Shown one piece after another: positions 1 to 64,000 of a stretch of 64,000 nt of DNA. The notes under the pieces are model-generated. The model was not told the DNA's origin. It worked only from the letters and a program-made list of their open reading frames with translations, and made no database searches. The stretch is from Antedon mediterranea (Eukaryota > Animalia > Echinodermata). The position numbers and the translations under genes are program-made. Each line of letters starts with the position of its first letter. Within the stretch, counting starts at the first letter, position 1. The stretch spans positions 15,968,948 through 16,032,947 of the forward strand of contig NC_092673.1 in assembly GCF_964355755.1 (NCBI RefSeq). Reading direction: 5' to 3'.

Positions 1-1840
1 AGAAATGAGATACATTCCATCATGCTTTTTATTATAAATCATTATTTCGTTTTTTTTAGTGAAAGATTAAAAGCCATTTGTTTATGTGGATACAGCGCCA
101 CAATCCAGAGCCAACAGTTTTATAAACAAAATAATCACTTGTGTGCAAAATTTTTTAATAAATTGTGTCAGAGAAATGTATATTTTATTTCTATTTGATC
201 ATTTTATTTCTATCAGATACAGTGTACAATACTTTCCTTTATGAAGTACAGTAAATAATTGTATGTGGTTAATTGTAATCTCAATACAAGTTGGTGCTAA
301 ATGCGAGTTGCCGGTACGCAATATGTCTCAGACGTTTATGTTTTGAGGCTTCAACAGGTGTGTCGTACTGTTGGTGGTAATGCAGCCATGCAATTTCCAA
401 CACATGCAAATTCAAACAGGCAGCAGTGAATCCAGGATGTTCAGTGATGCATATGTAGGCTTCTCCGTATTGTAAATTGTCTGACCTTCCTCCAGCCTAT
501 GATTAATAAATAATAGGGCCTACTTCCTGGCAACATCGACATTCGCGATACGTGGGTAGCATCTGGCAATGGCCACAATCACACCTGTTTTATAAAAACA
601 AAAATATTTTGTAATAATAAATAATATTGTAGCGCTCTAGAGCGCTACAATATTCTGAGATGTCACAATTTATAGGGCGCTATATTAAATATTTTTAAAG
701 TTTTAGTGATTATTAATGATTAATTTAATGTATTGTGTGTGAAATAGGAAAATAAATCTGCATCTTGGCTAGCCTTAGGGGTGGGCCTATCTATCTAGGC
801 CTACCCTAGGCCTATTTCAAACAACAAAGTGCAAATTTGTTAAATAAAATGGTCAGTCTAATTTAATACCGTAATGTACATTTTTGCTTTCTACGATTCA
901 ATTTAGCCTAATCTTTATTTCGTTAAAAAAATTCAATCTAGGCCGTAGGCTTATAGACGATAGCCGACCGTCGCCGGTGAGAGGGCTAGCCGCATGAATT
1001 GGAGTAAAGTACAGTAGTAGGGCCTAGCCTCTATCTAGGCCTAACTAAGCCACAATACACACACTGGCATGACGGAAGAATATCGTAGTTATCTACTAGG
1101 GAATTGTTAATTATACAATAAAGTTATACATTAATTTTTAATAAAAGAGATAGTACTACTAACCAATTTAATAACTGGGTTTGAAGTTGAATATTCTCTG
1201 CTTGAATTGTAGGTAGGCCTCCTAGGCCTACTAGGTGACGGTCACCGTCGCCATCTTCTGATGATGAAGAATCGTCAGAACTACAACCGGGCTCGTACAT
1301 GTACGGCCGAATTAATTTCATCGACATTCCATTCAATATTTCGATTGTTAAACAAAATAGTTTCTCCTTCATTCTCCTCAGTTTCGCATTCCACTATCAA
1401 TGTTTCCTCTTCTAATTCCTCTGACGAAGAACTGTCAAAATCATACGCAATACGTGTTGACATCCTAGTTTGTACAGTACAGCTCAGGCGGGCGAAAAAG
1501 TTTCTTCATCTTATGACGTCACTATCAGAGGTTACCGGAAAATGCCGAAAAAACCCGAATAGTCGTGAACTGAGAGCAGTTGCGCGAAATAGCAGAAAAC
1601 ACTTTAATTATGTCCTGAAAACTTTTAATTTATTGTCTGTTTAATATCCATCAAGGAGAACAACTATAATACTACTATTTTACATAAACATCAAATACCA
1701 TGTTCCATGATCTTATTACGATTTTCTGAGGTAAATAATTTTTTTTTTGATCCAATTTTTTTTCAAAGTGAATAACTTTTATGTATCATTAAAATGGCCT
1801 TTAAAAAAAAAAAATTTTTGTTCAGGGGGACAATACATCT
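1..1840. mobile_element. Kolobok-type DNA transposon (right end in window), inserted in an ankyrin-unit intron
   Basis: Ends ...ggggacaatacatCT|TTAA. The empty site 'gcttTTAAgaaaagttccgtctc' is seen in the homologous intron at ~13815. Carries a KolX-like gene. Confidence 0.75.
301..1463 (-). pseudogene. Decayed KolX / P2X7 C-terminal-ballast-like gene (2 exons: 1463-1164, 584-301)
   Basis: IRPYMYEP...LNW|CDCGHCQMLPTYRECRCCQEV...CITEHPGFTAACLNLHVLEIAW...KRLRHIAYRQL; frameshifts, C-terminus missing. Confidence 0.8.
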
Positions 1841-2703
1841 TTAAGAACAGTTCCGTCTCTTATCTTATGACTTTTCGGGGAAAAATGACATTATTAAAGT
1901 TGTTATATAAAATTTGATACTAGTAAGTGTCAATAGATGGTTCTTAAATACATGACCTTTGGTAAATATCTGAAAATTGCACTGTACACAAGGCAAATAA
2001 ATACAGATATGATGGAATTTATGTTGTCAAATATAATTTTCATCCTGAGAATTACCTGAATTTTGTTTATTGCATGGCATTGTTCACCAAATTCCTGTCT
2101 TGGTACAATTGATGATGGGATGGTTTAAGGCTTCATGATATGATATGATCTTCATCGAGTCATGATATGATATGATCTTCATCGAGGAAAATGGTTTAAA
2201 CTAAATTTGTTATCGTTAATATCTAACTTAGCTTAATTATGATATTGGTTTCATTGGGTGTTAAAAATCAGTACTGAAAGTATGTACCAACTTTCTCTAC
2301 CATTGAGTATAAATTCTAGAAGTTGCACTTAATTTACTAAATTTCCCATTACGTAAATTTATATGTAAATTCATTTAACTGCTTATTGGCTTCATATTGT
2401 TAACATCTAAACATTTGTTTGTACAATTTTATGAAATATGTATTTTATTAATGTTCAAATTTTGTGATTGATATTGTACAGTAAGTAGATTTTAATGATT
2501 ACTTACATTAAGTAATAGGCTAACAATCACTAGATCTGATCCATGGTAATATATTATATTTTGTTTTCATTTATCAATAATGATAATTAGAATTTTATCA
2601 CATTATTTAGCAGTAATTGTTGTTGTTTGTATTTACAGAAAAAAACAATTTCACATAATGTCTGTTGTCAGTATTTATAAACTTCATTATGATTCCTTTC
2701 CAG

Positions 2704-2823
2704 TATGGTGACACTATATTACATTCATATCTGGGGAATCGTGGATATACAACAACTATACCTACCTTAGAAATAGTGACGTGTCTCATTCAGCATGGGG
2801 CACCAGTAGCATTGCAAAATAAG
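2704..2823 (+). CDS. Ankyrin-repeat exon A1 (40 aa, phase 0-0)
   Basis: ttccag|YGDTILHSYLGNRGYTTTIPTLEIVTCLIQHGAPVALQNK|gtaatg; fits ankyrin consensus GxTPLH...LEIVxxLIxHGA. Confidence 0.85.
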
Positions 2824-5800
2824 GTAATGTACAGGGATTTGCTAGTGTAATAAGCTAACATTATATAGATCTGCTGAAGTAAACCATTTAATGAGAGAAA
2901 AAAGTAAGCACATTAACAAAAATCAAATTTTTGAATTAGTAATTCGTTTGAACGGATTAATAATCTGTTCAAACGAATTGCAACATATACAACAAGTGCC
3001 ATTTAAAGTATATGTTGTAATTCGTTTAAACGAATTACTAATTTGTTTAAACAGATTACTAATTCGTTCAAACGAATTACTAATTCGTTCAAACAGATTA
3101 GTAATCCGTTTAAACAAATTATTAATTTGTTTAAACAAATTATTAATTTGTTTAAACGGATTACTAATTCGTTTGAACGAATTAGTAATCCGTTTAAACA
3201 AATTATTAATTCGTTTAAACAAATTAGTAATCCGTTTAAACAAATTAGTAATTCGTTTGAAAGAATTAGTAATTCGTTTGAACAAATTAGTAATCCGTTT
3301 AAACAAATTAGTAATTCGTTTGAACGGATTAGTAATCCGTTTAAACGAATTACAACATATACTTTAAATGGCACTTGTTGTATATGTTGCAATTCGTTTG
3401 AACGGATTACTAATTCGTTTGAACAGATTATTAATCCGTTCAAACGAATTACTAATTCGTTAGAACGGATTACGTTCGAAAAACATACACTTAAAATGGC
3501 ATTAATGGGCCTTCGTAACAAACCAACTAAAAAAATAACTAAATAGTTATATATGATTTATGATAACTGATTTAAAGTGTACAGTTACCTATCATATAAC
3601 ATAAATCTTTAATTTTCTCAATGAAAAATCTTCATAGTAACCTACAATAATAATAATATCCTGGATTTATATAGCGCCTAATGTTGTTAAACCTCTAAGC
3701 GCTGAACATTTTCCTGATCAAACACCTATGGAAACATTCTCCCATAACGCAGCTAGTAATAAGCGCAAAGTTGTGTCTTGATCTAACCGGGTTCCCAATT
3801 ATACACCTGGGTGGAGAGAGGCAAACGTAAAGTAAAGTATCTTGCCTAAGGATACAAGCAATGCGGCGAGAGTTGGATTCGAAACTCGATCTCACGATCA
3901 GCAGTCCAACGTCCTTACAATGTTGTTAACATTTTTATGACCTTAAAACAAATATAAATTGCTCATTATTACTGTATGTACTTTAAGATAACGATTGACA
4001 ATGGTCTAATTAATTGTAAATATGAAATAAAATGGGACATGCTACATTTGACTATTAATAAACTAACAAATTAAAAAATGTTTATGTTAAAAATAGAATC
4101 TGATTTCAATAAAAAAGGATTATTAATTGTTAATAACCTGCTCCCGCCCTTTACTTACTTTACAATAAAATACTTCTGTAAGTCTTATCACATACAGTAT
4201 GAATATGGCCTTAAAGAGATCCTTTTCCAAACAAACATTTTGCACAAAAGGAAGAGAAATGTAAATAATGTTTAGTTTAGTAAAAATGTTTGAGCAATGC
4301 GATTTCAAAAAGAAATTTAATATGAAATTATTCTTTTCAAACAGTGCCGTATCTTATCTTATGACTTTTTGGAAAAAATGATTCTATTAAAGTTGCCAGT
4401 TAAAATTTGATATACTGGTAATTAAGTGCCCACAGATGGTTCTCGAATACATAAACTTCGGTAAATAACTGAATATTGTCTAAGTCGGACTGTACACAAA
4501 GCAAATAAATATAGATATGATGGAATTTATGTAGTCAAATATAATTGTCATCTTGAGAATTACCTTAATTTTGTTTATTGCATGGTATTGTTCACCAAAT
4601 TCCTGTCTTGGTACATTTGATAATGGGATGGGATCGTCAATATAGTACACTGGTTTTCATTAGGTGTTAAAAATTAGTACTGAAAGTATTTACCAACTTT
4701 CTCTACCATTGGGTAAAAATTCTAAAAGTTGAACTTAATTTACAGAAATTTCCCATTACGTAAATTTATATATAAATTCATTAAACTGCTTATTGGCCTC
4801 ATATTTTTAATATCTCAACATTTGTTTGTACAATTTTATGAAATATTTATTTTATAACGTTCAAATTTTGTGATTGCCATTCAGGCCCGTATCCAGGGGG
4901 GGGTGCGTTGGGTGCAGACGCACCCCCCCAAGTCCCAAAAGGTCCACTATTTCCTCGGTTGGTATTTTTTCTTGTCTTGTTTAACTAAAGACAATATCAT
5001 TATATATATACAAAATTTACATTATCAATGGTATACAAACAAAAATATGCTAATATAAAATGAAAAAATACCGGTAATTAAATTACGGAATCTAAACTGA
5101 CTACAAACTCGATATAAAACATGCGCAGTCGATCATGTGACGACAAGCAATAGCTTAGCGCTTCATGTACGCGGTACGCGGTAAAGTGTTTGCTGGAGAA
5201 ATACAACTTAACGTCAGGGAACACGTGTACTTTTTGTCGGGGAATATAATATACAGTAAAAAGCGTTCGCGTTCACTTCGTAGCTAGCTTCAGCGCCTAG
5301 AAAACCGCGACGTTTCATTGACCGTGAGAGTACGTCAGAGTGATATTATGCACTTAAAATGCATTCATTATTGCCAGCGATCTAACTTACTACTAAACAA
5401 TAGCTAGGTACGCACTTGTCTGGCGGTATCCCTTTGTACGAATCGTTCAACGTTGGGTCGAGACGCGTGATATCAAGTTTCATCCAGGGACCAAAATGTG
5501 TAATGTGTTATTTTCCAGGCGAAGTTTACCGACGGTTACGTCGTGTACTGCGTCGACGTACGCTACACTACAGCAAAAACGAATTATGTTAATTGTTCGT
5601 TTGTTCACCAATTTTTTAATTTACAAGTAACCTTCTGTACCGTGGGGCACCTAAAATAAATTTTTCATCCATTACTAAACAAAAAAACATGCCATTTTCG
5701 CTTAGCCAACATTATAGCTATAGTTATTACATTTTCAATATCCTGTTTGTCATGAATTTCTCACCACTCGGAAGTCCAGATGGTACGCATGTATATACCT

Positions 5801-8800
5801 GGGAGGAATAAACTTTTTTCCCCGACTGAAAAAGGTCTACGCTTGCGTTTTTTAAGCCTCTAGGCCTGATGTTTCCAAAGTATAAAATGCAATTTTTTGA
5901 AGACCTGCAGCTCTAGTTTTAAACATTTTCTTAGCTCAGCCCCAACAATAAAGCTGGTCATATTTCGAAGAACAAGAAGTACATTTTCCGGGACCTAACA
6001 TCTCTATTTTTCAAGCATTTCTTAGCTCAGTCACAACCCATGATAGGGACTTATATATTTTTTTTCATGTTTTGAAGTATAATAAGTCCAATTTCCGGGA
6101 CCTCCAACTCTATTTTTCAAAATTTTCTTTGAACTTTTATTTTTTAAATTGAAAAATATGGATTGAAACAGTCATCGCGCATCGTTTTTTTGCACGCAGT
6201 ATTTTATTTATGCATTATAAAAAATGGAAAAAATGGCTACCCTAAATCTGATTAAAAAGACCTCAAATGACGCTAGAACGCGTTGCTTCCGGGGGCTTCG
6301 CCCCCTGGACCCACCGGGGGCCCTTGGCGGCCCCTGGCCCTCAGCCTAGTGATGCTCGCTTCGCTCGCATAGCCCCCTCGTCGGGGAATGTAGCCCCCGC
6401 GTCGGGAAGATCCTGGCGCCACCCCTGCTGAGTTGGCCTCATCATGAAAGCGTTAAGTTCTGGTGTCCATCGTTCAACTAGCCCAAGCCACAACAGAGAG
6501 TCTGACATCAGTCTTTAGAACGTCAAATAACGCAAATTTTTCCAGGGCCTTCGGCCCCTGGACCCTGACCGGGGGCCCTTGGCGGCCCCCTGGCCCCCAG
6601 CCATTGTTGCTCGCTTCGCTCGCACCCCCCCATTATAAATGCTGCATACGGGCCTGCCATTGTACAGTAATTAGATTTTGATGATTACTTACATTAAGTA
6701 ATAGGCTAACAATCACTAGATCTGATCCATGGTAATATATTATATTTTGTTTTCATTTATCAATAATGATAATTAGGATTTTATCACATTATTTAGCAGT
6801 AATTGTTGTTGTTTGTATTAACAAAAAAAAAACCAATTTCACATAATGTCTGTTGTCAGTATTTATAAACTTCATGATTACGATTCCTTTCCAGAATGGA
6901 AACACTCCATTACATGAGTGTCTGTGGCTTGGAGACCCTACCTTAGAAATAGTGACGTGTCTCATTCAGCATGAGGCGCCAGTAGCATTGCAAAATAAGG
7001 TAAATGTATAGGGATTTGCTAGTGTAATAAGCTAACATTCTATAGATCTACTGAAGTAAACCATTTAATGAGAGAAAAAAGTAAGCACATTAACAAAAAT
7101 CAAATTTGATTAAAACAAACCAAATAAAAAATAACTAAATAGTTATATATGATTTATGATAACTGATTTAAAGTGTACAGTTACCTATCATATAACATAA
7201 ATCTTTAATTTTCTTAATGAACAAAAAAATCAATTTTTTTTATATATTCAGTTATTAATTAACAATTATTGACAATGGTCTAATATGAAATAAAATGCGA
7301 CAACTACTAAACAATTAAAAATGTTTATGTTAAAAAAATTAATAGAATCTGATTTTAATAAAAAATAATTATTAATTAAAAACCTGCTCCCTCCCTTACC
7401 TTACAAAAAATGCTTCTGTCAGTCTATCCAGCTAATTATGAAAATGGCCTTAAAGAAATCTTTTTCCAACCTAGGGTTCTCACAGATGCTTCTCGAATAC
7501 ATGAACTTTGGTAAATAACTGAAAATTGCACTGGACACCAGGCAAATAAATACAGATATGATGGAATTTATGTAGTCAAATATAATTGTCATCCTGAGAA
7601 TTACCTTAATTTTGTTTATTGCATGGTATTGTTCACCAAATTCCTGTCTTGGTACATTTGATGATGGGATGTTATCAGGTTTCATGATATGATATGATTT
7701 TCATCGAGGCAAATGGTTTAAATTAAATTTGTTATCGTTAATATCTAACTTAGCTTAATTATGATATTGGTTCATTGGGTGTTAAAAATCAGTACTGAAA
7801 GTATTTACCAACTTTCTCTACCATTGAGTATAAATTCTAGAAGTTGCACTTAATTTACTAAAATTTCCCATTACCTAAATTTATATGTAAATTCATTTAA
7901 CTGCTTATTGGCTTCATATTGTTAACATCTAAACATTTGTTTGTACAATTTTATGAAATATGTATTTTATTAATGTTCAAATTTTGTGATTGATATTGTA
8001 CAGTAAGTAGATTTTAATGATTACTTACATTAAGTAATAGGCTAACAATCACTAGATCTGATCCATGGTAATATATTATATTTTGTTTTCATTTATCAAT
8101 AATGATAATTAGAATTTTATCACATTATTTAGCAGTAATTGTTGTTGTTTGTATTTACAAAAAAAACCAATTTCACATAATGTCTGTTTGTCAGTATTTA
8201 TAAACTTCATGATTATCATTCCTTTCCAGGATGGTAACACTCTATTACATTCATATCTGAGGAGTGGATATCTGAGGCGTGTATATACAACAACTATACT
8301 GGTACCTACCTTAGAAATAGTGACGTGTCTCATAATGTCTGTTGTCAGTATTTATAAACTTCATTATGATTCCTTTCCAGTCTGGTGACACTCTATTACA
8401 TTCATATCTGAGGAGTGGAAATACACCTACCTTAGAAATAGTGACGTGTCTCATTCAGCATGGGCCACCAGTAGCATTGCAAAATAAGGTAAATGTACAG
8501 GAATTTGCTAGTGTAATAAGCTAACATTATATAGATCTGCTGAAGTAAACCATTTAATGAGAGAAAAAAGTAAGCACATTAACAAAAATCAAATTTTATT
8601 AAAACAAACCAAATAAAAAAATAACTAAATAGTTATATATGATTTATGATAACTGATTTAAAGTGTACAGTTACCTATCATATAATATAAATCTTTAATT
8701 TTCTTAATGAACAATAAAATCTATTTTTTTTATATATTCAGTTATTAATTAACAATTATTGATAATGGTCTAATTAATTGTAAATATGAAATAAAATGGG

Positions 8801-11800
8801 ACAACTACTAAACAAAAATTAATTGAATCTGATTTTAATAAAAAAAAATTATTAATTGATAATGATTATTAATTAATAATGTGCTCCTTCCCTTATCTTA
8901 CAAAAAAAATTCTTCTGTCAGTCTATCTAGCTAATTATAAACATGGCCTTAAACTACATCTGGAGATCCTTTTCCAACCTAGGATCTTTTTGTGCAAACA
9001 TTTTTTGATCTTCATCGAGGCAAATGATAAATTTGTTTTGATCGTCAATATTCATTCATTCATTCATTCATTCATTCAGGCTTATTGCCTGACTTTATTT
9101 ACTTTAGGCCTCTGGCCCCTAGTAATTAATAAAATAATAATTACATTGAAAAATAAAGCAATTTATGGTCACAAGATAAATGAATTAATTAACTTATAAG
9201 CATGATAAATATATTTAGATAGATTATCAATAATTATTGGATCCTGTGATGAAATTAAACGGCAGAATTTAAAAGTATTTGGATTTTCAAAAAATAAAGA
9301 AGGTATAAATTTTTTTCTGATTTCCTTGTAACGAGAGCAAACTGTAACAAAATGATATTCACCTTCAACTTCATTTATATCACATATTTTACATAACCTA
9401 TTGTTGCGCTCTATTCTTTTCCATCTTCCCTTTTCTACCTCTAGTTGAAGTGTGCCCAGTCTTTTAGTTGACTTAAAGCTCGCTTATATCTAGTATCAAG
9501 GGTCTGTAGTAAGTATCCATCTACTCCGAAATTGTTTTTGAACATTTTATAATATCTTAATTTTGAAGAAATATTTATGCTTTCATGAAAGGATTGGCGT
9601 TCCATATCGGTTAGCCTTTCTTTTATTTGATTAATTATATGAAATTTATCAAGGACATTATTTTGTGAAAACCATATGTTTCCATGACCAATAGAGCATA
9701 ACATATGTTTTACATCGCTTACCCAACAATTACTATTATTTTGCGCTTTATGAAGTTGAGATTTATAACATTTCTTCGCATATCTGTCCTCGTTCATATT
9801 TACTAGTCTTACCCAATAACGGATAACATTGAGTACACCTTCGATTGATAAAGAGAATCGTCTACATTCCCCTCTAATTGAAACATTTGTGGCTGATTTC
9901 CCGACCCCTAAAACATATCTACAGAAATTATTTTGAATATCATCAATTTTGTTGTTGTTTAGTTTTCCCCATATTTCACTACCATACAGTATAATTGGGT
10001 TTATTTTAACATCAAATAAGTTAGTTCCAAATATTCACTAGTAAATGTCCATATTTCTGATATACTATATTTTTGAGTGAGAAAAGTGCTTTATTAGCCT
10101 GTGTATTATTTTGTTCTCTGGCCTTTTCCCAAATTCCTGAACAATCGAAAGTGACTCCAAGATATTTAAGAGATTTTACTATTTCAATTTCTTTACCAAG
10201 TTAATTCCACTTTTCGTAGTTCTTAAGTTTTCCATTTAAAAAAAATACTATTTTACTTTTGTCAATGTTAACTACCAATCCCTACCTATTACAATAATAT
10301 GCTAATTTATTTAAAAGATCTTGTAATGAGTACACTGTATCACTGATTAAAACTAGATCATCTGCATACAGTAGGTGATTAATATTTATGTTATCAATTT
10401 TTATTTTGTTTCGATTTTCAGCAGTATGATAACTCAGTTATATCATTAATTATTAAATAATAATGAAGATAAAGGTGACCCTTGTTGTATTCCTACTTCA
10501 CATTTAAAGGATTCTCCAATTTGTTGCCAACCTTTACATGCCCTTTTAATTTACTATACATTGTTTTTATAACTTTGATTATTTTACCTTTTATACCAGA
10601 TTTTCTTAGTTTACAAGGAAATCGTGTCTAATAGAATCGAAAGCGCGTTTTAAATCTATAAACGCCATGTACACAGTTCCTCGTTTTTTTTAGAAATATT
10701 TGTTAACAATTGTGTATAAAATAAATATGTTATCAATAGTACGACAATCTTTTCTAAACCATCCCTGTTCTTGATGTAATATTTCATTTTCTTCTGTCCA
10801 TTTGCTTAATCTATTGCTTATAATGTATAACAAGCACGAATGTGCAATACTCGGGGTACAGCGAAAGAAGCTGTAATGACGTCATAAGACCGGATGTAAC
10901 GTCACATACACATCAATAACCGCGCTACCAAATACGGCTATACGGTACCATCTTCGAGACGTGATATGGCTGCATCCGGTTTGAAATTAAAAAATCCAGC
11001 TCTATAGATTTGAGGACATGTCCCTGTAGTATATTCATGCTAAATCTGAGCTCAATACTACAACGAATAAGGGAGGAGTAGTACTTTATAAATCGCACTT
11101 TTTGCTCAATAGTGTCCAGATGGAAGAAGAAGAGGAAAAGATGAGAGAGTCCTAGACTCAGGTACCCCGGGTAATAAAACGAGATATACTCTATATCATA
11201 TTACGTATACAGTATATTTCACCATAAAGTTAAAGAAAAATAGGTTTCGTCAGGGCTCGAACCGGGACCTTCTGCGTGTTAAGCAGACTTGACCACCACT
11301 ACACTACAAAACCTCTTACACTAAAAATGTGGGTTACACAAAGTTTTTTAATCCATTTAAATTACAAATAAATATGGTAATAAGCATAAAGCAAAATAAA
11401 CGTGTGTAAAAGTGATAATTACCGATTACACAAAGTAAGTATTTAAAAAAATAATAAAAATAAGATATAGTGTGTATAATTATCATATTGCGTATACAGT
11501 ACTTTTCACCATATAAAGTTTTAAAAAAAAAACCTTCGTCCGGGCTCGAACCAGGTACCTTCTGCGTGTTAAGCAAACGTGATAACCACTCGCCAAGAAG
11601 CCGCATATAACTACATAACGCTGTGGTGTGTGTCACACATTGTGGCTTCTTAATTGAAAAAATTAATTAACAAAAAAGCACGAATGTGCGATACTCGGGG
11701 TGCAGCAAATGAAGCTGTAATGACGTCATAAGACGGGATGTGACGTCACATACACATCAATAACCTACCAAATACGGCTATATGGTACCATATCCGAGAC

Positions 11801-14800
11801 GTCATATGGCTGCATCCGATTTGAAATTTAAAAATCTGTCTCTATAGCTTTGAGGACATGTCCCTGTAGTATATTCATGCCAAATCCCAGCTCAATACTA
11901 CAACGAATAAGGGAGGAGTAGTACTTTAAAAATCGCACTTTTTACTCAATAGTGTCCAGATGGAGGAAGAGGAGAAAATGAGTAAGTACTAGACTCGGGT
12001 ACCCCGAGTAAAAACACCTTGCCTAAAGTGGATATTAAGGATACGCCTCTATAATTTGCTGGTTGATCTCTTTTACTCTTTTTAAATATAGGAATAATAA
12101 TGCTTGTTGCCCATTGCTGGGAAAAATTTCCAGAGGTAAAAATACTATTAAAAATTTTCGTAATTGCGCTAATAGCAGCATTTGGCATACAAGTAAAAAA
12201 TTCAATTGGGAATCCATCAATACCTGGAGCTTTACCCCTTTTCTGTGCTTTAATTGCATAAATTACTTCTTCCCGGCTGATTTCTTCATTGTAACAATCG
12301 TTATGTTCGCAATTGTTATCGTTATCGTCTTCTATATTGATTTCTTGTGTATTATTTGTTTGATTTTGGAACATTGTTTTGAAGTAATCATGCCATTTTT
12401 TAAGTGTAATGTTTGTCACGTTTTGTTGTCGTTTGGTTTTAAGGTTTTTCCAAAATATTGTACTGTTATGTTCCTTTATTAACCTGATTAATTTTTGTTG
12501 TGATGAATTTTTATGTTTATTTTTTTTAAATTTTATTAATTTTTTATAACTCCTTTTTTTTAACAGATATTCATTTAATAGGGTGTTAGTTTTGTATTTT
12601 CTATATTTATTAAGAATGCTACGAATAATAATTTTCTTTTTTATGCATTGACGATCAAACCATGTATTCTTGGGCAATTTTGTGCATTTTTGTTGTATTT
12701 GTGTTTGTTTTTTTGTATTTATGTACATTTATAGTACACTGGTTTTCATTAGGTGTTAAAAATCAGTACCGGAAGTATGTACAAACTTTCTCTACCATTG
12801 AGTATAAATTCTAGAAGTTGCACTTAATTTACTAAAATTTCCCATTACCTAAATTTATATGTAAATTCATTTAACTGCTTATTGGTCTCATATTGTTAAC
12901 ATCTAAACATTTGTTTGTACAATTTTATGAAATATGTATTTTATTAATGTTTACATTTTGTGATTGATATTGTACAGTACGTAGATTTTAATGATTACTT
13001 ACATTAAGTAATAGGCTAACAATCACTAGATCTGATCCATGGTAAGATATTATATTTTGTTTTCATTTATCAATAATGATAATTAGGATTTTATCACATT
13101 ATTTAGCAGTAATTGTTGTTGTTTGTATTTACAAAAAAAAACAATTTCACATAATGTCTGTTGTCAGTATTTATAAACGTTCATGATTATGATTTTTTTC
13201 CAGGATGGTAACACTCCATTACAGTCATATCTGTGGAGTGTATATACACCTACCTTAGAAATAGTTACGTGTCTCATTCAGCATGGGGCACCATTAGCAT
13301 TGCAAAATAAGGTAAATGTACAGGGATTTGCTAGTGTAATAGGCTAACATTCTATAGATCTGCTGAAGTAAACCCATTAACAAAAATCAAATTTTATTAA
13401 AACAAACCAAATAAAAAAATAACTAAATAGTTATATATGATTTATGATAACTGATTTAAAATGTAAAGTCTAATTAATTGTAAATATGAAATAAAATTTG
13501 ACAACTACTAAACAACTAAAAAATGTTTATGTTAAAAAAATTAATAGAATCTGATTTTAATAAAAAATGATTATTAATTAAAAACCTGCTCCCTCCCTTA
13601 CCTTACAAAAAATGCTTCTGTCAGTCTATCCAGCTAATTATGAACATGGCTTTAAAGAAATCCTTTTCCAACCTAGGGTCTTTTTGTGCAAACATTTGCC
13701 ACAAAATGAAGAGAAATGTACACAATGTTTTGTTAGTTTTCAAAATCTAAATTGTTTGAGTAATGCAATTTAAAAAAGAAAAGTAATATGAAATTAGTCT
13801 TTTCAAACTGAATGCTTTTAAGAAAAGTTCCGTCTCTTATCTTATGACTTTTTTGAAAAAATTAATTCTCGTTTTTTTTTTATTCAGTATATTACACAGA
13901 GGCGCCTTACAAAATGGAACCATCTTAGCTTCAAGGCGCCTCAGATTAACAAATACAACATTTTAAAACAACTAACAGAAACATCAATTAAATCTTCCAG
14001 AATTAACAAGAAATTGTTGTACATAATAAAATAATAAAGCATTTTCACAATTCGAAAGAAGATCGGAACCAAAAATAAAAATTTCACTTAAAAATGTAAA
14101 ATTAAATGTTAAAGAAAAATCCTTGGCTAAGATATCCTCAATAATTGAGTTAGCGCTTACAAGTAGAATATCTCTTTGTGTATTATAATTAGGGCAGTAA
14201 CATAAGAAATGAAGCGGATTCTCAACATTAAAGCCACAAGTACAATTTGGATTGTCCCGAAGTCCATGTAAGAATAAATGCGAATTGAGACAGCTGAAAC
14301 CAAGTCGGATTCTAGTGTGAATTTGGTTAATCTTCTTATCACCTGTATCATAATAAGAACGTTTTTTTGTTTCAAACAAATTGGATTTCAGTAGCAATTT
14401 TTTAAACTCAACAAGAAATGAGGAATTTTTTATTTCATTATTTAACTCATTCCAATGTGTTATAATAGATGGGACAAAAGATAAACGATATGATGTGGTC
14501 TTACAAAATGGAATTATTATATTTCGGATGTTACGCAAGTTATAAACTTCAATATTGTCAGAAAAATTAAATAAGAAGTAAAGATACACTGGTGTTAACT
14601 TATGAATAATTTTAAAAAACAGTATTAGGTTAAGAAATTGTCTACGTTTTTCCAATGATAACCAGCCTAATTCTTGTCTTAATGCATTATGACTTGTATG
14701 TTTCCACGCACCAGTACATATTCTACCTGCAGAAATCTGGATATTTTCTAGTTCATCACTTAATTTATCTGGGATATTACACCAAACAGGAGCTGCATAT

Positions 14801-17800
14801 TCCATTAATGGTCTAACGTGTGATATGTAAATGTGACAGAGAGCCTGTCGAGGTAGAATATGTTTGACACGACGTAGCATATTTAAAGATAAAGACGCTT
14901 TGTTAATTACAGATTGGATATGGGAATCCCACTTGAGTTTTGCATTAAGCATTAAACCAAGATGCCTATGATCATTTACAAATTGTAGATTTACATTATT
15001 GAAATTTAAACTAACATAGTTATCTAAATGTTTACGTGTAAACAGTATAGCTTTCGTTTTGTTAGCATTGAATGTTACTTTCCATTTTTTTGCCCAATTA
15101 TAAATGACATTAAGATCACCATTTAATTTTTGTTCTGAAATATTACGATCTGTACAAATATCATATAACGAAGTATCATCTGCATATACACTAATATTAG
15201 ATTTGATATTATCAACCATATCATTTATGAATACAATAAATAAAAATGGACCCAAAACAGATCCTTGGGGTACTCCTGCTGTAATGGTCACCCAATGACT
15301 GGTAGTTCCTTCAATAATAACACGTTGCTCACGTGAGTTTAAGTAACTTTGGAACCATTTTAGAAGAGTGCCATTAATTCCATATTGATTTAATTTGTAT
15401 ATAATCCCATTATGCCAAACTTTATCGAAGGCTTTGGAAATATCCAAAAATACCGAGATTACTTCTTTCCTTAAATCTAAAGCTCTATTAAATGTATCTT
15501 TAAGATAAAGAAGTTGATACGTTGTCGAGTCACCTGGTGTAAAACCAGATTGGAATTGAGTAAGAAGTTTATTATCCACAAAGTATTTATATACTATATC
15601 AAAAACTGCACGCTCAAAAATTTTTGCAAAGTTGGAAAGTATGGATATAGGGCGGTAGTTCTCAATAAGGGATTTATTGCCTTTTTTATGCAGAGGAATG
15701 ACATTTGATTTTTTCCATTCCACAGGAAAATATCCTTGGCTTATGCAGAAGTTATAAAGCTTTGTCAAATGGGGTGCAATAATTTCAGCAGATTCTATTA
15801 GTATGATACTGTGAATTTCATCAGGTCCCATCGCCTTGTTTTTATCCAGCATAGTTAATAATTTCATGATCTCATCAACAGATAATTTGAGAGTTGAGAG
15901 TCTCGATGCAGTTCTATATGTGAAGTCCGAAGGAAAATCATCATGATTAGGAATAAACGATTGAGATTTAAAATAATTGTTAAACGCTTTAACTTTCTCA
16001 CTATTTAAAGTTAGGACATCATCGTTTAATTTGATTGGAGGAATCTTATAATATTGTTTGGAATTACAAACTGAATTTATGGTAGACCACCAAGTTTTTG
16101 AATCACAGTTTTTATTCATTAATAAATCAAATTGTTTATCCAAAAAAGTTTGTTTAGCTTTTCTTATTGCTTTAACAACTTTTGCGCGAATTTTCTTAAA
16201 ACGTTGCATATGCGAATTTGAGTTATTTCGAGTGGAATGGGCGCGATTTCTTTTGCGAATAAGAGTTCTAATATGAGCATTAATCCAAGGCTTGTCATTA
16301 GGACGCACAGTTATAATTTTAGATATAATATAGTTATCAACACAATTATTAAATAAGTCAATCCAATTATGACAAACATCTTCAACCTTTGAAGATGAAT
16401 AAACTTCTTCCCAATTTACAGAATTAAGAGCATTACGATATAAATTAAAATCAGTTTTTTCAAAAAGATATATTTTACGATTGTATGGCTTGTCCCGTGT
16501 GATACGAATATCAATATTTGCATATACTGGACTGTGATCACAATTTAAAAGTGGGCACAATGCACCAAAATCATTAATATATACATTTTGACTAGTAACT
16601 ATATGGTCAATACAAGACCGTTGGTCTTTTATACAACGTGTTGGCATATTGATGTGTTGAGTTAAACCGTTTTGTTGTAAAAATTCGTAAAATGATTTTC
16701 CAAATCTATTTGTGTTTCCATCATTGTACCAGTTGTTATTTTGAGCATTCATATCGCCCATCATTAAAGTTAAGCTGTGTCGAGACAAAACAAAGTTATT
16801 AGTACTGTTTTGAAAATAGTCAAGTAGATCCTGATCAGATTGAACATCACTTTGTGGTGGCCTATAACATACATAAGTCAAAATCGTCCAGTTTGAAACT
16901 TGTATTTCACACCTTATCACATCTGAGATCATTACAAATATGGGAATTAACTAAGTGTATAGAATTAGATATGTAAAAAGCACATCTGCCGCCATGGCGG
17001 TTTCTATCATTTCTAATAGGTTCTTGATAACCGTCTAGTAAAATGTCATGGTTCAAGATAGTTTGATCTAGCCATGTTTCTGTTAAAGCAATAATATCAT
17101 AGTTATTTAAATTTGCTAGGTGTTGAATTTCAGCTAGTTTACCTGGAACGATTAGACTACGTATGTTAATATGGCAAACTGTAAACTGTTCCGGACCAGG
17201 ATTTGGATGTATATCGCCGCACATTAAAAGCATGCACATTAGAACATTATTACGCCCCAAATTTATGATAAATAAATTATCCATTATCAGTAAAAAAAAT
17301 AAGTAAAGTACTCACTTTAAAAACGCTAGCACATATGAGAACACTTAGCCAAACGAACATAGTAAACATTGAAATAAAAACAAGAGAACACGTTTTTGCT
17401 ATCTAAAATCAACAAATAATGGTCAAATTCCGTCGGTAAGAAACGTACTGTTAATGACACCGCACAGTCTAAACGTTCTTAATGTTCAGCAATCAGTCGT
17501 TCAAAATCATTTTCATTCTTGATATGCTTGGGTTTTTCTTCACCTTTACACAGGGCCCATATCTTGCATCTGTTAGTCCAGGCACGTTGAACTCCATCAT
17601 GGTGTCTTACCTTCCAAAAGAGATTGAAATTTGCTTTTGTTAGGTCTTCCGAGATATAAACCGGCATACCCTTCAGTTTGGATTTGGCTGCAAACACATT
17701 GTTACGGGTCCTGATTGAATTGAACCGAACAATTATTGGCCTAGGCTTGTCAGTAATAGGACCGATTCGATGAGATACTTCAATATCGTCGGACTTGAAA

Positions 17801-20800
17801 GTGATACCCATTTTGTCGCGAATAATTCTCGTTAAAATATAATATACTAGTAAGTGCTCACAGATGCTTCTCGAATACATGAACTTTGGTAAATAACTGA
17901 AAATTGCACTGTACACAAAGCAATACAGATATGATGGAATTTATGTATTCAAATATAATTGTCATCCTGAGAATTACCTTAATTTTGTTTATTGCATGGT
18001 ATTGTTCACCAAATTCCTGTCTTGGTACATTTGATGATGGGATGGTACTGTATCAGGCTTCATGATATGATATGATCTTCATCGAGGCAAATGATAAATT
18101 TGTTTTGATCGTCAATATTCATTCATTCATTCATTCATTCAGGCTTATCGCCTGACTATTTACTTTAGGCCTCTGGCCCCTAGTAATTAATAAAATAATA
18201 ATTACATTGAAAAATAAAGCAATTTATGGTCACAAGATAAATGAATTAATTAATTTCGTTCTCTAAGCAAAACATATATCTTAACTTATAAGCATGATAA
18301 ATATATTTAGATAGATTATCAATAATTATTGGATCCTGTGATGATATTAAACGGCAGAATTTAAAAGTATTTGGATTTTCAAAAAATAAAGAAGGTATAA
18401 ATATTTTTCTGATTTCCTTGTAACGAGAGCAAACTGTAACAAAATGATATTCATCTTCAACTTCGTTTTTATCACATATTTTACATAACCTATTTCTGCG
18501 TTCTATTCTTTTCCAGTACAGTAAGTAGATAACCATAATAAATGCACCCGCTCCCAAAGTAATAATGACTTATCTATTCCATTATGGAATAACTCTCAGG
18601 GTAAAAGAACTTTTGTTTATAGATCAACTAAATTATGGAATTCTCTACCAAATAACACAAAATCAGAACTGCATAATATGTCTTTGGCAACTTTTAAATC
18701 TTCACTATAGAAAACATATATGTATTAACCTTTTTGCCTTCACAATTGTAAATAGTTTTATATCTGTTTTCTTTCCTTTTGTTTTTCTTTTTATTTTATT
18801 TTTGTTGTAAATATGTTTACTGAACCACTTTGGAAATCAGTACATTTGTATTGAAAGTGTATTTCAGTTTAAAGAAAGAAGAAATAAATAAATAGATTTT
18901 AATGATTACTTACATTAAAGTAATAGGCTAACAATCACTAGATCTGATCCATGGTAAGATATTATATTTTGTTTTCATTTATCAATAATGATAATTAGGA
19001 TTTTATCACATTATTTAGCAGTAATTGTTGTTGTTTATATTAACAAAAAAAAACAATTTCACATAATGTCTGTTGTCAGTATTTATAAACATTCATGATT
19101 ATGATTCCTTTCCAGTATGGTGACACTCCATTACGTTCATATTTGAAGAGAACTGCACCTACCTTAGAAATAGTGACGTGTCTCATTCAGCATATGGCAC
19201 CAGTAGGATTGCAAAATAAGGTAATGTACAGGGATTTGCTAGTGTAATAGGCTAACATTCTATACATCTGATGTGGTAAACCATTCTATTTTGTTCTGGT
19301 TTACCACATTATTTAGCAGTAATTTTTACTGTATTGTCTCATATTATGGTATATCTGCAGCATTGCAAAATAGGGTAATGTAGGCTTACAAAGAATTGTC
19401 AGGACAATTTCACATTTTATTGTTATCATGAGTATTTATAAACTTCAACTTCAGTATCAATTAGCCTCCATATTAATCAATAGTATTACTACCTCAAAGA
19501 GTAGTATTATTTAATCACACTTACAGATATAGAATTCTAAAGTGTTTGATTTTGTTCACATTTTTCTCTTTTTACGCATAGCACATTCTAACAAGTTTGT
19601 TTTGATTTAGATATTCATTTATAAGTCAACTATAATTGTAATGTGTTGTTGTTGTTTTAATATTTCATTTGTATCTGGATAGTATCCAAATATTATTTTC
19701 TTTGAAAGTTTATAGTAAAACTATTTGTTGTTTTATATTATGGCTCAAACATTTTAACACATCTACCTACTGTTCCAAAGTAAACTTTTATTCAATTTAT
19801 CTCTCTCTCTCTCTCCTCCATCTTTCAATGTTGAAGGCGGTAGACTATAAACGGCAGCGCTCAAGTTTTGGTTTGGATACAGGAGTTATAGGTGGCGCAC
19901 TGTACAAATTGATGTCATTTATTGGCAAATAGTAATTTCTATTCACGTCCTAATTTACAACCAATGTTAAAAAATAGTAAATGTACGTGTTATCACATGA
20001 TGCTCTTTCATCCAATCTCTAGATGGTAAATGTTTGAGCCATGACATAATACTCTATGTATGTGATGCGTAATTAAAGTGTATTATATTGTATATCAATA
20101 ATTTCTCAAAACTACTAATAACTAAACCCATTTTTTTAATAGGATGGAAATACACTTGTCTCTCTTTTAGAAAGTAACAGGCGGATAGAGAGGGAAAGAA
20201 AAACTGAAATTTTAAACTTCTTAGAAGGTAAGTGAAGTTTTAATTATTGAAATTTTAGGATCAACTAGTTTCATTGCAAACGATAAAGATTTGATTTCTC
20301 ATCAAGTGAAGAAGAATGTCCAGATAAAGAAAATTAACATTTATGATATATCATTCACAGGTTTATTATAGATTAAATAATTCAGTGGGATAGTAGTATA
20401 CATGGAAGTTGTGATATGTTGCAAGATGTAAATTATTTTGCTATTAATACGATAAAAATAACACAAAAACGCACACTTTAAAATTCCTTTGAAATAAAAA
20501 TATTAAATAAATCATTTTTCAAATCAAATCAATCTCTTTATTCAATACATCAAAACAGTACACATAACAAAAATAAAGAGATTTTAATGATGATGATGAT
20601 GATTTTAAGATGAAAGGGACCTTCAATAAACCTCAAGGGGCTTTTGATAGGAGGCTTTACTTTAAACTAGTTACAATAATCGGATGGGGGATATGCATTG
20701 TTAAGGAATATTTAAACTTTATTAATTGCACATAAATGTAAAATGTAGATTTTTTTTTTAAATGTAATCTATTTTATATATAATACTATGTACAATTGGT

Positions 20801-23800
20801 ATTCGCATTCAAGGCAAACAATTTACGATAGGAGGAGATAAATATTGAATATAAAAATCTAATTTTCTTGTTAAATCCCAGTTTTTGTTTCCACAATGGA
20901 TGAATTTCCTTCACACATTTTAAATAATAATTCGTCTTCTTCGAGGAGCTGAATCACCGGATTTTCAGCGCGCCGTGCGTACCAGGTTACTACCGTAAAT
21001 GATGGCGCTTAATTTAAAGTTCTTAGTAGATATAGCTCTATATCTACTAGCCTTAAAAGTTATCCCCTTAATAGATATAGCTCTATTACCTATTAAGCAC
21101 CTACTAATAAGTAGATTTTAGGTAGAATTTAGATAGTTCCTAATAGGTTTTACCTCATTAGCATAATTCAAAACCCCCACTAATAGTGTTAGATAGATTT
21201 TTCACTATTTTCAATCTGTGAGTAACACAGTTGTATGCATCTATCTATTGTCTACTTATAATAGCTATACAATGGGCTACCGGCAACCTATTAATAGACA
21301 TAAACAAACTGATAATAGCCAGTAACTGTTAATAAGCTATCTATTTTATACAATAGATAGATATGGACTACCAGATAGCTATTAGAAATCTATGAGTATC
21401 ATATCTATCTATCTACTGTCTACTTATAATAGCTATACAATGGGCTACCAGTAACCTATTAATAGACATAAACAAACTGATAATAGCCAGTAACTGTTAA
21501 TAAGCTATCTATTTTATACAATAGATAGATATGGACTACCAGATAGCTATTAGAAATCTATGAGTATCATATCTATCTATCTACTGTCTACTTATCATAG
21601 ATACTAGGGCTACCAATAACCTATCAATAGACTGTTAACAAATAATTAATAGCCAGTAACTGTTAATAAGCTATCTATTTTATACAATAGATAGATATGA
21701 ACTACCAGATAGCTATTAGAAATCTATGAGTATCATATCTATCAACTGTCTACTTATAATAGCTATACTAGGGCTACCAATAACCTATCAATAGACTATA
21801 AAGAAACTGATAATAGCCAGTTAAATATTAATCAACTATCTATTTTATAGCTGGGAAGTAGTCGTTCCATCATTGACTCATTGAGTTAAAATCCTTAGTA
21901 GGCGAGATAATAAGGTCTGCTAAAAAACTACTAAAAATAGAGCTATTTCTACTTAAGTCTACTTAAATCTACTAATTTTTTTACTATGGGTAAAACCAAT
22001 AGACAAATTCAAACTCCTCCTTCCCACATTCGCATTCGAGGAAAACAATTTACGATAGGAGGAGATAAATATTGAATATAAAAATAAAACATTTTCTTGT
22101 TAATCCCATTTTTTGTTTCCACAATGAATGAATTTTCTTCACACATTTTTAAGCCAGCTTAAGAATACTATTTTTCTGTATGTAAAATTAAGCATCCCAC
22201 AAAGCATAACCAAGCTCTACCAAGTGTATAAAGAACAGTGCCCTTATTGTAGGCCTTTAAAAATGCAATTCCAGGTCTATATTGGCAAAATTCAGCCCAA
22301 ACCATGGTGGGCTCAAGTTCAAGTTATCTTTATTGTGTTTTCACACAGGTATAAAAACAAATTGGTTACTGGTCATAAAACTGAATATAAATAAAAACAT
22401 TAAAAAAGTTCAAGGCATATTCGTTTATTTATTTTTTCCACTCACTTATATATATATATATATATATCATTTACATTTACATAACATAACATATATTAAA
22501 TGTGGGTGGATGGAAGTCACAGTAAGTTCACTGAACTTTAAGTCGTGACTCCCGTATGCCTAAGTATACTAACATTGCTACAGAGTAGACTAAAATATAA
22601 ATATATAATAGTGAAAGTACATAAAATAAAGAAATAAAAAAAAATTTAAATTATAAAAGTTAAGATAAACCAGGCAATTATATAATATATGATAAAAGGG
22701 ATAATGATAACAATTAGAGTACAATATGAAATATAATTAAATATGGTATAATAACAAGTATAACGATACAATGTAGCGGAGATTATTGAATACCAGGGTG
22801 AAGGATTTAATGCCATGTATCACCACCAAATAAATAAGGATAAAAGATCGGCGAAAATTTATGTAGCATATTCTGACACCATTTTGTGTTTGAAATTAGA
22901 TTTAAAACTAGAAAAGGAAGATTTCTGTTTAAGTTCATTTGAGAGTGAAGTCCAAAGTTTGGGACCAAAATAATACATAGAAAATCGTCGAGCCTTAACA
23001 TTTAAATTATCAAGGATATAATTGTTAACAGAGGATCGGGTTTTATAGGAATGGCGTTCGTCAATTCTTGTAAATAAAGCATTAAAATGTGAAGGCAGTA
23101 AATTGTTAGATAAACGGTACATAAATGAGGCAACTTGTAATTTATTTAAATCATAAATGTTTAAAACGTTAAATCTTTTAAAAAGTAATTTTGTATGGGC
23201 TCTAAATGATTCTCCCGCGCAAATCCGAAGTGCACGTTTTTGTAGTTTAAAAAGGCGGTCAATTTGAGTTTTCTCTAGACTTGTCCAGGGGCATAACGTA
23301 TTAAATTTATCTAGAGTAATTGCCCAACATAAATTGGCATAAGAAAGGTAAGGCAAAACTAAAGTATTATAAAGGGTTAATAAGGTTTTTTGAGGGAAGA
23401 TATGTTTTAATTTGTTCAATATTCCAACATTTCTAGAAACTAGATTACTGATTTTATTTATATGTAGTTTCCAAGTCAGAGAGGCATCTATGGTTACTCC
23501 TAAAAATTGGGTTTCATTAACTCGTTTGATCATTTTATTATCAATGTATATTTGTTCATTTAAAGAATTTGAAATTTTACGTTTAGAAAATATTATATAG
23601 TTCGTTTTGAATGTATTAAGAGTTAATTTATTGTGTTTGAGCCAATTTGAAACTTTAAGTAACTCATCATTGACAATTTTAAACAAGGTATTTAATTTAG
23701 GATGAGAGAAAAAAATATTTGTGTCGTCAGCAAATAAGATAAAATTTAGTAATTTAGAGCTGTTTGGTATATCGTTAACAAAAATCAGGAATAAGAGTGG

Positions 23801-26800
23801 TCCAAGAATCGATCCTTGGGGAACACCACAGGTTAAACGGGAATAGGAAGAGTTAAAATTATTTAAGGAAGTAAACTGAACACGATTGGAAAGGTAGCTT
23901 TTAATTAGTTTTAAAGGAAGGCCTCTGATACCGTAATTTGAAAGTTTATGAATTAAAATATCGTGGTTAATAGTATCGAAGGCCTTAGATAAATCAAGGA
24001 AAATAATTTAATCATATTAAAAACTTACGATAGGTGGTCAATAATTCCTACTGCCAAATTCTGAATCATACCAGTTATTCATTTCAGGATTACTTTATTT
24101 TCACTTTACACAGTGAAACCATCCTAATTTGAACCGTATAGAAATGATTTAGATTCAGGATCTCTGTCAAAAAATGTTGCATAACGCCTATATGTTTGGA
24201 TGAGTTTGAGTTCCACACAATTTTTAGGACATAATTAATAACTTTAACTGTATACATTTTAGTTAAAAAAATACATTATTATTATAGTATATCCAGAATG
24301 AATGAGGTTTACCATTTTCATGTATAGTCGATTGCTTGTACACAGTCACCCACAAGCTTTTATATAACCTTATACCATTGAAAAAGTTTAAAGATACCAT
24401 ATGACAATTCAAGAGTTTTGCCAAGCTGTGACTTTTAAAATAGTGTTTTTTATGAAAATATGTAATATGTAATATTTTTGTTTTGTGCATTTTTTTAGAT
24501 TTACCAAGTACTGTTGATGAGCAATTTCAAACACAATTTCAGAAACATAAAAGTGACAAACAGAAAACAAAACTTCTTAAGCCAGAGAGTGGTGAGTTTA
24601 AGAATAAGAGCTGCTGTATGTTTTATGATTGTATCTATATTATAATTTAACAGAATTGTGATTAAAATGGGATTTCAGTAAAGAGAGAATTAGACGCTAA
24701 TGTTATTAAAAAAACATTTCTGAGCGGTACTGTAAAAAGGCGAAAAGTGTGCAACTGATAACATAACAAATAACAAATGGAGAGATTTTATTTATCATAA
24801 ATAAAACAAACAGTTGATTGTTTCCATTTAAAATACTATAATAATGGAATGAAGCTAGTTTGCAGATTTATGTGGCATGCTTGCTTGATTTTTGCTTGAT
24901 TGTTGATTTTTAGGTTATATGCATTATCATGCGATCACGCACGTACAACCTTTCTTTAATAATATCATCATATTTTATTCACTTTTCAACTTTAATTTGC
25001 GTTATACGAGCACATCAAAAGTGACAGGCTACGCACGTGTAAATTTAAAAAATGGTGAAAATATGCTAAATTTTAAAAATAATATAGATCGTCAGAAAGC
25101 TCAGGAACACATATTTTTTATTTCATTTTCTTGAAGTGTATGTATCATGTATGATTTATTATGAAATTAAGAGTACAAAAGTTGATAAGTCATCATTAAT
25201 TGCATTTTAAATTTTAAAAAATTTATTTCGACAATCAAAAAATTATGACATTTTCTTAGGCCAAAATAACAAACTTTAACTTTCTTCTTTCAAAATAAAA
25301 GTTCATATATTAAAGTTAAAAGTATATAGTTTGACAGTGCATCATTTTTTAACATTTTTAAAGATGTCATCATAGTAAAAAATTATAATTCATTGCGGTA
25401 TATAATAATCTATCTGCGCCAAAGTGGTTACTGCATAGTAAATACACGGAGGAATCTTTCTACAACTTTTAGTCAGTTGTGTATAGGCTAAAATAGTCCT
25501 TGGCTGACTGCTAATAACTAATTGTACTGTATATTCATTACATTGGTGGTGGGGGGAGGGGAGGTGTTCTTCTAAACACCAAGCCCTTCAAAGTATAACT
25601 AATCTCTACCAAGTGTATAAAGTGTATATTTTACAAAATATTTATATTATACAAACATTTAGAGTGTTAATTGCATTTTAAGCAATAATACATTTAGAGC
25701 AATTATGACACATTGTACATTCTAGGCTGATGTTTAAATTTTTAATTTTTTTACTATTAATATTTACAAAAGTGTAGCGTACACACATAATGGGGAACTA
25801 ACGACTGGGGACAGTGGGCACGTTTTCTGAGCGTGCTTTAGTAGGACCAGAAAAGCCTTTAAAGGTGCAATTCCAGGTCTATATTGACAAAATTGTTTGA
25901 CATCAGCCTAAACCATGGTGGGGCTCGAGTTATCTTTATTGTGTTTTGACAAACAGGTATAAAAACAAAATTGGTTACTGGTCATAAAACAGAATATAAA
26001 TAAAAACATTCAAAAAGTTCAAAGCATATTGAAAACTTACAATAGATGTTTTTAATCGCATTTCCTACTGCCTCATTCTGAATCATACCAGTTTATTCAT
26101 TTCAGAATTACTTTATTTGCACTTTACCCATTGAAACCATGCTAATCAACCGTATATTGCTTTAATTTCAACGATTTAGATTCAGGATCGCTGTCAAAAA
26201 ATGTTGCAAACGTCTATATGTTTGGATGAGTTTGAGTTCCACAATTTTTTTTAGGACATAATTTAAATTAATAACTGTAGTTGTTAACTGTATACATTGT
26301 AGTTAAAAATATACATTGTTATTATTATTATTCAGAATGAATGATTGCTTGTACACAATCACCCACAAGTTTTTGTAAGGCTTTGTATCACACAGAGCCT
26401 TATATAACCTTATACCATTGAAAAAAAAAAGCTATGACTTTTAATATAGTGTTTTTTATGAAAATATATAATATGTAATATTTTTGTTTTGTGCATTTTT
26501 TTAGATTTACCAAGTACTGTTGATGAGCAATTTCAGAAACCGACAAGTGACAAACAGAAAACAAAACTTCTTAAGCCAGAGAGTGGTAAGTTTAAGAATA
26601 AGAGCTGCTGTATGTTTTATGATTGTATCTATATATAATTTAACAGAATTGTGATTAAAATGGGATTTCAGTAAAGAGAGAATTAGACGCTAATGTTATT
26701 TAAAAAATCATTTCTGAGCGGTACTGTAAAAATGCGAAAAAGTGTCCAACTGATAACAAATAACAAATGGAGAGATTTTATTTATCATAAATAATAACAG

Positions 26801-29800
26801 TTGATTGTTTCCATTTCCAAGAATGCTCGGGAACACATATTTTTTATTTCATTTTCTTGAAGTGTATGTATCATATGTATGATTTATTATGAAATTAAGA
26901 GTACAAAAGTTGATAAAGTCATCGTTAATTGCATTTTAAATTCCAAAAAATTTATTTCGACAATCAAAAATTTTCTGACATTTTCTTAGGCCAAAATAAC
27001 AAACTTTAACTTTCTTCCTTCAAAATAAAAGTTCATATATTAAAGTTAAAAGTATATAGTTTGACAGTGCATCGTTTTTTAACATTTTTAAAGATGTCAT
27101 CATAGTAAAAAATTATAATTCAATGCGTTATGTAATAATCTATCTGCGCCAAAGTGGTTACTGCATAGTAAATACACGGAGGAATCTTTCTACAACTTTT
27201 AGTCAGTTGTGTATGGCTCGGTGGTCTGTGCTCGTGTCTATGGCATTCAAGGTACCAAGATCGAGTCTAACATTGGGAAAGGAAATAAGATTTTTTTTTA
27301 TTATCCGTATTGTTTGTTCAATTTTATTTGTTAGTGTATAGATTATACACATAATTTATAATGAAATCTAGATAAAAAGTAAGTAATGTCTTTATTTTTA
27401 CTATGTAACAATGTTGTATGACATTATACGCGGAGGGATCTTTGATCGGATTGTGATACCGGCTATTGTATTCGCGTTAGCAAGATCCTATATTATAAAT
27501 AATTAAAGATTCTGAGAAAATCAATCAATCAATATATCTTTTAAAAATCAATTATCTTTATTTAAATCAATGCATATAACCTAATTCTAGTTTTTTTTTA
27601 CTTTATTTACTCCAGATGTTTAAAAAATCTATTAAAATCTTGATTCAATTTTCAGATATTGCTGCACGTGAATTAGATTTTCAGAAAGCATACAATGAAG
27701 CCTTGAAAGATGGATCCGTTCCAGTCAATCTTGGAATGCTTAAAGTAATTGGGCAAGAAGGAGTGGGTAAAACATGCCTCATCAATGCATGTCTTGGAAA
27801 AGAGTAAGTAGTAGTTGTAGGACAGTGAAATGAACATTACAAAATATTTGTGAGTCAACTAAGAATTACAAGCCAGCCAACTTTTATTGATTTGTTTTTG
27901 ATAAACTACCACTTTTTAAATATTGCAGTGATAGATAACAATAGTTGAATAAAAACGTCTATAAATATATAAATCGGTTTCTACAATAATCATAACACCA
28001 TCAAATTTTCTATTGATTATAGAATTTACTTTTAGGCTTGTATTTAAAAAAAAGATCATACGAATGGTCGGATAACTTGACTTCCTAAATGTATAATTAA
28101 TGAATATATTAAAATGGTTTTGAAGTAAAAGGAGAAAAGTGCATGTTTTACAGTACCTGTACTTAAAATGACTGAAGTTCATAGTTGGTTTCAAATATTT
28201 TTGCCAGATTTGAGGAAAGGCATGTAGTTACAGATGGCATAGCGGTGATAAGAACAGCAAGCACAACATGGACAGAGGCTAAAGCTGATAGTGGTAAACA
28301 TGAATACATTTAGCATATTACTCTTCCCACCATCATACGTTATGTAACAATATTATCAATAATAATTATTATCATAGACACAGACAAGTCCACAATGAAA
28401 TGGAGACATAGAATTGAATTCAATGCATACAACTGTAGTATGGTGTCACATACATTACAATTGTTACTCTATGATCCCTTTATAACGCGCAAGTTTACTG
28501 TATGTTACATTTTTAATATGATGATGTACAGTAATTGTAAATTTACATTGACAGTGGTAAAATACCCAAAGTATAGTCACATATGAACGTATGTACTGAA
28601 ATAATATGTACACACTTTCTCTTTCTCTACAGGTAATACAATACAACAGTATACAAAAATGGTCACTGACAAATTGAGAAAAAAGAAAACTGTAAATGTA
28701 TGTCAGTAATAGTGTAATGAAAACGGGTCTAGGACAACTACCCCCTGGACAGCTACCACCCGGACAACTACCACCGGACAATAACCCCCTGGACAATCAC
28801 TCTCCTAGGACAACTACCCCCTAGGAAAACTGCCCCCTAGGACAACTACTGTACTAACTTCAAAACATAGGAAGAGAGATTGATCTTAAATGAAAGATTG
28901 TTTGATTGACTGGTGCTGCTAGGTAAACTGTATGTTCCTAGATTTATATACGGCATCTTCATGTCACACAAGAATAAAATAAGCCACCCCTTTATTTTTC
29001 AAGATTGGAATACGTTTTAATAATTTTATCAATTCTCGTTTAATGTAAAATAACTGCTGACGATACGCATATTTAAAAAATCAAAAGCTTTCATATAAGA
29101 TCAATCTCTCTCCCTATGTTTTGAAGTTCAGTAAGTTTTACAAGATCGTAATTATAACTTAAGGTGTAGGTGTCATGATACAGGTGTGGCTGTTCAGAGG
29201 GTGTTGTTTTCCTAGGGGCATAGCAGTTGGATTAGAGGGTAGTTGTCCTAGGAGGGTAGTTGTCCTAGAGGGTAGTTGTCCTAGAGGGTAGTTGTCCTAG
29301 AGGGTAGTTGTCCTAGGGGGTAGTTGTCCTAGGGGGTAGTTGTCCTAGTGGGTAGTTGTCTGGTGGGAGTTGTCCTAAGGGGGTAGTTGTCCTAGAGGGT
29401 AGTTGTCCTAGGGGGTCATTGTCCGGGTGGTAGTTGTCCAGGTCGTAATTGTCCGGGTGGTAATTGTTCAGGGGGTAGTTGTCCGGATACGAATGAAAAC
29501 ATAAAATGAATAAAGTAGTACCTACAGGACTATTGCAAACCAGTCACTTAGGCTTTCTTTCTAAATGAATCAATGATGCATTATGAGCAGCTATTTCATT
29601 TTGTTTTTGCTTCAATCCTTTTAAAATTTACTCTAAAAATTAATTTGGTTTTGCTTTTGAGAGTAAATAATATTAGTTTTCTCTTATATTAAATTGTAAA
29701 CAATACTGTATTTAACTTTGAATAAACATTTATTTCTTTTTTATATCCATATATTGTTTTTGTTTTATGTGTCAGATTGACATGAAACCACCTATAGATG

Positions 29801-32800
29801 ATGATGAGGATGGTATTGTTGTTGACTACAATAACGATGGCAACAATGATGGTATGTAACTTGACCTTAAATTTTAATTATAATTACACAAGACAAAAAC
29901 ATTCTAATTATTCTTACATTTTTGTAGTAAAAGCATTAATAAAGAAGTTGCAATCATCAGTTTGCAATTTCTGTCATTTTAAACATCATTGTCCCCAAAA
30001 AACATGAAAAATAAAGATTATTAAAATCAGACTATGGCGCTTGACCTTTGACAAGATCGCCTAAAATTTATAAATTAAACTTACGATACTTATTATTGTA
30101 TATTCAGGAATAGCCGCTCCATAATCTCTTTGCCTTTCTTCTTTATATCTATATTTTATTTTTTAAATTTATACTAACAAATATATATTTTTATTAATAT
30201 TATAATCATAACAATAAATATTTTAAAAATATATAAAATATTATTTATCGCATAATATGCAGTCTTGGATAATTATTTAATATACAAAATCATTACACCC
30301 AACCACGCCTACTACTTTCATCTCCTATATGCGGAACATCATTTGGATAATAGAACAAATCATACATCTACACATAATCAAGCATCGTATACTCTATCTC
30401 TAACAATATTTCAATCTTCTATCGACTAAAGCTGAAGTATAGTCGTTATCTCGGAACCGTTCTATGGTTACCACCAGGTAGGCTTGATTCATCAAGGCTT
30501 CTATGAATGGATGTACTGGTTGGGAGCAGAAAATCTAGTAGACCATACCCAGTACCGTTTTGATTACGATCAATCGGGAATTTACCTCACGACGAGAATA
30601 GATTATTTTGTAGTCAATCACTTCTATAGAAAAAAAGGAAACACATATAAAATAACAAAAAATAAATGGTTAAATTCAAGCAAAAACCCATTGGCTGGCA
30701 GTCATTTTGACTATTTTTTGCTTAAAATTACAGTTTTTTAGGTAAATACATTTTTTTCAATCCAATTTTTGGTCAAAGTGGATAACTATTAGGTGACATT
30801 CAAATTGCATATTTAAAAAAAAATTGTAAGAATTATTTTTTCAAGGGGACATAAATAAGTTCATAGTTATTTAAAATAATAAGATTATTACCGGTAATTA
30901 GATTTTCCTATTTAATGTAACTAAAGAAGTATAAAATTATGTTATCAGATTTATAACTTAGAGGCAACCTATCTGTGTAACAATTATGGTGACGGTAATT
31001 TGGAGAAAACATGGCAGCAGCCATCCCACTCCTAGACAGTCCAAAGACGCTGTACATGCAGGCTTGATGGGCATGTTTCTTAGTTAGCAATGTTAAACAA
31101 AGATGAACTAAAACACCTAATTAAAACCTTAAAAGGGGCTTACAAAGATGCTTATTTTTTTGTATGAATCTAGAAGAATCAAAGTGAAATCACAGTCTTC
31201 TACACCTACTATATAATATACATAAATATATACTGGGCTTATACAAATTTGCAGATTAATAGTTTGTACATATTAAAGTATCCTTTCATATCTACCATCC
31301 CCTTACACTTACCGTCCCAGTGCGAAAGCTCATATGATGATAATGAAGACAACTATACTCATAGTAACTTTTTAACTGACTGATAAATTAAAATTTTTGA
31401 AATAAAATTATGCTTGTTACGCTGTTTGTGGAATGACCAAAAAATTTGTTTCCACTACAGGTACTGATACAGCTACTCAAGCTGTTCCATTTGATACAGA
31501 TCAACAATTAGATAAGGATGTAATCAAGAAAGTTGAGGAAAAAAAGGAGGAGACTTTGGAAGAAACATTCAACATCTGGGACCATGGGGGACAATTAATA
31601 TACCATGGTCTACATCGGGTAAGTAGGTTTCTGTATAGACTAACATGATTGTATGGCCAAGGTATAGTTGGACGTCTCCCGTTGTGGTGATCTGGTAGGC
31701 GCTTCACTGCTGGCTGCCGTTGGTCAGTGTCAGTGGTCAAGCTCACTTTTCAGTTAAGCTTGAGGACAACTATTAATACCTTTACCTTTTACCTTTATTA
31801 AAGTCTTTATTATATTAATATGTATTGTCCCCTGAAAAAATAATTCTTAACAAATTTTTTTTTAATATTCTATTTTAATGTAACATAATAGTTATCCACT
31901 TTGACCAAAAATTGGATCGAAAAAAAAAATGTATATACCTGAAAAAATGTAATTTAAAGCAAAAAATGGTCAAATTGGCTACCAGCCAATGGATTTTTAT
32001 ATTTTGTCATTTTATAAGTAAAAACATTATTTTTTTTTCGTTTTTTTTTTCAATGGAAGTGATTAACTTTATTAAAACTACAAAATAAATATTCAAATTC
32101 TGATTTAATTAATCTTCATTTTTCATGTTTTTGGGGGACAATACATCTTTAAGGTCCACATACAATTAAAAATAATATTTGTTCATATGTTGTCAAAAGG
32201 CCTTCAAGAATATTAATCAGTCAATATTTAAATATTTTTGCAGATGTTCATGACACTTCAAGCACTATATATTGTTGTGTTTGATCTCAGTAAACCCTTG
32301 GATGATCTTGCTACTTTCATTGATTCATCTGGAGTAAGTATTTCTAGAGCATGGCAGCAGTAAGGTATTGTGATTGAACAAGTCTTTTATAAGAACAGTT
32401 TTTAAAAACTAAGCATTTCTAGTTTAACTGTGGTTAATTGTTCTGTAATTCTTTTTCAGAGGAAATTTCAACATCATTGGACCAATCTCCAGTTCATATT
32501 ATCTTACATCCTGTCAGTTTATTCTCATAGTCGTATTGTGGAAGAAGACAAGGAGAATGAAGTTGACAAACCAACTATCCTTATTGTGGGTACACATAAG
32601 GGGAAGCTTGGCTGGACTGAAGAACAGCAAAATGATGAGGTTAATACTTCTTTTGTTTCTATATTATTATAAATAGCCACAACCAAAGATACATTGCAGT
32701 TGTAACTGTTTTTAAATATTACTTTAAATAAATTACCAAATTGACACATTCTTATTATGCGTAAACTGTTATTAAAATTATATACAAACAGGCAGAAAAG

Positions 32801-35800
32801 GCGTTTAAAATTATTCAAGATGTGCTTAAAACAAAACCATATGGAAATCATGTCTACCACAAATATTTTGCCATTGAAAACAGTCAACCAACTACAGATA
32901 AGAGCTTTAGTGATCTCAAACAAGTTATTGATACACTTATGAAAGCTTTAGAAAAGCCTTTTCCTTTAAAGTGGATGCGTTTTCGATGTGATCTACATGA
33001 TCTAAGAGGAAAAAAACAGCCCTCCTTTTCTTTGTGTCCTTTAAAAGAGGTAAATGGTATTTGTTTTGTTTACATTTTTCGAAATATTAAGGCGCAAGTA
33101 TCTATCAAGTATCTAAAAAAAAAAATTTACGTTTCTAAATATAAGTACCCTTTAATTAAAAAATGTCCATAGACTAGCCAATTTAGATTACAATATCCAA
33201 AATCAAATTTTCATCTCAGATATTTGCTGCCATTGTTTTATTTATAAATTGTGTGTTTGAAAATACTGAGGTAATTAGCCATTGAAATTGAATATTTCAA
33301 ACTATTTTTTCATGTAATACCCACATTTTTTATTTAATTCTGAATAATATTAATTATTATTTCTTTTAGATAAAAATTCTGACAAGTAAGAATGGTATTG
33401 TTGAAGAAAAAAACAAATCAGTCCTGCTTAACTACTTGTACGATCTTGGTGAAATTGTTTACATGCCTGACAACAAATTATTAAGGGATAAAGTTGTGCT
33501 AGATCCGATGAGGCTGGTTGAAATTGTCACCAAATTTGTAACTGTGGTTCCCCCAAAATATCCCGTAAGTAGACTCATGTAATGTCTTGCATTGTAAAAA
33601 CGTGTTAAAGTAGTATAATTACTGTTCTGTGTAATTTATTATTCCTTAGCAAAGAATTTGCCTTTAGTAATATTTGATAGAGATGCTTAACATTTTCTAT
33701 AGATAAAATAAAAAGTATGCTGTAAGGCATCATTTGAAATTTACTGTAATTTTTTTACAAGTTTTAATTATTTCACTTTTAATATTCTGCTTTCAATCTG
33801 TTATAATTGAAGCACTATAAAAGTGAATAGCACAGCAGTAAACTAACTTGGAGTAATTTCACAGTTTAACCCTTTCACTGCGTGTATTACCGGGTATAAA
33901 CATGTTGTTGAACTGCATATAACCATCATTACCGGGTACACTATATTTTTGATAAACTTAAATATATTTGCAATGTTTTAAAACTATTTTCCTGCACTAC
34001 ATGCAACCTCTATATTTTTTAATATCATCGTATCGTACCATTTTCTTACTCCAAACTAACCAACCTTTTACCCACTACAAAAATATTTACAAAATTATCT
34101 CATTTAGTAGGTTTTTGCAATTTATTAAAAATCACCTGTCTCTCAATGTTATAATGCACAGTGAAAGGGTTAAACCACGATACTGTATTATACCAACACA
34201 TGGTTCATCTATATTCTAAATGCTTACTGTATCTATTTCCGTCATCCTCACAACTGTTATAAACACAAAATACGATGCATGGTTGATAGTTGGTGTTGTT
34301 TTTAGGCCGCTAAATTTAGAAGATCTTTTGATAAGCTTGACAAAGGCATACTGGAAGAAGACTTGTTGCAAAAATTATGGAAAGATAGTAAAGTTGATGA
34401 CGGAAAGAATTTTGAGTTCCTTGTAGCACTGATGATTCAATTTGGTTTCATATTTGAGAGAAAGACAACCAGCAGCCAAGATAGGGCAAGTACATCTATA
34501 GTAGGTTATGTTTCTTTAATCTTTCATTTGATGCATGTAAGATTTGGAATAAAAAGTATTATTCTAATAGTTTGGATTTAAATGTTCAGACAAAGTTTGA
34601 ATAAACTTTCTAGTGAAAATGTCTAAATGATAGAGTATCTTTAGTTTGCTTAAAGTAATCTAAATGGCATTGTTACGAATTAACAATTTCAGAAATCTGG
34701 AAATGGAAAACGATCCTTTTTTGTGCCACTGCGACTTGCTATCAAGACAAGTCAAGTGAGACAATTACCTGATGATTCACAATCTATCAGTAGGCCTATC
34801 TATTACGACTTTGAGGGATATCTGCCAGACGTGCTGTTTCCGTATTTAATTATTGAATTCCTTAACAAATTTCAAAAGGAAGGAGTTGACCCAATACTCA
34901 CATGTAATTATGCAGAACTTTACCTCAACGAAAATCATCATGTGATTTTGTCTCTTGACAAATTTATTACTAAGAAGGATGAGCGAAAGTTCTTGTTAAA
35001 GGTAATAAATAATCTCTATAATGAATGTTCAATAAATATCACTAAATTATGAAAGTTAAATATTGTTGCTTAGTCTTTCCCAGAATTTACTTTAAATGCA
35101 TCTAAATTCTGATAGCAAAACATCACATCTATTTTTACTTTCTAGATGGCTATTAAAAGAACAGATTCTTTTGACGAAACGAGTAAAGAGGAACCTTCAG
35201 CTGAAGCATGCAAATTGGTATGTTATGTTACCAGTTATATTATGTACCTGTTTGGACGTAGTTTATGAAAATACACATAGAACAATTATTTTAATTTACA
35301 ACAAAAAATTTACACATGTTTCTTTAAACTATGCTTTTAGATCAGTAAATATGTTAAAAATCTGTAGCAAATTGTCCAACTGTGTGTCTCTAGGTAGCAT
35401 TTTCCTTAAAAGTTTCACAATGTATAGTGAGTGGTACCAAGGATATCAAATTCCACTAGAAAAAATGTAAAATCATTTAAATTTTATTCACTGGATATAA
35501 CTTATGATTTATCAAAATTTACATCTATGTTTTCTTTTTTTTTTCAATTGAATTGTAAGTAATTTTAATGTGTACTACCTAAAATATATTCCATATATAC
35601 TTTGTGAGCTACTGCACCATTTATGCTTTCATATTGGCTGGTGTGTGTTATCAATCGACATTAAATTTATATCTTTAGGCTTTGTCAACAGTTGAAAAGT
35701 CATTTGAACATTACAAAGATGGTGGTAGAAGGAGGATTCCATTCAAGAGATGCATTCCTTGTCGGTGTAGTGATCAATTAGACAAGAAGCATTTTCAAAT

Positions 35801-38800
35801 TCTTGAAGATTTCCAATGCATGAAGTTAACGTGCATAGAAACTGGCAATGTTATTACGATGGATGTCACATGTTACAAGCGGCTGTTTGGAGGTAAGAGT
35901 AATTAAATTTACTTATTTTTATTAAGTACATTTTCATTAATACATGAAGGACTCTCACTCATCCCTACAGCACAGGAAACTGAAAAACAAAAGGCTATTT
36001 CTGTTCTATCAACAATTAGTGACCTATTTGTGCAAAAATTGACATGTTTAAATAATTATAGAATAGAGAAAGAGGATACTGTACCTTATTTGAAAATAGA
36101 CATATTTGATAATACTCTTCCAGTAGTAGTAGTACAACATAATCATTGCTGTGATATCTTCATTCCTCTTACCAATAGTAGTACTATCAGAATCATTATT
36201 GATAATCTATACATATGCTGCTATTAGCTGTGATATCTTTATTCCTCTTACCAGTAGTAGTACTAGCAGAATCATTATTGATAATCTATACATTGTTACA
36301 ACATGCTGCTATTAGCTGTGATATCTTCATTCCTCTTACCAGTAGTAGTACTATCAGAATCATTATTGATAATCTATACATTGTTACAACATGCTGCTAT
36401 AGCTGTGATATCTTTATTCCTCTTACCAGTAGTAGTACTATCAGAATCATTATTGATAACCTATACATTGTTACAACATGCTGCTATTAGCTGTGATATC
36501 TTCATTCCTCTTACCAGTAGTAGTACTATCAGAATCATTATTGATAATCTATACATTGTTACAACATGCTGGTATTAGCTGTGATATCTTCATTCCTCTT
36601 ACCAGTAGTAGTACTATCAGAATCATTATTGATAATCTATACATTGTTACAACATGCTGCTATTAGCTGTGATATCTTCATTCCCTTACCAGTAGTAGTA
36701 CTATCAGAATCATTATTGATAATCTATACATTGTTACAACATGCTGCTATTAGCTGTGATATCTTCATTCCTCTTACCAGTAGTAGTACTATCAGAATCA
36801 TTATTGATAATCTATACATTGTTACAACATGCTGCTATTAGCTGTGATATCTTCATTCCTCTTACCAGTAGTAGTACTATCAGAATCATTAGTGATAATC
36901 TGTACAAAGGAAATAACAGAATGTGATGATGATCTAAAACACTTCAATAGTTTATAAAATACATTGCTGCTTTTATTATAACAATTGAACATGTGATAAT
37001 GTGCTGTTGGCAATATAGAATTTGTATAGCATCCATTGAATTCATTTCATTTTATTCATCAAAAAAAAATAAAATTATAGAACATGTAAAGATAAAATGC
37101 ATAAAAGATGAAAAGGATCAACAACTAAAAGATAAAAGCTTGTATAGGGTTGAAGACCTAAAATAACTAAACAACTATAAAACAGCTAATACTAAAATAG
37201 GAAACATAATAAAATATATATATAAAGTAACATTATTTCATTATTGTATATTTTATTTGTTACAGATGATGTGGGGACAAGTTCAAATCAAGGTATGTTA
37301 TATTAGACCTATGTGTCACTAATGTTCTTGTGATGTGCCCACATATGGACATGATGATGTCATATCAATACCATATTTGGGCATATCACTCATATTTGGG
37401 CACATCACACTTTTTTTGTCAAACAAGTTTGATAGTGTAAACAGAGCTTTAGTGATGCATTACTTTCTTAATGATCAAATCTCAATCATCCAGTGTAAAA
37501 GTGCCATGTATATAAACAAATTCTAACGTACTTTAAACATATACTTCTCATTTTTATCATTTTAGGCAGTAGTGATGAGGATGAAAGAGAAGGAACATCA
37601 CTGAGTCACCAACACCAACAAAGTGAAGGTAAGATTCTAGTAAATAGAGATAGTGATATTCTGATGATAACGATGTTGAACAAGATGATGATAATTTGAA
37701 TTTGAAATTTAAGTTGGTGATAATGATGATAATATACTCTCTCTAAATTTATGATCATACAACGAACACCAAGAATATAAGGTGGATTATTATAATAAGA
37801 ATACAACTAGACTTGAAAGTGATTCGCGCAAACCCAATAAAAATGTTTGTGAAAGTATGTTATGTTCAAGATTTGTGGTTATTTTTATATATGTGTTTTT
37901 GGCGACGAACGCTTTCAATATATGACAATAGTCAAATGACGATAGTACTGTACTTACAAAAAATGTAGAATTGTTTATGGTCATCATTCACCTAGGTCTA
38001 GATGGCAAAGAAGATTGAACTCATGCAATGGACGATCGGGCTAGGCTAGTCTGTAGCTAGTAATACTAGTTTACTAGAGTAGGACAGCAAGGCCTAGTCT
38101 GCGTGGGACACACAGTACAGATGTTCATGTATCATCACAGCCGCATGCAATTTAAATAAATTAATTCAATTCGGACCTGAACTAAATAAACTAGCATTAC
38201 CAAAAACATATTTGAGAAATAGTTTGACAGTAATGCAATGTCTTTGTGGGGAACACATTGGGAAAAGCAAAACCAAAAACAAGCCTCTACCTGCCCGTGG
38301 CCTAAGTCCTTAATTTTAATTGTTTAATAAACCAAAACTTGCCACATATACAATATCAAGTATTCCAAAGTTGACAGTAGTTTCATATTTGTATTGAACT
38401 TGACCCGAACCTGACATTATTCCACAAATATTTTTTTTTTGAAATAGTAGAGTTGAGAGAGAAAATAAAACAAATTTAATATTGACCTCAATTACTGTTT
38501 TACATTTTGTTGATATTCTGTACTGATGATTAAATAAAAATTGATTTTGGAGTGGGTACAATAATGATCACTGTCAAATGAATGTCCTGTCATTTTATTT
38601 GCAGACAATTTCCGAGACCTAAAAGCTGGTCTCAGTGGTTGCTTTGATGGCGAAAGATATCGTTGGCTAAGGTTCCTACTATTCGATAAGTTGGATGTCG
38701 GTGAAATTACAAATCAAGATTTTAATGCAAATGACTTGCTCAATGAACTTGAAAACAAAGGTTTAATCTTGCCAACCAATGTTAACTTGCTGTTAGAGAT

Positions 38801-40034
38801 CACAAAAACATCTGAAATAGCACAAGCCAAAGATCTTGTATCAAAGTATATGAGAGACAACAACATTCAAAATAGATATACTGATGATAGAACCAAGTTG
38901 TCATCTTACAGAAAGCGACTGTTTAAAGCCCTAAAACAAATTGACCCACGTGCATTACGTAATGTTATATCTTTCTACGAGTTAAGAAGATATAGCTTCT
39001 CCAATGTTTGGGATGCAGTTCTCTATCTGGAGATTCAGCAATTATTAGCAGATGATCCAGACAAAATAAATCGGTTTGCAGATCGTCTCGGCACAATAGC
39101 AAGTAACATTCTACTTGGTAGGCTTTCTACTTTATATTATATTAAGTTTTTTGTATTGTTATTGTTATTGAATCATTCATTTTTTTAAACAGTTTACGTA
39201 ATTGTAATTTGATTAAAATAATATTTGGTTTAATTTTAATCATTAAAATTTTACATTAACTGATTATTTATAGGCAATAGTGAGAAGAAATGAGACAGCA
39301 TCATCAAGTCACCAATGTGAACAAAGTGAAGGTAAATTATTCAGTAAAGTTGGGAGATAAACATAAAAAATGAAAATTATATATGATTGTAATATGATTA
39401 AGATAATAATGACATAGAAGTTGGTGATATTGAGGATGATATTACTCTAAAATTTAGGATTTATAAAACAAAGAATATAATAATGTAACTTATTGTTATA
39501 GGAATAAAATAATTAGAGTGAGTAGTTTTTTTGTAGTTGTTTCTAAAAGCTGATTATAGATATAGATAATATATAGATTATAATGATATTCAAATAATGA
39601 TGATGATTATTAAACAATACTTATAACAATGCTGAATTTATTACTTGAAATTTGAAATGATTTTGTGGTCTTTCATGAATTTTTATTCATAAATCTTAAA
39701 ACAGTAATTATGATAATGAATGCTCTCTGAATTTACTTCCTGAAATTGGAAATGATTTTGTGGTGTTTCATGAATTATACTGTGATCATATTCAAATAAT
39801 GATTATGATTTCAACAATGATTATGATGCTAATCTACTGAATTTATTACATTGGAAAATATTGCTGTGTTTTTATCAATTTATATTTATTATTCATAATC
39901 TTAAAACAACAATTACAATTACAATTTCCACAATAATCATGATTACTGTTATACTAAATTTATTGATACTGTTTTTCATTTGTATAGATCTCTCAGAAGA
40001 TGATGAAGACTTAGTCACAGACTTAGCCCAATGA
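2704..40034 (+). CDS. Multi-exon ROCO-family gene (5' end upstream of window): ankyrin repeats - Roc GTPase - COR - tandem DED; no kinase
   Basis: 25 exons joined by hand through AG/GT sites with matching phases: 2704-2823, 6895-6999, 8381-8488, 13204-13311, 19116-19220, 20143-20227, 24499-24591, 26505-26585, 27656-27803, 28208-28293, 28633-28697, 29776-29851, 31461-31618, 32244-32333, 32460-32639, 32792-33049, 33370-33564, 34306-34500, 34693-35001, 35146-35217, 35679-35892, 37266-37292, 37566-37628, 38605-39117, 39988-40034. Total 3501 nt, open to TGA. Roc, COR and DED motifs occur in the expected order. Confidence 0.85.
2932..3517. mobile_element. Non-autonomous element built from 21-bp subrepeats in a large palindrome
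   Basis: Units like ttagtaattcgtttgaacgga; block ~2968-3018 is the reverse complement of ~3352-3402; one end ...gggccttcgta; absent from the other ankyrin introns. Confidence 0.6.
3645..3918 (-). mobile_element. tRNA-derived SINE with L2-like tail
   Basis: On the minus strand: B-box-like gtttcgaatcc, central 'tctctccacccaggtgtataattggg' core, tail gcgctatataaat...(tat)n. Confidence 0.65.
4882..6656. mobile_element. Non-autonomous TIR DNA transposon (CAGG termini, 5-bp TSD; hAT5-like by inference)
   Basis: TIRs caggcccgtatccag / ctgcatacgggcctg; CCATT on both flanks; interrupts the conserved ankyrin intron. Confidence 0.8.
6895..6999 (+). CDS. Ankyrin-repeat exon A2 (35 aa, phase 0-0)
   Basis: ttccag|NGNTPLHECLWLGDPTLEIVTCLIQHEAPVALQNK|gtaaat. 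Confidence 0.85.
8230..8333 (+). pseudogene. 3'-truncated ankyrin exon A3a (no donor; fused to the acceptor region of A3b)
   Basis: ttccag|DGNTLLHSYLRSGYLRRVYTTTILVPTLEIVTCL, then intron sequence 'cataatgtctgttgtcag'. Read-through 8230-8488 is 259 nt, out of frame. Confidence 0.8.
8381..8488 (+). CDS. Ankyrin-repeat exon A3b (36 aa, phase 0-0)
   Basis: ttccag|SGDTLLHSYLRSGNTPTLEIVTCLIQHGPPVALQNK|gtaaat. Confidence 0.85.
11242..11313 (-). pseudogene. tRNA-Val(AAC)-like sequence, probably non-functional
   Basis: GGTTTTG...TCTGC-TTAACAC-GCAGA...GGTTCGAGCC...CGAAACC; acceptor and anticodon stems pair, D- and T-stems mismatched. Confidence 0.7.
11532..11602 (-). pseudogene. Second tRNA-Val(AAC)-like copy
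   Basis: ggcttcttggcgagtggttatcacgtttgcTTAACACgcagaaggtacctggttcgagcccggacgaagg; acceptor stem degenerate. Confidence 0.65.
13204..13311 (+). CDS. Ankyrin-repeat exon A4 (36 aa, phase 0-0)
   Basis: ttccag|DGNTPLQSYLWSVYTPTLEIVTCLIQHGAPLALQNK|gtaaat. Confidence 0.85.
13872..17840 (-). mobile_element. CR1-group LINE, near-complete ORF2 plus ORF1 C-terminus
   Basis: ORF1 remnant 17479-~17830 (HRIG...RPIIVRF); ORF2 with APE, RT (YADD) and C-terminal CTCG...H...C; poly(A) tail at ~13872. Confidence 0.93.
13984..17284 (-). CDS. LINE ORF2 (2A-like leader, APE endonuclease, reverse transcriptase); one frameshift near 16920
   Basis: ORFs 16907-17284 and 13984-16932: HINIRS, LTETWL, YRPP, GDMN, DHSP, GVPQGSVLGP, YADD. 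Confidence 0.9.
18117..18515 (-). mobile_element. Second copy of the 3' end of the 9051-12730 LINE at the homologous intron position
   Basis: Same junction gatcgtcaata|ttcattcattc...caggcttat; near-identical to 9051-9425. Confidence 0.9.
18531..18892 (+). mobile_element. LINE 3' fragment
   Basis: Encodes HNKCTRSQSNNDLSIP...GKRTFVYRSTKLWNSLP; A-rich tail; short 'tagat' duplication at the flanks. Confidence 0.7.
19116..19220 (+). CDS. Ankyrin-repeat exon A5 (35 aa, phase 0-0)
   Basis: ttccag|YGDTPLRSYLKRTAPTLEIVTCLIQHMAPVGLQNK|gtaatg. Confidence 0.85.
20143..20227 (+). CDS. C-capping ankyrin exon (phase 0-1)
   Basis: aatag|DGNTLVSLLESNRRIERERKTEILNFLE(G)|gtaagt; GNT start and EILNFL end typical of a terminal ankyrin repeat. 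Confidence 0.75.
21240..21850. repeat. ~168-bp tandem repeat (~3.6 copies), probably internal to a non-autonomous element at ~21020-21992
   Basis: tctactta...atag recurs at 21251, 21419, 21587, ~21749. Confidence 0.8.
22421..24012 (-). mobile_element. 5'-truncated CR1/L2-group LINE
   Basis: FLDLSKAFD, GVPQGSILGP, LFADDT; ORF 22859-23686; 'catatt' on both sides; empty site at ~26025. Confidence 0.9.
24499..24591 (+). CDS. Linker exon copy 1 (phase 1-1)
   Basis: tttag|(D)LPSTVDEQFQTQFQKHKSDKQKTKLLKPES|gtgagt. Confidence 0.7.
26505..26585 (+). CDS. Linker exon copy 2 (phase 1-1)
   Basis: tttag|(D)LPSTVDEQFQKPTSDKQKTKLLKPES|gtaagt; duplicate of 24499-24591 with homologous flanking introns. Confidence 0.7.
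27656..27803 (+). CDS. Roc GTPase exon with P-loop (G1)
   Basis: DIAARELDFQKAYNEALKDGSVPVNLGMLKVIGQEGVGKTCLINACLGK; GxxxxGKT at 27751-27774. Confidence 0.9.
28208..28293 (+). CDS. Roc exon with switch I (G2, TDGI)
   Basis: ccag|EFEERHVVTDGIAVIRTASTTWTEAKADS|gtaaac; phase 2-1. Confidence 0.85.
28633..28697 (+). CDS. Roc insertion exon 1
   Basis: tacag|GNTIQQYTKMVTDKLRKKKTVN|gtatgt; phase 1-0 (an alternative phase-0 donor exists at 28692). Confidence 0.65.
28724..29491. mobile_element. Foldback/MULE-like MITE with ~17-bp subrepeats
   Basis: ggacaactaccccct arrays on the left, gggtagttgtcc arrays on the right; TSD aatgaaaa(c), 8-9 bp; internal inverted-repeat insert ~28857-29130. Confidence 0.8.
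29776..29851 (+). CDS. Roc insertion exon 2 (acidic)
   Basis: gtcag|IDMKPPIDDDEDGIVVDYNNDGNND|gtatgt; phase 0-1. Confidence 0.65.
29983..30855. mobile_element. Non-autonomous Kolobok-like element
   Basis: Ends attgtccccaaaaacatg / caaggggaca; homologous in reverse to 31819-32148 and to the end of the 1-1840 element. Confidence 0.65.
31461..31618 (+). CDS. Roc exon with G3 (WDHGGQ)
   Basis: GTDTATQAVPF...EETFNIWDHGGQLIYHGLHR|gtaagt; matches Roc WDFxGQxxYxxxH. Confidence 0.9.
31675..31798 (+). mobile_element. Degenerate SINE-like fragment
   Basis: tRNA-like 5' part and (accttt)n tail. Confidence 0.35.
31819..32148. mobile_element. Kolobok MITE
   Basis: TTAA|tatgtattgtcccc ... ggggacaatacatct|TTAA. 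Confidence 0.8.
32244..32333 (+). CDS. Roc exon
   Basis: MFMTLQALYIVVFDLSKPLDDLATFIDSSG; typical Roc 'F...alYxvVfdls' segment. Confidence 0.9.
32460..32639 (+). CDS. Roc exon with G4 (VGTHKG)
   Basis: RKFQHHWTNLQFILSYILSVYSHS...PTILIVGTHKGKLGWTEEQQNDE. Confidence 0.9.
32792..33049 (+). CDS. Roc G5 / start of COR exon
   Basis: AEKAFKIIQDVLKTKPYGNHVYHKYFAIENS...PFPLKWMRF; the PxxW motif marks the start of COR-A. Confidence 0.9.
33370..33564 (+). CDS. COR-A exon
   Basis: LLNYLYDLGEIVYMPDNKLLRDKVVLDPMRLVEIVTKFV; matches COR hallmark LxxLHxLGxIxY...VxLDPxWL. Confidence 0.9.
33870..34169. mobile_element. piggyBac-type MITE (300 bp)
   Basis: TTAA|ccctttcactg ... cagtgaaaggg|TTAA. Confidence 0.8.
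34306..34500 (+). CDS. COR exon
   Basis: AAKFRRSFDKLDKGILEEDLLQKLW...FLVALMIQFGFIFE; COR 'GIL...LW...LxxLMxxF' pattern. Confidence 0.88.
34693..35001 (+). CDS. COR exon (FFVPLRL, COR-B start)
   Basis: KSGNGKRSFFVPLRL...IYYDFEGYLPDVLFPYLIIEF; COR 'yfvPxxL' and 'F...lP..lF..L' motifs. Confidence 0.88.
35146..35217 (+). CDS. COR-B exon
   Basis: tctag|MAIKRTDSFDETSKEEPSAEACKL|gtatgt; phase 0-0. Confidence 0.75.
35679..35892 (+). CDS. End of COR-B / Cys-His-rich exon
   Basis: ALSTVEKSF...CIPCRC...KH...LTC...CYKRLFG|gtaag; phase 0-1. Confidence 0.8.
36147..36905. repeat. 88-bp intronic minisatellite (~8.5 copies)
   Basis: Unit ttagctgtgatatcttcattcctcttaccagtagtagtactatcagaatcattattgataatctatacattgttacaacatgctgcta. 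Confidence 0.95.
37266..37292 (+). CDS. 27-nt microexon (phase 1-1)
   Basis: ttgttacag|DDVGTSSNQ|gtatgt; strong splice signals, frame-preserving. Confidence 0.6.
37566..37628 (+). CDS. Acidic spacer exon (phase 1-1)
   Basis: ttttag|GSSDEDEREGTSLSHQHQQSE|gtaaga. Confidence 0.7.
38605..39117 (+). CDS. Tandem death-effector-domain (DED-DED) exon, phase 1-1
   Basis: DED1: FRDLK...WLRFLLFD (FL motif)...DLLNELENKGLILPTNVNLLLEI...AKDLV. DED2 begins LSSYRKRLF, like caspase-8 DED2 'ISAYRVML', and contains VLYLEIQQLL. Confidence 0.8.
39274..39331 (+). pseudogene. Frameshifted paralog of the spacer exon; inclusion gives GNSEKK*
   Basis: 58 nt, intact AG/GT, homologous to 37566-37628; TGA at 39291-39293 in the incoming frame. 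Confidence 0.65.
39988..40034 (+). CDS. Terminal coding exon DLSEDDEDLVTDLAQ*
   Basis: tgtatag acceptor, phase 1, TGA at 40032-40034, AATAAA at 40038-40043. Confidence 0.65.
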
Positions 40035-40264
40035 TGCAATAAACATGGATATTCTATTCATACAAATGTTAGACGGCGTTAAACTGTTAAAAACTGGTAC
40101 CAGTGCAATCTACCTGTGAACTCTTTTATCTGCAAATTGAGTAGTGATAGTGAGATGTAATGTTAGCGTGTCATACCTCAATGTACAATAGTGTAGATAC
40201 CTTGGTATCCCAGAATTAAAACACACTAGTTATTGTCTGTGGTGTTTTCTTTCCAAAAAAAATT

Positions 40265-40580
40265 GCTGTCCCCTTATAATAGGATTAAATCAACCATTTG
40301 GCACTCTCAAACGTGTCCCTGTCCCTTTAATAGGGTTACATCAAACATTTGGCACTCTGAAACGTGTCCCTGTCCCTTTAAAAGGGGTGTCCCCTGATTA
40401 GGAGTTGGCTGTAGTGTTAAAACATATATTTCCCCTCGTTTTATGAGAAAGTGTCCCCTGAATGGGGGTGTACTAAAGAAGGGGTTTACTCCAGTAGTAA
40501 AGAGGAGGGGTGTGTCCCCTGAATAAAGGTGTCCTAAAGAAGGGGTTTACTCCAGTAGTAAAGAGGAGGCGTTCTACTGT
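40265..40580. repeat. MITE-like right end with repeated gtgtcccct motifs
   Basis: Recurrent (g)tgtcccct...taaagaagggg, ending aggcgttctactgt. Confidence 0.4.
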
Positions 40581-43170
40581 TGAAAGTGTACGCAATTGGC
40601 GTACCATACTTACCTGGGGTTTTTGGACAGCGTGGTGTGTTCACGCAGGTTGGGTTGAAACGTTGTCATGTTATGTTATGTTGAAGTATAGAGTATTTAA
40701 TAAACTTCACTTTACTGATAATAGTGGTCGATATATTTATTCGAGTCAGTAAAAGAAAGATTTATTATAAGATTTCAGTGTACTAAATGGTACATGAATG
40801 TTAGTAACAAAAAAAAGAGGACAAAAAAAAAATAACAATACTGGAACATTACAAAAAATAACAGTAGGCCTACAAAGATTTATTATAAGATTTCAGTGTA
40901 CTAAATGGTACATGAATGTTAGTAACAAAAAAAAGACAACAAAACAAAATAACGATACTGGAATATTACAAAAAATAACAGTAGGCCTACAAAACTCAAA
41001 AAATCATGTTACCCAAAAATATACATGGGTGGGTATAAAACATTGCTACTGTTCCTGCAGGCATTACATATTGCTATATTTAGAGATAAGAACATTTTAA
41101 CTGTTTTTATATTTTGTTGTGCATTTATATTAAAATCTCTATGTTGAGATTACAGGCAAAAATCAAACGACCAACATACTTTTTTTTTTAAATAAGTAAT
41201 TGGTTTAAGGTAGAAGAATATGTGCTACCCTCAATGCCATAAACGAATAATGGATTAATAAATGAATTGTAGATTATAATTAGCATGTCTTGAGGAACAA
41301 AATATCTCAACTTAAATAATATGCCTATTTTTTTTGTTTACATTTTGAAATAAACTATCAATATTATTTTTCCATGAAAGAAATTTATGAAACAAGACTA
41401 ATCTACTTCATTTATTGCATTCTCTCCAATTAAGAGATCCGATTTTGTTTAAAATCTAATTTCTTCTGTTTTGAAAAATAATCCAAAGTTTATTAAAAAC
41501 AAATATTTTCCCCTGAAGGAATTCAACCTTGCTTGTCAAATGAAACGACAACATTATAGTACAGTACAGTAAATGAACTGAGATTAAATATTAAAAATAA
41601 AGAGGCAAAATACCCTGGAACTGGAAGTAGTTGGAATGTCTTCCAATTTTTTTTTAAACTTGTATACTTTGTTAATTTATTATAAAAACAAAATGGGACA
41701 AAAACATATGCAAATGAGACCAGGTAAAAGGAAGTAAATAATTAAATCCTTGCGCCCTCTAATCCTTCCCCTTACCATACTAGACATAGACACAACTTTG
41801 TTGAATCTCACTGTGCTACTAAACGGCACTTTTCTAGCCCTGTTCCATAGTTGATCCGATTATTAAGTGTTTGATGAATTAATTGTTTAAAGTGTTAAAT
41901 TTTTTTGTACTAAACTATATATTTTTATATGAATGAATTTTATAATGTCAATTTGGTAAATGAAATGTTTTATATTTTGATGTTTTTTCACTTTCAATTA
42001 AATTTTGTAAATTAAACTCAATTCAGTATTTATGCTGTTAATGTTATGTTTTAATGCTATTCATATTTGCATGGAGTTCTTTACTCCATGATATTTGTTA
42101 ATAAATACTAATGAATGAAAAAACATATTTGTTTGTTTGTAAGGATAGTATTTTTTGAAGGGGGTAGATTTTAACATCGAGGAGATCATTATATCAAAAT
42201 GTACGTGCTAGCTATTGTTAAAAATGTATTGTATATTATAGGAATAATATCCAATCCACCAATCCAGAGAATAATAAAAGTTCTTCGATATTACACTACA
42301 CAGCGATAATTGTTACGCAGACAAAAATGGTGATTGCGCCCTCTATAAAAATTAATACTTGATTATAAGATCTTTGGTTTAATCACCCCAACAAACCACT
42401 CGCATGTTTAATATCCTTGAAGAATGTCAAACATAAGATTAAGAAGTAAGTTTTTGTTTGTGTCATTATTATCATACCATATTATATACGGAATTCGTTA
42501 TACTATATTGCTATTGGTATTGCTAGGGATTCCCATTGCTAGTAGTTTAGTAGGCCTACTAGCTGGGGCAGGCCCTACCTCTAGCCTTGCTCTAGCTAAC
42601 AAAGGCCTAGTAGTAGAGTAGTAGGCAGGGAGGGAGTCTCCACAACTTGCTGTTAGTTAGGAACGGACATCAACCCCGCAACCCCTGTCTCTGGCTGGTG
42701 CTATATACCCTTATCAATACACCAAGCCATCCATCTCGTTGGTCGAATCAGGTTTTACTTTGTATATGAATGGAGAAAAAATATATTATACGTAAGCTTT
42801 TTAACCACCCAATCAGAAGTGAGTTGACGTCGTTTCTATACTTGTGTCACCACATAACAAACAGGCCTTCCTGGGGTTTCCCTGATCTCACAACATGCAT
42901 TCAAACACCGTGTTGTGGTCTTTCATTTAAAAAAAACACAGTGTGGTGGTCTTTTGTTTTCATGATGCATCGAAACGACAAATAACTACAATGCATAGTT
43001 TGACGTAATGCGTAAAAAACTACTGAACTTTTCTATTTAATACTGAAATTTATTTTAACAATTTGAGAACTTGCAATGCACATAGAATATGATCATGGAC
43101 CTATCTAATTTATAGGTCCATGGTATGATAAAGAAATTGGTACACTATTTAAAAAGTGTAATAAGGGATC

Positions 43171-43642
43171 ATCTCACAGTGTGTTGATTGACTTGGTACT
43201 GTACACCATGAACTGTGGCTGCTGTGTACAATCTCACAGTGTGTTGATTGACTTGGTACTGTAGACCATTCACTGTGGCTGCTGTGTACAATCTCACAGT
43301 GTGTTGATTGACTTGGTACTGTACACCATGCACTGTGGCTGCCGTGCACAATCTCATAGTGTGTTTGACTTGGTACTGTACACCATGCACTGTGGCTGCT
43401 GTGTACAATCTCACAGTGTGTTGATTGACTTGGTACTGTACACCATGCACTGTGGCTGCTGTGTACAATCTAAAAGTGTGTTGATTGACTTGGTACTGTA
43501 CACCATGCACTGTGGCTGCTGTGTACAATCTCACAGTGTGTTGATTGACTTGGTACTGTACACCATGCACTGTGGCTGCCGTGTACAATCTCACAGTGTG
43601 TTGATTGACTTGGTACTGTACACCATGCACTGTGGCTGCTGT
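43171..43642. repeat. 60-bp minisatellite (~8 copies)
   Basis: Unit atctcacagtgtgttgattgacttggtactgtacaccatgcactgtggctgctgtgtaca. Confidence 0.95.
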
Positions 43643-44236
43643 GAGTACAGTACATGCCATATCTGAATTTCCTCAACTCAGAGGATGAATGCCTGGCCAC
43701 TATACATTTATGATACAGTTTTGTCACAATTGTGTGCATTAACTATTATTACATTTTCAGATTTGTGATTTGTGATAATGCATTATGTGTACTGACAAGT
43801 ATCTGGCATCTATTATCAGATATCAATTGTCTGGTAAAATTGTCAACTACATGTTGTCTTATGATTACCTCATCCTTTGGAAGGAACATAAAGTTGTGAA
43901 CAACCTAAATACACATTTTATTTGTCAAGTAGGATAATTGTAGGTGCTGTACTATGGCTACTGTAAATCTGAATTCAGTTTCCAGTTATACCGTCAAAAA
44001 TACTTTTTCTTTTTTGTTTTATTGTCATTAATTTATTGTGACTTAAAAGTTTAATTTGTTATTTTGAATATTATCATTTCTAATGTACAGTATACTACAA
44101 AGGATTGTGTTGTTTTATGTGTTAGATTGTGCACATAAGACATGTGTATTGTTACCTCACAAAATAAAACTGATAGGAAATTTAATTTCATTATGCAATT
44201 TTATCTTAATTAGTCAGTAAAACATTTTTTCATGGC

Positions 44237-44576
44237 TTAGACTAAGAGCACTCTTCATACTAAATGGAGATTTGGATGTATAAGTTTGGATGTTTTAGAC
44301 TTAGAGCACTCTTCATACTAAATGGAGATTTGGATGTATAAGTTTGGATGTTTTAGACTTAGAGCACTCTTCATACTAAATGGAGATTTGGATGTATAAG
44401 TTTGGATGTTTTAGACTTAGAGCACTCTTCATACTAAATGGAGATTTGGATGTATAAGTTTGGATGTTTTAGACTTAGAGCACTCTTCATACTAAATGGA
44501 GATTTGGATGTATAAGTTTGGATGTTTTAGACTTAGAGCACTCTTCATACTAAAGGAGATTTGGATGTATAAGTTT
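44237..44576. repeat. 58-bp minisatellite (~5.8 copies)
   Basis: Unit ttagagcactcttcatactaaatggagatttggatgtataagtttggatgttttagac. Confidence 0.95.
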
Positions 44577-44779
44577 CATTCGATTAACAAATGGTAACAA
44601 TAACATGCAATGATAGTTAACAAACATTTTGTGATTTCAATTTTTTTATTTTTATTTTATATATTTAGGCAAATTGCCAAGGATAACCATAAGCAAATTC
44701 ATTCACTATCCTTCTTAAAGGTGGCAATTCGTTCACGAGACAAACATATACACACAATGCTCTACATAAACAAAGTCTT

Positions 44780-44902
44780 ATTACAAGTCTTTGGGAGTGG
44801 AGTTGTAAATTGTCATTAGAAAAAATCCTGACATATGACAGGACTTGAACCCAGGACCCTTGGATTGGCAGCCAAGCATCATAACCACCAGGCCACAACT
44901 CC
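44780..44902 (-). mobile_element. tRNA-derived SINE head / tRNA-like repeat
   Basis: ggagttgtggcctggtggtta (A box)...cttggctgccaatccaag...gggttcaagtcc (B box); no paired acceptor stem. Confidence 0.6.
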
Positions 44903-47755
44903 ACTCTAAGGTGCACTTTCACCTTGGCTGGAAAACCCCAGGGCAATTTTCAGTCATTGTTGTCTTTCAGGTTTAGACACGCAAGTGATTATTAATTTCC
45001 AATAGACCATATCATAAAAACCTATCAAAAACTGCGTTTGTGATTTTGTTCTCTGTTATATAAAATCTTTTATTTTCTATTGAATAGGCTGAAATGCAAG
45101 ACTGATTTAGGAAGTCAGGTGATGCACAGAACGCTGCAAAGAGGGTATTGGCACTTTGCATAACAATAAACACCTTATAGGCTGGTAGCGTACAATCCCA
45201 TTGCTGGACCAGTGAATGGAGGATTCTTTTCCAGACAAATGATGTAATTTTATGGTTAACATTAATTTATGAATTCATTAGTGTGATGTGAGTTATATAT
45301 TTTTTAAATTTCATTATAGTAATTTGACTTCTAAGCTAGTAGAGCTTGTTGTATGAAGGTTTAAACAGTCTGGTTTAAAGCTAGTCCGTAATAATACAAC
45401 ACAATGGTTCATACAACAAACAGTAGCCAAAACATATTTTGGTTTATAATCCAACAGATATGTTGTGTGAGAATAAATGCTGTTTTAAATGTCTTATTAA
45501 TTCTTTTTAATTGTCGTTTGCTGTCTTTAAATTAGCTTTTGATTGCCATGTTGATACTGAGACTATCTTACCTACTGTAACAAACAATATTATTTATGTA
45601 ATTATTAAAATCAGGGACATTTCGGATCAGTCATAGAGGAAACAATTAAATAGTTTTTTCCTCCATAGACCAAGATCCCACAATTAGGATATAAATGGTT
45701 GGTAGTTTGCAATAGTTATACAATTTTAAAAGAATGATTTTTTAAACTGAATAATCAACTATTTTATTATATGGTTTACAATTTTTATAAAAATTTTGAT
45801 TTTCTCTTTGTGAAAAAAATTGGTCATACTTAAAATTGCAGTGTAAGGCAATAATTGTCCTTTTTAAGTGCTTATAACATCATGTAATTGTGCGTTATTT
45901 TTTTATGCTTACTATGGAATGACATATAATGCCTGCGTGTTAATAATTATCCGCTTAGTAGCGGATAACTCCTTGTGATTGTATTGGATAATTTTATTTT
46001 TTTTTTATACGTTCTTCTTTCTTTCTTGCTATTTTTGTGCATCGCGTTTCTCTAAAATGTGTAAGCATAACATTTCATAACTTTGACAACATGTGGACAT
46101 TTACCTGTGCACCTCCTATTTTTGAATGACGTCATAGTTGCGCAACGTGACTTGCGCGCAATTTTATGAATTTCAATGATTGATCATAGATTAAAAACCG
46201 AAAGTCATTTAGTATTGGCACTTTGACAAAATTTAAGTCATATCAAGGGCAAACTTTCTAAGGATTAAAAATGGCATGTTTCACAAGAAGTTACGCGCGC
46301 ACGCGCATTTAAAATTTCAAAATGCGCAAAATGAATTTCTAATCAACTTTTTACACGTTTCTTGTCATTTTGAGCATGTCAAAAATTCCCACGGGCGCGC
46401 GCGGAGCGTTAAAAACATATTTTTTTCTCTTGAATTATATTTTCAAGCCTTTCCTAGTAATTTCGGAAACAATTTAGACCTTTTGCACTTAAAATAACAC
46501 CATACGAACACGTTAAATTAGATTAAATTATCGGATCATGCATCAATAAGGCTAAACAAACATTGTGATGTCATCGTATTGAAAACGCACACAGAACGGG
46601 TAGGCCTAAAACCGGATCGCAAACAACAGTTCCCAGACACATAATAGCGAAATTTCTATACAGACCGCAAAGGTTCTCTATCCTATCAAAGGCTAAAAAA
46701 ATAAAGAAAAAAAGCTTTTATGTCATGGAAGACCTACCCCTATCTGATGTGAAAAAAAAACATCAACTAAAGGATGTAATGTCGAAGGCATATCTAGCAG
46801 GCAAGCACCCGTCTTTTCGTAACGGCACATTGTATATAGATGGAATGCCTTATCGTGAATAGTCCTAATGACGCAATCAGAATGTAACTTGAATAGCTAT
46901 TCAAGTATTTATAGCACATTGACACGTAGGCCTATTTTATATAATCGTATATTCTACCTTTAGAAGGCCTAGTAGACGTGTGCATTGCGTTTTTTATGTA
47001 CATATACAAGAACCATTATGTTATGTTGGACCATCATGGACCTGATTATTTGGCGGAGCAAAGAAGCAAAGAAATTGACTATTTATTTATAATACTTACT
47101 TTGTAATGAACTTGCATATATGTATTCATATTTTTATTTATTATGTATGTATATTTATTTATTTATGTTTTATTTATTTTACTTATCTTTTTGCGTCATG
47201 TACATTATATATAATATTAATTGTTCAACTGTATAATGATTGATAGTGTAACTTCGAATCTACCTAACTTTAATCCGTTAACTCACAACCTTGATAATTT
47301 TGATGAGCAGTCAGCAGATTTAATCGATCAATTAAACTCGAGATCAACTACTCTTGATAACTGTTCATATTATGATTGTGACAAGTTTAATTCAACCTTC
47401 ACAAATGATTCCAATACTAGCCTTTCCCTTTTTCATCTGAACATTAGAAGTATTAAAACTAAAGTAGACCCACTCATACGTCTGTTAGACAATTTAAGCA
47501 TTGATTTCTCAATAGTAGGTCTCTCAGAGACATGGCTACATGATAACTCGCCAACTCCCTCCTTACATAACTATACTATTTTCTCTAAAAATAGGTCAAC
47601 TAGAATTGGTGGTGGTGTTGCTTTATTTGTTCATAATGATATAAATGTTAAAATCAGACATGACAATGACATCTTGCTTCCTCTGCCTTATGAATCTCTA
47701 TTCATTGAGCTTAGTTATAGTAACCATAACAAAAAATCTACTGTTGTCGGTATAA

Positions 47756-49034
47756 GGCCTAAAAAAAAAAATTTTTTGTTTGCTGTCAAGTTTTTTTTTT
47801 TGGTAGGGGGGGGGGGGGGGGGCGGGTGGAAAAAAGTTTTTTTTTTGTTTTTTGTTTTTTTTTTTTAATGTTAATTTCTCTGTTAATTGCTCGCGAATTT
47901 GAGAGTAACAAAACACACTGAATAAAACAACGAGCTCAAACATCTATTCATAATTTGTTTCACACTTTAATTCTGTTTTGGCCGCGTTAGGCCCCGTGTC
48001 TAAACTAGCCTAGGCTAGGCCTACTACTACACAGTAGGTCGTTGTTAGCAGGCCTAATTAAATATTTTAATTTTTAGAAGTTAGTGTACCATATATTTCG
48101 GTGTATAAGTCGCACCTGTGTATAAGACGCACCCGACCCCTAACTGAGAATAAAATATCGGTATTTTGTATATCGTCGATGTATAAGACGGCCGCGTCCA
48201 GCCTCATCAAGAAGGGAAGTCCCCCATTCCGTCAGTTCTTTCTAACTTGTTATGAATGAGTTTCGCACCCGCAACATCGAGTGCATGATGACCGCACGTG
48301 TGTGTGGGCTAGCCTCGCTCGATCCTTTTATCGAGAGGCGCACGTTTTCACGGACAATCGTATTCGATTAGTATCTATGTATCCTAGAAGTGTGTACCCT
48401 AGGTCTATGCTATAATCAACTGGAGAATATACTAGTCGAATACTGTGTACACAATGTGGTTGCCAAGAAGGGCTCGCTCGCGCTGGGGGTACGACGGTCG
48501 TGCGTATAACTATAATACTATTCCAATCGTAAACGTCGTTTTCAAATGAAATTTTATCGGAGCGCCTAAAACAGCTCCATAATGAACAAATCTTTTCATC
48601 ATACTTGAAAACTAGCAGGTTGCTGTTACGCTAGTACACTGTAGCTAGGCTAGGCCTACTCTTTAGACTTTAGGAATACTAATAGGCCTAGGCTAGGCCT
48701 TACCTTAAAAAGCCCAGGCCTACCCAATGAGGTGGCGATCTGTGTGTTGAGGCATTTATGTTCGGTGTATAAGACGCACCCTTAATTTAGAGGTTAAATT
48801 TGCGTGTCAAAAGTGCGATTATACACCGAAATATACGCTACGTTATTATTTTTATTGTTTCATCCTCGCACACTCGATTTTTACACCTTTTCGGCCAAAA
48901 AAAATCATTAAAAAAACTTTTTTTTTAAAGCGCCCTCAACGTAAAAAAAAAACTTTTTCTTATTTCCGCCCCAAATTTTTGGCGAAATTAGGGGCGGCGG
49001 ATGACAGCAAACAAACTATTTTTTTTTTTTGGCC
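47756..49034. mobile_element. Zator- or Harbinger-like non-autonomous element (TAA TSD)
   Basis: TAA|ggcctaaaa...tgtttgctgtca ... tgacagcaaaca...ttttggcc|TAA; removing it restores VGIIYRPP in the LINE endonuclease. Confidence 0.85.
48089..48838. mobile_element. pogo/Tc2-like MITE (TA TSD)
   Basis: TA|ccatatatttcggtgtataagtcgcac ... gtgcgattatacaccgaaatatacgc|TA. Confidence 0.8.
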
Positions 49035-52000
49035 TAATATACCGTCCACCTGGAAGTTGTATTGACCATTTTTCTGAATCACTAGACAGTGTTCTAAGTA
49101 AAATTGATTCTGAAAATAAGAAGTGTCACATTATGGGGGATATAAATATTGATCTAATTAAATATCATAATCATCCCAGCACTGGAAATTATCTTGATCT
49201 ACTTCTTTCACATTCTTTTTATCCCACTATATCGAAACCTACCAGAATAACTACAACAACTGCCTCTCTAATTGATCACTTTTATACCAACCAAACTCAT
49301 TCTAATATTTCCTCCGGTGTTCTTATTACAGATATTTCTGACCATCTTCCCATTTTTTAACTTATTCATGATGACCAATGCCATTATAACAAGCCTACTG
49401 ATAGACAGTCTCCCCGCATACAGGATGTTAATGCCTTTTGTAATGACATCATAAACGAAGATTGGTCTGAAGTTTATAACGCCACACCTAATCTCGCTTT
49501 TGACACATTTTTATTAAAATTCTATAATATACATGATAAACATACCACCTATAAATCTGTACCCAAAACTAAAATGTCTAAACAACCATGGATGTCGCCT
49601 GGTCTTAAAAAATGTAGTAAAAAAAAGCAAAAATTATACAAAAAATTTATTTTATCACAAGATCCTAATCGCAAACTAACATACACAAAATATAACAATA
49701 TGTTTAATAAGCTTTGCCGCACTGCAAAAAAGAATTATTTTTCTTTACAATTTGACACGGTCAAAGGCAATCTTAAAAAAACCTGGTCCATTATTAATTC
49801 TGTTTTATCCCCTAATAAGTCAAGTCGAAACTATCCCAAACAACTTACAATAAATGACAATACCATTACATCTGAAATAGATATTTGTAATCAATTTAAT
49901 AAATATTTTTCTCAAATTGGCACTTCACTTAAAAATGCAATGCCAGATTCCTTAATTAATCCAAAATCATATCTTCCTGATCCCCTTCTCCATTCTTTCT
50001 TTATAAATCCTGTAACTGAACATGAAGTGATGATAATTATAAATGATCTTGATCCAAAGAAAGGAGGTGGCGATGATAGAGTTACACCATACATTATTAA
50101 ATTGATTTCTCCATTCATTATTAATCACCTTACGTTCTGTATTAATTCATCTTTTTCTTCAGGTAGTTTTCCCAATTATTTAAAGTTAGCAAAAGTTATT
50201 CCAATTTTCAAGAAAGGTAGACAAGATATACTTTCAAATTACAGACCCATTTCACTACTTAGTACCTTTTCCAAAATCATTGAAAAATTAATGTACTCCC
50301 GTCTCTATGAGTTCCTGGATTGCAATAACGTACTCTTTGCTCATCAATATGGTTTTCGTAAATCTCATTCCACTTCACATGCAATCCTTGATCTCATAAA
50401 TAATGTAACAAACTCCTTTGAAAAAAGACAATTTTTGTTATCTGTCTTTGTCGACTTATCCAAGGCCTTCGATATTATAGATCACCGTATACTTATTAAT
50501 AAACTTAACAATTATGGAATCAGGGGTATTACCTTAAACTGGTTTCGTAGTTACTTAAGTATGAGGAAGCAATATGTCTCGTTTGGTAATTGTATATCAC
50601 CAGAGGAGGAGATGACATGTGGGGTGCCACAAGGGTCGGTTCTTGGCCCTCTCCTTTTTTTAATTTACGTAAATGACTTATCCAGAGTCAGTGACACCCT
50701 CCATGTCATCTCCTTTGCTGATGACACTACACTATTTTTTTCTCATTCAGATTTAAAAGTTTTATTTTCTATAGTTAATAATGAATTGTCAAAATATAAT
50801 GACTGGTTCATCTCAAATAAACTCCTTATAAACTCCATGAAACCAATTACATTCTTTTTCATACACAACGTCAATCGTTAGACCTTACTGATTACAATAT
50901 ATTTATTAATGGAGATAACATTAAACAAACGTCAGAGACTATGTTCCTTGGTGTTTTAATCCAGGAAAACTTGAGATGGACCAGTCATCAGAATCATATT
51001 GCAAATAAAATTTCTAAAACAATTGGGATTATAAATAATCTTAAGCACACTTTTCCCCGGCGTATCCTTCTTTCATTATATAATTCTTTAATTTTACCTC
51101 ATCTTTATTATTGTAACATTATTTGGGTTGCTGACTATCCATCACATCTCGATAAACTTAATAAGCTGATTAAGCGTGCTATTAGAAATATTACTTGTAC
51201 GTCTCGCATTACTCCATCTGAACCTTTATTTTATGAACTTAAGTTACTGAAGTTAGGTGATATACATAAATTGCAAAGTGCCTCTTTTGTCTTTCAATAT
51301 TTTTCTAACAATCTTCCTTCTCCCATGATGAATTTATTTAACACTGCTGATTTCAACCATGGTCATAATTTAAGAAGTACTGTTCATAAGTTTCAGTTAA
51401 CTATTCCTTTTGTAAGATTAACTAGTTCTTCCCACTTTATTTATGTTTCTGGCCCTTTAATTTGGAATCAATTAGATACTAGTATTGTTAACTCTTCCTC
51501 TCTCCCAACTTTTCGTAAAAAACTTAAAAGTAATTTGTTATCATTGTACTCAAACTAGACCTTCAAACTGTTTTTGTCATGACTTTTTTTTATTTTATTT
51601 AATAATTATATACAAATGTATTTTTTTCTTTTGTTTATGGGTCTTGCGTGACAAGTATTCTCTTCTTGCAAGATCCTCTATTAATGGTTTTTTTTGTATT
51701 TTCTCATTATAAATTATCATTCTTTTTTATTGTATTGTTATACCATTGATAGAAACTAATAAATGTTGAATTATTATGGCCACACGAATGTAAAATATAG
51801 GATTTTTATCTTTTTCGTTATTGCTCATCACATTCAATGGAGTTTTCTCCAAGATTTTAAAATTGTTTAGGTCAATCAACTATCTTTCGCATGAGTTAAA
51901 AATATTTTAATTTTTATGACGTCATCATGTCTAAAAATGTAAATAACGTGGTTCACTTATTTTCATCTTTACAGTAAATTTCAATCTGTTATAGCTCGTA

Positions 52001-52412
52001 AGAATAAAAAGTGATAATCATGATTAAAACGTTTTCTGGAAGCTATTGGATTGTAGATACGAAATCATGAGAACATTTTGCCAATTGGATATTGTGACAT
52101 CATCATATGACCAGTTAAATAAAAAAAGTCGTATTTTCGTCTTTTGCGTCATAGTTCACTACATTTCAAAGAGTGCGTATCAATATTTCACGTATTCAAA
52201 TTTCTTCTACACTTTAATATGTTGTTGCTAAGATAATTTCCTTCCGAAATTGCTACCTTTGTGTTTCATTTTGAAACCGTCAACATGTTAAAAATTTGAA
52301 TAAATAGCGGGTCCCGTAATTTCACCTATTCTACACTGTATGTGATAATGATATGTATACAGATTATACTGTGTATAATATGACACAAAATAACAGAATT
52401 CAGCAATAAAAA

Positions 52413-53503
52413 CAGGCCCGTAGCCAGGGGGGGTTTTTATGGTTCGGGTGAACCCCCCCTTTACAGCGAACCCCCCCTTAACCGACTGCGAACCCCCCCC
52501 CTTAACCGACTGCGAACCCCCATCCCCGACATGACCAATACCTCACCCTCATCTCCGAAAATCGTCCAAATACATGCCCCACAGTACAAAAAGTTGTTCG
52601 TAAATTAAAAAATTCGTAAACTCGTTCGGAATAACTCATACAGTACCTTCTTCCCTGTATGAGCGTACTTCGAGCGATATAGTCTGTAAAGAGTTGCAAA
52701 TGAATTGCCGATTTTAACATGAAAAATAAATGTTTGGTCCCTGCATGTAACATGATATTGACGCGTCTCACAGCGAGCTGGGGGACGAACGATTCGTACA
52801 AAGGACACCGCCAGACAACTGCGTACCAATTGTTTAGATCACTGGCAGTCAGGCAGCATGCATAAAGTATATAGCCTTCCGACATACATCAGTATTTATG
52901 TGTGGCTATGAAGTATAATGTATCATAGAGGATTATAGTGAATATTAATATTTTACACTATAATATCTATGGTATCATGTACTGTAGTTCACATTATGGC
53001 ATCCGATTATTTTTTTCTAGACCACCAGCCGATACGTACTCAAATGTATCAATATCACCTATTTACATTGGCATATTTAATTTCCTCAACAAATTGCTGT
53101 AAATAAATATTATAGATAGAGCTATAATAAGAATTGCATTTGCCTTCACCCAGTGTGCTTTTTTCGGGGCTTCTCCTAGACGTACGTTCGCATTGAACTT
53201 GAACGCAAAACAAAATATCGAGTAAATGGTCAAACAATCGGCGGTTCCGCACAGAGCACGCGCAGCTAACATACGGCAACAAATGTTATCATTTAAATAG
53301 TCCACGAGTCCAAGTACGATCGTTTTGCTCATTGGTAGCATGCTGCATGAGAGTGTCTTTTCCGGCCATCTAGGGGTGTTATTTAACAAAATTTGCTTCG
53401 CCTCAGGCCCCACCCCAGGGGGGGGGGGTGGTAGGTATGGGGGTGGGGGTGACAAATACTTAGTGTGCGAACCTCCACTTGACAGATCCTGGCTACGGCC
53501 CTG
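52413..53503. mobile_element. Non-autonomous TIR element (CAGG termini, apparent 5-bp TSD AAAAA)
   Basis: caggcccgtagccagg ... cctggctacggccctg; TIR related to 4882-6656. Confidence 0.8.
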
Positions 53504-55919
53504 AAAAACATATCATATTCTTCAGTTCAGGTCATAATAATTTTGATATTGAAAATGTGTGTAGTTGGTCGCTTTCTTGTCGATGCTTTTATTGTAGAAC
53601 GTAATTTATTTATTTTTCTCTGTTCTGGGTTGACCAACTAGCATTGGTCTTTCCGTGCCTCCTTTTATAATTGTTTTGTCTTCTTTGTTATGTATATGGC
53701 TGAAATTGAATAAATAAAAAAAATAAAAAATTAAAAAATAAATAATGCCATAATCTTTTTCTGTGTGCAATATTCCAACATATGACGTGCACGTGGCGTT
53801 TGTCGTGCGGATAACTAACTCTTCAAAGTGACGAGTTTCATGTCTAGTTTTTATATTCATATTCATTAAATCAGCCATCATAAATAGGCTAAGTGTAGTT
53901 TCATTTACAACATAATAATGATATTTAAACCTATTTTAATGAAATATCCACTTTGGTAATATTTATTATTTTTCAAAAAATCTTAGATACAAAAAATATC
54001 CTATAATTTGTTTTATTACATATAGTCTATGTAAATACATGAACGTGATTGGTTGAAACTACATCACATGAGGGTGTTTCCATAAATAAAGGGGCCAAGG
54101 TGTGACATTAGGGTCAGAATTTCAATGTGTGACATTCTAAGTCTAATAATCAATTCTAAATAGTATATCATGTACTTGAACTAAAAAAACAAAACAAAAT
54201 ACACATTAAATCTGTTGTCTCTATGTAACAGCATTTATATAGTATCAACATGCATAGCAAATTTCACGTGTAACGGAGACACCAAAATCACATTATCTAC
54301 CCCTCTTATAAGTTATTATTAATAACCTAAAACTGTTTAAATTGGATTTTTAAATAGCTTTTGGGAACATCTTCAATGCAGAAAAATATTATTTAAATCA
54401 CACCTTTTCAAATTTAAAAAATAGCTTATGAAATAATTTTGCAAAGCCGTTAAAGTTGACTTAATTTCTATATAAAAGATTTGTAAAGTCACTGCTGTTT
54501 AAAAATTACACTGTAAACAATACAGAAATGAACAGAATATACCTCAAGTATATACATTTACTAGCAACAAGTCAAATCAGGATCATACCTCTATGTGGAA
54601 ATAAAACAATATGGTTCATGAAATATAAATGGAAGATTTCACGTGTAACGGAGACACCAAATGTTCACTTTAACTCGTCACAATGTTTTATGAAATGGTT
54701 TGATATGCAGCCATTTTTAAAGTGTAACAAATGTGGTTACTACTGCATACAATTGATAAACTGGTAAAAATAGTATATCAAATACTATCTTTTAATCAAT
54801 AAAACAATATAATTCATGCAATAAAAAATTGAAGTTTTCACGTGTAACAGAGACACCAAAAAGTTCACTTAAATAAGTCAACAAGAACTACTACATTATT
54901 TTTAAAGTGTGACAACTGTAATTACTACTGCACACAACAAACTGCTAAAATATACTAAACTATTAATAGTCATTTACAGTAAAATCATTGAGAATACATT
55001 TGGATATACTTCGCATTAACACTCTTGTTCAATCATTAAAACGTATAATCTATATAAATTTACGTAAGGGAAAAATTTGGTAAATCGCGCATTACTTCTA
55101 AAATGTTTACTCAATGGTATATAAAGTTGGTTCGTACTTTCAGTGCTGATTTTAACCACCTGATGTAACCCTGTTTAATAATTTAATTTCAGTTTATGTA
55201 ATTTTTTTTACGCTGAAATTACTGTATATTCGAGAACCGTCTGTGGGCTGATGTTTCTTTGGTTGGTCTTTTTGTTGATGCGGCATCTCTATTTTGGGGG
55301 TTAAATGCAGTTCTCAATTGGAACGGTAACATTGTTGATAAACTGCTGATCTGTATAGATGAAAAAAATGACAATGAAACATTAGATTTGCCCATCTGGG
55401 TTAAATTTGATTCATCATCATATAGAAATATAAAGTATGTAATTAAGTATTTTTAATATAAATTATACCAATTTAAATAAAAATAAATATATCTATTATT
55501 ATTATAAAATATGTTAGGCCTACTATACTAAAGAAAGTGTTTTCTTATCTTATGTTGATGGATTATAATATTTATTATTATTAATTATAAAACAATAAAT
55601 GAACACTGTATATATTTGTCTTTCTTGAGTTATGCTCATAAATTGATTTGACTAAAACTATTGCTTTCTTTTCAGATTATTAGTTTAAAATATTAATTTT
55701 ATTCATCAAATATTTATTATTATCATTTTATTATTATACTAAAATTAATATGTTACTGATAATTTTGTCTTAGTTATACTGGGTATAAATGTTTTTTACG
55801 TATTATTTTTAAATGTTGTAAAATGTCTGTTGACTTTATTTCTCATTCTTTTATAATTGTTTTTAAACCACATCGGGAAAACAGTAGACTAGTTATAATG
55901 TTGAAGTTCCCCATTAAAC

Positions 55920-56437
55920 TAAGCGCGATCTCTTTGTAGGGAGCCGACGAAGCAAGCGTGTGGGTTTTGGCCAACAAAATAAAGGTTCACCGAACCATGA
56001 CCGAAATGATACCAGTCACCCCATTTGAGCACCGGGAGTCGCCGAGCCAGCAATCACGTTGGTTTTCAATAAAAATTAAAAAATAAAGGTTCATCAAACT
56101 GAACAGCTAAAAATAAATGCGATCTCAATTTGGAGGAGAATTTTATTAGCCAAGCACGTGGTGTTTCGGAAAACCCTATTAATAATTATCGTACATGGAG
56201 TATATACACTGTCGCTGTAGAAATACCGCCGGAGTCGCCGAGTCAGCTAAAAAATAAACGCGATCTCAATGTGGAGGAGAGCTCATTAGCCAAGCACGTG
56301 ATATTTCGGAAAACCCTTAATAATTATCGTACAGACCTGTAGAAATACCAGTCACCCCTTTCAGCTTCGGAGTCGCCGAGCCAGCTAAAAATAAACTTAT
56401 CGCAATGTGGAGCAGAGTTCATTGCCCAAGCACGTGG
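55920..56437. repeat. Degenerate ~120-145-bp tandem repeat (about 4 copies)
   Basis: Recurring gcgatctc...agccaagcacgtg...gagtcgccgag. Confidence 0.55.
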
Positions 56438-56995
56438 TAATACTATCCTATTACTATTAGGAGAACCTATTGTTATTTGTTGTTTTGATTTGATTTCGTT
56501 CATAATAAATTGTTATCCACAGCCTTGCGTTTATATTATATGTAATTGTTTTTATCAATTTAAATAAAGTTATTAATTATTATTAAATTTATAAAACCTT
56601 AGTATATCTTCCGTAGATTGTAATTGAAACAAGTTAAATATTCCCTACACATCAAGTGAAATCGCCCAAATATGATAGGCGCGCATACGCGACAACCAAG
56701 TTGCTTGGACTCGCTCACTATAGTGGAGGGTATTTTAAATGTATATTATAGTAAACATTTAATTCATATTTTATATTGTCGAATAAATCAACGTTAAATA
56801 AATAAACAAAATTATGTACTAATATTACACATTATTTTGTGTAATATGTTTTTTATTATAACTGAAATGAACCAAATACAATTCTTTTTTTTCCTACAGT
56901 AACAAATAGAATAGTAAAAAACGACGAATTTGTTTTTATTCTGAAAGTGGTTGTAAACTATGGATTTTTATCCCTATTTCTTGTGACAATAATTA

Positions 56996-59900
56996 AACTA
57001 GACATGAAACTCGTCACTTTGACGAGTTAGTTATCCGCACAACAAACGCCACATGCACGTCATACGTTAGAACTTTGCACACAAAATAAGATTAGGGCAT
57101 TATGACCTGATCTGAAGAATACGATATGTTGTTAGTGTTGAATTCTGTCAATTTTGTGTCATATAGTATATACTGTACAGTATAATCTGTATACATATCA
57201 CATACAGTGTAGAATAGGTGAAATTACGGGACCCGCTATTTATTCCAATTTTTAACATGTTGGCGGTTTCAAAATGAAACGCTAGGGTAGCAATTTCGGA
57301 AGGAAATTATCTCAGCAACAACGTATTAACGTGTAGAAGAAATTTGAATACGTGAAATATTGATGCGCGCTCTTTTAAATGCAATGAATTATGAGGCAAA
57401 AGATGAAAATACGACTTTGTTCATTTAACTGGCCTTATGATGACATCACAACATCCGATTGGCAAAATTTTTACATGATTTCGTATCTACAATCCAATAG
57501 CTTCCAGAAAACGTTTTAATTGTGATTATCACATTTTATTCTTACGAGCTATAACAGATTAAAATTTACTGTAAAGATGAAATTAATGCCACACGTAATT
57601 TAAAATTTTAGGCATGATGACGTCAAAAAAATTAAAATATTTTTAACTCATGCGAAAGATAGTTGATTGACCTAGACAATATCAAAATCGGGGTGAAAAT
57701 GGAAAAGGGATAAGTGGAGATGCGCTCTATTAAATGTTATGACCTATTACGAAAGACAAAAAAATCTTAAATTTTATATTCGCGTGGCCATACAATGACG
57801 TCACAATATCCGGTTAGCCATATTAATACATTATTCGATATCTAAAACTCATCAACTTCCAGAAAATGTCATCCACAAAAAGTTGACCGTGCAGTTTAGA
57901 AATTACGACTGTTTAAAAAAAGACATAATTTTGACGAATTTTTGAACTTTTTCATCAAAAACGAGCGCAAATTGTTCAGTTCGACGTGCTCGTATGACAT
58001 GATTTTAAGTCAAAATGGTTTAAAAGTTGGTAAAACCACTAAAAAAGGCTAGAAAAACATAAATCAAGCGAAGAAAATATATTTTTAACGCTACATGCGC
58101 ACCGCGCACGTAAAAATTTGCGGGCGCGTGGGAATTTTTGACATGCTCAAAATGTCAAGATCAGCGTAGAAAGTTGATTAGAAATTAATTTTGCGTATTT
58201 TGAAATTTTAAATGCGCGTGCGCGCGTAACTTCTTGTAAAACACGCCATTTTTAGTTAACTAAAAGTTTGTCCTTGATATGACTTAAATTTTCATGAAGG
58301 GTAAAAAAAAAATTACGCTTGGTTTTTAAGCTATGATCAATCATTAAAAATCATAAAATCGCGCGCAAGTCACGTTGCGCAACTCTGACGTCATTCAAAA
58401 TAGGAGATGCACAACTTCACGTAAATGCCAACATGTTCTCAAAGTTATAAAATGTTACGTTTACACATTTTAGAGAAACGTGACTCACAAAAAAATGGGA
58501 AAGAAAGAAGAATAATACAGAAAAAGAAAAATATTGATCCAATACAATCACAAGGAGTTATCCGCTACTAAGCGGATAACTAACTAGACATGAAACTCGT
58601 CACTTTGACGAGTTAGTTATCCGCACGACAAACGCCACGTGCACGTCATACATTGGACACAGAAAAAGATTATGGCATATTGACATGAACTGAAGAGTAT
58701 AATATGTTGTTAGTGCTAAATGCTGTATATTTTGTGTCATATACTATTTACAGTATACATAGTATAATCTGTATACATATTAATACAGTGTAGGATAGGC
58801 GAAATTACGGGTCCCGTCATTTATTCCAATTTTTAACATGGTGACGGTATGAAAATGAAACACTGATATAGGAATTTCGGAAGGAAATTATCTCAGCAAC
58901 AACATATTAACGTGTAGAAGAAATTTTAATACGTAAAATATTAATGCGCGCTCTTTTAAATGTAATGAACTATGACGCAAAATATGAAAATACGACTTTT
59001 TTTATTTAACTGGCCATATGATGACGTCACAACATCCGATTTGCCAAATTTTTACATGATTTTGTATCTACAATCCAATAGCTTCCAGAAAACGTTTTAA
59101 TCGTGATTATCACATTTTATTCTTACGAGCTATAACAGATTAAAATGTTCTGTAAAGATGAAATTAATGCCACATGTAATTTAAATTTTTAGGCATGATG
59201 ACGTCATAATCATTAAAATATTTTTAACTCATGCGAAAGATAGTTGATTGGCCTAGACAATATCAAAATCGGGGTGAAAATGGAAAATGGATAAGTGGAG
59301 ATGCGCTCTATTAAATGTGATGAGCTATGACGAAAGATACAAAAATCCTCAATTTTATATTCGCGTGGCCATACGATGACGTTAAAATGTCCGGTTAGCC
59401 ATATTAATACATGATCCGATATTTACAACTCATCAACTTCCGGAATATGTCATCCACAAAAAGTTGACCGTGTAGTTTAGAAATTACGACTGTTTAAAAA
59501 AAGGCATAATTTTGACAAATTTTTGTACTTTTTCATCAAAAACGAGCGCAAATTGTCCAATTCGACGTGCTCGTATGACGTAACTTTAAGTCGAAAGTGT
59601 TTAAAAGTTGGTAAAATTACTATAAAAGACTGGAAAAACATAAATCACTCGAAAAAAACATGTTTTTAATGCTACGTGCGCACCGCACACGTAAAAATGT
59701 GCGCACGCGTGGGAATTTTTTCATGCTTAAAATGACATGAAACGCGTAGAAAGTTGATTAGAAATTAATTTTGCGCATTTTGAAATTTTAAATGCGCGTG
59801 CACGCGTAACTTTTTGTAAAACATGCCATTTTTAGTGCACTAACAATTTGCCCTTGATATGACTTAAATTTTCATAAAGGGTAAAAAAAAAATTACTCTT

Positions 59901-62900
59901 GGTTTTTAAGCTATGATCAATCATTAAAAATCATAAAATCGCGCGCAAGTCACGTTGCGCAACTCTGACGTCATTCAAAATAGGAGATGCACAACTTCAC
60001 GTAAATGCCCACATGTTGTCAAAGTTATAAAATGTTATGTTTACACATTTTAGAGAAACGTGACTCACAAAAAAATGGGAAAGAAATAAGAAGAATACAG
60101 AAAAAAAAAAAAAAATATTGATCCACTACAATCACAAGAAGTTATCCGCTACTAAGCGGATAACTAAAAAGATGATGAAACAGGACAGTTACAAGGAGTT
60201 ATCCGCTGAATGCGGATAACTAACTAGACATGAAACTCGTCACTTTGACGAGTTAGTTATCCGCACGACAAACGCCACGTGCACGTCATGCGTTAGAATT
60301 TTGCACACAGAAAAAGATTATGGCATTATGACCTGATCTGAAGAATATAATATGTTGTTAGTGCTGAATTCTATCAATTTTGTGTCATTTAGTACAGTAT
60401 AAACAGTATAATCTGTATACATATTACATACAGTGTAGAATAGGTGAAATTACGGGACCCGCCATTTATTCCATTTTTTAACATGGCGACGGTATCAAAA
60501 TGAAACACTAAAATAACAATTTCGGAAGGATATTATCTCAGCAACAACATATTAGCGAGTAGAAGAAATTTGAATACGTAAAATATAGATGCGCGCCCTT
60601 TTAAATGTGATGAAATATTACGCAAAATATGAAAATACGCCTTTTTTTTATTCAACTGGCCATATGATGACGTCACAACATCCCATTGGCAAAATGTTTA
60701 CATGAATTCGTATCTACAATCCCTTAGCTTCCAGAAAACGTTTTAATCATGATTATCACTTTTTATTCTGATGAGCTATAACAGATTGAAATTTACTGTA
60801 AAGATGAAAATAAGTCACCCACGTTATTTACAATTTTCGACATGATGACGTCATAAAAATTAAAATATTTTTAACTCATGCGAAAGATAGTTCGTTCACC
60901 TAGACAATATCAAAATCGGGGTGAAAATAAAAAACGGATAAGTGGAGATGCGCTCTATTAAATGTGATGCGCTATGACGAAAGATATAAAAATCCTATAT
61001 TTTATATTCGCGTGGCCATACGATGACCTTATAATGTCCGATTAGCCATATTAATGCATGATTCCATATCTACAACTCATCAACTTCCAGAATATATAAT
61101 TTAAAAAAAGTTCACCTCGTAGTTTAGAATCTATGAATGTTTAAAAAAAGGCATAATTTTGACGAATTTTGACAAATTTTTGAACTTTTTCATCAAAAAC
61201 GCACGTAAATTATCCAATTGGATGTGCCCGTATGACGTAATTTTAGGTCAAAATTGTTCAAAAGTTGGTAAAATTACTAGAAAAGGCTGGAAAAACATGA
61301 ATCACGCGAGAAAAATTTATTTTCAACGCTACGTGCGCACCGTGCGAGTAAAAATATGCGCGCGCGTGGGATTTTTTGACTTGCTCAAAATGACATGAAA
61401 CGCGTAGAAAGTTGATTAGAAATTGATTTTTCGCATTTTGAAATTTTAAACGCCCGTGCGCGCGTAACTTCGTGTGAAACATGCCATTTTTTTTCCACAG
61501 TCAGTTAGTGCGAGATATAAATTAAACTTTTGTTAAGTTTCAATTTAAATTGCTATATGGTTTTCGATCTATGTTAAATACGCGAAATTCGTTAAAACGC
61601 GCGTAAATCACGTTGCGCAATTCTGACGTCATTCACAATAGGAGGTGCATAATTTCACGTGAATGCCCACATGTTGACAAAGTTATAAAATGTTTTGTTT
61701 ACAAGTTTTTGAGATACGCGAGACACAAAATTGACAGAAAGAAAGAATAATACAGAAAAAGACTAGATTTGAACTCGTCACTTTGACGAGTTCGGGTTAT
61801 CCGCGCAAACGCAACATGCACATACTTTAAACTATATGAACCTCGACAATTATTATGCCATCCTATGACATGAAATAAACGTGTTTACAGTGCTGAATTG
61901 TACCTATTTTGTAGCATAGAGCATAATTACAGTGTTTACAGAATACACTGTATGTTATATACAGTGTAGCATAGACGAAATTACGAGACCCATCTTTTAA
62001 ATCAAATTATTAACAAGATGACGTCATCAAATTGACATATAAAAATAACAATTTTAGAAGATAATTATCTAAATAATTACATTAAAACAAATTTGAAGAA
62101 TTTTGGGAACGTAAAAGTGAGATGCGCTCTCGTTTAAACGCAATGAACTTTTACGCAAGAGATGAAAATATGACTTTTTGAATTCAACTGGCCATATGAT
62201 GACGTCACAACATCTTATTGACAAAATATTCACATCAATTCGTATCTACAATCCAATAGCTTCCAGAAAACGTTTTAATAATGATTATCACTTTTTAATC
62301 TGACGAGCTATAACAGATTGAAATTTACTGTAAAGATGAAAATAAGTGACCCATGTTATTTACGTTTTTAGACATGATGACGTCATAAAAATTAAAATAT
62401 TTTTAATTCATGCGAAAGATAGTTGATTGACGTAGACAATATTACAATTGCGGGGGGAAATGGAATACGTTTAAGCGAGATGCGCTTTGTTGAATGTGAT
62501 GAGCAATAACGAAAGAGTAAAAAATCCTATATTTTATATTCGGGTGGCCATACGATGACGTCACAATATCCGGTTAGCCATATCAATGCCTGATTCAAGA
62601 AATAAAACTCATCTACTTCCAGAATATGTAATTTAAAAAAAGTTCACCATGTAGTTTAGAATTTATGACTGTTTAAAAAAAGGTCTAATTTTGACAAATT
62701 TTTTAACTTTTTCATAAAAAACGCGTGCAAATTATCCAATTCTACGTGCTCGTATGACGTGATTTTAAGTCGAAATTGTTTGAAAGTTGGTAAAATTACT
62801 AGAGAAGGCTGAAAAAACAAAAATCAAGCAAAAAAAAGACGTTTTTGCGCTACGTGCGCACGCGCGCGTAAAAATATTGCGCACGCGTGGGAATTTTTGA

Positions 62901-64000
62901 AATGCACAAAATGACATGAAACGCGTAGAAAGTTGATTAGAAATTAATTTTGCGCATTTTGAAATTTTGAACGCGCGTGCGCGCGTAACTTTATGTAAAA
63001 CATGCCATTTTTAATCCATAGAAAGTTTGCCCTTGATATAACTTAAATTTTCACCAAGTGTTATTACAAAGTTACTTTTATTTTTTATCCTATGATCAAA
63101 CATTGAAATTCATAAAATCGCGCGTAAGTCACGTTGCGCAACTCTGACGTCATTCAAAATATGGAGGTGCACAACTTCAGGTAAATTTCTATATGATGAC
63201 CAAGTTATACAATCTTATGTTGACAAGGATGAGAGATATGCATGCAACAAAATTCCGGGAAAGAAAGAAGAATAAAGAAGATGAAAAAAAAAAAAAAGAT
63301 ATTTACAATAACAAGGGTTATCCGCAACTTCAAAAGTTGCGGATAACCAACTAGATTTGAACTCGTCACTTTGACGAGTTCGGGTTATCCGCGCAAAGGC
63401 AACATGCACATACTTTAAACTATATGAACTTCGACAAATATTATGCCATCCTATGACATGAATTAAACATGTTTACAGTGCTGAATTGTACCTATTATGT
63501 AGCATACAGCATGTTATAGAATACACTGTTATATGTTATATACAGTGTAGTATAGACGAAATTACGAGACCATCTTTTAAATCCAATTAATAACACGATG
63601 ATGTCATCAAATTGACATATAAAGATAACTATTTTAGAAGATAATTATCTAAATAATAACATTAATACAAATTTGAAGAATTTTGGGCACGTAAAAGTGA
63701 CATGCGCTCTCGTTTAAACGCAATGAACTTTTACGCAAAGGATGAAAATACGACTTTTTTTATTCAACTGGCCATATGATGACGTCACAACATCTGGTTG
63801 GCAAAATATTTACATGAATTCGTATCTACAATTCAATGACTTCCAGAAAACGTTTAAATCATGATTATCACTTTTTATTCTGACGAGATATAACAGATTA
63901 AAATTTACTGTAAAGATGAAAATAAGTGACCCAAGTTGTTTACATTTTTAGACATGATGACGTCATAAAAATTAAAATATTTTAACTCCTGCGAAAGATA
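56996..64000 (+). mobile_element. Head-to-tail array of ~1.6-kb Helentron/HINE-like elements
   Basis: Units start at 56996, 58582, 60222, 61762, 63349. Each has a 5' hairpin aactcgtcactttgacgagtt plus gttatccgc; complete units end in a 3' hairpin gttatccgc-N-gcggataac. No TSDs, no ORF. Confidence 0.85.

Follow-up and report, generated by a model that had tools for sequence, protein, structure and literature searches.

Single-ankyrin exons ahead of Roc-COR and tandem death effector domains in Antedon mediterranea: a candidate diversifying cytosolic sensor of a feather-star ROCO family

In the feather star Antedon mediterranea, a stretch of NC_092673.1 (15,968,948-16,032,947, forward strand) carries a row of single-ankyrin exons ahead of exons for a Roc-COR GTPase and tandem death effector domains (DED), which raises the question of whether this is a sensor with a binding surface that can be rebuilt, and if so, whether in the germ line or within the life of an animal. 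The window, to which all positions refer, is the whole analysed stretch of 64,000 nucleotides (GC 31.5%). A preliminary description of it, made from the letters alone, had proposed a diversifying intracellular immune receptor. We hold it slightly more probable than its opposite that the locus is a copy of an expanded feather-star ROCO family which encodes a cytosolic sensor, the predicted binding face of which diversifies in the germ line under selection. The features on which the argument is built are the following.

1838..19337, + strand: row of duplicated units, each with an intron and an ankyrin exon (core of about 1.3-1.5 kb), broken by insertions (self-BLAST; public model P0015)
2704..2823, + strand: ANK1 exon, 40 aa, phase 0-0, loop 5 residues longer than in the shortest copies (Ank E 0.0012)
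6895..6999, + strand: ANK2 exon, 35 aa, phase 0-0 (Ank E 7.5e-6)
8230..8334, + strand: ANK3a, broken copy that lacks donor and 3' end, 151 bp ahead of ANK3b (sequence comparison)
8381..8488, + strand: ANK3b exon, 36 aa, phase 0-0 (Ank E 7.5e-4)
13204..13311, + strand: ANK4 exon, 36 aa, phase 0-0 (Ank E 0.0077)
13863..17830, - strand: LINE retrotransposon within the ANK4-ANK5 intron, apparent target-site duplication of about 10 bp (RVT_1 E 2.3e-34)
13984-16950, - strand: open ORF of this LINE, 988 aa, endonuclease-RT (RVT_1 E 2.3e-34)
19116..19220, + strand: ANK5 exon, 35 aa, phase 0-0, His of TPLH changed to Arg (splicing model; no Pfam match)
19336..19382, + strand: ankyrin exon remnant (3' end), compact spacing of about 200 bp (nhmmer E 0.0022)
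20143..20227, + strand: C-terminal capping exon, phase 0-1, peptide identical to that of P0016 (splicing model and P0016)
24499..26585, + strand: two duplicated linker exons, phase 1-1 (24499-24591 and 26505-26585; splicing model)
27656..32639, + strand: Roc GTPase domain, 7 exons, G1 GQEGVGKT, G3 WDHGGQ, G4 VGTHKG without Asp (splicing model, profiles, Foldseek of paralog)
32792..35892, + strand: COR domain, 6 exons (COR-A E 2e-14 on P0001; paralog fold)
37266..37628, + strand: two short acidic spacer exons, phase 1-1 (splicing model)
38605..39117, + strand: tandem death effector domains, single 513-nt phase 1-1 exon (Pfam, Foldseek, VIA; paralog model)
39274..40034, + strand: alternative 3' ends, an exon from 39274 (stop after 6 codons) or 39988-40034 (public model, splicing model)

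By motif scan and manual splicing these parts can be joined into a gene model of 25 exons and 1166 codons without internal stops, all 24 introns of which are GT-AG, in the order of five ankyrin exons, the capping exon, two linker, seven Roc, six COR and two spacer exons, the 513-nt exon and a terminal exon. The five intact ankyrin exons (ANK1, 2, 3b, 4 and 5 with 120, 105, 108, 108 and 105 nt) are all bordered by AG and GT and have kept their frame and both splice sites, and as all are of phase 0-0, gain, loss or exchange of a repeat cannot break the frame. The symmetric one-repeat exons of the preliminary description were thus found in five of five cases, and so were its at least five intact units, its broken unit (ANK3a) and, in the piece at 19336-19382, its remnants. 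One repeat per phase-0 exon is ordinary in ankyrin genes. A Pfam search matched Ank in four of the five intact exons with E values of 7.5e-6 to 7.7e-3, in one of them above the curated cut-off, and gave no Ank match for ANK5.

That all this is one gene had been claimed as well, for which the open 1166-codon frame speaks, but no start exon is found in the window, across which the N-cap peptide of the public model P0015 has no match either, and P0001, the public model of the locus, begins only at 29175 and lacks the ankyrin, cap, linker and P-loop exons. P0001 equals the spliced model over 783 residues, with a match of 100% at the DED exon, and the 3' exon from 39274 that it chooses is common to the paralogs P0002 and P0003. 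In P0016, the same capping peptide as at the locus joins the ankyrin part to linker and Roc, and we infer that the ankyrin exons of the locus are likewise spliced to cap, linker and Roc in one gene. Rfam recognized only one tRNA-like match in the window.

As far as its sequence tells, the locus encodes a ROCO protein, with Roc followed by COR. Pfam Roc and COR-A are above cut-off on P0001 (COR-A E 2e-14), and the Roc profile matches are to prokaryotic Roco and LRRK2. G1-G3 are intact (GQEGVGKT, VVTDG, WDHGGQ), and G4 reads VGTHKG without the Asp, which is replaced by Gly or Ala in the Antedon subfamily of the locus and retained in Anneissia and in a second Antedon Roc type; the G4-G5 motifs of Roc domains are described as variable in the accessible part of PMC6337361. 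The order of Roc-COR and tandem DED downstream of the array, as originally proposed, is borne out by the motifs at the locus, by Pfam on P0001 and by the predicted fold of the paralog P0004, which is 79% identical at the DED exon and on the AlphaFold model of which the folds were examined. With Foldseek this model matched LRRK2 (E 6.4e-14) and bacterial Roco (E 1.1e-11), and with VIA archaeal Roco2 (Z 22.5, rmsd 3.7, 305 aligned) and, in residues 800-975 with a pLDDT of about 80-90, the tandem DED of caspase-8 (Z 15.9, rmsd 2.8, 163 aligned).

Of the checks that had been proposed, Pfam left ANK5 unmatched, and AlphaFold, which succeeded with the paralog, gave the locus's own DED exon a pLDDT of only 63, with low confidence in the first half. 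This exon has a Pfam DED match of E 2.6e-4, which is under the curated cut-off, and its best VIA Z is 7.2; the top rows of its Foldseek search were all caspase-8/cFLIP assemblies (best E 0.13), and its Atlas neighbours are DED clusters at 0.90-0.92. The tandem DED of the locus is therefore confirmed on the predicted fold of a close paralog, its own exon giving the weaker signal. DED1 has an FL-like patch, and an RxDL motif is absent. Like in caspase-8, cFLIP and vFLIP, the C-terminal 170 residues of the paralog model adopt a tandem DED fold, whereas the identity to the DEDs of these proteins is 16-19%, the position is C-terminal, and a caspase domain is absent.

The array itself is less regular than the near-identical units of about 1.3-1.5 kb that had been described. 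In self-BLAST, the unit pieces are mostly 86-96% identical, with some stretches of 70-83%, and only about 200 bp 5' of each ankyrin exon reach 96-98.5%. From exon to exon the spacing is 4191, 1335, 151, 4823 and 5912 bp, because of unit-specific insertions, among them a 21-bp tandem repeat, an inverted-end element, LINE fragments and the LINE with the open 988-aa RT/endonuclease ORF. A homogeneous, near-identical tandem array can be rejected on these identities and transposon interruptions. Two of the unit-specific insertions have apparent target-site duplications, and a LINE fragment has itself been duplicated (9006-9423 and 18073-18515, 90% identity in self-BLAST), so duplication and insertion must have alternated. 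Insertions that are private to single units argue against a rapid turnover of whole units at the locus, and with such insertions present in several of the units, turnover seems to have taken place over evolutionary time and not in the soma. The array probably extends 5' of the window: P0015 consists of an N-cap and three repeats, the second of which is one residue off ANK1, which suggests further units upstream.

Reads of four runs were placed on 18880-20400 only (1521 bases), with ANK5 as the one ankyrin exon inside. No contig among those listed spans this stretch, and the best run contains a fraction of 0.49 of the sampled words of 31400-39200, which would suit an assembly artefact of collapsed or falsely duplicated haplotypes. 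Such an artefact was rejected, and its probability is next to negligible, as the units have their own substitutions and their own insertions, two of them with the mentioned target-site duplications, as all four runs contain ankyrin-unit sequence, and as arrays of the same kind are present in models on three different contigs. In the DNA-like runs the ankyrin unit is covered to a much greater summed depth than nearby intron, which is not a measure of copy number. Contigs in all four runs step back by 305-323 bp inside an ankyrin unit, which implies that somewhere in the family the introns are 216-220 bp long and compact units, each about 320 bp, follow each other head to tail, and the 1.3-1.5-kb unit of the locus is probably a later, inflated form.

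The central signal of the locus lies within the ankyrin exons. In the five intact exons, three blocks were compared, the borders of which were picked after viewing the alignment: the first 12 codons (5' block), the last 21 codons (3' block) and about 200 bp of upstream intron. In the 5' block 18 of 36 sites are variable (23.9% mean pairwise difference), in the 3' block 7 of 63 (4.9%), and in the intron 11 of 217, and the excess in the 5' block is significant against the intron (Fisher p 8.9e-11) as well as against the 3' block (p 3.2e-5), while the 3' block and the intron do not differ significantly (p 0.14). Besides this excess, the loop length varies. The same is seen when ANK1 is compared with ANK3a: 5 of 454 intron sites differ (1.1%), and 5 differences within the first 36 exon bases cause 5 residue changes in twelve codons. 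The duplicated linker exon served as control, in which 3 of 81 sites differ (3.7%) as compared to 2 of 60 and 4 of 194 in its flanks (2-3%), and as it diverges like its flanks, there is no exon excess of variation there.

Whether selection has caused this pattern is less clear. The 5' block can be explained by a minimum of 18 nonsynonymous and 3 silent changes, a ratio that against 27.7:8.3 sites is not significant (p 0.26; five copies only), and as the silent difference is also elevated (pS 0.16), part of the divergence may come from old exons imported by conversion. Selection and the conversion import of older exon halves thus both remain as explanations. The scaffold half has no purifying signal relative to the intron (6 nonsynonymous, 2 silent; p 0.14), and consensus ankyrin residues are substituted, with Pro of TPLH changed to Ile or Leu, His to Gln or Arg, and Gly to Glu or Met; the Arg codon of ANK5 at the TPLH His site is present in none of the four runs. 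Consensus changes, lacking purifying signal and unseen ANK5 codon argue against a function of this particular copy.

It is also to be considered that the family functions while the array of this copy is decaying or disconnected, in which case its units would have been duplicated passively within a repeat-rich tandem cluster, older paralogs would have donated the divergent exon halves in short conversion tracts, and the locus would not be under selection. The broken copy and the remnant, several insertions including a young LINE, the changed consensus residues with an ANK5 that has neither a Pfam match nor its Arg codon in any run, the raised silent difference in the 5' block, and a public model P0001 without the array would all agree with it. 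We nevertheless regard this decay as unlikely, as none of the five exons has lost its frame or a splice site, as divergence is not evenly spread but restricted to the loop and the initial third of the exon and is not seen in the control exon, and as the same columns are variable in two further arrays, P0044 and P0101.

These further arrays come from a comparison of 27 repeat rows, which were taken from the window and from six models. Columns 1, 3, 11 and 12 and the loop vary in all three long arrays, that is, the locus, P0044 (8 repeats) and P0101 (6 repeats), of which the latter two have been homogenised separately. Among the five repeats of the locus, identity is 0.90 in the constant half and 0.53 in the variable half, and when the three long arrays are compared, the constant half is 0.79-0.90 identical within an array and 0.33-0.61 between arrays. 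In the tree of the 27 rows, repeats group by gene or subfamily, and homogenisation, which had been claimed for the locus, is to judge from these alignments family-wide. Window repeats interleave in the tree with those of P0015, P0016 and P0017, with which shared ancestry fits equally well as repeat exchange. Among the five units, 14 of 28 informative site pairs are incompatible, from only 8 informative sites, and exon and donor letters unite ANK1 with ANK5, contrary to the intron signal; the incompatible pairs suggest a mosaic origin of the units. In agreement with the preliminary interpretation, most of the variation falls into that half of the repeat which comprises the beta-turn and the first helix. 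Of the six positions that are randomised in DARPins, four are found in the variable columns. When aligned to DARPins, these columns come to lie at the beta-turn and the end of helix 1, which according to the available part of PMC8229355 constitute the DARPin contact surface, and the variable positions may thus form a ligand face made up of beta-turn and inner helix.

A search for paralogs, which had been proposed, found 27 Roc-COR proteins, 21 of which are Antedon models, 5 models of Anneissia japonica and 1 a further protein. All family evidence comes from computer gene models, many of which are fragments. Probably 16 of the 21 Antedon models are on one chromosome. In four of them, P0016, P0022, P0044 and P0101, ankyrins are joined to Roc via the cap, and P0044 has the full order of N-cap, 8 repeats, cap, Roc-COR and DED, while P0015 and P0017 are ankyrin-only fragments with N-cap. 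None of P0015, P0017, P0022, P0044 and P0101, which all begin with an ankyrin N-cap, has a kinase match. Anneissia has ANK-Roc-COR (P0037, P0185) and Roc-COR-DED models (P0033, P0034). In a quick Roc-COR tree of 25 rows, which include neither DAPK1 nor LRRK, 18 Antedon sequences are united in a single clade (SH-aLRT 98) next to those of Anneissia, and inside this clade flanking modules are swapped, including kinase, death, N-terminal DED and hydrophobic, predicted transmembrane tails. P0075 has 25 similar ankyrins together with Roc, CARD and death matches. Of the 150 matches listed in a profile search with P0016, a minority, mostly crinoid, contain a Roc-COR profile, the list being dominated by generic ankyrin proteins.

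Evidence for transcripts is confined to a single run, X8, the RNA type of which is guessed. Two of its contigs cover the ankyrin exon alone (19117-19221 and 19120-19221), and four contigs have a loose end (median 13 letters) that begins precisely at the donor site; in frame, it reads xGNTP, a cap-like exon start that is absent from the window. This loose end fits a spliced transcript of a paralog, and splicing at the predicted ankyrin boundary is thereby supported for the family, not for this copy. X8 covers introns as well, and thus DNA or pre-mRNA must be present. The joint of ANK5 to the cap (19220-20143) is absent among the 15 joints listed of 17, and none of the runs matching 31400-39200 is on record as RNA.

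It could also be that exon skipping or somatic recombination generates ankyrin combinations per cell or per transcript within a lifetime. Symmetric exons with near-identical acceptors and donors would permit it, the contig step-backs imply that the family has compact units of about 320 bp at other places, and splice variants are reported for brown-algal ROCOs in what is available of PMC11378527. On the other hand, no skipped-exon transcript is seen in the run contigs over the stretch that holds one ankyrin exon, motif scan, tblastn and nhmmer found no minus-strand ankyrin exon in the window that could serve as an inverted or intronic reservoir, and kilobases of private insertions lie between the units, for which reasons such a repertoire is decidedly improbable. 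In its boldest form, an antibody-like cytosolic receptor family of feather stars would recombine DARPin-like one-per-exon cassettes among dozens of copies, splice them combinatorially or rearrange them somatically, and lead from Roc-COR to a caspase-8-type DED filament. If this repertoire, which we consider improbable, was real, an invertebrate deuterostome would have an ankyrin-based anticipatory immune repertoire.

The design of the locus has precedents outside the animals, and the comparison that had been drawn with ROCOs of brown algae and HIC NLRs of fungi stands, as far as the accessible parts of the respective papers go (PMC3341825, PMC11378527, PMC13449251). In brown-algal LRR-ROCO genes each LRR is one 72-nt exon, some copies are inactivated or inverted, concave sites are under positive selection, and splice variants occur (PMC3341825, PMC11378527, in the portions consulted). 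Like in these genes of Ectocarpus and Saccharina, Roc-COR stands behind the repeats, one repeat occupies one symmetric exon, there are inactivated exons, the variable sites are on the predicted binding face, and the family is clustered with many fragments or pseudogenes. The locus differs by its ankyrin exons of phase 0 and 105-120 nt with loop indels, whereas the algal exons are LRR exons of fixed 72 nt and phase 2; it has no inverted intronic exons in the window, whereas the alga has them, and it is an animal gene with tandem-DED output, whereas most algal ROCOs are, by these partial sources, only LRR-ROC-COR.

With the fungal HIC NLRs (HNWD, NACHT-ANK, NB-ARC-TPR) the locus shares gene-homogenised repeats with few hypervariable positions, an apparent sharing of repeat types between paralogs, nearby transposons, and an NTPase switch with a death effector, the effector role being a prediction here. 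It is distinguished from them by a Roc-COR GTPase with N-terminal sensor and C-terminal effector, where the fungal proteins have a STAND ATPase, and by a homogenisation that extends to the introns (PMC13449251, seen in part); the accessible text reports the HIC NLR design in animals, too. Membership in the NLRs was rejected, as there is no STAND domain and Roc-COR takes the place of a NACHT or NB-ARC ATPase, and in the absence of LRR and STAND ATPase the locus belongs neither to the brown-algal ROCOs nor to the fungal HIC NLRs. An LRRK-type protein was rejected as well, as there is no LRR and the model of the window has no kinase. By analogy with these systems, the locus is likely an animal variant of the strategy that brown-algal exon-array ROCOs and fungal HIC NLRs follow.

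Animal relatives share parts of the design. In DAPK1, the invertebrate 'DAPK1-like' proteins and Trichoplax ROCOs, the order of ANK, Roc-COR and death fold, a lineage-specific expansion and variable flanking domains are similar, going by the portions available of PMC4104024 and PMC6337361. Unlike DAPK1, the paralog models that start with an N-cap have no kinase (the 5' end of the locus being outside the window), and there is a tandem DED instead of a single C-terminal death domain, and a hypervariable exon array at the locus. According to partial sources, at least 17 ROCOs occur in Trichoplax, where they are combined with TPR, LRR, CARD and death domains (PMC4104024), fusions of ROCO with TIR or death domains are noted in Aplysia and sea anemones (PMC9334734, PMC5094078), and bacterial repeat-Roc-COR-effector proteins have been read as counter-invader systems (PMC8195603). 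The Atlas has ANK-Roc(-COR) clusters from sponges, molluscs and arthropods. The literature searched, with most subscription papers outside its scope, contained no crinoid ROCO family, no animal ankyrin-exon ROCO array and no animal ROCO family with intron-homogenised hypervariable ankyrin exons and tandem-DED output. The system as a whole may therefore be undescribed, as had been supposed, but the ANK-Roc-COR order as such is common among invertebrate database entries.

In the mechanism that we propose, the single-ankyrin exons ahead of Roc-COR and tandem DED would encode a cytosolic sensor, the ankyrin stack of which would bind its ligand by the variable face, and binding would shift the nucleotide and dimer state of Roc-COR, by which the tandem DEDs would be clustered and seed a DED assembly with FADD/caspase-8-like partners, with cell death or inflammatory signalling as the outcome. 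As ligands we envisage proteins of pathogens or non-self proteins. New specificities would arise by germ-line duplication, loss, conversion and point change of units, with phase 0-0 preserving the frame, and duplication together with probable gene conversion would keep introns and the scaffold half of the repeats alike. The open frame, the excess in the 5' block with the flat control exon, the same columns varying in P0044 and P0101, the paralog models with ANK, cap and Roc, the exon-bounded contigs of X8 and the mosaic sites all speak for such a sensor, and against it are the lack of ANK, cap, linker and P-loop in P0001, the missing ANK5-cap joint in the list, the absent G4 Asp, the non-significant 18:3, the changed consensus residues, and paralog joins that are computer models.

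Alternatively, the variable sensor may serve something other than pathogens, such as allorecognition, damage, autotomy or regeneration signalling, or it may be a DAPK-like death regulator with fast-evolving partners. The characterised fungal HIC NLRs work in allorecognition (PMC13449251) and brown-algal ROCOs respond to abiotic stress (PMC11378527), as stated in the parts at hand, and the nearest Atlas clusters bear the automatic name 'DAPK1-like'. Nevertheless, the birth and death of many copies, among which modules of both termini (kinase, death, DED, predicted TM tails) have been swapped, is an established pattern of immune families, and the counter-invader reading of bacterial Roc-COR proteins concerns just such fast-evolving repeats with variable effectors (PMC8195603, in part), so that a role apart from pathogens is quite unlikely.

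The array at the locus looks old and interrupted, and its design has precedents. As public annotation splits the genes, such a family is easily missed. Exon-per-repeat diversification on Roc-COR has so far been a matter of brown algae, and homogenised hypervariable repeats on NTPase switches have mostly been one of fungi, and an animal version with a caspase-8-type output would, if true, be a convergence of receptor design. The tandem DED would provide a direct read-out by clustering and cell death, which is absent in algal ROCOs. If the proposed sensor is real, the unexplained 'DAPK1-like' ANK-Roc-COR proteins of invertebrates would get a testable role, as NLR-like sensors in which a GTPase replaces the ATPase.

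The window holds a second intron and exon duplication besides that of the ankyrin array, at 24010-27218, which contains both of the phase 1-1 linker exons between cap and Roc, and this linker-exon duplication served as the control for the variation of the ankyrin exons. Mobile elements and tandem repeats lie within and around the array, as follows.

2933-3473: insertion 3' of the ANK1 exon, made up of 21-bp units that form a palindromic array
4877-6658: element of 1.8 kb in the intron preceding ANK2; its ends are inverted, and it has what appears to be a target-site duplication of 5 bp
9169-10034 and 11946-12728: LINE reverse-transcriptase fragments, read by eye
11242-11313: tRNA-like Rfam match (40.4 bits) within a duplicated stretch, probably a SINE
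13863-17830, minus strand: LINE lying within the ankyrin array; its 988-aa endonuclease-RT ORF is intact, and it has what appears to be a target-site duplication
21239-21849: 168-bp minisatellite
22859-24007 and 47221-51558: LINE reverse-transcriptase fragments (RVT_1 matches)
28729-29484: 16-bp minisatellite
36148-36906: 88-bp minisatellite
43171-43643: 60-bp minisatellite
44237-44576: 58-bp minisatellite
45944-46523 and 51775-52414: inverted pieces of the following repeat, upstream of its tandem copies
56996-64000: ~1.6-kb tandem repeat found by self-comparison, at least 4 copies of 75-91% identity

The ~1.6-kb repeat matched none of the 20 family proteins with which it was compared, and the first exon of P0001, the public model of the locus, is drawn from beside and within the 16-bp minisatellite array.

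The tandem-DED exon (38605-39117) is symmetric (phase 1-1), and among the paralog models the DEDs are found N-terminal as well as C-terminal of Roc (P0014, P0024, P0054). Exon shuffling of whole domains seems also to be at work in this family. Among the models P0022, P0006, P0008, P0024 and P0026, one carries two different Roc-COR units in tandem and is possibly a fused gene model, and several have, when read by eye, hydrophobic C-terminal tails that probably span the membrane.

In the Roc domain of the locus, the G4 motif (32460-32639) has no Asp and reads VGTHKG or VGTHKA in all covering models of the Antedon subfamily to which the locus belongs; by motif comparison across the models, the Asp is present in the Anneissia relatives and in a second Antedon Roc type. 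The nucleotide specificity of Roc may be altered in this subfamily.

Proteins with an ANK-Roc(-COR) arrangement are also found outside the crinoid clade of the locus, namely P0075 and P0051. In P0075 the 25 ankyrin repeats resemble one another very closely and include variable positions; in the domain search this protein also matches CARD, death and DUF4559. The ankyrin-Roc design may be widespread in animals.

Follow-up and report, generated by a model that had tools for sequence, protein, structure and literature searches.

In DAPK1-type ROCO proteins, ankyrin repeats are followed by Roc, COR and a death fold. For most ROCO proteins, no function is known (PMC11378527). For ROCO proteins with repeat exons, an immune role was proposed from brown algae, whose ROCO genes are described as carrying each leucine-rich repeat (LRR) on an exon of its own (Zambounis et al. 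2012, PMC3341825; PMC11378527). Fungal NLRs are described as carrying highly conserved ankyrin repeats whose inner helix and β-hairpin hold variable sites under positive selection (Dyrka et al. 2014, PMC4986451). A search of titles and abstract openings, in journals other than subscription ones, found no report of ankyrin-ROCO exon arrays in crinoids or other animals.

Here, we analysed a 64,000-nt stretch of contig NC_092673.1 of the crinoid Antedon mediterranea (the window), in which near-identical ankyrin exons precede Roc-COR exons; positions refer to the window, and the exons and introns named lie on the plus strand. The domain order is common to the DAPK1-type ROCOs, with no kinase seen and a DED-like region instead of the death domain. 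Like the brown-algal ROCO genes, the Antedon gene combines a Roc-COR core with an N-terminal domain of one repeat per symmetric-phase exon, has inactivated exons in its introns, belongs to a clustered family of high turnover, and varies at concave-face sites, which are mapped here by register only (PMC3341825; PMC11378527). The algal repeat is an LRR of 72 nt in phase 2, whereas that of Antedon is an ankyrin repeat of 105–120 nt in phase 0, and Antedon further differs in being an animal and in its variable-length loop, DED-like tail and lack of inverted intronic exons (PMC3341825; PMC11378527). We read the array as resembling the exon-shuffling ROCO receptors of brown algae in its working, and not as a member of them, since its repeat is an ankyrin. 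The near-identical ankyrin repeats, the variable inner helix and β-hairpin, the concerted evolution and the logic of an NTPase plus a death-type effector are shared with fungal NLRs (PMC4986451). However, the fungal proteins are described with NACHT or NB-ARC domains and C-terminal repeats, whereas Pfam finds only Roc and COR here, and each Antedon repeat is a separate exon duplicated together with its intron (PMC4986451). The best reading, in our analysis, appears to be an animal, ankyrin-based counterpart of both the algal one-LRR-per-exon ROCOs and the fungal NLR ankyrin arrays.

Gene architecture

Judged from the sequence, the ankyrin exons appear to encode the N-terminus of an ANK-Roc-COR gene, whose tail is likely of death-effector type. 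Five of these exons, joined to 20 further ones downstream, give an open frame of 1157 codons that contains neither stop nor frameshift, has canonical splice sites at 25/25 exons, and matches the annotated Roc-COR protein P0001 at 789/789 residues. The assignment of both parts to one putative transcript is based on this frame, the splice sites and models in which ankyrins and Roc are joined in one protein, namely the paralogs P0016 and P0020 and P0032 of Anneissia. The spliced chain reads ANK-Roc-COR-DED-like, with the ankyrins N-terminal. The public annotation begins its Roc-COR model at ~29175, omits the ankyrin exons and loses the P-loop. No N-cap ankyrin exon occurs within the 64-kb window, and the 5′ end of the gene therefore lies further upstream.

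Downstream of the array, a C-capping ankyrin exon (20143..20227, DGNTLVSLLES...) is identical to residues 76–103 of P0016 and is followed by two duplicated linker exons (24499–24591 and 26505–26585). The Roc GTPase exons (27656..32639) encode G1 GQEGVGKT (exon 27656–27803), G3 WDHGG and G4 GTHKG, where THKG lacks the aspartate that Anneissia has in THRD, and Pfam Roc is above cut-off in P0001. COR exons follow directly (32792..35892; COR-A E=2e-14 on P0001). The exon at 38605..39117 likely encodes a tandem death-effector-like domain. Pfam DED matches it in 11/14 family members at scores under Pfam's cut-off, and for the second half of the predicted structure the best 11 VIA rows are all DEDs (Z 6.0–7.6); the model is weak (pLDDT 63), its first half being poorly modelled. 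The chain ends in a stop-codon exon at 39274..39331, with the C-terminus GNSEKK as in P0001. A tRNA-like match is the sole Rfam match. In contig alignments over 1800–9000, transposon copies dominate the signal. Among the contigs of 4/11 runs over that interval, the 15 joints listed, with 176 more lying outside the listing, include no GT..AG joint, a result that is neutral on expression.

Within the family, whose paralogous exons were compared at the protein level, 18/29 matches lie on one 36.19-Mb contig, which indicates a lineage-specific expansion; many family models are fragments. A U1 protein query returned 3 proteins from 4 candidates, all from Antedon, and this weakly suggests that the repeat type may be restricted to Antedon. 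The ankyrins of Anneissia P0032 are ordinary and divergent, in contrast to the young, near-identical repeats of Antedon. Look-alikes in the ESM Atlas, all below 0.9, come from arthropods, molluscs and sponges and serve as leads only.

The ankyrin exons

The six translations given in the original prediction were confirmed, at 2704, 6895, 8230, 8381, 13204 and 19116. They belong to U1 (2704..2823, 120 nt, with an 8-residue loop between helix 1 and helix 2; Pfam Ank E=0.0012), U2 (6895..6999, 105 nt; E=7.5e-6, above cut-off), the truncated U3 (8230..8331, acceptor present, donor absent), U4 (8381..8488, 108 nt), U5 (13204..13311, 108 nt) and U6 (19116..19220, 105 nt), which by itself gives no Pfam match and aligns with the other units. 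The intact lengths of 120/105/108/108/105 nt likewise held: all these exons are bounded by AG..GT in phase 0, and all length changes are multiples of 3. Each ankyrin repeat corresponds to a single symmetric (phase-0) exon, which is duplicated as part of a larger unit; the basal unit measures ~1.3 kb (U2 to U3). Pfam, which matches 4/5 intact exons at E<=0.008, a structure model and Foldseek all identify the 33-residue helix-turn-helix-hairpin of the ankyrin repeat, and P0015 is predicted to adopt an ankyrin fold (pLDDT 88, TM 0.8 to DARPins). U3 breaks off after PTLEIVTCL, where a CAT microhomology marks its junction with the final ~50 nt of an upstream-intron copy. Its loop of 14 residues has a 15-nt tandem duplication (8253–8286), and read-through from its acceptor is out of frame and meets a stop shortly inside U4. 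A frameshifted relic sits after U6.

All indels fall in the helix1–helix2 loop, which is 3–14 residues long across the repeats and does not belong to the DARPin positions, and not in the β-turn. Variable sites were mapped onto the surface by repeat register, using a conversion from standard DARPin numbering that was checked against our alignments. Repeat positions 3, 5, 13 and 14 vary, and positions 2 and 33 are invariant in all 11 repeats reaching them. Framework positions 7, 9, 10, 11, 27 and 28 vary as well, and the substitutions H9 to Q/R, G27 to E/M and A28 to P could be decay. Two repeats of P0020, a distant paralog, differ at 4/36 positions, including 13 and 14. The proposed likeness to DARPins therefore stands for four of the five variable positions listed for the libraries (2, 3, 5, 13 and 14) and for the frozen helix 2 (LEIV..L), but the Antedon repeats are natural, and their framework positions and inter-helix loop length vary too (PMC10484509).

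The LINE fragment 5′ of U5 (9006..9423) has a second copy at the same insertion site 5′ of U6 (18073–18515), and the two differ at 9/412 positions (2.2%), so the duplication of the U5/U6 intron is young; the site lacking the insertion is found 5′ of U2, at ~4630–4650. Each long intron also carries transposon insertions of its own. The intron 5′ of U1 (1838..2703) shows 5 differences in 495 nt from the copy 5′ of U3. The flanks of U5 and U6 differ at 5/214 positions, yet their variable segments differ at 7/33. All four gametes are present at two sites 7 nt apart, and P0015 repeats variable segments of U2 and U1 type, which together fit exchange between units. A masked minus-strand search for the docking-site pairs of mutually exclusive splicing recovered no recurring exon-flanking pair. 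Inverted repeats number 367, and the 25 longest all lie within one palindromic minisatellite.

Divergence of exons and introns

Codons 1–12 of the ankyrin exons differ by 19–21%, against a mean of 2.4% in the adjacent upstream intron, where the 215 nt 5′ of five acceptors show 3–6 differing bases per pair and are almost alike, as had been described. Segregating sites make up 14/33 of codons 1–11 but 11/210 of the intron (Fisher P=7.5e-8). Within the same exons and at equal GC, they make up 15/33 of the variable segment and 1/36 of helix 2 (P=2.4e-5). The excess of coding over intron divergence is thus upheld, also with helix 2 as the reference. The variation is not confined to this one segment: a second patch lies at the GAPVA codons, where 6/15 sites vary with no indel (P=0.0016 versus helix 2). 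The near-identity of the introns holds only close to the exons; over all alignable intron there are 469/8019 differences (5.9%). A distal intron patch, chosen post hoc as the most divergent, differs by 13–25% in 5/6 pairs and is indistinguishable from the exon segment (42/153 versus 12/33 variable, P=0.30). The observation was therefore partly confirmed, in its exon segment and lengths, and not in single-segment confinement or uniform introns.

The median of 6 differences in the exon segment is reached by 13/228 33-column intron segments, and 16 changes were observed where the all-intron rate predicts 4.2 (P=9e-6). Intron gaps are divisible by 3 in 22/111 cases and exon length changes in all; given the intron fraction, the chance that the loop indels, at least 3–4, would all be in frame is ~0.002–0.008. 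The 16 codons of helix 2 and LQNK show no amino-acid change among the ankyrin exons of the window. The excess in the exon segment is mostly amino-acid changing (pN 0.24 versus pS 0.12), and its pS exceeds the 0.024 of the proximal intron.

Selection tests and alternative explanations

Site tests (in-house code, F1x4, on 32 codons, with codon 12 and those of the loop excluded) favoured M2a over M1a when run on the best tree among 105 (2ΔL=7.56, P=0.023, ω=5.8 on 28% of sites), and 2ΔL remained at 6.0–9.2 after removing codon 3, codon 8, U2 or U3. With its own synonymous rate, the exon segment gave ω of 2.05–3.58 (P 0.034–0.25), the test of ω>1 giving P=0.17–0.25 on the best tree and a borderline P=0.03–0.06 on the star tree. 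A neutral mosaic-age null (older segments, ω=1), both simulated and analysed on the star tree, passed the nominal M2a test in 13/66 runs and reached at least 7.56 in 8/66. The predicted diversifying selection is thus favoured by M2a and by the nonsynonymous excess, but loses significance with the segment's own synonymous rate, and the null passes too. Positive selection on the variable segment is suggested by these comparisons, not proven, and nothing supports the targeted mutation offered beside it; the interpretation is partly upheld, in the divergence and the preference for ω>1.

Our preferred explanation, which we regard as probable, is that one-repeat ankyrin exons were duplicated in tandem in an ANK-Roc-COR gene and that selection likely favoured differences on the predicted binding face. 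The differences concentrate in the β-turn, helix 1 and the helix1–helix2 loop, helix 2 is frozen, and the indels preserve the frame; counted against it are the distal intron patch, the framework changes, the broken U3, the annotation gap and the sub-cut-off DED score. A possible account that we consider doubtful, though of appreciable weight, is that the proximal introns make the units look younger than they are: gene conversion would have levelled the flanks and helix 2, while the exon segment escaped because indels block pairing, and under relaxed constraint, with ω near 1, the variation would not be adaptive in a protein that may be functional. The divergent distal patch, the exon-segment pS above that of the proximal intron, the non-significant segment-specific tests with 20% false positives under the null, and the strongly relaxed purifying selection reported among new repeat copies (PMC5120217) all fit it. 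It needs, however, a switch between hot and cold segments every 33, 36, 15 and 12 nt and a ~35-fold contrast in tree length (2.25 versus 0.06); the GAPVA patch has no indel that could block conversion, the variable segments have ω of at least 2 in 12/12 fits, and few intron segments match the exon's median divergence.

It is improbable that the array is decaying or unexpressed in a birth-and-death cluster, its differences being unselected damage, as the truncated U3, the relic after U6, the framework substitutions, the fragmentary family models and the annotation without ankyrin exons might suggest; 25 intact exons with canonical splice sites, in-frame loop indels at odds with the intron gaps, and the unchanged helix-2 and LQNK codons argue against it. 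We give very little credence to a targeted mutator or somatic diversification acting on each exon's first 45 nt. The sharp spatial confinement and a U2 codon changed at three bases are as it would predict, but the change types are mixed, the codon table has no evident recurring motif or base bias, identical exon segments recur in germline models (P0015), and the second variable patch lies 36 nt away.

Discussion

Under selection for binding-face differences, unequal crossing-over and gene conversion would multiply the units and keep them alike, both inside the gene and among paralogs, slippage would lengthen the helix1–helix2 loop, and substitutions that change the binding face would be retained. 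Because the ankyrin exons appear to be part of a Roc-COR-DED gene, a receptor reading is plausible, and the gene likely encodes an intracellular recognition protein that diversifies fast. This protein may act as a cytosolic sensor, in which ligand binding in the groove of the ankyrin domain would change the state of the Roc-COR module and uncover the DED pair, and this pair could recruit FADD- or caspase-8-like partners; the protein is thus a candidate innate-immune or non-self receptor. Unlikely in its full extent is the wider proposal of a crinoid ANK-Roc-COR-DED family of variable receptors with cassette exons that are exchanged between paralogs, polymorphic in number among individuals and alternatively spliced, a CDR3-like helix1–helix2 binding loop, and caspase-8-type death signalling.

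Since the public annotation leaves the ankyrin exons off the Roc-COR model, domain surveys would miss this architecture. If our reading is true, the locus would provide a natural ankyrin scaffold diversified in the helix1–helix2 loop, and a convergent deuterostome case, in which ankyrin cassettes are coupled to a death-effector output, that would take the idea of ROCO immunity to animals. Echinoderm immunity would thereby gain an intracellular family of variable receptors.

The ankyrin exons and their gene

The hypervariable ankyrin-exon array is a real feature of this locus, and the six translations and coordinates of the original prediction were reproduced. Five ankyrin exons, all on the + strand, are intact, in phase 0 and flanked by AG and GT: U1 (2704–2823, 120 nt), U2 (6895–6999, 105 nt), U4 (8381–8488, 108 nt), U5 (13204–13311, 108 nt) and U6 (19116–19220, 105 nt). 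The sixth, U3 (8230–8331, + strand), ends after PTLEIVTCL and is not intact; a CAT microhomology joins it to a copy of the upstream intron. Every ankyrin exon is part of a cassette that was duplicated together with its intron; free of insertions, this unit measures 1335 bp (U2 to U3). The frame is conserved: the length differences are multiples of 3, as had been noted, with every loop indel in frame versus 22 of 111 intron gaps. The longest helix 1–helix 2 loop owes its length to a 15-nt tandem duplication. Directly after U6, at 19290–19380, lies a degenerate, frameshifted relic of the 3' half of an ankyrin exon with a donor-like site; a similar junction is present in contigs of sequencing runs X5 and X8, so the relic may be a long-standing element of the ends of such arrays.

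With U3 left out, 25 exons can be joined, at canonical splice sites in every case, into a chain whose reading frame stays open over 1157 codons. After the ankyrin array, this chain continues with a capping ankyrin, two linker exons and then the exons for a Roc GTPase, COR and a helical tail. Over its final 789 residues it matches P0001 without a single difference; P0001 carries the annotation of an uncharacterized Antedon mediterranea protein. This public annotation begins at ~29175 and leaves out the ankyrin exons and the P-loop. The N-cap exon is absent from the 64-kb stretch. In Pfam, Roc and COR-A score above the cut-off and the death effector domain (DED) below it. The structure predicted for the tail is of low confidence (pLDDT 63); its Foldseek list is headed by the caspase-8/cFLIP tandem DEDs (best E=0.046), and DEDs occupy the top 11 VIA rows for its second half (Z 6.0–7.6). 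The linker exon and its introns are tandemly duplicated at 24010–27218 (82–96% identical), the second copy being 12 nt shorter, in frame.

Antedon accounts for 23 of the 29 relatives found, and 18 of those 23 are on one 36.19-Mb contig. Ankyrins and Roc share one chain in the paralog models P0016 and P0020 and in P0032 from Anneissia, whose ankyrins are ordinary divergent repeats, the last full one carrying a similar insertion after DGNTPLHS. The Roc G4 motif (exon 32460–32639 and family) reads GTHK(G/A) in every Antedon member containing it and GTHRD in both Anneissia proteins. The G4 aspartate has a role in guanine specificity, which could be relaxed by its loss in the Antedon members. The ends of the family models P0018–P0035 are swapped, with an N-terminal DED in P0021 and a kinase and death domain in P0027; P0020 has two Roc-COR modules, and several models have hydrophobic C-terminal segments. 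All of these models come from automated annotation and may be fusions.

Divergence of exons and introns

The differences are localised. Mean pairwise difference is 21% in codons 1–12, 4.9% in the last 21 codons and 2.4% over the 215 nt preceding five of the acceptors. Codons 1–11 contain 14 segregating sites in 33, versus 11 in 210 for the intron (P=7.5e-8), and the variable window 15 in 33 versus 1 in 36 for helix 2, a segment of these exons with equal GC content (P=2.4e-5). Across alignable intron overall, 469 of 8019 positions differ (5.9%; 31 non-independent alignments, with the minisatellite and inserted elements excluded), and 13 of 228 33-column intron windows show at least 6 differences, the median for the exon window. 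The exon-window excess is thus ~eightfold over the proximal intron and ~threefold over intron in general; at the general intron rate, 4.2 changes would be expected and 16 were observed (P=9e-6). A common LINE insertion sits in the upstream introns of both U5 and U6 (9/412 different), the site being empty upstream of U2; between these two units the flanks differ at 5/214 positions and the exon windows at 7/33. This insertion is an independent clock that agrees with the exon-window excess.

The original prediction had the variation confined to this exon window between nearly identical introns. The excess stands, but the confinement does not, and near-identity is limited to intron close to the exon, given the 5.9% intron difference, a second variable patch in the exons, the GAPVA codons (6/15 sites), and one distal intron patch, picked post hoc, with 13–25% difference in 5 of 6 pairs and indistinguishable from the exon window (P=0.30).

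Location of the variation on the ankyrin fold

The family protein P0015, which holds U2-type and U1-type repeats, is modelled as an ankyrin stack (pLDDT 88; long loop 68) with helix 1 at residues 39–46 and 74–83 and helix 2 at 51–59 and 91–99, and resembles DARPins at TM ~0.8. Thirteen repeats were compared, six from the 64-kb stretch and seven from P0015–P0017, some of the latter being near-duplicates of the former. Positions 3, 10, 13 and 14 show four states, positions 7, 9, 11, 27, 28 and 31 three, and position 5 two; helix 2 is nearly fixed, and the helix 1–helix 2 loop ranges from 3 to 14 residues. In P0020, which is more distant, a pair of repeats shows differences at 4 positions out of 36, with 13 and 14 among them.

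By standard numbering, checked against DARPin alignments, DARPin residues 45, 46, 48, 56 and 57 correspond to repeat positions 2, 3, 5, 13 and 14. According to PMC10484509, these are the variable residues of each DARPin repeat, on the concave face. Four of the five vary in the ankyrin exons, as placed by repeat position. The proposed likeness to DARPins holds for these four library positions, whereas the indels and framework changes of the natural exons are unlike DARPins.

Selection and exchange between units

In the variable window, pooled pN is 0.24 and pS 0.12. Our own implementation of M1a/M2a, applied to 32 codons, preferred M2a whichever tree was used: 2dL is 14.9 for a star tree, 8.9 for a tree chosen by hand and 7.56 for the best among 105 trees (P=0.023, with omega at 5.8 for 28% of sites and codons 1, 5, 7, 8 and 11 and G27 picked out); 2dL stays at 6.0–9.2 in five deletion tests. 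Support for the predicted diversifying selection is partial, since with a separate synonymous rate for the variable window omega is 2.05–3.58 at P=0.034–0.25. The variable segments might instead be merely older, their differences neutral (omega=1). Of 66 runs under this null, 13 exceeded the nominal threshold, 8 reached 7.56 and 1 reached 14.9. It requires a ~35-fold age difference between segments that alternate every 12–36 nt. The sequences thus speak more for diversifying selection, though six exons do not amount to proof.

By intron markers, U1 pairs with U3, and U5 pairs with U6; in the best exon trees, one group holds U1, U4 and U6 and another holds U2 and U5. At a pair of biallelic exon sites separated by 7 nt, all four gametes are present, so there has been either conversion or a recurrent D/N change. 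The variable windows of P0015 run U2-type, U1-type, U2-type. Because its accession is three away from that of P0001, P0015 may be the upstream part of the Roc-COR gene in the 64-kb stretch.

Transposons and repeats around the array

The U5–U6 intron contains a full-length LINE (13860–17830, - strand) that has a target-site duplication of 11 bp. It carries an endonuclease-RT frame of 988 codons (Pfam RVT_1), whose N-terminal part resumes in another frame at 16907–17311, and an ORF1 remnant; it looks young. Some 240 nt upstream of U2 lies an element resembling a non-autonomous DNA transposon (4881–6656), which has terminal inverted repeats and a target-site duplication of 5 bp. A palindromic 21-bp minisatellite, found in U1 alone among the units, lies ~110 nt downstream of that exon (2933–3473) and could form a 250-bp hairpin. 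Within a composite insertion of the U4–U5 intron, a tRNA-like Rfam match (11242–11313, - strand), with a similar segment at 11481–11590, is likely a SINE head. A tandem array of a ~1.6-kb non-coding repeat (56996–64000, with parts at 45944–46523 and 51775–52414; 75–91% identical), with dispersed inverted fragments, is likely a transposon-derived satellite.

Comparison with known systems and proposed mechanism

Among the papers listed by our full-text literature searches, none deals with an animal ankyrin-exon array in a Roc-COR GTPase (ROCO). PMC3341825 and PMC11378527 describe brown-algal ROCOs in which each exon encodes a single LRR, inactivated exons lie in introns and sites on the concave face are under positive selection; here it is one ankyrin repeat per exon. 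In PMC4986451, fungal NLR ankyrin arrays combine high internal conservation with polymorphic repeat numbers and with selection acting on the inner helix and the hairpin, and repeats conserved to this degree are put at 0.8% of the ANK/TPR/WD repeats of metazoans. PMC9334734 reports Aplysia TIR proteins with ROCO domains.

We propose that ankyrin units would be duplicated and converted, and that changes on the predicted binding face would be retained. The protein may act as a cytosolic sensor, in which ligand binding by the ankyrins would be relayed through Roc-COR to a DED signalling pathway.
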